A DNA stretch of 36,480 nucleotides from a bacterium. GTDB lineage: Bacteria > Desulfobacterota > GWC2-55-46 > DRQE01. Positions within the stretch are counted from its first letter, which is position 1, and every line of letters begins with the position of its first letter. Of the stretch, positions 1 through 36,480 are shown piece by piece. Below the pieces are notes generated by a model. It ran no database searches and had not been told where the DNA came from. It saw nothing but the letters and a program-made list of their open reading frames with translations. The DNA lies in contig JALUQR010000049.1 of the NCBI GenBank assembly GCA_027017505.1, positions 1-36,480 of the forward strand. The letters are read 5' to 3'. A program made the position numbers and the translations under genes.

Positions 1-409
1 GTGCTATGGATGCAGATGCCACGGGTTTTCTCTGAAACTCCCTGAAGGCCTTCTTAAGGGGCATCTTTAAGGAGCTTTCTACCACCTTTTTGACCTCTGA
101 AAACCCCACTGGAGGCACTGCATCCTGCAGTTTCTTGAGCTCCTCTATAAGGTCTGGTGGAAAGATGTCTGCCCTTGTGGATGCGACCTGGCCGAGTTTT
201 ATAAAGGTGGGCCCAAGTTCCTCCAGCACACATCTTACCCGCTCCGCTGTGGTAAGCCCCTTGGCAGGCCTGCCCCAGGCAAGAATCCTCTTGAAAAAGG
301 AGAAAAAGGGCACAATCTTAAGCTCTGCAACAAGCCATCCAAACCCGTAGCGAACCAGTATGGTTATGATTCTGTTAAGCCTTACTATGTTTCTCAGGGC
401 ATGAAACAT
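1..409 (-). CDS. ubiB: ABC1/UbiB-family atypical kinase, N-terminal part only (gene runs off the left window edge)
   Basis: Absent from the ORF track because it is truncated by the window edge. Reverse-strand ATG at 409, open down to base 2. Translation MFHALRNIVRLNRIITILVRYGFGWL...AERVRCVLEELGPTFIKLGQVASTRADIFPPDLIEELKKLQDAVPPVGF carries the conserved ABC1/UbiB N-terminal signature (LGP.FIK.GQ..STR.D.FP......L..LQD.VPP). It lies 20 nt downstream of the phasin-like gene on the same strand. Confidence 0.8.
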   Translation of the reverse strand, partial: MFHALRNIVRLNRIITILVRYGFGWLVAELKIVPFFSFFKRILAWGRPAKGLTTAERVRCVLEELGPTFIKLGQVASTRADIFPPDLIEELKKLQDAVPPVGFSEVKKVVESSLKMPLKKAFREFQRKPVASASIA

Positions 410-429
410 AAAACTCTCTTAAGGCAGGA

Positions 430-837
430 TTAATCCATGTGTTTTTTGGCCTTCTTCTCCAGGGTCTCGAGTTTTTTCTCAAGCTCATCCACCTTTTCTC
501 GGGCAAGCTGTGCCATCTCCTTTACCACTTCGAGCTCCTCACGGGTTGCAAGGTTGAGCCTTTCTGCAAGCTCCTCCGTGGAGGAGGATATAACCCCTGT
601 AAGTTTTTCCTTGCCCTCCTTAAGAACCATAAGCAGGTCTTTAAGTGTCTTTGTTACATCCTCCACTATCACATTCTCCAGCTGTTGGGCTGGTGAGAGC
701 TCTTCTCCCCCCTGCCTGGATGTATCTGCCTTTTCTTTACTCTCCCTGCCCTTTTTTTCAAGCTCGGTTACAAGCTCTTTGAGCTTTTTTTCAAGCCCCA
801 GACCGATAAGGATTGCCCTGTCAATAAAGTCTACCAT
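430..837 (-). CDS. phasin-family / coiled-coil protein (COG3937-like)
   Basis: 135-aa ORF, strongly Glu/Lys/Leu-rich with heptad-like spacing. The N-terminal ..DRAILIGLGL.. and C-terminal LNLATREELEVVKEMAQLAREKVDELEKKLETLEKK resemble the phasin/PHA-regulator family. The start overlaps the ubiV-like stop by 7 nt, which suggests operon coupling. Confidence 0.6.
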   Translation of the reverse strand: MVDFIDRAILIGLGLEKKLKELVTELEKKGRESKEKADTSRQGGEELSPAQQLENVIVEDVTKTLKDLLMVLKEGKEKLTGVISSSTEELAERLNLATREELEVVKEMAQLAREKVDELEKKLETLEKKAKKHMD

Positions 838-1745
838 TGGATTACCTCCTGGATTTTTGATATACCGTAATAGTCCTTACCAGCCCTGCCAAGGAACCAG
901 CCGTTTACAAACTGTTCACCTCCGTAGAGGCGCTCAAGCTCTCTTATTGCGTCCTCTGGCAGGAGCCCGTTCTGAAAGGTGTTTTTATAGATTTCCAGGG
1001 TGCGGGGGGTGTGGCTCGGATGGGGATATATTCGCAGTGCTCCCACAGGGATCTGTCTTATCTGGTTGGCAAGTTCTGCCAGTGCGATGACCCTTGCACT
1101 CAGTATGGATGTGCCGTTTATGTTGAAGACCCTTTCACCATCGAGGGTCTTAATCTCCATTCCCTCTGGCCACTGTGAGCACTGGTTTTTACAGTGTTTT
1201 CTTTTAAGCCCCTGGGTCCTCAGGGTGTAACACCTCCAGGAGAACGCAAGGGGCACCCTGCCGTGCACTATGAGCTCTCCAAGGATGCCTGTTTTATCTA
1301 TGATGTGTCTTATGGAGTCTGCAGGCAGTTCCACGGGAAAGACCACCCTTTTTATACCCCTGCTCATTAGAAACTCCACTGCCATGTGGTTGTAGACCTC
1401 AAGGTGGGGTCCGGCTATCACCTCTTTTTGGGTGCCATCTGCCATGTTCAGCACAGCCATGTCATTTGCCTCCACAGGATAGGGTAGTGCCAGAAGGGCG
1501 TCTATGTAGCCGAGCTCTTCCCTTCCTGCAACTATGGCAGGGGTTGAAAGTATCACCTTTTTACCCCTTTTGCTCAGGCTGTCTGCAATGTCCTCTATGT
1601 CCCTTACGCTGAGCCCCTCTCTTTTTGTGCATATCACCTCGCCTATGTAGACCGTATCTGCGGGGCTATCTGCAATTGACTGGTAGAATCTCAAAAAGGC
1701 CTCTTTATTCCAGTTGAAAAGGACTGGTCCAACACAAAGCTCCAT
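831..1745 (-). CDS. ubiV: peptidase-U32-family Fe-S protein, UbiV-like (O2-independent quinone hydroxylation)
   Basis: 304-aa ORF with U32-family sequence character. Cys39 plus Cys172-X12-Cys185-X3-Cys189 matches the ligand spacing I recall for E. coli UbiV (C39, C180, C193, C197). It sits 2 nt downstream of the UbiU-like partner. Confidence 0.75.
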   Translation of the reverse strand: MELCVGPVLFNWNKEAFLRFYQSIADSPADTVYIGEVICTKREGLSVRDIEDIADSLSKRGKKVILSTPAIVAGREELGYIDALLALPYPVEANDMAVLNMADGTQKEVIAGPHLEVYNHMAVEFLMSRGIKRVVFPVELPADSIRHIIDKTGILGELIVHGRVPLAFSWRCYTLRTQGLKRKHCKNQCSQWPEGMEIKTLDGERVFNINGTSILSARVIALAELANQIRQIPVGALRIYPHPSHTPRTLEIYKNTFQNGLLPEDAIRELERLYGGEQFVNGWFLGRAGKDYYGISKIQEVIQW

Positions 1746-1747
1746 CT

Positions 1748-2755
1748 TTACTTCTCCACATAGCAGGCAAGGGTCTGGGTTGTGCCCTCGAAGGTTCTTA
1801 TCGCACGGTTAAGCCATTCTTCTTTTACCCTGTAGTGGTGGGGATTTTTCTCGTATTCTTCTATTGCCTCTTTCATTATGCGTGTGAGCTCCTTTATGTA
1901 AGCCCTTGTGCGCTGTCTGCCCTCTATCTTGAAGGCACATACCCCTGCATCCACAAGCTGTGGCAGAAGCTCCACCACATTGAGGGATGCAGGCTCCTCT
2001 ATGGGATAGGAGGTGGAGCCATCTGGCAGGATGTATCTGCCCTTACAGCAGGTGGGATAGGGGCTTGGCTCACCAGAGGCAAGTTTGTTGAGAAGCACCC
2101 CGTTGAGCCTTATGGAGAGGTTATCAGCGGTGTCTGTGGAAAACTCCACAAACCTTGAGGGCGAGCACGCCCCCTCTGTGTTGGTGGATGCACCTGTAAC
2201 AAAACTTGAAAGAAAGCATCTGCCCTCTATGTTTATGCACAGCCCGCCCGCAATGAAGACCTCAAGCTCCACATCGGTGTTCTGACGGATGTATCTTATC
2301 TCCTCAAGGGTTACGACCCTCGGAAGAATCACCCTTTTTATGTTGAAGTGTTTCCTGTAGAAGTTGATACTCTCATGGTTTGATGAGCTTGCCTGCACGC
2401 TCAGGTGTATTGTCTGGTGGGGATATTTTTTGCGTGCGTAGGAGAGCATTCCCAGGTCTGCAAGTATTATGGCATCCACTCCCAGGCAGACCGCCCTGTC
2501 CACAGCGGTCTGCCAGCGTGTGAAGTCATCTTTTTGCGGGAAGGTGTTTATCGCAAGGTAGAGTTTTTTCCCCCTCTGATGGAGGTATCTGAGCCCTTCC
2601 TGGAGGTCGCGTTCTGTGAAGTTCAGCCCCTCGAAGTTTCTTGCATTGGTCTGGTCCTTGAATCCCGCATAGACGCTGTCTGCCCCGCTATCTGCAGCGG
2701 CCTTGAGAGAGGCAAGATTACCTGCAGGTGCCACCAGTTCAGCCTTTTTGCCCAC
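1748..2755 (-). CDS. ubiU: peptidase-U32-family Fe-S protein, UbiU-like
   Basis: 335-aa ORF with a GTG start. The N-terminus ELVAPAGNLASLKAAADSGADSVYAG is typical of the U32 family. Cys173-X6-Cys180-X16-Cys197-X38-Cys236 is the same spacing as E. coli UbiU C169/C176/C193/C232, as recalled. Confidence 0.75.
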   Translation of the reverse strand: MGKKAELVAPAGNLASLKAAADSGADSVYAGFKDQTNARNFEGLNFTERDLQEGLRYLHQRGKKLYLAINTFPQKDDFTRWQTAVDRAVCLGVDAIILADLGMLSYARKKYPHQTIHLSVQASSSNHESINFYRKHFNIKRVILPRVVTLEEIRYIRQNTDVELEVFIAGGLCINIEGRCFLSSFVTGASTNTEGACSPSRFVEFSTDTADNLSIRLNGVLLNKLASGEPSPYPTCCKGRYILPDGSTSYPIEEPASLNVVELLPQLVDAGVCAFKIEGRQRTRAYIKELTRIMKEAIEEYEKNPHHYRVKEEWLNRAIRTFEGTTQTLACYVEK

Positions 2756-2829
2756 TTCTGTAAATAACCCCCTTTAAGCCAGAGTCGGGTTTACAGGACA
2801 GACAGAGGTTTGCCGAGCACTTATGATGG

Positions 2830-3243
2830 TTAGAAGGGTATATCATCGAGTTCTGGCGGGCTCTGTTCTGTTTCTGTGGCTCTGTTTTCTTCAGCCTGGA
2901 CTTCCCTGTCCTCGGGTTTTCCGAGCATCTGCATGGTGGTGGCCACTATTTCTGTGGTGTAGCGTTTGATGCCGTCTTTGTCCTCCCACTGGCGTGTCTG
3001 AAGCCTTCCCTCTATGTAAATCTGTTTGCCCTTTGAGAGGTGCTCTCCGCATATTTCTGCGAGTCTGCCGAAGGCCACCACCCTGTGCCATTCGGTTCGT
3101 GCCTCGCGCTGGCCGTCCTTGTTCGTCCAGTTCTCTGTGGTCGCAAGCCTCAGGTTCGCAACCGCAATCCCACCAGGTGTGTACCTTATCTCAGGGTCAG
3201 CTCCGAGATTGCCTATAAGGATTACCTTGTTTACACCTGCCAC
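2830..3243 (-). CDS. ssb: single-stranded DNA-binding protein
   Basis: OB-fold SSB sequence ([36 protein letters not shown]...E.TEWHRVV.FGRLAEI) with the canonical acidic tail ending DDIPF. The track ORF starts at ATG 3300. I prefer GTG 3243 ([14 protein letters not shown]), which has an AAAGGGGGG Shine-Dalgarno about 8 nt upstream. A promoter-like element lies inside the 3244-3300 extension. Confidence 0.9.
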
Positions 3244-3271
3244 AGCACACTCCCCCCTTTTATAAGTTCTA

Positions 3272-3300
3272 AATGTATCACCACCGTGGATAAAGTTCAA
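3272..3300 (-). promoter_or_regulatory. candidate sigma70-type promoter for ssb (extended -10)
   Basis: Reverse strand reads TTGAAC-17 nt-TACATT, with TG immediately upstream of the -10 (TGaTACATT). It is placed about 30 nt upstream of the GTG 3243 start and its SD. Confidence 0.4.
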
Positions 3301-3322
3301 GAGTTTTGTTTTTCGGTTTCAC

Positions 3323-3351
3323 TTGACACCATCAGCAGGTTTACTTATCAT
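3323..3351 (+). promoter_or_regulatory. candidate sigma70-type promoter for htpX
   Basis: Perfect TTGACA (3323-3328), 17-nt spacer, TATCAT (3346-3351). GGAGGGG SD at 3375-3381 and ATG at 3391. Confidence 0.45.
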
Positions 3352-3390
3352 TAAAATATAAAATACTGCATTTGGAGGGGATGAAAGATT

Positions 3391-4236
3391 ATGGGGTATC
3401 TGAGAACAGTAATATTCCTTGCGGCACTTACAGCGTTACTCATATTCCTTGGAGACCTTATAGGCGGTAGAGAGGGAGCCATAATAGGGCTGATCTTTGC
3501 TGGAATAATGAACTTTGGCTCCTACTGGTTCAGTGACAAGATAGTGCTTGCCATGTACGGTGCAAGGGAGGTTACAGAAAGCGAGGCACCAGAGCTCTAC
3601 CGCACGGTAAGGGAGCTTTCCCGGAGGGCGGGGCTACCCATGCCAAAGGTCTACATGATACACACCGAAACACCCAACGCCTTCGCAACAGGCAGAAACC
3701 CCGAGCATTCTGCGGTGGCTGTAACAAGCGGTATAATGAGGCTTCTTTCAAGAGAGGAGCTTGCAGGCGTTATAGCCCATGAACTAAGCCACATAAAAAA
3801 CCGTGATGTGCTGATTTCCACCATCGCTGCAACCATTGCAGGTGCAATAAGCTATCTCTCGCACATGGCACTGTGGTTCTCCATGTTCGGCGGAAGGGAC
3901 AACAGAGAGGGTGCAAACCCCTTTGTGCTCCTGGTTATGCTCATAATAGCTCCCATAGCAGCACTCCTCATACAGATGGCCATATCAAGGTCAAGGGAGT
4001 TTGTTGCAGACAAGGATGGTGCCCAGATAGTGGGCAACCCCCTTTACCTTGCGGATGCACTGCGCAAGCTGGGCTACTACAACAGGCGCATACCCATGCA
4101 CGATGTTAACGAGGCAACCGCACATATGTTCATAGTAAGCCCGCTCAGTGGCGATACCATGATGAAGCTGTTCAGCACACACCCACCCCTTGAAGAAAGG
4201 ATAAAGAGGCTCGAGGCAATGGCACTCTCAAGATAA
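3391..4236 (+). CDS. htpX: M48-family zinc metalloprotease HtpX
   Basis: 281 aa with N-terminal TM helices, [20 protein letters not shown], the HELSH zinc motif ([11 protein letters not shown]), two further TM helices, and C-terminal [11 protein letters not shown]. Collinear with the HtpX family throughout. Confidence 0.92.
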
Positions 4237-4266
4237 AAGCTGTGTACAGTTCAGGTAAGTCCTTCT

Positions 4267-4310
4267 GCCAGGGGCATCTTCCCTGAAGATGCCCCTGGCT
4301 TTTTTCTTTC
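4267..4310 (+). terminator. rho-independent terminator downstream of htpX
   Basis: Perfect inverted repeat GCCAGGGGCATCTTC / GAAGATGCCCCTGGC (4267-4281 and 4285-4299) with a 3-nt loop, followed directly by TTTTTTCTTTC. Confidence 0.8.
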
Positions 4311-4313
4311 AAA

Positions 4314-4342
4314 TGGTCTTTTGCGGGGTGTTCTGGTATACT
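4314..4342 (+). promoter_or_regulatory. weak candidate promoter (extended -10) for the FAD oxidoreductase gene
   Basis: TGgTATACT extended -10 at 4334-4342. The -35 at 4314-4319 is poor (TGGTCT). Located between the htpX terminator and the AGGAGGG SD at 4367-4373. Confidence 0.3.
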
Positions 4343-4378
4343 CTTACGGGATGAACCCCTTATCAAGAGGAGGGCCCT

Positions 4379-5713
4379 GTGAGGGAATACGATGTGATAA
4401 TAGTGGGTGCAGGCCCTGCGGGCATATTCTGTGCATACGAGCTTTCAAAAAACGGGGGGCTTAAGGTGCTCATCCTTGAGAAGGGCGGAGACCTTCCTGA
4501 AAGAAAAAGGGAGGAGCTCTTCAGTGGCTGGGGTGGTGCAGGTGCGTTCAGCGATGGCAAGCTGAATCTGTCCGCAGAGGTGGGTGGTTTCCTCAAGGAG
4601 TATATTGAAGAACCCCTTCTCAATGAGCTTATAGACTATGTGGATGGCCTATTTGTGAGCATGGGGGCTCCCTCAGAGCTTAAGGGCACAGACCAGAGAG
4701 AGCTCAAACACATCGAGGAGGCATCCGCACGGGTGGGGCTTAAGTTCATACCCTTCAGGATAAGACACATAGGCACAGACCGCTGTATAGAGGTGCTTAA
4801 AAACTTAAGGGATGCACTCTCTGGCAGGGTTGATATGGCCTTCCACAGAGATGCAGAGGAGGTGCTGACAGACCATAAGGGGCTCTGGAGGGTAAGGTGC
4901 AGGGGTGGAGAGGAGTACATGGCCACTTTTGTTGTGCTTGCCCCTGGAAGAAGCGGGGCAGGCTGGCTTGAAGGGGTTGCAAAGGCACTGGGACTTTCCA
5001 CTGCAATAAACCCCGTGGATGTGGGCGTAAGGGTTGAGGTGCCAGCATCCGTGTTAAGCCACATAACTGATATTGCACACGAGGCAAAGTTCGTCTACAC
5101 ATCCCGGCTCTTTGACGACCAGGTAAGAACCTTCTGCATGAACCCCCACGGAGTGGTGGTAAGGGAAAGACACCGTGGTTTCTACACCGTTAATGGACAC
5201 AGCTACAGCCACAGGCTTACTGAAAACACCAACTTTGCAATCCTTGTGTCCACCACATTTACCGAGCCATTTCACGAGCCCCATACCTACGGCAGATACC
5301 TTGCAGGGCTTGCAAACCTTCTTGGTGGAGACATACTGCTCCAGAGGCTTGGAGACCTGAGGGGTGGAAGACGCTCCACCCCTGAAAGGATAAGGCGCAA
5401 TCCCCTCAGGCCAACCCTTGAGGATGCAACCCCTGGAGACCTCTCATTTGTGCTACCCTACAGGTGCCTTACCGATATACTTGAGATGCTCGAGACCCTT
5501 GATAAGATTGCCCCTGGAGTGAATGCAACGAGCACGCTCCTTTACGGGGTGGAGGTGAAGTTCTACTCCTTAAGGCTCAAGCTTTCAGAGAGGCTTGAGA
5601 CAGAGCGGAAAAACCTCTTTGCAGCAGGCGACGGGGCAGGCATAACAAGGGGTATAGTGCAGTCTGCAGTGTCAGGGATTGTTACAGCAAGGAGCATACT
5701 TGAGAGGGTTTGA
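4379..5713 (+). CDS. FAD-dependent oxidoreductase (COG2509-like uncharacterised FAD/NAD dehydrogenase)
   Basis: 444 aa with a GTG start and a strong SD. N-terminal Rossmann dinucleotide motif DVIIVGAGPAGIFCA..L......V.ILEKG, C-terminal AAGDGAG.TRGI motif, and overall COG2509-like length and layout. Confidence 0.8.
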   Translation: MREYDVIIVGAGPAGIFCAYELSKNGGLKVLILEKGGDLPERKREELFSGWGGAGAFSDGKLNLSAEVGGFLKEYIEEPLLNELIDYVDGLFVSMGAPSELKGTDQRELKHIEEASARVGLKFIPFRIRHIGTDRCIEVLKNLRDALSGRVDMAFHRDAEEVLTDHKGLWRVRCRGGEEYMATFVVLAPGRSGAGWLEGVAKALGLSTAINPVDVGVRVEVPASVLSHITDIAHEAKFVYTSRLFDDQVRTFCMNPHGVVVRERHRGFYTVNGHSYSHRLTENTNFAILVSTTFTEPFHEPHTYGRYLAGLANLLGGDILLQRLGDLRGGRRSTPERIRRNPLRPTLEDATPGDLSFVLPYRCLTDILEMLETLDKIAPGVNATSTLLYGVEVKFYSLRLKLSERLETERKNLFAAGDGAGITRGIVQSAVSGIVTARSILERV

Positions 5714-5717
5714 GCAT

Positions 5718-6452
5718 ATGGGAGATTTCAGATATGTGGACATAGTGCTCGTTGAGCCCCAGGGTGCCCATAACATGGGTAGCTGTGCGAGGGTTCTAAA
5801 GAACACGGGGTTTGAAAACCTCGTGCTTGTAAACCCCGCAGAGTTCAGAAACGATGATGCCTATTCCATGGCCTGCAAGGCAAAGGACCTTCTGCTTAAG
5901 GCACGGGTCTGTAAAGACATAGATGAGGCACTCAGGGATGTAAGGTTCGTTGCAGGTACCACCAGAAGAAGGGGTAAACTGCGTGAGCCACTTCTCACCA
6001 TGGACGAGGCCCTGCCAGTAATCTACGACAGAAGCCGTAAGAACAGGGTCGCAATACTTTTCGGCAGGGAAGACAGAGGGCTTGAAAACCCCGTGCTTGC
6101 CCGCTGTGATATACTGTTTGAGATACCCTCGGATGACGCCTATCCATCGCTTAATCTTTCGCATGCGGTGATGGTGGTCTGCCATAATCTTTTCATGATG
6201 AGTGGAAAAAGGCCAGAACACGCAATAGTTGCCTGCAGTAGAGAGGATGTGGAAAGGATGTACGAACACCTTGAGAGGGTGCTGAGAATGCTTGGCTACG
6301 GAGACCCTGACAGAAAGGGCGAATTCCTTCTTGAAAGTGTAATGAGGAACTTCCGCAAGCTCTTTGGCAGAACCTCGCTTATGAAAAAAGAGGTGAACAT
6401 GATAAGGGGAATACTTACAAGGATAGAGAAGAGATGTCAGGAAGGGGATTGA
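5718..6452 (+). CDS. trmJ: SpoU/TrmH-class RNA 2'-O-methyltransferase, TrmJ-like
   Basis: IVLVEPQGAHNMGSCARVLKNTGFENLVLVNP is close to the TrmJ N-terminus, and ILFGREDRGL......C......IP......SLNLSHAV is the SPOUT knot motif. The track ORF starts at 5679 and overlaps the upstream gene. ATG 5718 (MGDFRYVDIVLVEP) fits the family N-terminus better. Confidence 0.7.
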   Translation: MGDFRYVDIVLVEPQGAHNMGSCARVLKNTGFENLVLVNPAEFRNDDAYSMACKAKDLLLKARVCKDIDEALRDVRFVAGTTRRRGKLREPLLTMDEALPVIYDRSRKNRVAILFGREDRGLENPVLARCDILFEIPSDDAYPSLNLSHAVMVVCHNLFMMSGKRPEHAIVACSREDVERMYEHLERVLRMLGYGDPDRKGEFLLESVMRNFRKLFGRTSLMKKEVNMIRGILTRIEKRCQEGD

Positions 6453-6964
6453 CCCTGTGAGTGTTTTTTCCTTTCAAGCCTTAAAAAGAGGTTGTCGGGC
6501 TCACTGTCGCGTATCTTTCTTAACTCCACACCGAGCACAAGCAGTGCCAGTATGGTGAGCACCACACCCGCATAGAATAGCACCAGAACCTTTACACCAC
6601 CCAGCACACCCTCTATGGTGTTGAAGGAGGGAAAGAGCTTAAGATAGCTTGTTCTTATGGTGTCGCCTTTGTTGACACGCTCGAAGAACTCCCTTGCAAC
6701 CATACGCTCGTCCCTGATGGTGTTGCCCTGGCTGTCCTTGAAGGAATAAACTATGGTGTAGACCACACCCCTTCGCATAAATCTGTCTGCCCGTTTTTCA
6801 AGCACAGTGCCCTCGGTGTGCACACCAAACTTTTCGGGCAGTACCATATAGGATGCAAAGTAGCTTCCCACAATAAGATGCAGGAGGGCTGTTGTGAGAA
6901 AAAATCCACCCCAGTGGATGGTGAAAAATGCCCGAAGAAACTTTGAAATCCTAAACCCCTCCAT
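6437..6964 (-). CDS. DUF3592-like membrane protein (TM - beta-rich domain - TM)
   Basis: Hydrophobic helix FFLTTALLHLIVGSYFASYMVL, then HTEGTVLEK...VVYTIVYSFKDSQGNTIRDE.......GDTIRTSYLKLFP, then a second helix VLVLFYAGVVLTILALLVLGV. This is the DUF3592 pattern as I recall it. The start is taken at the internal Met (MEGFRISK, 6964). The track start at 7003 would overlap the divergent gene. Confidence 0.55.
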   Translation of the reverse strand: MEGFRISKFLRAFFTIHWGGFFLTTALLHLIVGSYFASYMVLPEKFGVHTEGTVLEKRADRFMRRGVVYTIVYSFKDSQGNTIRDERMVAREFFERVNKGDTIRTSYLKLFPSFNTIEGVLGGVKVLVLFYAGVVLTILALLVLGVELRKIRDSEPDNLFLRLERKKHSQGQSPS

Positions 6965-7030
6965 GATAGAATCAATTATAATACATGGCAGATGTGGAAT
7001 CAATTCAAAAGGGTTTTTGAGGGTTACTCC

Positions 7031-8128
7031 ATGGCAGACTGTCTTTTCTGTACAAAGAGCTCATCCCTTATAGCAGAGGTGCTGGGGGTATGTGCGGATT
7101 GCATAAGAGCTGGCAGGCAGGAGGTGCTTGACCACATAAGAAGGGTTCACAGGACCACAAGGGCCTTAAGCGGGCTTCCTGAAGAGCCTCCAGAGGATGA
7201 AGGTGGACTGCCCTGCAGACTCTGTGTGAATGGCTGTGTTATAGGAGAGGGTAGAAGGGGCTACTGCGGGGTAAGGGTTAACAGCGATGGCAGACTCTGT
7301 GAAGGGGGCAACCTTACATGGTATTACGATGCACTGCCCACAAACTGTGTTGCAGGATGGTTCTGCCCTGCAACCACGGGGTGTGGATACCCCAGATACG
7401 CACTGAAAGAGGACGGCGAGTGGGGCTACAGAAACCTTGCGGTATTCTACAACGGATGCAGTTTCGATTGCCTGTTCTGCCAGAACTGGCAGTGGAAAAA
7501 AGGAGTATTCGAAAAACACCACATAAGAAGCGAAGAGCTTGCCAGCTGTGTGGACGAGAGGACAACCTGTATATGCTTTTTTGGAGGAGACCCCACCCCG
7601 CAGATACCCCATGCTCTTAAAACCTGCGAGATAGCCCAGAGGATAAAAAAACTGCCTGTGCTCAGGATATGCTGGGAGACCAACGGCTCCATGGATAAGG
7701 CCCTGTGCGTTAAGATGATGGAGACAGCCCTCCGTACAGGTGGCATCGTTAAGTTCGACCTCAAGGCCTACTCAGAAGCACTCCACATTGCACTTACAGG
7801 TGTGACCAACAGAAGGACCCTTGAGAACTTCTTACGGGCTGGAGAACTTCTTGAGAGGCGAAAAGAACCACCCCCTCTTACAGCAAGCACCCTTCTTGTG
7901 CCAGGCTATGTGGATGCAGAAGAGGTTGAGGCCATAGCCCGATTCATGGCAGACATAGACCCCACAATACCCTATTCTCTCCTTGCCTTCTATCCCGCAC
8001 ACCACCTTAAAGACCTTCCACCAACCTCACGCAAACACGCTGAAAGATGCAAAGATGTGGCCCTTGCCCAGGGGCTTAAAAGGGTCAATGTGGGTAACAC
8101 ACACCTTCTGGGAGACTACTACGACTGA
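7031..8128 (+). CDS. radical SAM protein (PflA/AmmeMemoRadiSam-related, COG1180-like) with an N-terminal Cys-rich region
   Basis: CxxxCxxC radical-SAM cluster motif GCSFDCLFCQNW. Upstream are Cys-rich segments (CLFC...CADC, CRLCVNGC...GYCGVR), and a FFGGDPTP glycine-rich SAM motif is present. Start taken at MADCLFC (7031); the track start is 6992. Confidence 0.8.
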   Translation: MADCLFCTKSSSLIAEVLGVCADCIRAGRQEVLDHIRRVHRTTRALSGLPEEPPEDEGGLPCRLCVNGCVIGEGRRGYCGVRVNSDGRLCEGGNLTWYYDALPTNCVAGWFCPATTGCGYPRYALKEDGEWGYRNLAVFYNGCSFDCLFCQNWQWKKGVFEKHHIRSEELASCVDERTTCICFFGGDPTPQIPHALKTCEIAQRIKKLPVLRICWETNGSMDKALCVKMMETALRTGGIVKFDLKAYSEALHIALTGVTNRRTLENFLRAGELLERRKEPPPLTASTLLVPGYVDAEEVEAIARFMADIDPTIPYSLLAFYPAHHLKDLPPTSRKHAERCKDVALAQGLKRVNVGNTHLLGDYYD

Positions 8129-8229
8129 AAACCCCTTCCCACAGACCACAATACCCCTCTGTAACCCCCGCGTGTAAACCAGACTCCCGAATTTTGCCCA
8201 TATTTTCTGGCAAACCCCTGCTTTTGGTC

Positions 8230-8258
8230 TTGACATGCAATGTAAATGGTGGTAAAAA
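8230..8258 (+). promoter_or_regulatory. candidate sigma70-type promoter (extended -10) for the eCIS operon
   Basis: Perfect TTGACA (8230-8235), 17-nt spacer, TGgTAAAAA extended -10 (8250-8258). It lies about 110 nt upstream of the first eCIS gene, in an AT-rich 243-nt intergenic region. Confidence 0.35.
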
Positions 8259-8370
8259 CTTTTAAAACTTTGCTTAACCATATTCACCAATAGATTATTT
8301 TTTAAATAATTGTGGTGCTGGCAGGGTCTGTATCAGCCACCAGCCTTTTTTAAGGAAGGTTGGGTTCGGG

Positions 8371-8973
8371 ATGATAAAGGAAGCCCTTTCTCTTATAAGG
8401 GATGAGCTCAACGCATTTCTTGCAAGGAAGGAGCCCAGGTACAGGGGCAGGCAGACAGCCCTGCTTTCAGACATTGTTGACCAGCAGGGTGAGCTGGTAA
8501 TAACCCGCAACGATGACACCAAGCGGGACAACATAATAATAACCCTTGTCAATGTGGAGGAAGAGACCACGGGCAAGGCACAGCTTCCCTATCTTAAGAA
8601 TCCGGACAATTCTCTGGACATAATAAATCCCGAGATAAAGATAAACCTTTATGTGCTCTTCAGTGCCTTCTCAAACATGGACGAGAAGGAAAGGTATGCC
8701 AACTGTCTGGGGCTTTTATCAAGGGTGGTGGGTTTCTTTCAGCAGAAACCTGTCTTCACCCACAGCAATTCTCCAGGGCTTGACCCGGGCATAGACAGGC
8801 TCATAGCAGAGCTCATCTCCCTTAACCTTGAACAGGAGAACCACCTGTGGGGAGCCCTGGGGGCAAAGCTTCTTCCCCATGTGCTCTACAGGATACGCAT
8901 GCTCACCATAAGAGAGGTGGAGGACGCCCCAACAGCTCCGTTCATAAAGGAGATAAGGGTGGAAAAACTGTAA
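8371..8973 (+). CDS. DUF4255 / Pvc16_N-domain protein (Afp16/Pvc16-like tail terminator or cap of eCIS)
   Basis: 200 aa. N-terminus MIKEALSLIRDELNAFL, then ...LVNVEEE and ...INLYVLFSA...Y...L.LLS.V..FFQ..PVF. This is the DUF4255 pattern that marks eCIS loci. It is the first gene of the co-directional cluster. Confidence 0.8.
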   Translation: MIKEALSLIRDELNAFLARKEPRYRGRQTALLSDIVDQQGELVITRNDDTKRDNIIITLVNVEEETTGKAQLPYLKNPDNSLDIINPEIKINLYVLFSAFSNMDEKERYANCLGLLSRVVGFFQQKPVFTHSNSPGLDPGIDRLIAELISLNLEQENHLWGALGAKLLPHVLYRIRMLTIREVEDAPTAPFIKEIRVEKL

Positions 8974-8983
8974 GAGAAAGGCT

Positions 8984-10027
8984 ATGGGCTATTATTTTGG
9001 CACAATCTTTACCATAGAGTTTCTCCACTCCTATTATAAAAACAGGCTGTGTTCCGGGCTGACACTCAAGCCCACCGAAGAATGCCAGAGGGTTCTTCAG
9101 CAACACAGGATGTTTTTCAAGGAAACCCCCAGAGGGGGACTTGTTGTGGGTGAGCTCAAAAAAGAAGGCGACAGCCTCAAGCCATCTGTGAAGATAAAAG
9201 AGGATACAAGCTTTGTCTTCAGAGTGCTTCTTGACAACCCCTTCTTCTGGAACATAACAGATGTGGACCTTCAGAAGGTCAGGCCCTCAACGGTCTTCCT
9301 GTTTGAAAACACCGATACATCCTCAATTGATGCAAGTGGAACGATTACCATCCACAGGGGAAGGCTTTCAGAGCCCGTAAGGGTGTCTGATAAACTCGTC
9401 AGGTACAGCCTTGAGGGGCTGGATGTGGCAACCCTCTTTGTATACGACAGAAAGGAGCGTGTTGTCTTCGGCACCATAGTGAAGCCAGAGGAAGACGCAC
9501 TCACAGTAGATATGACAGGACATCCCGAAGGACTCTACAGGATAAAGGCCTACAGCAGTTCAGGTGCCATGCTGAAAGATGACAAGGTGTTTGTAACAAG
9601 CTCTGCAACAGAGCCCACACCCTTTGGCTTCGTGGTGGTAAGGTTCACCCCGAGTATACTGAGCGATGACAGGGCTGAATACACATTCAGGGTGGAGTTC
9701 TCCTCAAGGGAGATAAACTGGACATACAGGATAAACCTTAAAAACTCGGGAGGCCTTCATCCCATAGATGTATCCAAACTCAAGATAGTAAGGGCACCCG
9801 TGAGGTTTTCAAAAAGGGTGTCAGGCACAGGGGCAGAAAGGCTCGTGGAATTTACATCCGAAAGCCCCATAGAGCTTAAGGAAGAACCCTACAGGGATAT
9901 AAAACTCGTCGAACAGGAGGGAGACAGAGAAGAGGTTATCATAAAAAACCTGCCCAACCCTGACATACACAGGCTGGAGAAGGACGAAAGGGGGCTTAAG
10001 TCCATAATATATCTAACAATCAAATAA
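8984..10027 (+). CDS. hypothetical protein, eCIS-embedded (function unknown)
   Basis: 347-aa ORF, 10 nt after the DUF4255 gene and 13 nt before the sheath gene. Codon usage matches its neighbours and no competing ORF is present. I recognise no family motif. The sequence is beta-rich (e.g. LYRIKAYSSSGAMLKDDKVFVTS). Confidence 0.7.
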   Translation: MGYYFGTIFTIEFLHSYYKNRLCSGLTLKPTEECQRVLQQHRMFFKETPRGGLVVGELKKEGDSLKPSVKIKEDTSFVFRVLLDNPFFWNITDVDLQKVRPSTVFLFENTDTSSIDASGTITIHRGRLSEPVRVSDKLVRYSLEGLDVATLFVYDRKERVVFGTIVKPEEDALTVDMTGHPEGLYRIKAYSSSGAMLKDDKVFVTSSATEPTPFGFVVVRFTPSILSDDRAEYTFRVEFSSREINWTYRINLKNSGGLHPIDVSKLKIVRAPVRFSKRVSGTGAERLVEFTSESPIELKEEPYRDIKLVEQEGDREEVIIKNLPNPDIHRLEKDERGLKSIIYLTIK

Positions 10028-10040
10028 CAAGGAGGATGTT

Positions 10041-12068
10041 ATGATACCCAAAACCCCTGGCGTTTATATTGAGGAAAAGTCCATATTCCCACCCTCGATA
10101 GCACAGGTGGAAACAGCCATACCTGCCTTCATAGGCTACACGGAAAAGGCAGAAGAGAAGATGCCAAATGACCTCAAACTCAAACCCAAAAAACTCTCCT
10201 CCATGCTTGAGTTCGAAAGATACTTCGGAGGCCCCCCACCGCTCAGTATAGATAGAATCGAGCTTGACAGCAACAACACCTTCCAGAGTGCAACCATAAC
10301 CCCGAAGTTCTACCTCTACCACAGCATGCAGTTGTTCTTTGCAAACGGTGGTGGAGACTGCTACATAGTGTCCGTTGGCCCCTACAGCAGTAGTGGTGTT
10401 TCAAAAACAGAGTTAAGCAAAGGGCTTGAGAAGCTTGAAAAAGAAGACGAGCCAACGCTCATAGTCTTTCCCGATGCGGTGCTCCTGCCAGAGGAGGAGT
10501 TCTATGAACTCCAGAGGGAAGCACTCCAGCAGTGTGGCGAGCTTAAAGACAGATTCGCCATACTGGACCTCAAAGAGGATAACGGTATAAAGGACTTCAA
10601 TGCCTATGTGGACAGATTCAGAGACGGCATCGGCACCAGGTATCTTAAGTACGGAGCTGCGTATGCACCGTTTCTCAAGACCTCCATTAAAAAGGAGATA
10701 AGATACAGGGATATAAAGGGAAAACTCGTGCGCTCCGGGGTGAACATAGATGTAAAATCCCTCGATCCATCTGCCCCCTCAGAGGTAAAGACACTTATAG
10801 ACAGGCTTGACACCTACAGCCAGGATGCTATCATCATAGAGAACGCAAGAAAGAAACTTCTCGATACCACATTGGCAGGCCCACCCTTCGGTGTGCCAGA
10901 GCACTCACGCCAGAACCCATACCAGACACTGGAGTATCTTAAAGAGCAACTTCTCACAACCAACGATTCCGCACACTACAGAACCATAATAAAGTTCCTC
11001 TACGAAATAGTGGTGCTAACTGATATGATCATCTACGGCAACGGAACATACCACGGGGTGGACCTGTCTGACCTGTCCACAGAGTTCAAGAATTCCGCAA
11101 AGAGTTCTCTCTTTTCAGGCCTTGATACCGTGGTAAAAAAGCTCATGGAGTTTGAAAAGGGTGCAAAGGAAGGTACAAACAAGATAACAGACTACGGAGG
11201 CTATCAGTCAAATACCTACAAAACAAAGGTGAGCAACACCGCTGATTATTCCCATGAGTGGAATATGACGAGGGTTTCGGCAAACAGCACTCCCTTTACA
11301 GGTACCACCAACAACGAAAAAAGGCTTAACAGCCTTTCGTACCTTACAGAGCTGTTTGAGGAGATACTCACCCTCTTTAACTCCCTTGTGGATGTGAACG
11401 ACACACTTATGAGGCAGAAGGAGGACTCACTTGTAGAGCAGTTTCCAGTCTACAAGAACCTGGTGGATGCGGTGGCAGGTGAACTCTTTGTGCTTCCGCC
11501 AAGTGGTGCAATAGCAGGCGTGTATGCACAGGTTGACAGGGACAGGGGTGTGTGGAAGGCACCTGCAAATGTGAGCCTCAATGGCGTGTCAGGGCTTACC
11601 TATTACTTCAAACAGAGCGAGACTGACAAGCTCAATGTGGATGTTAACTTCGGAAAGTCCATAAATGCCATAAGGTTCATGACAGGTATGGGCTTTATGG
11701 TGTGGGGTGCAAGAACCCTTGCGGGAAATGACAACGAGTGGCGTTACATAAATGTAAGAAGATTCTTCAACATGGTTGAGGAATCCTGCAAGAAGTCCAC
11801 CATGTGGGCGGTGTTCGAGCCGAATGATGCGAGCACATGGATAAAGGTCAAGACCATGATAGAGAACTTCCTTCTCATCCAGTGGCGTAACGGTGCACTT
11901 CAGGGTGCAAAGCCTGAAGAGGCCTTCTTCGTTAAGGTTGGCCTTGGTGAGACCATGACCACACAGGACATTCTCGAGGGCAGGATGAATGTGGAGATAG
12001 GCATGGCAGTTGTAAGACCCGCAGAGTTCATAATACTCAAGTTCTCACATAAACTGGTGGGAGCATAA
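10041..12068 (+). CDS. contractile tail sheath protein (Afp2-4 / Pvc2-4 equivalent)
   Basis: 675 aa. N-terminus TPGVYIEE.....PSIAQVETAIPAFIGYT, central ...DEPTLIVFPDA, and C-terminal GVWKAPANVSLNGV......N.....GKSINAIR...G.G..VWGARTL are all hallmark phage and eCIS sheath motifs. Confidence 0.93.
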   Translation: MIPKTPGVYIEEKSIFPPSIAQVETAIPAFIGYTEKAEEKMPNDLKLKPKKLSSMLEFERYFGGPPPLSIDRIELDSNNTFQSATITPKFYLYHSMQLFFANGGGDCYIVSVGPYSSSGVSKTELSKGLEKLEKEDEPTLIVFPDAVLLPEEEFYELQREALQQCGELKDRFAILDLKEDNGIKDFNAYVDRFRDGIGTRYLKYGAAYAPFLKTSIKKEIRYRDIKGKLVRSGVNIDVKSLDPSAPSEVKTLIDRLDTYSQDAIIIENARKKLLDTTLAGPPFGVPEHSRQNPYQTLEYLKEQLLTTNDSAHYRTIIKFLYEIVVLTDMIIYGNGTYHGVDLSDLSTEFKNSAKSSLFSGLDTVVKKLMEFEKGAKEGTNKITDYGGYQSNTYKTKVSNTADYSHEWNMTRVSANSTPFTGTTNNEKRLNSLSYLTELFEEILTLFNSLVDVNDTLMRQKEDSLVEQFPVYKNLVDAVAGELFVLPPSGAIAGVYAQVDRDRGVWKAPANVSLNGVSGLTYYFKQSETDKLNVDVNFGKSINAIRFMTGMGFMVWGARTLAGNDNEWRYINVRRFFNMVEESCKKSTMWAVFEPNDASTWIKVKTMIENFLLIQWRNGALQGAKPEEAFFVKVGLGETMTTQDILEGRMNVEIGMAVVRPAEFIILKFSHKLVGA

Positions 12069-12105
12069 AATTACTGAACAATAAAACCAAAAGGAGTGTT
12101 GAAAG

Positions 12106-12537
12106 ATGGCAGAATATCCATTACCGGTTTTTCACTTCAAGGTGGACTGGGGAGGAACAAAGATAGAGTTCTCAGAGGTAAGCGGGCTCAACATAGAGGC
12201 CCAAGTAATAGAGTACCGCGATGGCGCAAGCCCTGAATACACCATGCGCAAGATGCCAGGAATTGTAAAGTACGGCAACATAACCCTTAAAAGGGGCATA
12301 TTCAAAAACGATAACGACTACTACAAGTGGTTCAACACCATAAAGATGAACACCATAGAAAGGCGGGATATAACCATAAGCCTTCTCGATGAGGAGCACA
12401 ACCCCGTGATGGTGTGGAAGGTTAAAAAGGCCTTTCCCGTAAAGATAGAAGGGCCAGGGCTTAAGGCATCGGGCAACGAGGTGGCCATAGAAAGCATGGA
12501 GATTGCCCACGAAGGGCTGACCATAGAGACCACATGA
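12106..12537 (+). CDS. tail tube protein (T4 gp19-like; Afp1/Pvc1 equivalent)
   Basis: 143 aa. PVFHFKVDWGG..I.FSEVSGL..E.QVIEYRDG.......KMPG..KYGNITLKRG is the conserved eCIS/T6SS-like tube signature. Strong AAAAGGAG SD. Confidence 0.9.
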   Translation: MAEYPLPVFHFKVDWGGTKIEFSEVSGLNIEAQVIEYRDGASPEYTMRKMPGIVKYGNITLKRGIFKNDNDYYKWFNTIKMNTIERRDITISLLDEEHNPVMVWKVKKAFPVKIEGPGLKASGNEVAIESMEIAHEGLTIETT

Positions 12538-13010
12538 GCATAAAACCGGTTATCATGGACGAAGAGCTCTACCCACCTGTGGGGTTTCACTTCAAGGTGG
12601 AGTTCAAACTGCCAGGGCTTGAGGCCGAAGAGCGTGAGGCAAGGTTTCAGGAGGTCTCAGGGCTTTCAAAAAGTCTGGGTGTGGAAGAGTACAAAGAGGG
12701 CGGAGAAAACCGCTTCAGCCACAGACTGCCACTGCCTGCAAAGTATTCAAACCTTGTGCTCAAAAGAGGAGTGCTCAGGAACTCAAAGCTCATAAAGTGG
12801 TGCTTCGATGCCATAGATAACTTCGTGTTCAGACCCGTGGAGGTTACAGTGTCACTGCTCAATGAGAAGAGCAAACCCATTGTGGTGTGGAACTTCGTGG
12901 GAGCCTATCCGGTAAAGTGGTCTGTAACAGACCTTAGGGCACAGGAAAACTCCCTCGTTATAGAAAGCCTTGAGCTTGCTTACAAGTACTTTACAAAAAA
13001 GGATGTATAG
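12534..13010 (+). CDS. second tail tube paralog (Afp5/Pvc5 equivalent)
   Basis: 158 aa. PPVGFHFKVEF.........ARFQEVSGL...L.VEEY.EGGENRF.HRLP.P.KYSNLVLKRG has the same fold signature as the preceding gene. The ATGA start/stop overlap at 12534-12537 indicates translational coupling. Confidence 0.9.
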   Translation: MSIKPVIMDEELYPPVGFHFKVEFKLPGLEAEEREARFQEVSGLSKSLGVEEYKEGGENRFSHRLPLPAKYSNLVLKRGVLRNSKLIKWCFDAIDNFVFRPVEVTVSLLNEKSKPIVVWNFVGAYPVKWSVTDLRAQENSLVIESLELAYKYFTKKDV

Positions 13011-13163
13011 ATGCCCATAGAGATAAAAGAAATAGTCATAAGGGCAGAGGTAAAAGAGCTTGAAGAAAAGCCCCCCACAGAGACAGAGGGCAGAATAGAG
13101 GATATAGTGGAAGAATGCGTTGAACAGGTAATGCGCATAATAAGAGAGATGAAGGAGAGGTAG
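13011..13163 (+). CDS. small conserved eCIS protein (DUF5908-like; Afp6/Pvc6 position)
   Basis: Not in the supplied track (50 aa, below its length cutoff). The ATG at 13011 abuts the TAG of the tube gene, and the TAG at 13161-13163 abuts the ATG of the LysM gene. Translation: MPIEIKEIVIRAEVKELEEKPPTETEGRIEDIVEECVEQVMRIIREMKER. The MPIEIKE.VI.. start and the position between tube and LysM genes match the small DUF5908 family as I recall it. Confidence 0.6.
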   Translation: MPIEIKEIVIRAEVKELEEKPPTETEGRIEDIVEECVEQVMRIIREMKER

Positions 13164-13862
13164 ATGGCAGAGGTGGAGAACAAGGGAGAACTTAAAAAAC
13201 TCCTCATAGAGTGCTACAGCGATGAAAAATACACCAAAATGGTGGCAAGCTTTTCTGCTCTCTTTAACCCGAGCAAGTATTCAATAAAGTACGAAATAGA
13301 ATACGGCAAACGAAAACCCCATGGCACAGCCCACAGTGCACCGTCCTTCTCCAACATAAAGCCCCAGCAGTTGAGCCTCGAGTTCCTCATAGATGGAACA
13401 GGTGTAACAACAGGAAAAAAAGAGGATGTGGGAAAGAAGATAAGGGAGTTTCTGCAGAAGGTATACGAGTACGATGGCAACATACACCGCAACAGATACT
13501 TAAGAATAATATGGGGCGAGCTTATTTTCGACTGCATACTCAAGTCTGCCAACATCACATACACACTCTTTGAGCCCTCTGGAAAGCCCCTGAGGGCAAA
13601 GATAAACGCAGAGTTCGAGGGGTTTGTAAATGATGAGCTGAGGGCAAAAAGGGAAAACAAACAATCTCCCGATGTAACCCATGTGCTTACCGTAAAGGGT
13701 GGTCAGAGGCTCGATACCCTTACCCACAGCGTATACAGAACACCTGACTACTACATAGATGTCGCAAGGGTGAACAGGCTTGTCTCATTCAGAAAACTGA
13801 AAGAGGGAGATAGACTTCTCTTTCCACCACTTGCAGACGAGGTGAACAATGACAACCAGTAA
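13164..13862 (+). CDS. LysM-domain tube-initiator / baseplate protein (Afp7/Pvc7 equivalent)
   Basis: 232 aa. The N-terminal tube-like part (F.ALFNPS.YS..Y...Y..............P..LSLEF..DGTG) is followed by a C-terminal LysM-like segment (HVLTVKGGQRLDTLTHSVYRTPDYYIDVARVNRL.SFR.LK.GDRLLFPPL). Confidence 0.8.
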   Translation: MAEVENKGELKKLLIECYSDEKYTKMVASFSALFNPSKYSIKYEIEYGKRKPHGTAHSAPSFSNIKPQQLSLEFLIDGTGVTTGKKEDVGKKIREFLQKVYEYDGNIHRNRYLRIIWGELIFDCILKSANITYTLFEPSGKPLRAKINAEFEGFVNDELRAKRENKQSPDVTHVLTVKGGQRLDTLTHSVYRTPDYYIDVARVNRLVSFRKLKEGDRLLFPPLADEVNNDNQ

Positions 13863-15585
13863 CAGGTCAACAGACCTTCCCACCTTTGCGGTATTCTCCG
13901 AGGATAAGGAGCTTCCAGGCTCATTTAACATAGTGTCCATTGTGGTAAGCAAGGCAACAGGCCGTATACCAAAGGCAAGGATTGTCTTCAAAAGTGGAGA
14001 CCCCTCCGCACAGGACTTCCCCCTATCGAGCAAAAAAGAAGAGCTTCTGCCAGGCAAGAGGATTCGCATAGATGCAGGCTATCACAACGAGAACAGAACC
14101 ATCTTCGAGGGCATAATAGTCAGGCACAGCCTTGAGGTAAAGAGTGCCAGTAACTTCTATGTGGTGGTGGAGTGCAGGGACAGGGCATACCGAATGACCG
14201 TTGGCAGAAAGCACAGATACTTTACCGATACAAAGGACAGCGATGTTATAGAAGAGCTCACAAGCGCTTACAACCTTGAGGCCCAGGTGGAACCCACAGA
14301 TGTTACACACCGCGAGCTCGTACAGTTTAACACCACGGACTGGGACTTCATGCTCTCCAGAGCAGAGGCAAACGGCATGGTGGTTGTGGTGGACGACGGC
14401 AGACTGATTGTCAAAAGACCTGACACATCAAAGGCACCCCAGATGAAGCTTGCCTTTGGAGACCAGATTATAAGTCTTTCTGCGGTAATGGATGCCACAT
14501 ATCAGCAGGCCACACTCAGGTGTTCTGCGTGGAGTCCTTCAGAGCAGACACTGCTTGAGGCAGAGGCACAAACACCACAGCTTGAAGAGCCTGGCAATAT
14601 TGCCTCCACCACACTTTCAGGCACCGTTACAGAAGAAAACATGGAGTACAGACACACAGGAAACATAACCGCAGAGGAACTCAGGGCCTGGGCAGATGCA
14701 AGAAGAACGAGGGCTGTGTTATCGAAGATTCGGGGGGTTGCAAGGTGCAGGGGAACTGCAGGGCTCAGGTGTGCAGACATTGTGGAGCTTTCAGGACTCG
14801 GCGAGAGGTTTAACGGAAAGGTGTTCGTAAACGGCATAAGACACGAGATAGCGGACGGCAGGTGGGAGATGGATGTGGAGTTCGGGCTCTCACCAGAGCC
14901 ATTTATAAACGAGTATGAGGTGAACTCACGCTCCATGCAGGAGCTCCTGCCACATGTGGAGGGCCTGCAGATAGGGGTTGTAACACAGATACAGGATGAC
15001 CCTGACGGTGAGTACAGGGTGCTCGTAAAGATGCCCGTTGTGGACAACCAGGCAGAGGGAACATGGGCAAGGGTGGCAACACTGGATGCAGGCAAAAACA
15101 GGGGTGCCTTTTTCATGCCAGAGATAGGCGATGAGGTGGTACTGGGCTTTCTGAACAATGACCCCAGGGATGCAGTGATACTCGGTATGCTGAACAGCAG
15201 TAACAGGCCAGCCCCGCTTGAGCCAAAGGATGAAAACCCTGAAAAGGGCTTCGTTACACGAGAAGGAATGAAGCTCATATTCAACGATGAGCTTAAGAAC
15301 ATAAAGATAGAGACCCCTGCGGGCAACACACTGCTTCTCAGCGAGGACAAAGGCGCCATACTCATAGAAGACCAGAACGGCAACAGACTACAGATGGACT
15401 CCTCAGGGGTGACCATAGAGAGCAGTGGCAACATGGAGCTTAAGGCAAGGGGCAACATAAAGGTGGAGGCACAGAATATCCAGGGCTCTGCATCTGTGGG
15501 TATGAAACTTGAGGGCGGTACATCTGCAGAGCTGTCATCATCAGGGGCAACAAGGCTTAAGGGCTCTATTGTGAACATAAACTGA
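13849..15585 (+). CDS. VgrG-like spike / baseplate hub (phage gpD + gp5 OB-fold; Afp8/Pvc8 equivalent)
   Basis: 578 aa. Late-control-D-like N-terminal half, then a gp5/VgrG OB-fold (GLQIGVVTQIQDDPDGEYRVLVKMP......GTWARVAT..AG..RG.FF.PEIGDEVVLGFLNNDPRDAVILGMLNS), then a C-terminal beta-helix repeat region. Overlaps the upstream gene by 14 nt. Confidence 0.9.
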   Translation: MTTSNRSTDLPTFAVFSEDKELPGSFNIVSIVVSKATGRIPKARIVFKSGDPSAQDFPLSSKKEELLPGKRIRIDAGYHNENRTIFEGIIVRHSLEVKSASNFYVVVECRDRAYRMTVGRKHRYFTDTKDSDVIEELTSAYNLEAQVEPTDVTHRELVQFNTTDWDFMLSRAEANGMVVVVDDGRLIVKRPDTSKAPQMKLAFGDQIISLSAVMDATYQQATLRCSAWSPSEQTLLEAEAQTPQLEEPGNIASTTLSGTVTEENMEYRHTGNITAEELRAWADARRTRAVLSKIRGVARCRGTAGLRCADIVELSGLGERFNGKVFVNGIRHEIADGRWEMDVEFGLSPEPFINEYEVNSRSMQELLPHVEGLQIGVVTQIQDDPDGEYRVLVKMPVVDNQAEGTWARVATLDAGKNRGAFFMPEIGDEVVLGFLNNDPRDAVILGMLNSSNRPAPLEPKDENPEKGFVTREGMKLIFNDELKNIKIETPAGNTLLLSEDKGAILIEDQNGNRLQMDSSGVTIESSGNMELKARGNIKVEAQNIQGSASVGMKLEGGTSAELSSSGATRLKGSIVNIN

Positions 15586-15613
15586 ACACCACAGAGTAAG
15601 GGAGGTGAAAAGA

Positions 15614-15895
15614 ATGCCACCTGCTGCAAGGGTAATGGACACCACAACACACGGAGGCGTTATTACAGGCCCGGGTGTGTCAACAGTGCTTATAGGGGGT
15701 ATGCCCGCAGCAGTCGTGGGAGATACCCATGTGTGTGCACTGCCACCAAACACCCACCAGCCAACAACAAGCCCCTTCCCAAAGGGCAGTACCACAGTCT
15801 TTATAGGTGGAAGACCAGCACTCAGGACAACCGATATGTGCCTCTGCGGGGCGTCTTCCATCGTGGGTGAGGTTACAGTAATGATAGGAGGATAA
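15614..15895 (+). CDS. PAAR-domain spike-tip protein (Afp10/Pvc10 equivalent)
   Basis: MPPAARVMDTTTHGGVITGPGVSTVLIGGMPAAVVGDTHVC......H......PKGSTTVFIGGRPALR..D.C.CG is a minimal PAAR protein. ATG 15614 sits 7 nt after a GGGAGG SD; the track begins at GTG 15605. Confidence 0.9.
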   Translation: MPPAARVMDTTTHGGVITGPGVSTVLIGGMPAAVVGDTHVCALPPNTHQPTTSPFPKGSTTVFIGGRPALRTTDMCLCGASSIVGEVTVMIGG

Positions 15896-15898
15896 AAG

Positions 15899-16300
15899 GT
15901 GAAACAGAAAGACAGCCTTCTTGGAACAGGATGGGACTTTCCTCCAGAATTCGATAAAAACACCCTGGATGTAAAGATGACCAGCGCAGAGGAGGATATA
16001 AAAAAGAGTCTCTATATACTGCTTTCCACAACAGTGGGTGAAAGACTGATGCAACCAGAGTACGGATGCAACCTTAAAAGATTCCTCTTCGAACCACTCA
16101 ACACAACCACCGTAGCCTATATAAGAAAACTCGTTGAGGATGCAATACTCTACTTCGAGCCAAGAATAGAGCCCGAGGAGGTCTCCGTGGAGGTTGAGGA
16201 CGGTATCCTCAACATAATAATAGATTTTCGTATAAGGACAACCAACTCAAGGGGCAACATGGTCTACCCCTTCTACCTTAAAGAGGGCACGGAGAGATGA
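15899..16300 (+). CDS. GPW/gp25-family baseplate wedge protein (Afp9/Pvc9 equivalent)
   Basis: 133 aa with a GTG start after an AGGAGGA SD. LLGTGWDFP...........SAEEDIKKSLYILLST..GER.M.PEYGC.L..FLFEP.N is the gp25-like lysozyme-fold signature. Confidence 0.9.
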   Translation: MKQKDSLLGTGWDFPPEFDKNTLDVKMTSAEEDIKKSLYILLSTTVGERLMQPEYGCNLKRFLFEPLNTTTVAYIRKLVEDAILYFEPRIEPEEVSVEVEDGILNIIIDFRIRTTNSRGNMVYPFYLKEGTER

Positions 16301-19300
16301 AAAGAGGGTGTAACTGCAACATAGAACCTTCAGGATACGGTATAAAGGGGCCGAGACACGACGGAACCAGAAGAACAGAGCGCAGGCTCGGTGCCCTCTC
16401 GCCAGAGTACATAAAGATAGACGAAAGAAGAATTGAAGACCTCATATGCTTTGCAGAAAAGTACGCCACCCTTCTTGTCTATTACAACAGAGAGAACAGG
16501 CCAGATGGCAACTGGCAGGACTTCATATCCACAGACATCTCCACGGTGTTTGCAAGGATAGTCAGGACAAACTACAGGCTCGTGGAAGAGACCTTCAACA
16601 GGTATCTCAAGATACTGGAAGAAGTACCCACTGCAGAAAACTACAAACCCATTTTCGACATAATATTCAGCCTTCTTTTTGAGTTTGAAAGGCTTATGAA
16701 TTATCCGCTCCACCACACCCCGTTCAAAGAGGAACTCCAGGGAGAGATTACAGCAAGACTCAGGTTAGAGCTTGCAACCCTTGTGGGCTACTACCATACA
16801 GGCACCACCCTGGAGCTTGTGGACAAGACAAGGGTGGTGGACTCATCCGAAGATGGCTACAGGTTCTCCCCTGCAGAGGATATACTGCAGAGGGGTTTTT
16901 CCTCTGTGTGGATGGACACAGGGGAAGAAGAAGGTGTGGAAAGCTGGCAGAACTACCTTGAAAGACTCAAGGCCCGTGCCAGCGGACTTGAGAATACCAT
17001 TTACGGAGAGCCCACATGGTGTGCATCGAGGCGTATAGAGTATTCACTGTTTTTTGTAAAGGCACTGTTTAGCCGTGTATACGGGGCTTACATAAGGCTT
17101 TTAACGGGTGCACGCAGGCACCTTGTCCACAGCCTTGAGAACTATCCACGCCACAGGGCACACAACGCACTGCTTCTTGCGTTCTTCAGGCTCTTCTCAT
17201 ACGCACAGGAAGAGCTAAACAGCCTTACAAGAAGACATCTTGAGTTCTACTTCAAGGAGGTTTTAAGACTCAGGGAAAGACCAGAAAGGCCTGACTCTGC
17301 CCATATCGTGGTGGAGCTTGCAAAGCATGTTGACCAGTACATACTCAGGGCAGGAACAGAACTCAAGGCGGGCAAAGACAGAACAGGTAAGGAGCTCATA
17401 TACACGGTTGAAAAAGACATAGTCCTTAACAGGGCAGAGGTTGCAGGCCTTAAAACCCTGTTTGTAGATACACGCAGGGACAGAGAGACAGGGCAGAAGC
17501 TCTTAAACCTCTATACGCATACGGTTACAGTCCCCTCTGAGACCATGTGGAGACCCTTTGGTGAACCCCAGAGGGGGCTCGAGCAGGGCACCATGCAGGA
17601 GGGCTCTGTGGGGTTTGCCATAACTTCGCCCCTTTTAAGGCTTAAGGAAGGAAAGAGAACCATAACCATAGAGTTTGAGCCCTCTGAAGGTAAAGATAAA
17701 CTTGGCTCCTTAAGACAGGAACACTTCAGGGTTGAGCTCAGTGGCAGTGAAGGCTGGATAGAGGCAGAACCCATGGAAGGAACAGTAGAAACCGATGAGG
17801 TGGAAAGAAAGGTAAAGTTCTCCATTAGCACTGAAGATAAACTGGTATTTACCATAACCCTTTCAGAGGGTGCAGAACAGGTGGCAGACTACAATCCTGA
17901 AAAACTCGACGGTGGATACGATACGAAATTCCCTGTTGTAAGGTTTCTTCTTAAAGAGAATGTGCCATCTTCTATTACCACCATAAGGCTTTCCGGGGCA
18001 GAGCTTGAGGTAACGGTAGAGGGGGTTAGAGGGCTTGTTCTGCAGAATGACCAGGGTCTTGTTGACCCCTCTGCCCCTTTCATGCCCTTCGGCACACAGC
18101 CAGTTGCGGGCAACTCCTTTTATATAGGCTCGCAGGAGATATTTTCAAAACCCCTGAAGGAACTCACCCTCAGTATAAGCTGGATGGGGCTTCCACAGGA
18201 GGGCTTCAGACAGTACTACAGTGACTACGGCGAAAGACTGAAGATATACACAAACAGCGACTTTAAGACAAAGGTCCTCTGCCTTAAAGACGGGCTCTGG
18301 AAAGATGAGGATATAAAAAGCGTCTGCTATGGTTCAGAATCAAGGAATGTAACCTGCAGGGAGGGTGGTGTTAGCACAGAGGTTCCCCTGTTTGTGAACG
18401 CAGGATATAGCGATAGACCTGCGGATACAATTGTTATAAGACTTTCGTTCAAAGAAAGATTCGGGGAGTATCCTGAACTTGAGGGGTTCAGCTCTTACAG
18501 GGTTGGTCTTAAAAGGGGCTTTATACGCCTTGAGCTGAGCTCACCCGCAGGTGGATTTGGCCACAGCGTGTATCCACAGGTCTACACAGACTGGATTGTG
18601 GCAAACGGCACAGCCACAGAGCCAGCCCCACAGCCCAACAGGCCATATACACCCACCATAAAGGAGCTTAAGTGCAGATATGTTGCGTGTACAAGGATTG
18701 AGACCGAAAACCACAGGTTCTTCCACATCCACCCGTTTGGCTACCTATTGATAGAGGATGTAAATAACGCCTCGCTTCTTCCAGGGTTTCTATCAGGGCT
18801 TCAGGGTGCACTCTTTGTGGGTCTTAAGAGGGTTCTGCCAGGACAGAGTGTTTCCGTGCTGTTTCAGCTTGCAGAGGGCACAGAGGATAGCTCAATAGAT
18901 GCACAGCCACCTGAGTGGCGCTATCTTGCAACGGATGGACACTGGAGGGAGCTTAAGGATTACATACTTGAGGATACAACGAACAACCTTCTGGCCTCTG
19001 GCATTATAAGGTTCAGCATACCGGAAGATGCATCAACAGAACACACCCTCATGCCCCGTGGTATGGTGTGGTTCAGGGCAGGTATAACCAGAAGTTACAG
19101 GGCATATCCCCTTGTGGTGGATGTGGTTGCACAGGCAGGGGTTGTGACATTCAAGAATACGGGCAATGACCCCGATCATCTTGCGGTGGGTCTTCCTGCC
19201 GGCTCCATAAAGGCACTCTTGAAAAGTGATTCAGCAATAAAAAAGATAACCCAGCCCTATCCATCCTTTGGCGGAAGACTGCGTGAGCCAGCAGAGGACT

Positions 19301-19944
19301 TCTACCACAGGGTAAGTGAAAGACTGAGACACAAAAACCGTGCCATAACAGTGTGGGACTTTGAAAGACTGGTGCTCGAGGAGTTTCCGTTTATCTACAT
19401 GGTAAGATGCCTTCCACATACGGAGAAAGATAACGGGCTTTCTCCAGGTGCGGTAAAGATAGTGGTGGTGCCTGATGTAAGAAAACAGAAGGGAATAGAC
19501 CCGTTCAGACCCACTGTGAGTAACAATAACAGGGAAAGGATAAGGCAGTTTCTCAAGGCCCTCTGCAGTGGGTTTGTAAGGTTGAGTGTGGAAAACCCCC
19601 TTTACATACCTGTGAAGGTAAAGTGCGGTGTGGTGTTCAAAAGCGGGCTGGATGAGAACTACTACACACAAAAGCTCAAGGAAGACCTCAAGAGATTGCT
19701 TGCCCCGTGGGCATTTGACGGAACAGACAGTATACGCTTCGGTGGCTCGGTAGACCAGTCCACAGTGGTGAACTATATGGAAGAGCTTCCCTATGTGGAC
19801 CATGTAATAGATGTGGAGCTCTGTACCACAGGTGAAGGGGCCTTAAAGAGCGGGGAAGGATTATCAGAGGTGAGGGTGTCAAAACCCTGGGCTGTGCTTA
19901 CAACACATACTGACCATGAGGTTACCCCTGGGTGCAAACACTAA
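16297..19944 (+). CDS. large baseplate J-like (gp6/gpJ) wedge protein (Afp11/Pvc11 equivalent)
   Basis: 1215 aa with an ATGA overlap onto gp25. The N-terminal segment (DGT.R..R...AL.PEY.KIDER..EDL..FAEKYA.LL.YY......DG.WQDF) and the C-terminal segment (RHKNRAIT.WDFERLVLEEFP.I..V.C) resemble eCIS Afp11-type proteins. Its position directly after gp25 is canonical. Confidence 0.85.
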   Translation: MKRGCNCNIEPSGYGIKGPRHDGTRRTERRLGALSPEYIKIDERRIEDLICFAEKYATLLVYYNRENRPDGNWQDFISTDISTVFARIVRTNYRLVEETFNRYLKILEEVPTAENYKPIFDIIFSLLFEFERLMNYPLHHTPFKEELQGEITARLRLELATLVGYYHTGTTLELVDKTRVVDSSEDGYRFSPAEDILQRGFSSVWMDTGEEEGVESWQNYLERLKARASGLENTIYGEPTWCASRRIEYSLFFVKALFSRVYGAYIRLLTGARRHLVHSLENYPRHRAHNALLLAFFRLFSYAQEELNSLTRRHLEFYFKEVLRLRERPERPDSAHIVVELAKHVDQYILRAGTELKAGKDRTGKELIYTVEKDIVLNRAEVAGLKTLFVDTRRDRETGQKLLNLYTHTVTVPSETMWRPFGEPQRGLEQGTMQEGSVGFAITSPLLRLKEGKRTITIEFEPSEGKDKLGSLRQEHFRVELSGSEGWIEAEPMEGTVETDEVERKVKFSISTEDKLVFTITLSEGAEQVADYNPEKLDGGYDTKFPVVRFLLKENVPSSITTIRLSGAELEVTVEGVRGLVLQNDQGLVDPSAPFMPFGTQPVAGNSFYIGSQEIFSKPLKELTLSISWMGLPQEGFRQYYSDYGERLKIYTNSDFKTKVLCLKDGLWKDEDIKSVCYGSESRNVTCREGGVSTEVPLFVNAGYSDRPADTIVIRLSFKERFGEYPELEGFSSYRVGLKRGFIRLELSSPAGGFGHSVYPQVYTDWIVANGTATEPAPQPNRPYTPTIKELKCRYVACTRIETENHRFFHIHPFGYLLIEDVNNASLLPGFLSGLQGALFVGLKRVLPGQSVSVLFQLAEGTEDSSIDAQPPEWRYLATDGHWRELKDYILEDTTNNLLASGIIRFSIPEDASTEHTLMPRGMVWFRAGITRSYRAYPLVVDVVAQAGVVTFKNTGNDPDHLAVGLPAGSIKALLKSDSAIKKITQPYPSFGGRLREPAEDFYHRVSERLRHKNRAITVWDFERLVLEEFPFIYMVRCLPHTEKDNGLSPGAVKIVVVPDVRKQKGIDPFRPTVSNNNRERIRQFLKALCSGFVRLSVENPLYIPVKVKCGVVFKSGLDENYYTQKLKEDLKRLLAPWAFDGTDSIRFGGSVDQSTVVNYMEELPYVDHVIDVELCTTGEGALKSGEGLSEVRVSKPWAVLTTHTDHEVTPGCKH

Positions 19945-19966
19945 GACCTGACAGAAAGGAGTCCCC

Positions 19967-22900
19967 ATGCTACCAGAACACCCCACAATAGCCAGAAACA
20001 GAAAACTGCCAGAGGCCATGGACTACAGGTTCCTCAGGCAGAAGGGCATTGAGTACATAACACAGCTTGCCTCCCAGATATGGACAGACCACAACATCCA
20101 TGACCCCGGCATCACCACACTGGAAGTACTCTGCTATGCCATAACAGAGCTTACATACAGAACCAGGTTCAGCACAAGGGACATACTTGCAAGAAAGAAA
20201 GGGGAAAACATAAAGGACTTCTTTACAGCAAGAGAGGTTCTCACATGCAATCCCCTCACACCAGAGGATATAAGGCTTGTAATAATAGACTGCCAGGGTG
20301 TTCAGAACGGCTGGATAGAGGAGTTCAAAGAGCCTGCCTTTTACTACAGGTGCAACCAGGAAGACAGGGGCTACAGGATGAGCGTCACAGAGGAAGAGGG
20401 ATTCAAGGGAAAACCCCTGGGCGGGCTCTACATCGTATCCCTTGAGCTCGAAGAGGACGACGAGCTGGGAGACCTCAACTCAAACATCATGGAATGGCAG
20501 ATAAAAAAAGACAAAGATACCATACCCGTAAGGATTATCACACCCCCTTTTGAGGTGGAGTTTCCGCTTTTCAGGGAGCAGGATAGCATACTCCAGTTAC
20601 TCTACAGGAAAGACGATGTAAAAGGGTTCAGGATAGAGCGTTTTGACGAAGACAAAAACTGGTTTGAGCTCAAGATTGAATTCAACGGGGGTCTGCCCAG
20701 GGCTGTATCCGCAGGACTCTTCAGGGTGCTTCTTCCACCACATATAAGGGTGGATGTCAGGGATGAGCTCAGGGCACTGTTTGAGAATTCAGATGCGGAC
20801 TCCTTCTTTCACCTTTACATAAAAAGGCTTGAGAAGATTCTATCCATCATGAAGGGTGTCTACTGCAGGCTACACAGTTACAGAAACCTCTGTGAGGACT
20901 ATGTAAGGTTCAGGATAGTAAAGAGCCAGGAGGTCTCCATATGTGCGGACATAGAAATCACCCCTCAGGCAGACCCCGAAGAGGTGCTCGCCAGGATATA
21001 CTTCGAGGTGGATAGATTCCTCGCACCTCCTGTAAGGTTCTACTCCCTCAAGGAGATGCTCGAGAAGGGAAAAACAGTGGATGAGATATTCGAGGGCTTT
21101 GTGGGAGACCACGGTTTCGTGGACAGAAGAGAGCTTAAAGACTCTGAACTTAAAGACACGATACATGTGTCAGACCTCTACAGAATTATACTTACCATAG
21201 ATGGTGTTATAGCTGTTAAAGAGCTTGTTGTTACAAACTACATAAACGGTGTGCCAGCGACCAGTGGCGAGAGGTGGTGTGTGAGGCTTGATGGAAAGTA
21301 TCACCTGAATTTAAGGCAGGAGTGGTCAAGGGTTATATTCTACAAAAGGGGTGTGCCCTTCCGTGCTGACACCAAACAGGTGGAGGGTCTTTTCAGACAG
21401 TTCAGGGCAGAATACGCAAGGCCAAAGCTTGCAGGGCCTGCCCCTGACCTGGATGTACCCACGGGAGAAGACCTGCGATTGGACAGATACTGCTCCATAC
21501 AGAATGACTTTCCCCTTGTTTACCACACTGGCAAGGAGGGGCTACCATCCACAATGGATGCGACAAGAAGGGCACAGGCAAAGCAGTTCAAGGCGTTTCT
21601 CATGTTCTTTGACCAGCTCCTTGCAAACTACCTTGCCCAGCTCCACAATGTAAAAAACCTTCTTTCTGTAAGTGCCCCTGTGGAAAGCACCTGTGCGGTA
21701 CAGCCCCTGTACAACAGCCCAGAGGATACCGAGCAGGATGACTTCCCGGGGGTGGAAAACCTTCTTGTGGACTTCATAGAGTTTGTCAGGGACAGGGTGA
21801 GCCCAGAAGAGTTTGAATCACTGGACCTGGATAATCCAGACAGCCTTAAACACTGGTGGCTTGAGTTCAGAAAGGAAGAAAACAGTTATCTGAAAAAACT
21901 GAAGGAATATGCAGAAACAAGACAGAGCTTTCTGGAAAGAAGAAACCGCTTTCTTGACCATCTCATAGCGAGATTTGCAGAGAGTTTTACAGACTATGCC
22001 ATGGTCATGTACACCATTGTTACACAGGCAGGCCACACGGAAAAGCTCAGAATGCTTGAAGAGATGATGAGGGACAAGGAGGACTTTTTAAAAAGCTACC
22101 CAGAGATAAGCAGAGACAGGGCAAGGGCATTCAGGTACAGATGTCTTTCAGACCAGGATGGCCTCTGGAACTCCACCAATGTCGCAGGGCTTAAAAAGAG
22201 GCTTTCAAGACTTCTGGGCATCCAGAACTACCAGCGAAGAACCCTGGGTTACTGCGAGGAGGATGTGAACAGAGACTTCAGGGTGGAACGACGCGGGGAT
22301 AACAGCTACAGGGTAGACCTCCATGTAGACATAGACAGGGATAGACACAGATACAGGGAGCAGGCACTTAAAACAGAAACATACCGTGCAAGAGACCTGA
22401 AAACAGCAAGAAAGAAGGCAAGGGAGCTTATAGAACACATCATATGGCAGGCACCCCTCGGGGAAAACTACAGGATAAGGAAGAACGGAAGGTGGTACAG
22501 GCTTGAGCTTGCAGGCACCGATGGCAGGATACTTGCGTGGTGCAGAAGAAGATTCAAAACAGAAAAAGAGGCCGAAGAATACAGGGACGGAATAATAAAT
22601 TACATCAGGAATAAATACTTCAGAGAGGGGTTTCATATCTTCGAGCACATACTTTTAAGACCTGTGGACAATGTGTCCATAGAACACAGAGATGTGGAAG
22701 AGGGCTTCGTGCAGGAATGCATGGATGAGGAAAACTGCAGATGCCCTGTAAGGGACTTCTATTCGTTCAGAATCACCGTGGTGTTTCCAGCGTGGTCTTT
22801 AAAGTTCAGGGATATGAGGTTTCGTGAGTTTGCAGAAGAACTGGTAAGGCTTGAAACCCCAGCACACATACTGCCAAGGATATGCTGGGTAGGCCCCTGT

Positions 22901-23131
22901 GAGATGAAAGAACTCGAGGAGATATACAGAGAGTGGCTACAGATGGTATCAGAAGAGATTCCAGAAAGAAGGAAGCTTCAGAAAAAAACCATGGAGCTTG
23001 TGCAGAAACTTAACAATCTTACCAGCGTGTATCCAGCTGCAAGACTCAGCGATTGCACTGACCCTGAAAATAAAAACTTTACCATTCTGAATCAAACAAT
23101 AATGGGAACATTAAAAGGAGAAGAGCAATGA
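19967..23131 (+). CDS. large baseplate protein (Afp12/Pvc12-position, gpI-like)
   Basis: 1054 aa. The N-terminus MDYRFLRQKGIEYITQLASQIWTDHNIHDPGITTLEVLCYAITELTYR matches the conserved WTD.N.HDPGIT.LE.LCYA.T.L.YR opening of eCIS Afp12-like proteins as I recall it. Good AAGGAG SD. Confidence 0.75.
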   Translation: MLPEHPTIARNRKLPEAMDYRFLRQKGIEYITQLASQIWTDHNIHDPGITTLEVLCYAITELTYRTRFSTRDILARKKGENIKDFFTAREVLTCNPLTPEDIRLVIIDCQGVQNGWIEEFKEPAFYYRCNQEDRGYRMSVTEEEGFKGKPLGGLYIVSLELEEDDELGDLNSNIMEWQIKKDKDTIPVRIITPPFEVEFPLFREQDSILQLLYRKDDVKGFRIERFDEDKNWFELKIEFNGGLPRAVSAGLFRVLLPPHIRVDVRDELRALFENSDADSFFHLYIKRLEKILSIMKGVYCRLHSYRNLCEDYVRFRIVKSQEVSICADIEITPQADPEEVLARIYFEVDRFLAPPVRFYSLKEMLEKGKTVDEIFEGFVGDHGFVDRRELKDSELKDTIHVSDLYRIILTIDGVIAVKELVVTNYINGVPATSGERWCVRLDGKYHLNLRQEWSRVIFYKRGVPFRADTKQVEGLFRQFRAEYARPKLAGPAPDLDVPTGEDLRLDRYCSIQNDFPLVYHTGKEGLPSTMDATRRAQAKQFKAFLMFFDQLLANYLAQLHNVKNLLSVSAPVESTCAVQPLYNSPEDTEQDDFPGVENLLVDFIEFVRDRVSPEEFESLDLDNPDSLKHWWLEFRKEENSYLKKLKEYAETRQSFLERRNRFLDHLIARFAESFTDYAMVMYTIVTQAGHTEKLRMLEEMMRDKEDFLKSYPEISRDRARAFRYRCLSDQDGLWNSTNVAGLKKRLSRLLGIQNYQRRTLGYCEEDVNRDFRVERRGDNSYRVDLHVDIDRDRHRYREQALKTETYRARDLKTARKKARELIEHIIWQAPLGENYRIRKNGRWYRLELAGTDGRILAWCRRRFKTEKEAEEYRDGIINYIRNKYFREGFHIFEHILLRPVDNVSIEHRDVEEGFVQECMDEENCRCPVRDFYSFRITVVFPAWSLKFRDMRFREFAEELVRLETPAHILPRICWVGPCEMKELEEIYREWLQMVSEEIPERRKLQKKTMELVQKLNNLTSVYPAARLSDCTDPENKNFTILNQTIMGTLKGEEQ

Positions 23132-25980
23132 AAAGACTTGACGAACTTATAACCTCCTACCACATCTTTCAACCAAATCAGCTTCTTTTGAGTGAACAGC
23201 TAAACAACATTGTTGATTACTTAGAGCAACAGGAAAGACTCACACGACAGAAGCTCATAGGCATTGGAATAGTATGCGGGCTTGAGGCAACCAAAGGGTC
23301 ATCAGATGGAGAATACAGCGTGCACATAACAAGGGGTGTGGGTGTGACATCAGAGGGATGGCTCATAGTTCTTCCTGAAGATAAAAACTGCACCCTTGCA
23401 AGCAATGTAACAATCGGCAAAGAGGAATATCCACCACTGGCAGGTATAAAGGAGATTAAAGAGATATTTGACGAAACAGAGCCCCACATACCCGTAAATA
23501 CAGAAAAACTTACAGAAAGAGACCTCGAAGACAAGGTGGTGGTGCTGTATCTTGAGGTTGCGGATAGAGATGTGGCAAAGTGCGTTGTGAACGATTGCGA
23601 TGAAAGGGGCAAGATAAGGCAGTTAAGGGTCAGAAAACTGCTGATAGACGAAGGATACTTTACAGATGGAAGATACAGAAGAAGGACCATAAGAAGAACC
23701 GTGAGAAGAGTCCCGCAGGGTGTGTGCGGTGTTCGTCACATGATATCCGAGCTTCTTGAGGTGGAGATTCCACGATTCCTGCCATCAAATATGAAGACAG
23801 ACAGTGTGTCTGCCTTTGTGGAGGCATACACAGCGGTTATACTTGAAGGTGCCAGAAGGCTTAAGGAGGCATTTATCAGATTGCAGATGCTGTTTGAAAA
23901 TGCTTTTTTAACACATCTGCTGGAAAGGGAAAGGGGTCTCTTCAAGAAACTTGCAAACACACTGGACAGACTAATCGAGTTTGTTAAGGGCTCTCCCGAT
24001 GGAATACAGTACTCTGTGCAGTACATCTACGACTACTTAAGGGATATAAAGAAGGCCTACGATGAGCTTGTTTCAGAATTAAGCAAACTTTCCGCACAGT
24101 GTTCTCCACCCACAGGGCTTTTCCCACAGCATCTGGTGCTCGGAAGACTAAGGGAAAAACACCCCACCATCTTTGACCCCTCAGCCTACAGAAAAGAAAC
24201 AGCAGATACACTCAGAACATGCTTTATTCCCTCACCGGTGCACAACAATCAGGCAGAGGTCTTTGCCAGCATAAGACAGCTTATCGAGAGATTGAGACTC
24301 ATCGTGGGAAGTTTTACCCTTGAAGACCTGTTTGATAAAAGTATGCCCGTAAGGATTATTCCCACCGTGGATTGCTCCAGCGAGCTTGGCAGGCAGGCAA
24401 TCCCATTCTACTACAGTAAAAAACATGTAAGGAAGCTCGCCAGCCTGTGGAACTTTGAGGCAACAATCACAGACAGTGTGGAAGAGAGGGTGCGGGGGTA
24501 TCACCTCATAGAGGAGGGGCGTAATCCCCTTATGGTGGATTTGTGCGGTTATCCAAAGCTCCGCATAGAGGGGCATGTGGGCAAAAGCGTTGACATTGCG
24601 GTGGAAGAGCTCAAGGAGTTGAGAAGTAGATACAATCTGGATTTCGACATACTCACCCTTAAACTCGACGGAGCCCCCAACAGGGTATACCTTCCTGATG
24701 ACACAAAGATAGCAGACCTTCAGACCCTCTACAGTATAGAGAGAAACAGGCTTGTATGCTGTATAGAGGACATGCTCGAGCTTATAAGAGAACAGAAAGA
24801 GAACATATCCCTCATAATGAGATATTTTGCCTACAACCGTGCGCGCAGTACAGAGGGCACTCTCTCCTCAAATGCAATGTATAAGACCACATACGAGACA
24901 ATCAAAACCCGATTCGAAACCCTTTACAGCAGACTTGCCCAGTATGTGGCGGTTCTGCCACCTCATATCAAGGACTTCAATATGAGTGCCCTTAACCTCT
25001 GCCACTGCGATATAGATTCTCTCTGTATGGAGCTCAAGCAGTATGTAAGGGGAGAGGCCCCTGCGTCTGTTTCCTCCAGGGAGGAGACCGCCACCAGCGG
25101 TACGATAGGAATCATAAACAGCAGTATTCCACCTGTTGTAAACACCTTTGAGACATTTCTTGATACCATAAGAGACCGCTGTCTTCTGGCCTCCTTTGGT
25201 TCCATCCTGAAGGGCTTTTTAGAGAGGGTGAAGACCATATCCCTGTTTTCAGGGTTCAACACCGCTGTGCCCGGTATGGAACACATTGCAGGCACCATGT
25301 GGGGAGGCACATTCATACTCGTCTATGAGGAGGTAACAAGGAAAAAACAGGTAACACTTGTAACCACCAGCAGGCGAAAGCCCCTTGCAAATGTGGAATA
25401 CAGGGTATTTGCCGTTAAGGACAACAGGCCAGAAAGACTCATAAAAAGTGGCAGGACAGACAGCAGGGGAGAGGCCAGATTCGAGATGCCCCTGATTCCA
25501 GCGGTTGTATTCTTCTACAAGCAGGGTTATGAGCCCCGCAGGTTAGAGCTTCCAAAAACACAGAAGGTGCTCAAGGTAGAGCTTGACAGGGAAAGACAGG
25601 TTGAGGGCCCGCAGGGTATAAGACCCAGGATAGTCTATTATTACAGAGAGCCCTTTTCCCTGATGATGGCAACACCCCTGTTAATGGAGGTGCTGGATAC
25701 CACAGAACACTATGGAAAGATAGAGTTCGCAACAGGTGAGGACTTTATCGTTGTTGCAGACTTCTATCTGCCCTGCAAGATAAGAGACAGCCATCTTGAG
25801 ATGCCAGAGGTGCCTGCCAGGATGAGGGTCCACTCCATGAGAAACCTCTCAACCCGTATAGAGACCATAGCAGATGCGGTAAAAAGGTTCTTTAAAGAGG
25901 AAAAGAAGAAAAGAAACGACACACTCATCAACAGGGTTTTAAGGAGGGATTCCTCTGGGGAACTCAATCTTTTAAGATAG
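23128..25980 (+). CDS. large eCIS structural protein of uncertain role (Afp13 / tail-fibre position) with a carboxypeptidase-regulatory-like beta-sandwich
   Basis: 950 aa with an ATGA overlap onto the upstream gene. The N-terminus (FQPNQLLLSEQLNNIVDYLEQQERLTRQKLIGIGIVCGLE) recurs in eCIS loci of this architecture, from memory. Residues about 742-809 (VTLVTT..RKPLANVEYRVFAV........KSGRTDSRGEARFEMP......FFYKQGYEPRRLELP) look like a CarboxypepD_reg-type fold. Confidence 0.65.
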   Translation: MKRLDELITSYHIFQPNQLLLSEQLNNIVDYLEQQERLTRQKLIGIGIVCGLEATKGSSDGEYSVHITRGVGVTSEGWLIVLPEDKNCTLASNVTIGKEEYPPLAGIKEIKEIFDETEPHIPVNTEKLTERDLEDKVVVLYLEVADRDVAKCVVNDCDERGKIRQLRVRKLLIDEGYFTDGRYRRRTIRRTVRRVPQGVCGVRHMISELLEVEIPRFLPSNMKTDSVSAFVEAYTAVILEGARRLKEAFIRLQMLFENAFLTHLLERERGLFKKLANTLDRLIEFVKGSPDGIQYSVQYIYDYLRDIKKAYDELVSELSKLSAQCSPPTGLFPQHLVLGRLREKHPTIFDPSAYRKETADTLRTCFIPSPVHNNQAEVFASIRQLIERLRLIVGSFTLEDLFDKSMPVRIIPTVDCSSELGRQAIPFYYSKKHVRKLASLWNFEATITDSVEERVRGYHLIEEGRNPLMVDLCGYPKLRIEGHVGKSVDIAVEELKELRSRYNLDFDILTLKLDGAPNRVYLPDDTKIADLQTLYSIERNRLVCCIEDMLELIREQKENISLIMRYFAYNRARSTEGTLSSNAMYKTTYETIKTRFETLYSRLAQYVAVLPPHIKDFNMSALNLCHCDIDSLCMELKQYVRGEAPASVSSREETATSGTIGIINSSIPPVVNTFETFLDTIRDRCLLASFGSILKGFLERVKTISLFSGFNTAVPGMEHIAGTMWGGTFILVYEEVTRKKQVTLVTTSRRKPLANVEYRVFAVKDNRPERLIKSGRTDSRGEARFEMPLIPAVVFFYKQGYEPRRLELPKTQKVLKVELDRERQVEGPQGIRPRIVYYYREPFSLMMATPLLMEVLDTTEHYGKIEFATGEDFIVVADFYLPCKIRDSHLEMPEVPARMRVHSMRNLSTRIETIADAVKRFFKEEKKKRNDTLINRVLRRDSSGELNLLR

Positions 25981-25987
25981 TGGTTTC

Positions 25988-27529
25988 ATGCTCTCGGTGG
26001 ACAGAACACATAGGATACACAGCATTCTGTTTCATGTTATAACCCCCGGTCTCGAAGAGGCAAGAAGGGCAGAAGAGGCCATAGGCAGGTTCTGTAAAGA
26101 AGAGCTTCCAGAAGTTCTCCAGGAGGTGCTGGGTCTTTACGACAGGGAGGATAAGGTGGTCAGTATAGAACGCATAGAGCTTGAGCTCGGAACCCTGCAG
26201 GCTGGTGAGCTTACAGAAAGGCTTAAAGAGGCTATCTGTGCAGGGCTTAAAGAGTTCTTTGAAGAAAACCACACACTCATACAATCCACAGACAGGTGGA
26301 GGCCTTCAGATAGAGGGTTCAGCGAAGGGGAGAGCAACATAAAACTCTATAGCCCATCTGTGCGTCTTATGGCACAGCTTGAAGAGTTCCTCTTTTCAGG
26401 CACACTGCCCTGGAACAGTAAAGAAACAGCCTTCACTGACATGGACAGCCTTGTTACAGGGCTTTTCAGGGAGTCTCCCCGTGAAATGGAAGCCCTTCTA
26501 AGAAGGGCTGTATCCAGAGAACACGCCCTTAAAAGGCTTGTATTCAACCTGAAAGAGGAAAGCCTTGAGATGATAATATCCAGGTGTCTGGGACTGGCAG
26601 AAGAAGACCTCATGGATATACTCACGGTCATAAAAGATGTATGCAGGGTTATGGAAAGATACGGTCTTAAAGAGAAGGGCTTTTTTCTATACACATCGCT
26701 TCTTAAGAGCATTGCACGGTACAGATGGCTCGACAGGGAGAGACTCTTTGAGGTATGGCTTGAGGACACACTTAAAGAGACCCTTAAAACCATGTCCAAA
26801 GAAGAGCTCAGGGCATTTGTAAAAGAGTGTGGGCTTCTGAAGCCTGAAAAGACAACCCCTCTTTATTTTCGCCTAAGGATGTATCTTGAAGAGACAGGAA
26901 GGAGTGGCACCACTCCACAGAGTATATCCAGCCCTGCTGAGAGGGGGCACACCGTGGAGGCCTTCTTTGAGGCACTGGATGAACCCAGGGATACAGAAGG
27001 GCTGACACCCTTTAAGCCCGAGACCCGTGAGGAGCAGTGGTTTGTAAAAAACAGCGGGGTGGTGCTTCTGTGGCCGTATCTTGAGAGCTACTTTGAGAGG
27101 CTTAAGCTTGTAAAAAGGGGAAGCTTTGTTTCCGAATCTCACAGGCTTCAGGCGGTTGCAGAGCTTGAGTATCTTGCAAGGGGAGATACAGATTACATGG
27201 AGTATCATCTGGTACTCAACAAGGTGCTCTGCGGTATGGAGCTTGAGGTGGCTGTTGAGCCAGGGTTCAGAAAGCCCCCCATTGATAAAAAAGAGGCAGA
27301 GTGTTTGCTACGCCATGCAATAGATAACTGGAAGAAGATAGGCAGAACCTCTGTGGATGGGTTCAGAAGGGCATTCCTCATGCGCGATGGCAAACTCTCA
27401 GGGACAGAGGCAGGCTGGACACTGCTTGTGGAAAGGAAGGGTTATGATGTGTTGCTCGATTATCTGCCCTATCCACTGGGGGTGGTGAAACTGCCATGGA
27501 TGAAGAACGCACTGTATGTAGAATGGTAG
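25988..27529 (+). CDS. contractile injection system tape-measure (tail-length determination) protein (Afp14/Pvc14 equivalent)
   Basis: 513 aa. The N-terminal pattern H.I......V..........A....F....LP.VL.EVL........V.SIERIELELG.L..GEL.ERL and the C-terminal FVKNSGVVLLWPYLESYFERL.LV both resemble the eCIS tape-measure family. Its position immediately before the AAA+ ATPase is canonical. Confidence 0.65.
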   Translation: MLSVDRTHRIHSILFHVITPGLEEARRAEEAIGRFCKEELPEVLQEVLGLYDREDKVVSIERIELELGTLQAGELTERLKEAICAGLKEFFEENHTLIQSTDRWRPSDRGFSEGESNIKLYSPSVRLMAQLEEFLFSGTLPWNSKETAFTDMDSLVTGLFRESPREMEALLRRAVSREHALKRLVFNLKEESLEMIISRCLGLAEEDLMDILTVIKDVCRVMERYGLKEKGFFLYTSLLKSIARYRWLDRERLFEVWLEDTLKETLKTMSKEELRAFVKECGLLKPEKTTPLYFRLRMYLEETGRSGTTPQSISSPAERGHTVEAFFEALDEPRDTEGLTPFKPETREEQWFVKNSGVVLLWPYLESYFERLKLVKRGSFVSESHRLQAVAELEYLARGDTDYMEYHLVLNKVLCGMELEVAVEPGFRKPPIDKKEAECLLRHAIDNWKKIGRTSVDGFRRAFLMRDGKLSGTEAGWTLLVERKGYDVLLDYLPYPLGVVKLPWMKNALYVEW

Positions 27530-28839
27530 AGCCGTATTACAGATACAATGCAAGACACCTTATGGCAGAGTTTGCCTGGCTCAAGGAGGTGGTCAGAGCC
27601 CGTTACAGGCTGTACCATGGAAAGGAGACCACCTGCAGGGATGTGCTGGAGATACCACCTCCATCGCTGAACGGTTGCGGTTCACTCTACAGTGAGGTTG
27701 TAAGGGGTTACAGGCTCACGCCAGAGGAAAGGCTTGTGCTTGTTCTTGCCCTTTACCCGCACATACATCCTGCCCTGCTCGATGAATTTTTTAACCCTGG
27801 AGACCGGCCCCAGAGAAGACTTCCACCGATTCCAACTGTGGATACTGCGCTGTTTCTGCTTGCAGGAGATGAGCTTGAAAAGAGGTTCCATTACTATTAC
27901 CTTTTTGAGCCCCACAGCGTTCTCATAAAAGAGGGCATTATAGAGCTTGAGAAGGACCATACCACAGGGACGCTTCTTGACGCAAGGCTTGTTCCCTCTC
28001 AGGAGGTACTCTCGCTGTTTACAACAGGAAGAATCCATCCACCCCAGTACGGTCATGAGTTTCCAGCCCAGAGGATTACCACAGAGCTTGAGTGGAAAGA
28101 CCTGGTTCTTCCACCACAGACGATGGCACAGGTGGAAGAAATAAAGATATGGATTAAACACGGCAGGACACTTCTTTACCAGTGGGGACTTAAAAAGAAG
28201 ATAGCCCCTGGCTACAGGTGTCTCTTCTACGGGCCTCCTGGCACTGGAAAGACACTTACTGCAATGCTCATAGGCAAGGAGACAGGCATAGATGTCTACA
28301 GGATAGACCTCTCTCTTGTGGTCTCAAAGTTCATAGGAGAGACGGAAAAGAACCTCAAAAAGATATTCGATACCGCCCGTGACAGAGACTGGATACTCTT
28401 TTTTGACGAGGCGGATGCCCTCTTTACAAAGAGAACAGAGGTTCAGACATCTCACGACAGGTTCAGCAACCAGGAGATAGCCTATCTGCTCCACCGTGTG
28501 GAGGAACATCCAGGTGTGGTGATACTTGCAACCAACAGGAAGAGCAATCTTGATGAGGCGTTCTTGAGAAGATTCCAGAACATGATAGAGTTTCCCATGC
28601 CAACAAAACAGGAGCGACTCAGGATATGGCAGAACGGGTTTTCAAAGAGCTCGGTGCTCGAGAAGGGGATAGACCTTGAGGAGCTTGCAGAAAGGTACGA
28701 GCTTACAGGCGCATCCATAATGAATGTGGTGAGATACGCCTCGCTCATGGCACTTAACGAGGGGAGCAATGTTATAAGGGCTTCGCATATATTGAAGGGT
28801 ATAGAGAAGGAGTACACAAAAGAAGGGAGAACTATCTGA
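27523..28839 (+). CDS. AAA+ ATPase (Afp15/Pvc15 equivalent, single AAA module)
   Basis: Walker A GPPGTGKT (nt 28231-28254), Walker B ILFFDEADALF, sensor/Arg-finger region ILATNR...LDEAFLRRF. The N-terminal region of about 200 aa belongs to no family I recognise. ATG 27523 overlaps the tape-measure stop (ATGGTAG); the track start is 27496. Confidence 0.9.
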   Translation: MVEPYYRYNARHLMAEFAWLKEVVRARYRLYHGKETTCRDVLEIPPPSLNGCGSLYSEVVRGYRLTPEERLVLVLALYPHIHPALLDEFFNPGDRPQRRLPPIPTVDTALFLLAGDELEKRFHYYYLFEPHSVLIKEGIIELEKDHTTGTLLDARLVPSQEVLSLFTTGRIHPPQYGHEFPAQRITTELEWKDLVLPPQTMAQVEEIKIWIKHGRTLLYQWGLKKKIAPGYRCLFYGPPGTGKTLTAMLIGKETGIDVYRIDLSLVVSKFIGETEKNLKKIFDTARDRDWILFFDEADALFTKRTEVQTSHDRFSNQEIAYLLHRVEEHPGVVILATNRKSNLDEAFLRRFQNMIEFPMPTKQERLRIWQNGFSKSSVLEKGIDLEELAERYELTGASIMNVVRYASLMALNEGSNVIRASHILKGIEKEYTKEGRTI

Positions 28840-31800
28840 TGGGCTTTCTTTCAGGCACAAAGGATTCAAAGACTGGTTCTTCTGCGCAGAACACCACCCC
28901 ATGCCAGCTTCAGACGATACTGAGAACATCCAGAAGGGATGACCCTTCAGAGATAGAGGCAGATAGAATCGCAGAAAGGATAACAGCAAAGACCACAGAG
29001 GAGGAACTCACAGGGCCTGCCCTGAAAGTTGCGGATGAACAACCAGAGGAGCTTAAGCCCAGGGAGAACGAGGAGGAAGAGAGCCTTCAGCGACAGAGCG
29101 AAGAAGATGAGCCAGAAGAGGCAGATGTGGACATGCAGGAAGAGGAAGACGGGATTATTCAGGGAAAGGCTGTATCCACAGAGGGCATAAAGGACCCGCA
29201 GGTAAGAGAGCTTCTCAGGACAGGCAGGGGTGCTGGTAGCCCCATGGAGCCAGGGCTTGCCCGCCAGATGGAGGGCCATTTTGGAAGAAGTTTTTCGGAT
29301 GTGCGCATACATACAGATTCAACCGCGGTAAGGCTCTGCGAGCTCCTTGGTGCAAGGGCATTCACCTACGGGCAGGATATATACTTCAGCGAGGGTGCAT
29401 ACCAGCCCGATACAAGGGAGGGCAGAAAGCTCATCGCACATGAGCTCACCCATGTGGTACAGCAACGAAGGGGTGCAAAGACGATACAGAGACAGTCAGA
29501 ACGCACAAACCAGAAAAAGCCCGTGGATGCAACAAAACTCAGCGAAAGAGATGGAAGACTCGTAAGAGGCACTGACAGAGACAGAATATTCTTCGATAAG
29601 ATAGAGGTGCCAGGGTTCAAGCTGAAGGATTACAGAGAACACCTCTATAAGAGCCGTTACCCGCTTATACATAGCAAGGGCTACAAAAGGGGAAATCCAA
29701 GACAGCGTGATGTATGGCAGAAAAGCGTGAATAAGGAAAAAATAATGAGAAGGATAAGAGAGGTTCTACAGCGTGGATACAGAAGTGATTCCATAAATGA
29801 TAACGAAACCCACCTTGTAAAGGTGCCCGTACGGGGAGAAAGGGCATCCCTATACTATTCTGGAACCATAGCTGAGATTGCAGATAGACTCACCATTCCA
29901 GAATGGGGCGGTATGTCCCTGAGGCCACCTTACAGATTCTTCCATGTGGACCACATCGTTGAGCTTCAGCTTGCAAACTGGAATAACGATAGGTGGGCAA
30001 ATACTCCTGCAAACATGGAGCTTCTTGAGGCAGGTTTCAACATGGCATCTGGCAGTATCATAAAGAACAAGATTAACGAAAAGGTCAGGCATTTTCTCAA
30101 TGTTACGAAGGGGCCTGACGGAAGGTCTCCCTACGGTAGAAGTATAAAGGATATAAAAAAGAACTATGAGCTTGTCTTCAGAAAGGCGGAGCCACTGAGT
30201 GAATACAGGAATGTAGCACGCACCAGATTCTGGAAGAAGGATGAGATAGAAAACGCCAGCCATCTCAGGCCATTGAGACCTGCCCTGCTATCTGAACTTG
30301 GCGGAAACGGATATGTGAGGATATTCCCCTCCGAGACAGGAGGCCTTGGCATGCGTTTCAGGTGGCCAGAGGAGGTTCCATCCCGTTCCAGAGAAAGGGG
30401 ATGGCTTAAAAGCCCCTTCCAGATAAAACAGAAACACTTCAACACAAAGGATGAAGATGTAACCTCTCATGAGTTTGGCCACTTTGTTGTAAATATAGAG
30501 CCCAACCACAGCGTGTTTGAGGGGCTAAGGGGCGGTGACTTCAGAATCCCCATCTTAAGGTTCGGAGGCGCACAGTTTGCAGGCCACATAGAGAAGACAT
30601 CTGTGTTGAGAATGCTTCACAGACTCAAGATAAAGAGAACCAGCCCCATAGCGGTGGATACCTTCCACATTCATGGGAAAAGAGGAATAATACTTCAGGG
30701 CAGAATACTGCCAGAGGTTCCCCTGTTCAGGGATGCGGACATAAGGTTTTCTCTTGAAAACGGGGATTTCACCCTTTCAAAGACATTTACGATAGACGAG
30801 ATAACCCTTCCCCCACCGTTCAGTGTATCCACTGTAACGCTTACTCTTTTTGGAAGCACAAGAAGGGGTATAGGGATTGATGGCAGGATTGAGTTTGCCA
30901 TAAAGGGGCTTGGTGAGGGATACATCGCAGGGGTTGCTACCACCTCGCAGAGTCTGGAGCTTGAGGGCGAATTCAACTTCGATTCCAGGTTGTTTGACCC
31001 TGCAGTGGTAAGTGTTAGTTACAGGAACAGAACACTCACTGCAGAGGGTGAACTCGGCATACCCCAGGGGAAGCTCAGGGGTATAAAGAGTGCAAACATA
31101 AGGGTGCTCTATTCGGAAAGCGAGGGCAGGCTCACAGCAAGTGGCACCGCAGAGCTTAACATACCAGGGGTAAGAAGTGCGATGGTAAATGTGCTCTACA
31201 CAGGGGAGAGCTTCACCGTAGAGGGCACCGCAGAGCTCAAAGATGACATACCTGGCATAAGGGGTGGTAGCGTTACGGTGAGGGTGCAGAAGGAGGGTGA
31301 GGAATCAGGCTACAGGCTCTATGCAAGGGGCGAGGCCATACCCAGCATACCTGGCATAGATGCAAAGCTCGGTGTGGAATACAACGACGGAGCCATTACC
31401 ATACACGGCAGGGTTGGCTACAGAAAGGGCATGCTCTCTGGAGAGGTGGATGTAACCGTATCTAACAGAAGGGTAGATGAAGAGGGCAATCCCACAGATG
31501 AGCTCACAGACAGGCTCACACTCTACGGTGGTGGTGAGCTCACCGTACAGTTTACACGCTGGCTGAAGGGCACCGCAGGGGTCAGGTTCCTGCCCACAGG
31601 CGAGCTTCAGGTCTCTGGCAGGATAGGTATACCCTCCACCGTGGAGGTATTCGGAAGAAAGGCCATACCAGAAAGAGACCTCTTCAGGCTTGGTTTTGAT
31701 ATACCCATATTTGCCATACCGGTCGGGCCAAAGAGTATAGGGCTTGTTGCAACCATAAGGGGAGCCCTGAGGGCATACGCTGGAATAGGGCCTGGAAGGC

Positions 31801-32324
31801 TTGAGGAGCTTGAGCTCAGCGTGGTGTACACCCCAACGAGGGAGGAGGATACAAGGATAAGTGGAAGGGGCAAGTTCATTATACCCGCAGATGCAGGGCT
31901 GAAACTTGCGATAAGTGCAAGTGTGGGAGTTTCAGCGGTGATTGGAGGTGCAGAGGGTGGTTTTGAGATTGCAGGGGGTATAAAACTCTCTGCAAAGGCA
32001 GACGCATCGGTCAATGTGAACTGGACACCCTCCACAGGGATTGAACTTAACGCAAGGCTCTCTGCAGGAGTGGAGCCAAAGTTCACATTCGATATAGAAG
32101 GTTTCGTAAGGGCATGGGCATTAGGCCTGGAGAAAAGAAAAGGCTGGAACCTCGTAAGCTACGAATACGGCTCGAATATGCGGTTCGGAGTATACCTGCC
32201 AATAAGATACAGGGAAGGAGAACCCTTCGATATATCCTTTGAGGATATAAGGTTTGAAAGACCACAGATAAGTGAGGGCTTTCTTAAAGGGCTGATTCGT
32301 GATATAAAGAACAAAAACAGCTGA
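28839..32324 (+). CDS. DUF4157 (zincin-like HExxH) domain protein with a long uncharacterised C-terminal extension; candidate eCIS cargo or effector
   Basis: 1161 aa. The start ATG shares one base with the ATPase stop (TGATG). Residues about 133-212, GSPMEPGLARQMEGHFGRSFSDVRIHTDSTAVRLCELLGARAFTYGQDIYFSEGAYQPDTREGRKLIAHELTHVVQQ, are a textbook DUF4157 domain. The HELTH motif lies at nt 29439-29453. An upstream DPSEIEADRIAERI motif and an acidic low-complexity stretch are also typical. Confidence 0.85.
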   Translation: MGFLSGTKDSKTGSSAQNTTPCQLQTILRTSRRDDPSEIEADRIAERITAKTTEEELTGPALKVADEQPEELKPRENEEEESLQRQSEEDEPEEADVDMQEEEDGIIQGKAVSTEGIKDPQVRELLRTGRGAGSPMEPGLARQMEGHFGRSFSDVRIHTDSTAVRLCELLGARAFTYGQDIYFSEGAYQPDTREGRKLIAHELTHVVQQRRGAKTIQRQSERTNQKKPVDATKLSERDGRLVRGTDRDRIFFDKIEVPGFKLKDYREHLYKSRYPLIHSKGYKRGNPRQRDVWQKSVNKEKIMRRIREVLQRGYRSDSINDNETHLVKVPVRGERASLYYSGTIAEIADRLTIPEWGGMSLRPPYRFFHVDHIVELQLANWNNDRWANTPANMELLEAGFNMASGSIIKNKINEKVRHFLNVTKGPDGRSPYGRSIKDIKKNYELVFRKAEPLSEYRNVARTRFWKKDEIENASHLRPLRPALLSELGGNGYVRIFPSETGGLGMRFRWPEEVPSRSRERGWLKSPFQIKQKHFNTKDEDVTSHEFGHFVVNIEPNHSVFEGLRGGDFRIPILRFGGAQFAGHIEKTSVLRMLHRLKIKRTSPIAVDTFHIHGKRGIILQGRILPEVPLFRDADIRFSLENGDFTLSKTFTIDEITLPPPFSVSTVTLTLFGSTRRGIGIDGRIEFAIKGLGEGYIAGVATTSQSLELEGEFNFDSRLFDPAVVSVSYRNRTLTAEGELGIPQGKLRGIKSANIRVLYSESEGRLTASGTAELNIPGVRSAMVNVLYTGESFTVEGTAELKDDIPGIRGGSVTVRVQKEGEESGYRLYARGEAIPSIPGIDAKLGVEYNDGAITIHGRVGYRKGMLSGEVDVTVSNRRVDEEGNPTDELTDRLTLYGGGELTVQFTRWLKGTAGVRFLPTGELQVSGRIGIPSTVEVFGRKAIPERDLFRLGFDIPIFAIPVGPKSIGLVATIRGALRAYAGIGPGRLEELELSVVYTPTREEDTRISGRGKFIIPADAGLKLAISASVGVSAVIGGAEGGFEIAGGIKLSAKADASVNVNWTPSTGIELNARLSAGVEPKFTFDIEGFVRAWALGLEKRKGWNLVSYEYGSNMRFGVYLPIRYREGEPFDISFEDIRFERPQISEGFLKGLIRDIKNKNS

Positions 32325-32340
32325 CCATGGAAACAGTGTC

Positions 32341-33315
32341 ATGAAGAAAGACCCAAGGGAGATAAACAACAGGGGTGTGGAGCTCTTCCTGAAGGGAGAT
32401 ATTACCGGAGCAAGAAGGCTATACGAAGAGGCCCTCAGGCTTGATGAACGCAATGTGAGTGCCCTTAACAACCTGGGCTATACATACACCATGGAGGGTA
32501 ACTATGATAGGGCAATAGAGTGTTTTCACAGGGCCCTTCAGATAGAGCCCCGCAATGCCACTGCCCTGCTCAACATGGGGGTTACCCTTGCCAACAAGGG
32601 AGAGCTTGAAAAGGGCCTGGGGTATCTGCAAAGAAGCGTTGAGGTCGCCCCTGACAGTGAACCTGCCTGGCAGAGCATGGCAGGGCTGTTCCAGCTTCTC
32701 TCGCTCTATCCCGAGGCTGAAAAGGCGTGGCGTGAGGCTGTAAGGTGTAACCCAGAAAACAGGGATAACCTCTACAACCTGGGCGTGGTGCTTGCGGTAC
32801 AGAAAAAGTACGATGAGGCCATCGTTACATTCAACGAGCTTCTATCGCAGAATCCAGACGATACAGAAAGCCTCTGCCAGCTCGGTATAATCCACATGAT
32901 GCGTCATGACCTGGGGCTTGCAACCGAGACCTTCAGAAGGGTGCTTGCCGTAAAACCCGAGCATGAGTCCGCAAGATATCACCTTGCACTCACACTCGCA
33001 TCAAAGGGAGATGTGGAGGGCGCAAAAAAAGAGCTCGAAAGGCTTCTCCTTATAAACCCTGCCAACACAAAGGCAGAGATAGACCTTGCGGTCTTTGAGA
33101 TGGGCCTGGGCAATAAAGAGACCGCACTTGAACACCTCGAAGAGGTGCTCAAAAGAGAGCCAGAAAACACAAAGGCACTCTTCTACAAGGCAATAGTCCT
33201 CTATAACAGCGGAAAGAAAAAGAAGGCAGAAAGGATTCTCAAGGAGCTCAGCACAGGAAAGGACGAATACTCCTTAAAGGCAAGGGAACTTCTGGAAAAA
33301 GAGCTTAAGGACTGA
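32341..33315 (+). CDS. tetratricopeptide-repeat (TPR) protein
   Basis: 324 aa made of about eight consecutive 34-residue units with the A..Y..AL..DP.N..AL.NLG....G.Y..AI pattern (e.g. ALNNLGYTYTMEGNYDRAIECFHRALQIEPRNATALLNMGV). It starts 16 nt after the DUF4157 gene on the same strand. Confidence 0.85.
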   Translation: MKKDPREINNRGVELFLKGDITGARRLYEEALRLDERNVSALNNLGYTYTMEGNYDRAIECFHRALQIEPRNATALLNMGVTLANKGELEKGLGYLQRSVEVAPDSEPAWQSMAGLFQLLSLYPEAEKAWREAVRCNPENRDNLYNLGVVLAVQKKYDEAIVTFNELLSQNPDDTESLCQLGIIHMMRHDLGLATETFRRVLAVKPEHESARYHLALTLASKGDVEGAKKELERLLLINPANTKAEIDLAVFEMGLGNKETALEHLEEVLKREPENTKALFYKAIVLYNSGKKKKAERILKELSTGKDEYSLKARELLEKELKD

Positions 33316-33450
33316 ACCCCACACAATAGAGCTTTTCTTAAACATTCCCTTTTGAAGTAGAGCCCTTTTTATTACCCATTGATTGATGGGAGCTTATATA
33401 GGTGCTCTGGTCTACAGGGTGTGCTGTTGAAGCCCTATCCCACAGAACAG

Positions 33451-33480
33451 TTGCCATTCACCGTGGATACAGGCTATAAT
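33451..33480 (+). promoter_or_regulatory. candidate sigma70-type promoter for uvrA
   Basis: TTGCCA (33451-33456), 18-nt spacer, perfect TATAAT (33475-33480). GGAGGA at 33494-33499 and ATG at 33512. Confidence 0.45.
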
Positions 33481-33511
33481 AGGTATCTTTACTGGAGGAA
33501 TCAGGGCCTTT

Positions 33512-36337
33512 ATGGGGCGAGCAAGAAAGAAGATAGAGCTTTACATTGCAGAGCCACCCCTTCCGCCTGTAAGGGATGAGCTTGTCATAGAGGGGTGCAG
33601 GCAGAATAATCTAAAGAACATATCCCTTTCCATACCCCACGACAGGATTACAGCCATAGTGGGCCCCAGTGGTTCGGGTAAATCCTCGCTTGCCTTTGAC
33701 ACCCTCTTTGCAGAGGGCAGGTGGCGTTACATGGAGTCCCTTTCCACCTATACAAGGCTCTTTCTTGAAAGGATGGACAGACCCCTTCTTGACAGAATCT
33801 ACAACATAAGGCCTGCAATAAGCATAGAGCAGAAAAACCCCGTGCGCACGAGCCGTTCCACAGTGGGTACCGCAACGGAGATTAACGACTACCTGAGGGT
33901 GCTCTTTGCAAGGCTCGGTAAACTGCACTGTCCTGGATGCAGAAAGGAGATAGCCCCGCTTGATACCCCCAGGGTGGTCTACAGGCTTCTGAAAGAATAT
34001 CAGGGAAGAAGACTCCACATAGGGTTTACCATACCCGTGGATGAGGATGGCTCTGCCATAGAGGCCATAATAGATGGGCTTCTGAAGAAGGGCTTTATAA
34101 GGATAAGGACCTCAAGGGTGGTTGATGTGAGCTACGAGGAACCCCCTGTTGATGAAATTAGGGCCCACGGTGCAATAGATGTGGTTGTGGACAGACTCAT
34201 ACCCACAGAGGATGCCAAACAGAGGCTTTCAGACTCTGTGGAGATAGCCTTTCGTGAGGGCAGGGACAACATGTGGGTATGGGTGGATGAGGAAAAACTG
34301 CTTGAGTTCTCCAGGGTCTTAAGGTGCACAGACTGCAACATAGAGCTTGAAGCCCCATCACCGATACTGTTTTCCTTCAACCATCCTGTGGGGGCATGCC
34401 CTGAATGCAAGGGGTTTGGCAACATACTCAAATACGATGAGGACAAGATTGTTCCAGATAAGTCGCTGACCTTAAGGGAAGGTGCCATAGAGCCCTGGAC
34501 AAAACCTGCCTACAGGTGGTGGCAGGAAGAACTTGAAAGATACGCAGATAAGTATCGCATAGACCTGGACAAAAAGTTCTACGAGCTTTCAAAAAGAGAA
34601 AGAGAGCTTGTGTTTAAAGGCACAGAGGATTTTGAGGGTATTGAGGAGTTCTTCGAATACCTTGAGACAAAGAGGTACAAGCTCCACATAAGGGTGTTTC
34701 TTTCTCGCTACAAGGGGCACTTTACATGTCCCGTATGCAGGGGCACAAGGCTAAAGGAGAAGGCACTTCTTGTAACCATAGGCGGGCTGAACATTGCAGA
34801 GGTGAGCCATCTCACGGTAAGTGAGGCAAGAAGGTTCTTTAAGGGGCTTGAGCTCAGCCCTGTTGAAAGGGAGATTGCAAAAGAGGCGCTGAAGCAGATA
34901 AACCTGAAGCTTGATTTTCTTGAAGAGACAGGGCTTGGCTACATAACCCTTGACCGCCTTACACGCACCCTCTCTGGTGGTGAGGCCCAGAGGGTTTCTC
35001 TTGCAAACCAGCTTGCCTCCTCGCTCTCAGGGGTGCTCTATATACTCGATGAGCCCTCCATAGGGCTTCATCCAAGGGATGTGGACATGCTCATAGCACA
35101 GCTTAAAAGACTGTCAGGACTTGGCAACACCGTGGTTGTTGTGGAGCATGACCCCTCGATAATAAAAGAGGCCCACCACATAGTGGAGCTCGGGCCTGGC
35201 TCTGGTGAGATGGGTGGAAGGATAGTCTACAGTGGCACGAGAAAGGACTTTCTTGATGGTGCGAGCACCCTTACCGCAAGGTACCTGAGTGGTGAGCTCA
35301 GAATAAATGTGCCACGCTGGAGGCGAAAGGGCAGTGGAAAGGAACTCGTAATAAGAGGGGCAAGGGGAAATAACCTTAAGGGAATAGATGTGAGGTTCCC
35401 GCTCAACACATTTATCTGTGTGACAGGTGTTTCAGGTTCGGGCAAGAGCAGTCTTGTTATGGACACCCTTTACAACGCCCTGGCACTTAAGTTCGGCATA
35501 AAGGCAGACAGACCCCTTCCCCACCACTCCATAGAAGGGGCAGAACACCTGCGGGATGTAAGACTCATAGACCAGGAGCCCATAGGAAAGACCCCGCGCA
35601 GTAACCCCATAACCTACATAGGCGGATTTGATGACATACGCCAGTTTTTTGCCTCCCTCAGGCGAGCAAGGGAAAGGGGCATAGGGGCAGGCAGTTTCTC
35701 ATTCAATGTGCCTGGTGGCAGGTGTGAGGCCTGTAAGGGCGAAGGGGTGGAAAAGGTGGAGATGTATTTTCTTCCAGATGTATACATAAACTGCAGTGTG
35801 TGTAACGGTAGAAGGTACAAGCCAGAGATACTGGAGATAAAGTACAACAACCGCAACATCCACGATGTACTGCAGATGACCTTTGATGAGGCCTACAGGT
35901 TTTTTGCCCACCTTCCGCATTTATTGAAAAAGATATCCCTTTTAAGGGAGGTTGGCCTTGGCTACTTAAGGCTCGGCCAGTCCGCATTGACACTTTCAGG
36001 TGGAGAGGCCCAGAGGCTTAAGATTGCCCGTGAGCTTCTTGGCGGTGAGGAGGGCGGAGTGCTCTACATACTCGATGAGCCCACAACAGGCCTTCATCCA
36101 GATGATATAAAAAAGCTTCTTGCAGTGCTCGGAAGACTCGTGGATGCTGGCAACACCGTGATTGTGGTTGAGCACAACCTGGATTGCATAAAGACAGCAG
36201 ACCACATAATAGACCTTGGCCCTGAAGGTGGTGAACGCGGTGGCACCATAGTTGCAGAGGGCACACCAGAAAAGGTTGCAAGAACAAAGGAAAGCTACAC
36301 TGGTAGATACCTCAAACCCCTGCTCAGGGCAGGCTGA
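33512..36337 (+). CDS. uvrA: excinuclease ABC subunit A
   Basis: 941 aa, collinear with UvrA. NNLKNISLSIPHDRITAIVGPSGSGKSSLAFDTLFAEG (Walker A-I) and GVSGSGKSSLV (Walker A-II). Two LSGGEAQR signature motifs. Zinc modules CPECKGFG and CEACKGEG...CSVCNGRRY. Confidence 0.95.
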   Translation: MGRARKKIELYIAEPPLPPVRDELVIEGCRQNNLKNISLSIPHDRITAIVGPSGSGKSSLAFDTLFAEGRWRYMESLSTYTRLFLERMDRPLLDRIYNIRPAISIEQKNPVRTSRSTVGTATEINDYLRVLFARLGKLHCPGCRKEIAPLDTPRVVYRLLKEYQGRRLHIGFTIPVDEDGSAIEAIIDGLLKKGFIRIRTSRVVDVSYEEPPVDEIRAHGAIDVVVDRLIPTEDAKQRLSDSVEIAFREGRDNMWVWVDEEKLLEFSRVLRCTDCNIELEAPSPILFSFNHPVGACPECKGFGNILKYDEDKIVPDKSLTLREGAIEPWTKPAYRWWQEELERYADKYRIDLDKKFYELSKRERELVFKGTEDFEGIEEFFEYLETKRYKLHIRVFLSRYKGHFTCPVCRGTRLKEKALLVTIGGLNIAEVSHLTVSEARRFFKGLELSPVEREIAKEALKQINLKLDFLEETGLGYITLDRLTRTLSGGEAQRVSLANQLASSLSGVLYILDEPSIGLHPRDVDMLIAQLKRLSGLGNTVVVVEHDPSIIKEAHHIVELGPGSGEMGGRIVYSGTRKDFLDGASTLTARYLSGELRINVPRWRRKGSGKELVIRGARGNNLKGIDVRFPLNTFICVTGVSGSGKSSLVMDTLYNALALKFGIKADRPLPHHSIEGAEHLRDVRLIDQEPIGKTPRSNPITYIGGFDDIRQFFASLRRARERGIGAGSFSFNVPGGRCEACKGEGVEKVEMYFLPDVYINCSVCNGRRYKPEILEIKYNNRNIHDVLQMTFDEAYRFFAHLPHLLKKISLLREVGLGYLRLGQSALTLSGGEAQRLKIARELLGGEEGGVLYILDEPTTGLHPDDIKKLLAVLGRLVDAGNTVIVVEHNLDCIKTADHIIDLGPEGGERGGTIVAEGTPEKVARTKESYTGRYLKPLLRAG

Positions 36338-36480
36338 AAAAGAGGGCCTTCCCCAAGGGCACTTGGTACAGACATATTTACCACCTCTATGTGATTGGTT
36401 CAACACTTTGTTTAGAGGATTTATCAGGGACATAAGCTCTTCCAGCAGTATCACAGGGAAGTGGAGTATATGGTCTGTTA

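What the first reader, a model, noticed from the sequence alone, without database searches (positions are those of the whole stretch)
8371..33315. Complete extracellular contractile injection system (eCIS / PLTS, Afp-PVC-like) operon between housekeeping genes
Seen directly: 17 co-directional ORFs span about 25 kb with almost no intergenic space. Start/stop overlaps or abutments occur at 12534/12537, 13010/13011, 13163/13164, 13849/13862, 16297/16300, 23128/23131, 27523/27529 and 28839.

The content is a full contractile-tail and baseplate set:
- DUF4255 terminator
- one sheath and two tube paralogs
- small DUF5908-like ORF
- LysM initiator, VgrG-like spike, PAAR, gp25
- a J-like 1215-aa wedge and two more proteins of about 1000 aa
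- tape measure

Three further markers separate eCIS from prophage tails, tailocins and T6SS: the DUF4255 gene, an AAA+ ATPase and a DUF4157 protein. There is no capsid, portal, terminase, holin/lysin or integrase gene. There is also no TssJLM membrane complex or ClpV.

The architecture differs from the Afp/PVC prototypes. The terminator gene comes first, there is a single sheath instead of three paralogs, and the ATPase has a single AAA module. At least four large ORFs have no assignable function. The thermophile-like coding bias suggests an ecological setting where no eCIS target or function is known (inference).
Basis: partly seen in the sequence, partly recalled or inferred. Interest (0 to 1): 0.85.

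Follow-up and report, generated by a model that had tools for sequence, protein, structure and literature searches.

The report
AlgoCIS-type contractile injection system operon
This is a complete, well-kept gene cluster for a phage-tail-like protein injection machine of an already described type (closest to AlgoCIS and the Anabaena system), found in an uncultured deltaproteobacterium whose relatives carry hydrothermal-vent sample names; it is a new example, not a new kind.

Summary
Seventeen co-directional ORFs (8371-33315, + strand) lie between a radical-SAM gene and uvrA, with no internal gap above 37 nt.

The "unassignable" ORFs all have structurally characterised homologues in AlgoCIS (Algoriphagus) and the Anabaena thylakoid-anchored CIS:
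- the 347-aa ORF is the cap adaptor (Cis16B/Alg16B);
- the 1215-aa and 1054-aa ORFs are Cis11 and Cis12;
- the 950-aa ORF is the Cis19/Alg19 fibre or crown protein;
- the 1161-aa DUF4157 protein matches the Cgo2 cargo type (disordered acidic N-terminus, HExxH domain, about 940-aa conserved C-terminus);
- the TPR gene behind it is a conserved partner, also found in Echinicola.

The traits called unusual (cap gene first, one long sheath, long Afp11) fit Chen et al.'s subtype Ib, where AlgoCIS is placed. All genes tested against an orthologous cluster are under purifying selection.

No head, lysis, integrase or T6SS membrane-complex genes occur in the window or in 10-kb flanks of syntenic relatives. 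"Extracellular" is inferred, not shown.

Side findings: an orphan cap-adaptor gene kept with the CIS promoter in CIS-less relatives, and a candidate HNH-like motif in the cargo.

Verdict: new member of a known kind; moderate-to-low interest.

The parts
8222..8312 (+). Conserved promoter and leader block: TTGACA at 8230-8235, a 17-nt spacer ending in TGG, TAAAAA at 8253-8258, then a conserved TTAACCATATTCACCAAT box at 8274
   Evidence: Alignment A4. The block is conserved in six loci. These include the relocated cluster L011, where homology begins just upstream of the -35, and the CIS-less orphan loci L005 and L006. The consensus scanner did not list it because the -10 ends in A rather than T. 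Its function as a promoter is inferred.
8371..8973 (+). Cap / tube terminator (Cis16A/Alg16A type, 200 aa, Pvc16_N only)
   Evidence: Pfam Pvc16_N 2.7e-30. PDB matches: All3327 1.8e-26 and AlgoCIS cap 3.7e-14. dN/dS is 0.08 against L002.
8984..10027 (+). Cap adaptor (Cis16B/Alg16B family, 347 aa); no Pfam family
   Evidence: Exhaustive profile search: 939 representatives at E<=1e-3. The family profile A2 hits three PDB cap adaptors: All3326 at 2.7e-36, SalCis16b at 4.4e-25 and the AlgoCIS cap adaptor at 2.9e-23. Foldseek with a low-confidence model puts 7b5i_AB first (1.2e-10) and 7adz_1A third. The gene sits between cap and sheath.
10041..12068 (+). Single long sheath (675 aa)
   Evidence: Matches AlgoCIS Alg2 (692 aa) over its full length, 2.1e-137, and All3325 at 2.7e-129. 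Pyocin and T4 sheaths score only about 1e-8.
12106..12537 (+). Inner tube protein (143 aa)
   Evidence: Pfam Phage_T4_gp19 3.8e-50. 96% identical to the L002 orthologue, dN/dS 0.05.
12534..13010 (+). Second tube paralogue (158 aa, Afp5-like)
   Evidence: Pfam Phage_T4_gp19 5.2e-43.
13011..13163 (+). DUF5908 protein (50 aa), the Afp6/Alg6 'plug' type
   Evidence: Pfam DUF5908 3.9e-12. Alg6 is the Afp6 orthologue that forms a trimeric plug in the spike cavity (PMC8894135). Equating DUF5908 with Afp6/Alg6 rests on gene position and size, not on a direct comparison.
13164..13862 (+). Tube initiator with a C-terminal LysM-like domain (Cis7/Alg7, 232 aa)
   Evidence: Pfam CIS_tube 3.2e-52. Aligns end to end with Alg7 (1.9e-51) and All3321 (5.6e-51). 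Pfam LysM itself did not hit.
13849..15585 (+). VgrG-like spike (578 aa, single contiguous gp27-gp5 ORF)
   Evidence: Phage_base_V 8e-23 and Phage_GPD 5.5e-9. TIGR01646 3.4e-77.
15605..15895 (+). PAAR spike tip (96 aa; the gene caller used a start giving 93 aa)
   Evidence: Pfam PAAR_motif 7.6e-22. Gene call in L001.
15899..16300 (+). gp25-like sheath initiator (133 aa)
   Evidence: Pfam GPW_gp25 1.4e-25.
16297..19944 (+). Long Afp11/Cis11 wedge protein (1215 aa)
   Evidence: PDB: All3317 (1231 aa) 4.4e-140 with near-collinear coordinates, and Alg11 6.7e-135. Afp11 itself is only 607 aa. Presence of the spike-cage domain is inferred from length and collinearity.
19967..23131 (+). Afp12/Cis12 wedge protein (1054 aa)
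   Evidence: PDB: All3315 7.5e-146 and Alg12 3e-121.
23128..25980 (+). Cis19/Alg19-family fibre or crown protein (950 aa): conserved N-terminal part, divergent C-terminal part
   Evidence: PDB: All3314 5e-50 and the AlgoCIS 1443-aa PKD protein 3.7e-41. 27% identity over residues 3-544 to the Echinicola orthologue, with an unrelated C-terminus. It is the most divergent gene against L008: 42% aa identity, dN/dS 0.34.
25988..27529 (+). Tape measure protein (513 aa)
   Evidence: Pfam CIS_TMP 1.6e-97, full length.
27496..28839 (+). AAA+ ATPase (Afp15/Alg15 type; 447 aa, or 438 aa from the ATG at 27523)
   Evidence: AAA 3.7e-30, WHD 1.9e-9 and AAA_lid_3. Start alternatives are shown.
28839..32324 (+). 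Cgo2-type DUF4157 cargo candidate (1161 aa). Residues 1-134 are acidic and low in complexity; the DUF4157 HExxH domain spans 135-212; a conserved C-terminal region spans about 220-1161, with an HNH-like motif (D371-H372...N392...N401) and about 500 aa of predicted beta-meander.
   Evidence: eCIS_core 1.7e-31. The N-terminus has net charge -17. The C-terminal region is 31-63% identical over about 940 aa to DUF4157 proteins of about 1200 aa, including one from Echinicola soli. The Echinicola gene lies in an AlgoCIS-like cluster. AF2 mean pLDDT is 82.
32341..33315 (+). TPR protein (324 aa), last gene of the cassette and a conserved partner of the long DUF4157 gene
   Evidence: TPR families score down to 4e-50. 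76% identical, dN/dS 0.09, in L008. Absent from the orphan loci. 31% collinear identity (E 1e-38) to the TPR gene directly downstream of the Echinicola long DUF4157 gene.

Best explanation
The region is a complete, chromosomally encoded contractile injection system operon. It is of the type represented by AlgoCIS and the Anabaena tCIS, which corresponds to subtype Ib of Chen et al. It is probably transcribed from one conserved sigma-70-like promoter upstream of the cap gene.

Inferred mechanism, taken from the solved homologues:
1. A baseplate assembles around the spike and the DUF5908 plug. The spike is VgrG plus PAAR. The baseplate comprises Cis7 (LysM-like), gp25, long Cis11, Cis12 and the Cis19 fibre or crown.
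2. The tape measure protein sets the length.
3. The tube and a single long sheath polymerise.
4. They are terminated by a two-protein cap: the 200-aa cap plus the 347-aa cap adaptor.
5. The AAA+ ATPase loads the 1161-aa DUF4157 protein into the tube lumen through its disordered acidic N-terminus.
6. The conserved TPR protein probably assists that cargo.
7. After release from the producer, the variable C-terminus of the Cis19-like protein binds a target, the sheath contracts, and the spike and cargo are expelled.

What is shown: gene content, homology to structurally characterised parts, purifying selection, and absence of phage-head, lysis or T6SS membrane genes in the window.

What is inferred: single transcript, particle assembly, extracellular release, cargo identity, cargo activity (possibly an HNH-type nuclease and/or a membrane-active beta-sheet domain), and the target.
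For: All eight subunit types that Chen et al. found in more than 85% of loci are present (Afp1/5, 2/3/4, 7, 8, 9, 11, 15, 16), plus Afp6, 10, 12 and 14 and DUF4157.

The best PDB matches for cap, cap adaptor, sheath, Cis7, Cis11, Cis12 and Cis19 are always AlgoCIS and Anabaena tCIS chains. E-values run from 1e-26 to 1e-146.

Cap, cap adaptor and sheath are consecutive genes here, as All3327, All3326 and All3325 are in Anabaena.

The cluster is tightly packed, with no gap above 37 nt.

All 14 CIS genes compared with the orthologous cluster (L002/L008) have dN/dS of 0.05-0.34. Their dS is similar to that of the flanking housekeeping genes, so the cluster has been resident and maintained.

The cargo architecture matches that described for AlgoCIS Cgo1/Cgo2: a disordered N-terminal domain needed for loading, then DUF4157, then a C-terminal domain. 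Alg15 mediates loading (bioRxiv 10.64898/2026.05.27.728243; PMC8894135).

In the Echinicola cluster the gene order is Alg12-like, Alg19-like PKD protein, TMP, short DUF4157, long DUF4157, TPR, muramidase, AAA. This places the long DUF4157 homologue where Cgo2 sits in AlgoCIS.

None of the 17 proteins has a hydrophobic segment with a 19-residue Kyte-Doolittle mean of 1.6 or more.
Against: There are no expression or particle data, and the source is a MAG contig.

The window has no lysis or release cassette, and it ends at the contig ends.

The closest baseplate matches are marginally better to the membrane-anchored Anabaena system than to AlgoCIS.

I had no Cgo2 sequence, so orthology to Cgo2 rests on architecture, size and synteny through Echinicola.

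The HNH-like assignment is weak. Pfam GmrSD_C and HNH hits have E of 0.003 or weaker, and none occurs in the window protein itself.

No formal sheath or Afp11 phylogeny was built.
Confidence: 0.8

Rival explanations
1. The same machine does not act as a free extracellular particle. It is an intracellular or membrane-attached CIS. Known examples are the thylakoid-anchored CIS of Anabaena, T6SSiv of Amoebophilus and the cytoplasmic CIS of Streptomyces. Such a system fires from within the producer, or takes part in stress-induced cell death.
For: Cap, Cis11, Cis12 and Cis19 score slightly better against the Anabaena tCIS than against AlgoCIS. Subtype Ib contains eCIS, T6SSiv and tCIS among close relatives (PMC8894135; PMC8894136). 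There is no holin, endolysin or other release gene in the window. The Echinicola cluster does carry a muramidase gene.
Against: Anabaena anchoring depends on Cis13, which has a transmembrane helix, and on a Cis12 extension (PMC8894136). The window has no gene between the Cis11 and Cis12 genes. No protein in the operon has a transmembrane-grade hydrophobic segment. From general knowledge, deltaproteobacteria have no thylakoids. The sheath matches AlgoCIS Alg2 over its full length with the best score.
Confidence: 0.17
2. The cluster is a contractile prophage tail remnant or an R-type tailocin. Such a particle kills by membrane puncture and carries no cargo.
For: The parts are phage-tail-like (sheath, gp19 tube, gp25, J-like, VgrG). 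There is no capsid, so a tailocin would look superficially similar.
Against: The cluster has a DUF4255 cap, CIS-specific TMP and tube-initiator families, an AAA+ ATPase and DUF4157. Pyocin and T4 sheaths score only about 1e-8, against 1e-137 for AlgoCIS. No lysis cassette, integrase or tRNA is present. Syntenic relatives have housekeeping genes within 10 kb on both sides.
Confidence: 0.01
3. The cluster is a decaying, non-functional remnant. Related genomes have lost the cluster from this slot.
For: Relatives L005/L012 and L006 have lost everything but one gene at this position.
Against: All 17 ORFs in the window are intact and tightly coupled. Every gene compared has dN/dS of 0.05-0.34 against the L002/L008 orthologues, over a dS of about 0.5-1.6.
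Confidence: 0.02

Closest known systems
AlgoCIS of Algoriphagus machipongonensis (PDB 7adz, 7aeb, 9wt0; Xu et al. 2022, PMC8894135)
   Same: - The cap is short (about 200 aa) and has a separate cap adaptor.
- There is a single long sheath, 675 aa against 692 aa, aligned over its full length.
- A DUF5908 ORF occupies the position of the Alg6 plug.
- The tube initiator has a LysM-like C-terminus.
- Afp11 is long and Alg12 is present.
- An Alg19-family fibre replaces an Afp13 fibre.
- The cargo has the architecture disordered N-terminus, DUF4157, long C-terminal domain.
- The ATPase has one AAA module.
   Different: - The ATPase gene lies between the TMP and cargo genes, not after the cargo genes (judged from the Echinicola cluster).
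- There is only one DUF4157 gene, with no short Cgo1-like gene and no muramidase.
- The fibre has 950 aa against 1443 aa, with no PKD domains and an unrelated C-terminus.
- The host is a deltaproteobacterial MAG, not a Bacteroidota isolate.
Thylakoid-anchored CIS of Anabaena sp. PCC 7120 (all3327-all3313; PDB 7b5h, 7b5i; Weiss et al. 2022, PMC8894136)
   Same: This system gives the best PDB scores for cap (All3327), cap-adaptor family (All3326), Cis11 (All3317, 1231 aa against 1215 aa), Cis12 (All3315) and Cis19 (All3314). Cap, cap adaptor and sheath are consecutive genes in both.
   Different: - The window has no homologue of Cis13, the tail-fibre-like protein with the transmembrane helix that anchors the tCIS.
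- Cis12 is shorter (1054 aa against 1335 aa).
- Cis19 is shorter (950 aa against 1476 aa).
- The sheath is long, like AlgoCIS (675 aa against 484 aa for All3325).
Afp of Serratia entomophila and PVC of Photorhabdus (subtype Ia; PDB 6rao, 6j0n)
   Same: The core parts list is shared, from Afp1 to Afp16, with CIS_TMP and an AAA+ ATPase.
   Different: - Afp and PVC have three sheath paralogues, where the window has one.
- Their cap has about 295 aa and two domains, and no adaptor.
- Their Afp11 is short (607-728 aa).
- They have an Afp13 adenovirus-like fibre.
- The PVC effectors Pdp1 and Pnf lack DUF4157.
- Their PDB scores are far weaker, for example Afp11 at 1e-35 and Afp12 at 1e-19.
Salmonella enterica subsp. 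salamae CIS (PDB 9r9h, 9r9n, 9rce; PMC13266070)
   Same: It is another subtype Ib system with a separate cap adaptor (SalCis16b, 4.4e-25 to the family profile). Its sheath scores 7e-108 and its Cis7 scores 2e-35.
   Different: It is more distant than AlgoCIS or tCIS for every component compared.

Membership tests
eCIS superfamily (Chen et al. 2019; Geller et al. 2021) | Presence of the eight conserved subunit types: Afp1/5, Afp2/3/4, Afp7, Afp8, Afp9, Afp11, Afp15 and Afp16 | tested here: met
   All eight were recovered by Pfam and by PDB sequence searches. The criterion is from PMC6899500.
eCIS superfamily (Chen et al. 2019; Geller et al. 2021) | Afp11, Afp14 (TMP) and Afp16 (DUF4255) present, and no T6SS membrane complex or ClpV | tested here: met
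   CIS_TMP scores 1.6e-97, Pvc16_N 2.7e-30 and Cis11 4e-140. No TssJLM-like or ClpV-like hit appears among window ORFs or in the gene tables of 10-kb flanks in relatives. The rest of the genome was not seen.
eCIS superfamily (Chen et al. 2019; Geller et al. 2021) | No capsid, portal, terminase, integrase or lysis cassette belonging to the element | tested here: met
   Window flanks and syntenic flanks are housekeeping genes. No tRNA was found. This covers only the contig plus relatives' flanks.
eCIS superfamily (Chen et al. 2019; Geller et al. 2021) | Particles are released and act extracellularly | not testable with these tools
   This needs EM or cryo-ET and functional assays. Sequence data show only that no transmembrane anchor is present.
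Subtype Ib (AlgoCIS, MAC, T6SSiv, SalCIS) | A single, notably long afp11; a single contiguous afp8; Afp12 and Afp14 present | tested here: met
   One 1215-aa Afp11 homologue, one 578-aa VgrG ORF, a 1054-aa Cis12 and a TMP. The criteria are from PMC6899500.
Subtype Ib (AlgoCIS, MAC, T6SSiv, SalCIS) | Phylogenetic placement of the sheath or Afp11 within the Ib clade | not tested
   No tree was built. The support is only a ranking of PDB E-values: AlgoCIS, tCIS and SalCIS score far better than Afp, PVC and the remaining CIS sheaths listed.
Cap-adaptor family (Alg16B/Cis16B) | Sequence or fold homology to solved cap adaptors, with the gene between the short cap gene and the sheath gene | tested here: met
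   The family profile's top three PDB hits are all cap adaptors, at 2.7e-36, 4.4e-25 and 2.9e-23. Foldseek ranks them first and third. The gene position matches. With only four close sequences the profile hit was marginal, E 0.0025.
Anabaena-type thylakoid/membrane-anchored CIS (tCIS) | A Cis13 tail-fibre-like protein with a C-terminal transmembrane helix, plus an extended Cis12 | tested here: not met
   There is no ORF between the Cis11 and Cis12 genes, and no transmembrane-grade hydrophobic window in any of the 17 proteins. Cis12 has 1054 aa against 1335 aa.
AlgoCIS Cgo2-type cargo | A disordered N-terminal loading sequence, then DUF4157, then a long C-terminal domain, encoded next to the TMP and ATPase genes | tested here: met
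   The N-terminal 134 aa carry net charge -17 and are rich in E, T, S and P. DUF4157 spans residues 135-212. The 940-aa C-terminal domain is conserved. The architecture is described. Disorder was judged from composition only.
AlgoCIS Cgo2-type cargo | Direct sequence orthology to Cgo2 (ALPR1_12690) and physical presence in the tube lumen | not tested
The link is indirect, through the Echinicola soli homologue (44% identity) at the syntenic position.
HNH / His-Me finger nucleases | A beta-beta-alpha-metal fold with the catalytic D/H-H...N...N/H motif | tested here: inconclusive
   D371, H372, N392 and N401 are invariant in 38 homologues. The AF2 secondary structure around the motif is strand, strand, helix. 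Pfam GmrSD_C hits 8 of 15 members weakly (best 0.0027) and HNH hits 2 of 15, but neither hits the window protein. Foldseek returned no nuclease hit.

The most novel reading that the evidence does not exclude
Two linked readings remain open.

(a) The roughly 1200-aa DUF4157 protein and its TPR partner may be a conserved functional module of AlgoCIS-type systems, not an exchangeable toxin.
- The pair is kept from Bacteroidota to this deltaproteobacterial MAG.
- The protein combines an HNH-like nuclease domain with a C-terminal beta-sheet of about 500 aa.
- That sheet could insert into the target membrane as a translocation pore.

(b) The cap-adaptor protein may have a role independent of the particle, or may act in trans.
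- Its gene and the CIS promoter are kept under purifying selection in relatives that lost every other CIS gene at this locus.
Probability: 0.2. Interest if true: 0.55.

Novelty: new member of a known kind. Interest (0 to 1): 0.3.

Why it matters
The locus adds a complete, selectively maintained subtype Ib contractile injection system from an uncultured deltaproteobacterial lineage. Two things suggest a hot setting: the amino-acid composition, and a relative's isolate name that I read as hydrothermal-vent. No CIS target or function is known in such a setting.

If the proteins are thermostable, the cluster could serve as a robust chassis for the engineered protein-delivery work now being done with PVC and AlgoCIS.

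The comparative data give three testable leads of wider use:
- a Pfam-less cap-adaptor family with at least 939 representatives at 50% clustering;
- a long-DUF4157 plus TPR gene pair conserved across phyla;
- a natural pair of CIS-plus and CIS-minus populations in one sample, for asking what the system does in situ.

It does not change the picture of what these systems are.

Tried and rejected
- **Word-indexed search with the 347-aa ORF.** It found only four clusters, which wrongly suggested a near-orphan protein. The exhaustive profile search showed a large family.
- **AF2 of the 347-aa ORF with four sequences.** The model was poor, pLDDT 54. I used it only as a weak check.
- **The four-sequence profile against the PDB.** The hit was marginal, E 0.0025. 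It needed the 74-sequence profile.
- **The search for related loci with the 74-sequence alignment.** The single genome-contig scan was then spent on the four-sequence alignment, which returned three loci.
- **Cargo C-terminal domain.** Neither the single sequence nor the profile hit the PDB. Foldseek against the PDB and BFVD gave only weak hits: beta-meander resemblances to LptD, VDAC and ApoB, and unnamed phage or tail-fibre entries. TM-scores were at most 0.28 and no nuclease appeared.
- **Pfam on sub-regions of Cis7, Cis11, Cis12 and Cis19.** Nothing useful came back.
- **NCBIfam.** It has no models for most components.
- **Literature search for the MAG and sample accessions.** It returned only unrelated papers, so the sample's origin is not documented here.
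- **The 185-aa TPR ORF next to uvrA in L006/L008 as a remnant of the operon's TPR gene.** I rejected this. It is a separate resident gene, present alongside the 323-aa TPR gene in L008.
- **The SpoU dN/dS values for the window.** These are invalid because I used the wrong frame. I ignored them.

Full report
**1. What is in the sequence**

The + strand from 8371 to 33315 carries 17 consecutive ORFs. Gaps are 0-37 nt and overlaps 1-34 nt. The only ambiguity is the ATPase start: ATG at 27496 or at 27523, both in frame.

The window is an entire 36,480-bp contig held under an NCBI source. A near-identical 33-kb ENA scaffold exists. Upstream lie a UbiK-like gene, two U32 peptidase genes, ssb, an M48 peptidase, an FAD protein, a SpoU methyltransferase and a radical-SAM gene. 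Downstream lies uvrA. No tRNA and no Rfam family is present.

**2. Family assignments**

Pfam recovers, above the curated cut-offs:
- Pvc16_N/DUF4255
- Phage_sheath_1C
- two gp19 tubes
- DUF5908
- CIS_tube
- Phage_GPD plus base_V
- PAAR
- gp25
- CIS_TMP (1.6e-97)
- AAA plus WHD plus lid
- eCIS_core/DUF4157
- TPR

Baseplate_J is just under its cut-off (20.5 against 21.1 bits), and LysM is not hit. Searches against PDB sequences settle both:
- The 1215-aa protein matches Anabaena Cis11 (All3317) at 4e-140 and AlgoCIS Alg11 at 7e-135.
- The 232-aa protein aligns end to end with Alg7, deposited as 'LysM domain-containing protein'.

**3. The 'unknown' ORFs**

*The 1054-aa ORF* is Cis12/Alg12 (8e-146 and 3e-121).

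*The 950-aa ORF* is a member of the Cis19/Alg19 family (All3314 at 5e-50; AlgoCIS 1443-aa PKD protein at 4e-41). Cis19 forms the trimeric 'crown' in Anabaena, and Alg19 is the downward-pointing tail fibre in AlgoCIS.
- Only its first 550 or so residues, plus one central block, are shared with the Echinicola orthologue.
- It is the most divergent gene between the window and its closest orthologous cluster, at 42% aa identity and dN/dS 0.34.
- That pattern is what a receptor-binding part would show. This is an inference.

*The 347-aa ORF* between cap and sheath has no Pfam or NCBIfam hit, and the word-indexed search found only four relatives.
- An exhaustive profile search found 939 representatives at E<=1e-3.
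- A 74-sequence profile of that family hits three PDB entries far above everything else, and all three are cap adaptors: Anabaena Cis16B at 2.7e-36, Salmonella SalCis16b at 4.4e-25 and the AlgoCIS cap adaptor at 2.9e-23.
- Foldseek, even with a poor model, ranks Cis16B first (1.2e-10) and the AlgoCIS adaptor third.
- The cap protein itself is the short 200-aa type that works with an adaptor (PMC8894135).

*The 1161-aa DUF4157 protein* has three parts:
- an acidic, low-complexity N-terminus (134 aa, net charge -17);
- the HExxH domain at residues 135-212;
- a C-terminal region of about 940 aa that is 31-63% identical to DUF4157 proteins of about 1200 aa from other phyla.

[quoted passage not shown] There the disordered N-terminus is the loading signal and Alg15 mediates loading.

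In Echinicola soli the homologue sits in an AlgoCIS-like cluster in the position of Cgo2. It is followed directly by a TPR gene that is collinearly 31% identical to the window's TPR gene, E 1e-38. The TPR gene is therefore part of the system.

**4. Classification**

All eight near-universal eCIS subunit types are present. The locus also shows the features Chen et al. give for subtype Ib: a single, notably long afp11, a single contiguous afp8, and Afp12 and Afp14 present. AlgoCIS is placed in Ib.

Cap, cap adaptor and sheath are likewise consecutive genes in Anabaena. The sheath family is very large, with more than 7,700 hits at E<=1e-50. Named members come from Fischerella thermalis (55% identity), Syntrophorhabdaceae, Aliikangiella, Echinicola and Chitinophagaceae. 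I did not build a tree.

**5. Is it functional and resident?**

Three related contigs carry the same cluster in the same radical-SAM to uvrA slot:
- L002/L008, scaffold_152;
- L009, WFXZ01000009, which shares the identical uvrA product and gene layout with L008;
- L010, DRQE01000140, 'Deltaproteobacteria bacterium HyVt-575'.

Fourteen CIS genes compared with L002/L008 have dN/dS of 0.05-0.34. Their dS is in the range of the flanking radical-SAM and uvrA genes. This argues for long residence and purifying selection. dS is near saturation, so the ratios are approximate.

Ten-kb flanks in these relatives hold ubiquinone, thiamine, lgt, dap and signalling genes only.

**6. Mode of action**

The nearest solved relatives use different modes. 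AlgoCIS is released. The Anabaena system is anchored in thylakoids through the transmembrane helix of Cis13 and a Cis12 extension.

The window has no Cis13 gene, and none of the 17 proteins has a transmembrane-grade hydrophobic segment. That favours a free particle. The absence of any release gene leaves an intracellular mode open. I put it at about 0.17.

**7. Cargo activity**

AF2 on 38 sequences gave mean pLDDT 82. The first 400 or so residues of the C-terminal region are alpha/beta. They contain an invariant VDHIVELQ...N...ELL...N..SG block, with D371, H372, N392 and N401 in full-length numbering. The predicted secondary structure around the block is strand, strand, helix.

Evidence for an HNH-type fold:
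- Eight of 15 family members give weak Pfam GmrSD_C hits and two give HNH hits. None comes from the window protein.

I regard an HNH-type fold as plausible but unproven.

The last 500 or so residues are predicted as one long antiparallel beta-meander. It has only weak Foldseek resemblance to LptD, VDAC and ApoB.

**8. Setting**

The IVYWREL fraction is 0.446 for the operon and 0.442 for the flanking genes. By the Zeldovich relation this extrapolates to about 80 degrees C. That is a crude estimate from few proteins.

Record names place the relatives in 'Deltaproteobacteria bacterium' MAGs, one with the isolate name HyVt-575. That this series comes from hydrothermal vents is from memory. I could not document the samples from the literature. 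eCIS loci have already been noted in marine sulfate-reducing Desulfobacterota and in ANME archaea (PMC10553843).

**9. Side finding**

In two relatives the slot holds only the conserved promoter and leader block followed directly by an intact cap-adaptor homologue, 57-58% identical. These are L005/L012, from the same sample as the window's ENA twin, and L006.
- Between the two orphans dN/dS is 0.35, with Nd 50.5 and Sd 40.5. The binomial p against neutrality is 3.8e-6.
- The MAG that holds L012 also holds a contig (L011) with promoter, cap, adaptor and the start of the sheath gene beside IS256-like transposase fragments, in a copA/putA context.
- The L011 adaptor is 91% identical to L002's (dS 0.22), whereas housekeeping genes of the two lineages differ by dS of about 0.85.
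- So either the cluster was re-acquired elsewhere by transfer, or the bin mixes strains.

Noticed in passing
L005 9718-11041 (= L012, WGFM01000017.1) and L006 9726-11032 (JBPLYD010000050.1); corresponds to window 8129-10027: CIS-less relatives keep only the CIS promoter and leader block plus an intact cap-adaptor homologue in the radical-SAM to uvrA slot. The homologue is 57-58% identical at the amino-acid level. The cap gene and the roughly 23 kb downstream are gone. Between the two orphans dN/dS is 0.35, p(neutral) 3.8e-6, so the orphan is under selection.
   Followed up: partly
L011 8300-11149 (WGFM01000001.1, same MAG as L012): A second copy of promoter, cap, cap adaptor and sheath start lies beside IS256-like transposase and methyltransferase fragments, in a putA, phosphorylase, cupredoxin and copA context. 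Homology to the window begins just upstream of the -35 box. Its adaptor is 91% identical to L002's (dS 0.22), much closer than the housekeeping genes (dS about 0.85). That suggests transfer or relocation of the whole cassette, or mixed binning.
   Followed up: partly
window 8222-8312: An upstream block of about 90 bp is conserved in all six related loci. It contains TTGACA, a 17-nt spacer, TAAAAA with a TG extension, and a TTAACCATATTCACCAAT box. It may be a promoter plus an operator for an unknown regulator.
   Followed up: partly
window 28839-33315 and L013 10001-14428 (Echinicola soli CP041253.1): The long DUF4157 gene is followed directly by a TPR gene in both a deltaproteobacterial MAG and a Bacteroidota genome. 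The TPR proteins are 31% identical and collinear, E 1e-38. No role for this TPR protein came up in the passages I read.
   Followed up: partly
window 29946-30053 (cargo residues 370-405): An invariant VDHIVELQLANW...NMELL...N..SG block resembles the D-H...N...N motif of HNH/His-Me finger nucleases, for example the Cas9 HNH DVDHIVPQS...N...N. The profile support is weak.
   Followed up: partly
window 430-2755 (- strand); L002 1-3728; L005 1-4343: A UbiK-like (BMFP) gene and two U32 peptidase genes lie next to UbiB and UbiE genes in the relatives. This arrangement resembles the O2-independent ubiquinone hydroxylation genes ubiU/ubiV, which would be unusual for a deltaproteobacterium (a reading from memory).
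   Followed up: no
L008 8847-9341: Two short AhpC-TSA fragments (62 and 79 aa) lie between the operon's TPR gene and a resident 186-aa TPR gene upstream of uvrA. They look like a peroxiredoxin pseudogene. The window lacks both the fragments and the 186-aa gene.
   Followed up: no
L002 11699-11798 and 19055-19154: Runs of 100 N (scaffolding gaps) interrupt the sheath and Afp11 genes of the closest orthologous cluster. The truncated gene calls there are assembly artefacts, not pseudogenes.
   Followed up: yes
window 6437-7003 (- strand): A conserved ORF (175-188 aa) with no Pfam hit lies between the SpoU and radical-SAM genes. It is present in all syntenic relatives.
   Followed up: no

Follow-up and report, generated by a model that had tools for sequence, protein, structure and literature searches.

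Among the accessory components of eCIS (extracellular contractile injection systems), none is more widespread than the DUF4157 proteins, and these injection machines are now being engineered for protein delivery. The stretch of DNA analyzed here (36,480 nucleotides, hereafter the window) encodes a 1161-aa DUF4157 protein immediately downstream of an AAA+ ATPase gene, and the original prediction had proposed for it a delivered toxin, a cargo-processing protease or a structural appendage. What, then, does this protein do for the particle or for the target cell? In the family to which it was assigned, HExxH and an HNH-type D-H..N..N form two invariant catalytic motifs, accompanied by a highly conserved amphipathic β-sheet domain and a conserved TPR partner, and this family bears on what the conserved cargo of these injection machines does after injection.

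The eCIS operon and its Cgo2-type gene

The operon was found to be a complete AlgoCIS-like (subtype Ib-like) eCIS. It encodes a Pvc16_N cap, an AlgoCIS-type cap adaptor (PDB 7adz), sheath, gp19 tubes, CIS_tube, VgrG, PAAR, gp25, a baseplate J-like protein, an Alg19/All3314-like protein, CIS_TMP and an AAA+ protein, with the gene of the 1161-aa protein near the 3' end (Table 1). This gene starts with an ATG (28839-28841), which shares one A with the stop codon of the ATPase gene (TGA, 28837-28839; context ...ACTATCTGATGGGC...), as had been read from the TGATG string; about 9 nt 5' of the start there is a Shine-Dalgarno-like GGGAG. The translational coupling to the ATPase that had been deduced from this junction fared less well: the 1-nt overlap is real but not special, and because 6 of the 15 operon junctions overlap, we have downgraded it as specific evidence for coupling. 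The real evidence for a link to the ATPase is the conserved adjacency of the two genes, a natural fusion and the published dependence on Alg15. AAA and Cgo2-type genes are adjacent, often overlapping, in loci L003, L007, L086, L087 and L088 as well as in the window, an AAA::Cgo2 fusion occurs naturally in protein P0057, and the window ATPase matches the Alg15 ORF of AlgoCIS (L081, 14649-15956) at 4e-118 by phmmer.

Table 1. Features of the 1161-aa protein and its gene neighbors, in window coordinates
Feature	Residues (aa)	Nucleotides	Strand	Basis or remark
CIS_TMP tape-measure protein		25988-27529		Gene separate from that of the 1161-aa protein
AAA+ ATPase, Alg15/Pvc15-type cargo loader		27496..28839	+	Pfam AAA 3.7e-30, WHD, AAA_lid_3
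Predicted Cgo2-family eCIS cargo protein	1161 aa in total	28839..32324	+	BLASTP to A. machipongonensis Cgo2
Conserved N-terminal motif Q.KL.V..P.D..E.EAD..A..V	21-50	28899..28988	+	Common to Cgo1, Cgo2 and homologs
Acidic, low-complexity, length-variable linker	51-130	28989..29228	+	Presumed disordered
DUF4157 / eCIS_core zincin domain	135-212	29241..29474	+	PF13699, E 1.7e-31
Middle alpha/beta region	216-600	29484..30638	+	AF2 pLDDT 93.4, pTM 0.88
HNH-type beta-beta-alpha motif (W356, D371-H372, E375, Q377, N392, N401)	356-422	29904..30104	+	Motif, profile, AF2
All-beta amphipathic meander domain	601-1150	30639..32288	+	AF2 pLDDT 88.9, ~30 strands
Tandem beta-hairpin repeats of ~30 aa (..V.V.Y....T..G.AEL.IPG..)	~700-880	30936..31478	+	Self-alignment
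Three consecutive 28-residue amphipathic strands	1006-1033, 1036-1063, 1067-1094	31854..32120	+	
TPR protein, last operon gene	324 aa in total	32341..33315	+	Pfam TPR families

A lookup in public assemblies did not return the exact sequence of the 1161-aa protein, and the sole identical entry was a 760-aa fragment (P0001, 100%). By BLASTP, its residues 3-1158 align with residues 4-1224 of P0161 from A. machipongonensis (34% identity, 625 bits). P0161 has 1228 aa and is encoded beside a 498-aa DUF4157 protein, CIS_TMP, a TPR protein and an AAA protein; because this length and these neighbors fit the published Cgo1 (498 aa) and Cgo2 (1228 aa), we identified it as Cgo2. Judging from this alignment, the window protein is almost certainly an ortholog of Cgo2 (ALPR1_12690 of AlgoCIS; Xu et al. 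2022). The two proteins have the same order of modules, namely the N-terminal motif with an acidic disordered linker, DUF4157, a middle region with D-H..N..N and a beta-rich C-terminal domain. Their loci both contain a cap adaptor, an Alg19-like protein, CIS_TMP and an Alg15-like AAA+ protein, with the TPR gene directly 3' of the Cgo2-type gene. On the other hand, the gene order is TMP-AAA-Cgo2-TPR in the window and TMP-Cgo1-Cgo2-TPR-AAA in AlgoCIS, a Cgo1-like second cargo is present in AlgoCIS and absent from the window locus, and the window comes from an uncultured Thermodesulfobacteriota-like bacterium, AlgoCIS from a member of Bacteroidota. AlgoCIS Cgo2, the one long DUF4157 protein to have been characterized, was studied by experiment, whereas the window protein is known from its sequence. 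To this extent the result is mostly ordinary: the protein joins an already known cargo family in a recognizable eCIS operon.

In AlgoCIS, Cgo2 is a cargo of the tube lumen whose loading depends both on its disordered N-terminus and on the AAA+ protein Alg15; both Cgo1 and Cgo2 were detected in purified particles by mass spectrometry, wild-type tubes were ~96% filled and those of the Cgo1/Cgo2 double mutant ~93% empty, and deletion of Alg15 or mutation of its Walker B motif abolished the loading of both proteins (PMC8894135; bioRxiv 10.64898/2026.05.27.728243). The N-terminal domain was needed for the loading of cargo, whereas DUF4157 and the C-terminal domain were dispensable (same sources). 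Of the options raised originally, that of a cargo is the one favored by end-to-end homology to a lumen cargo demonstrated by experiment, and at 34% identity the window protein is very likely a luminal cargo as well. The accompanying view that the role of DUF4157 proteins had yet to be settled holds in part; the localization and the loading requirements of the Cgo2 family had already been published.

Motifs and domains of the protein

The N-terminal ~130 residues had been described as disordered-looking, with a motif and a very acidic stretch, and both are present. No other part of the N-terminus is as conserved in the family as the segment DPSEIEADRIAERI (aa 35-48), in which D35, E38, E40, A41 and A45 are each conserved in at least 90% of the sequences. 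The longer motif around it is found in Cgo1, Cgo2, the 1161-aa protein and homologs from proteobacteria and Bipolaricaulota, so that the motif flagged at the outset turns out to be common to both AlgoCIS cargos, and it is a candidate for the core of the packaging/loading signal. The linker that follows contains 27 D/E versus 10 K/R, and 78% of its residues are disorder-promoting. Its length varies from 0 to 360 aa in homologs, many of whose insertions fall in it, and its composition and variability lead us to presume that it is disordered.

The DUF4157 domain is canonical, as had been recognized. PF13699 (DUF4157, now eCIS_core) scored 108.6 bits (cutoff 22) and was covered from position 1 to 78 of its 79 model positions. 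The HELTH sequence (H201-E202-L-T-H205) occupies aa 201-205 (nt 29439-29453), and the domain makes up 6.7% of the protein, in agreement with the estimate of less than 10%. The HExxH motif is intact in 330/330 full-length relatives and H158 is present in 323/330. In the literature searched, we found no biochemical data on metalloprotease activity for any DUF4157 domain.

The remaining ~950 residues had been said to belong to no nameable family. Direct searches agree with this: PF13699 was the only family found in the protein (Pfam and PHROGs at E<=0.01; NCBIfam at E<=0.1), and a sequence search of the PDB with the single sequence or a full-length profile gave nothing meaningful. They do, however, contain a recognizable HNH-type motif. 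A Foldseek check on pieces of a structural model, which had been suggested, found no structural neighbor of aa 216-600 in the PDB (best E 0.36), and the HNH assignment was therefore made from motif, profile and secondary structure. H372, N392 and N401 occur in 330/330 full-length relatives and D371 in 324/330. In the AF2 model, one strand (368-372) ends with D371-H372, and a second strand (393-397) and a helix (398-422) follow, with a local pLDDT of ~97. Although the window segment itself had no Pfam match, 13 of 40 homologous segments matched PF01844 (HNH; best E 1.7e-4, sub-threshold) and eight matched GmrSD_C (PF07510). In a profile search of the PDB, Cas9 HNH domains and BrxU stood at the top of the list, with DH..N..N as the aligned positions but E values of only 0.5-0.9, and hhalign gave a probability of 87% against an SpCas9 HNH segment. 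D371, H372, N392 and N401 align with positions equivalent to D839, H840, N854 and N863 in Cas9.

The motif resembles those of HNH / His-Me finger nucleases (Cas9 HNH; the GmrSD/BrxU C-terminal domain, PF07510; PF01844) in the D-H that ends strand 1, the Asn before strand 2, the Asn in the following helix, the spacing and the predicted beta-beta-alpha topology. Unlike these nucleases, the 1161-aa protein has no Zn-binding cysteines, its motif sits inside a ~385-aa domain that is structurally without neighbors, and the similarity stays below curated thresholds. Taken together, aa 356-422 very probably adopt an HNH fold. The conservation of the catalytic positions is consistent with an active nuclease toxin, for which we see somewhat less than an even chance. 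In E. coli, growth inhibition was reported for Cgo1 only, though Cgo2 was also expressed (PMC8894135), and the lack of reported toxicity for Cgo2 argues against a constitutively active, non-specific DNase. A charge of +27 in the middle region was considered as support for DNA binding and rejected, as it is not conserved in the family (median +1). The window protein combines this basic middle region with a near-neutral C-terminal domain, a domain that is typically acidic in the family.

The strands of the C-terminal domain have one hydrophobic face (mean Kyte-Doolittle +1.8) and one polar face (-1.2), reach up to 28 residues and are long enough to span a bilayer. The hydrophobic faces of the three 28-residue strands read IGGFIAALLIAVVA, GAGFIGILAAAVVW and ILALAVPFFIGVAA, and the opposite faces are polar or charged. 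Self-alignment scores of the hairpin repeats reach 56, compared with a maximum of 45 for shuffled sequences (mean 22.8, sd 4.5). With this piece of the model, Foldseek returned LptD (1e-5), ApoB100, VDAC and porins as local matches only (TM 0.15-0.30, rmsd 24-40 Å), with probabilities of 0.98-1.0 for LptD, ApoB100 and VDAC; despite such E values, no global match to a closed barrel was obtained. The likeness to the LptD barrel, VDAC/porins, the ApoB100 beta-belt and MTP lies in long antiparallel strands that run up and down and are hydrophobic on one face, but the domain does not superpose globally on any of them, and we claim no membership. It also differs from membrane barrels in that, as read from the sequences, the protein lacks a signal peptide and the family consensus lacks a terminal aromatic residue. 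On the basis of the model, membrane activity of this domain can be suggested tentatively, at a probability of about one in three. Kinship with phage ejection or tail proteins was dropped after a Foldseek search of BFVD viral structures (best E 7e-3, TM 0.12).

Conservation across CIS loci and the TPR partner

At least 330 full-length relatives from many phyla have retained this entire architecture. The C-terminal domain was found in 436 representatives at E<=1e-30 and is always C-terminal among the relatives listed; the C-terminal half is the most conserved half of the family, as conserved as DUF4157. The term payload position is therefore misleading for this gene, whose product is not a variable payload and ranks among the most conserved accessory proteins of such loci. 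Every context examined (Bacteroidota, Beta-/Gammaproteobacteria, Sphingomonadales and Bipolaricaulota) was a CIS locus. Two Sphingomonadales loci, L008 and L026, showed no neighbors by phmmer. L026 was considered as a non-eCIS context and rejected, because a Pfam scan revealed Baseplate_J-like and DUF6519 proteins upstream; it is a divergent CIS locus.

The TPR gene is a conserved partner of Cgo2-family genes: of the 15 loci scanned, 8 have it directly 3' of the Cgo2 homolog (L001, L002, L004, L005, L007, L009, L081 and the window; phmmer 1e-27 to 1e-49). In the window, uvrA comes next, preceded by a 196-nt gap and a promoter-like site (11/12). No immunity-like gene is evident in the window, unless the TPR protein fills that role. 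The HNH-type motif, the amphipathic beta-meander and the conserved TPR partner are new here; in the literature searched, neither the motif nor a lipid-type beta-sheet domain of the Cgo2 family was mentioned. All three had also escaped the original prediction.

Proposed function and alternatives

The 1161-aa protein is probably a Cgo2-family luminal cargo/effector of an AlgoCIS-like eCIS. [quoted passage not shown] Outside, as sequence conservation suggests, two strictly conserved catalytic centers may act, the HExxH zincin of DUF4157 and the HNH-type metal finger (Cas9/GmrSD-like D-H...N...N, beta-beta-alpha), the latter most plausibly as a nuclease. More speculatively, the C-terminal beta-sheet might engage lipid or membrane as a pore, translocon or lipid binder and help the enzymatic part to reach its substrate, and the TPR protein might hold the aggregation-prone protein inside the producer until it is loaded. 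Toxin effectors are not typically conserved so strongly from phylum to phylum, which counts against the effector reading.

Alternatively, the protein could serve as a translocon or pore-former instead of an enzyme toxin, a near-core helper cargo whose C-terminal sheet enters the target membrane after ejection and opens the way for itself or a co-cargo, with the HNH and zincin centers as accessories. The best conserved part of the protein is this domain, always present and always C-terminal, its strands are strongly amphipathic (three of them with fully hydrophobic faces over 28 residues), and structurally it neighbors only membrane barrels and beta-sheets that bind lipid. In many loci (L001, L006, L010, L081 and L084) the family co-occurs with another, variable DUF4157 protein, toxicity was reported for Cgo1 only, and the TPR partner recalls the TPR chaperones that type III secretion translocators have. 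We nevertheless consider this reading unlikely: TM-scores do not exceed 0.3 and no closed barrel was demonstrated, neither enzyme motif varies in its catalytic residues, which are hence not decorative, and the window holds no second cargo to be helped. Moreover, Cgo1 and Cgo2 load independently and did not interact in a two-hybrid assay (AlgoCIS literature). A broader and distinctly improbable version would make the Cgo2 family a near-universal, self-translocating effector of AlgoCIS-like systems. Its C-terminal sheet would refold spontaneously in the target membrane and form a conduit or lesion by which the HNH module and any co-cargo enter the cytoplasm, the zincin would cut the modules apart, and the TPR protein would be the producer's dedicated chaperone, in analogy to those of type III secretion translocators; the ATPase would load the protein unfolded, and refolding would proceed as in outer-membrane proteins and beta pore-forming toxins.

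A processing or maturation protease, in which most of the protein is scaffold and the zincin, during loading or after injection, cleaves another cargo or its own chain, could draw on the intact HExxH of all 330 relatives and on the genetic linkage of DUF4157 to many eCIS toxins (Geller 2021). Deletion of DUF4157 leaves the loading of Cgo1 and Cgo2 intact, however, and the toxicity of Cgo1 is independent of its HExxH motifs (PMC8894135; bioRxiv 10.64898/2026.05.27.728243). The window encodes no further protein that bears a packaging motif or DUF4157 and could be processed in trans, and 950 conserved residues would be left unexplained, which makes this option very unlikely. Least probable, and close to negligible, is a structural role as lumen plug, length determinant or appendage in building or stabilizing the particle. 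The protein is conserved like a core gene, a Bipolaricaulota locus has its Cgo2-family gene flanked by the ATPase gene and the genes for tube and spike, and cargo density fills the whole AlgoCIS lumen; yet AlgoCIS particles assemble normally without Cgo1 and Cgo2, their tubes merely being empty, Cgo2 is not resolved in the cryo-EM maps, and the tape-measure protein CIS_TMP has a gene of its own.

As a Cgo2-family cargo, the protein can be compared with other cargo systems. Like the eCIS-associated toxins (EATs; Geller 2021, Danov 2024), it has an N-terminal DUF4157 domain with HExxH after a disordered, signal-like N-terminus, and an eCIS operon carries its gene at the 3' end. In typical EATs the C-terminal toxin domains are short and variable, whereas the ~950 residues after DUF4157 here form a single conserved family. 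The analogy with PVC payloads (Pnf and Pdp1, loaded by Pvc15), on which the original prediction had drawn, applies loosely to the disordered N-terminal signal, the AAA+ ATPase of the operon and the gene position downstream of the structural genes, and it fails for the domain itself: PVC cargos have no DUF4157 and no N-terminal sequence similarity to Cgo proteins. Furthermore, the set of PVC cargos varies by locus, whereas the Cgo2 family does not.

The Cgo2-family gene and its eCIS operon

A search of 5.8 billion proteins with the window protein returned 947 relatives. Nearly all of the best 120 are 1100-1300 aa long, with 26-62% identity to the query over 85-100% of its length, and their hosts include Bacteroidota, Beta- and Gammaproteobacteria, Planctomycetota and Bipolaricaulota, among others. 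P0161, a 1228-aa relative from Algoriphagus machipongonensis, aligns with the window protein end to end at 34% identity (residues 3-1158 vs 4-1224, 625 bits). The genes flanking it encode CIS_TMP and proteins of the PKD (1443 aa), DUF4157 (498 aa), TPR (289 aa) and AAA (435 aa) types. Because these lengths equal those published for Cgo1 (498 aa) and Cgo2 (1228 aa) of AlgoCIS, P0161 is Cgo2 and, judged by sequence, the window protein is its ortholog. The original prediction had proposed this gene as candidate cargo or processing factor; the cargo reading is backed, since the ortholog is a cargo protein already described in print.

The ORF described in that prediction is real, as is its overlap with the ATPase gene: the stop codon (TGA, 28837-28839) and the ATG (28839-28841) have one base in common, with a GGGAG element ~9 nt upstream. 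Since 6 of the 15 junctions in the operon overlap, this arrangement is not distinctive. The annotated ATPase start also overlaps the end of CIS_TMP by 34 nt (27496-27529), and the true start may lie further downstream.

The eCIS operon is complete within the window (~8371 to 33315). Besides the genes in the table, it encodes a sheath, two gp19 tube proteins, CIS_tube, a VgrG-like spike, PAAR, gp25, a baseplate J-like protein and a TIGR02243-like protein, and its 3' end consists of CIS_TMP, the AAA+ ATPase, the Cgo2-family gene and a TPR protein gene. The cap-adaptor relative, together with the short Pvc16_N cap, marks the locus as AlgoCIS-like. By phmmer the 950-aa ORF matches AlgoCIS Alg19 (1443-aa ORF, 2e-43), and it is also related to a 1443-aa PKD protein (9wt0, 4e-41); its product is probably the fibre or target-binding component of the system. 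A gap of 196 nt separates the TPR gene from uvrA. No terminator-like site was found on its + strand, and it contains a sigma-70-like promoter match (33451-33480, +; TTGCCA-18-TATAAT, 11/12), a strong match before uvrA that is consistent with the operon ending at the TPR gene. Base composition is even over the whole window, and the nearest named relatives of UvrA come from Thermodesulfobacteriota ("Deltaproteobacteria") MAGs (64-69% identity).

Coordinates of genes in the window's eCIS operon and of TPR partner genes at other Cgo2-family loci
Feature	Locus	Coordinates	Strand	Remarks
Pvc16_N cap	window	8371-8973		short, 200 aa
Cap-adaptor-like ORF, 347 aa	window	8984-10027	+	no Pfam match; sole PDB relative AlgoCIS cap adaptor 7adz, E 0.0034
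Alg19/All3314-like ORF, 950 aa	window	23128-25980	+	no Pfam match; Anabaena tCIS All3314 (7b5h), 5e-50
AAA+ ATPase	window	27496-28839	+	Pfam AAA 3.7e-30, plus WHD and AAA_lid_3
Cgo2-family gene	window	28839-32324	+	ATG start, 1161 aa
TPR protein	window	32341-33315	+	
TPR partner	L081 (AlgoCIS)	13697-14566		
TPR partner	L001	14798-15673		
TPR partner	L004	13486-14352		
TPR partner	L005	3158-4126		
TPR partner	L007	13359-14270		

Domain map of the window protein

Direct searches of Pfam, NCBIfam and PHROGs revealed no family in the window protein beyond PF13699 (aa 135-212; 108.6 bits, cutoff 22), which Pfam now calls the "eCIS core domain". The predicted HELTH (aa 201-205) lies within this strong match, and HExxH is intact in all 330 full-length relatives. 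The N-terminal features of the original prediction were likewise recovered, with DPSEIEADRIAERI at aa 35-48 and an acidic stretch of 27 D/E against 10 K/R in aa 51-130. A motif, Q.KL.V..P.D..E.EAD..A..V (aa 21-50), is common to Cgo1, Cgo2, the window protein and relatives in other phyla, and is followed by an acidic, low-complexity linker whose length is highly variable across the family. Because many other DUF4157 proteins in a genome scan match residues ~24-220 only, the motif, linker and DUF4157 behave as a module joined to different C-terminal parts, the Cgo2-type part being one of them.

The middle region (aa 216-600) was modelled with high confidence by AF2 (pLDDT 93.4, pTM 0.88; 99-sequence alignment), and Foldseek found no PDB neighbour for the model (best E 0.36). 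It contains the segment W356...F-x-V-D371-H372-I-V-E-L-Q...N392-M-E-L-L...N401-x-S-S-G-S, in which all 330 full-length relatives share H372, N392 and N401, and 324 share D371 (of the remaining six, five have Glu and one Gly). When homolog segments were scanned singly, Pfam HNH was matched by 13 of 40 (best 1.7e-4) and GmrSD_C by 8 of 40, all below threshold; HNH_3, HNH_4 and HNH_5 were matched by single segments. The top four hits of a profile search against PDB sequences were three Cas9 HNH domains and BrxU, aligned on D-H..N..N at E of just 0.5-0.9, and hhalign gave a probability of 87% against the SpCas9 HNH segment. In the AF2 model, strands 368-372 and 393-397 and helix 398-422 form a beta-beta-alpha arrangement. 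The middle region is likely to have an HNH fold, and it is plausible that its HNH-type centre is catalytically active.

The C-terminal domain (aa ~600-1150) is as conserved as DUF4157. Its AF2 model (pLDDT 88.9, pTM 0.66) consists entirely of beta structure, some 30 strands linked through tight turns, the last of which are 19-28 residues long. Residues ~700-880 are tandem hairpin repeats of ~30 aa each. Alignment-averaged hydropathy alternates sharply between one face (+1.8) and the other (-1.2), and three successive 28-residue strands have entirely hydrophobic faces. Foldseek returned, at high probability, LptD (1e-5), the ApoB100 beta-belt, VDAC, porins, ushers and MTP, and nothing in BFVD; as TM-scores to these neighbours are just 0.15-0.30, the likeness concerns local sheet geometry and not overall shape. 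Used as a query against 1.84 billion representatives, the domain gave 871, 633 and 436 matches at E of 1e-3, 1e-10 and 1e-30, respectively. Among the relatives listed it is always C-terminal, and most of these proteins are 1150-1350 aa long, with a few of 2300-2600 aa. Long variants of 2250-2630 aa (P0232, P0235, P0244, P0254, P0263, P0271, P0289 and P0301, and also L021 9944-16789) mostly have two matched C-terminal-domain stretches or long insertions ahead of the domain.

Cargo loading and possible functions

Mass spectrometry of purified AlgoCIS particles identified both Cgo1 and Cgo2, but the maps did not resolve them (PMC8894135; Xu et al. 2022). Filled tubes amounted to ~96% in the wild type and ~37-38% in each single mutant, ~93% were empty in the double mutant, and the cargo was gone from contracted particles (PMC8894135). 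According to the PROCIS preprint (2026, 10.64898/2026.05.27.728243), loading requires the disordered N-terminal domain, the DUF4157 and C-terminal domains being dispensable; the N-terminal domain plus DUF4157 brings BlaM and Cre into particles, but not GFP or mCherry; and deletion or Walker B mutation of the AAA+ protein Alg15 abolishes loading and leaves assembly unaffected. DUF4157 has been described as an eCIS core or marker domain of unknown role (Geller 2021; Danov 2024). Transferred by homology from Cgo2, the N-terminus of the window protein would be recognised, the AAA+ ATPase would load the protein into the tube lumen, and contraction would release it.

Both the zincin and the HNH centre are under strict selection, as inferred from conservation, and are therefore probably active; a nuclease effector would be the simplest reading. 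The amphipathic C-terminal domain might, more speculatively, interact with lipid or membrane. Several observations count against these readings: growth inhibition in E. coli has been reported for Cgo1 only, independently of its HExxH motifs (PMC8894135), and no toxicity for Cgo2; the HNH matches stay below threshold; TM-scores of the C-terminal domain are low for every neighbour; the middle region's basic charge is peculiar to the window protein; and the Cgo2 family is conserved to a degree unusual for a toxin, which sustains the alternative that it is a conserved helper or translocon. In the literature that could be searched, Cgo2 is not linked to any nuclease or HNH motif, beta-barrel-like C-terminal domain or TPR gene. 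What this analysis adds is a more precise and testable map of the family's domains.

Gene order and the TPR partner

The window has the order TMP - AAA - Cgo2 - TPR. Bacteroidota, including AlgoCIS, have fibre - TMP - (Cgo1-like) - Cgo2 - TPR - AAA, and the order at the closest homolog, as at several loci of proteobacteria, is AAA - (DUF4157 protein) - Cgo2 - (TPR), in many cases with a stop codon overlapping the next start. Of the 15 loci scanned, 8 (window included) have a TPR ortholog directly 3' of the Cgo2-family gene. These proteins of ~290-325 aa occur in Bacteroidota, Gammaproteobacteria and the window, and for their genes, too, overlap of a stop with a start codon is common; the TPR gene beside Cgo2 goes unmentioned in the AlgoCIS paper (PMC8894135). 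The TPR protein may act as chaperone, as adaptor or in immunity, and speculatively would serve the Cgo2-family protein as chaperone or immunity factor.

No Cgo2-family homolog in a demonstrably non-CIS context was found among the loci examined, L008 left aside. On this 12.9-kb contig of an Allosphingosinicella MAG (homolog at 3975-7859), no eCIS neighbours were detected by phmmer; the related L026 is a divergent CIS cluster. The Vibrio and Sphingosinicella loci belong to such divergent clusters, which carry genes of the gp25, Baseplate_J-like and DUF6519 families. At L087 (Bipolaricaulota MAG, 7589-15739), the Cgo2-family gene lies mid-operon between ATPase and tube/spike genes (Pvc16_N - AAA - 97-aa ORF - Cgo2 - 371-aa ORF - CIS_tube - VgrG...), whereas it is at the 3' end in other loci. 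In P0057, a metagenomic protein of 1801 aa (L082/L083, 10001-15406), the AAA+ ATPase and a Cgo2-family protein are naturally fused; its locus also codes for glycosyltransferases. In Aromatoleum petrolei (L084, 7705-10020), the ATPase and the Cgo2 homolog are separated by the gene for a second DUF4157 protein, which carries a fused OmpA-like peptidoglycan-binding domain, and genes for a reverse transcriptase and a TIR-domain protein lie downstream.
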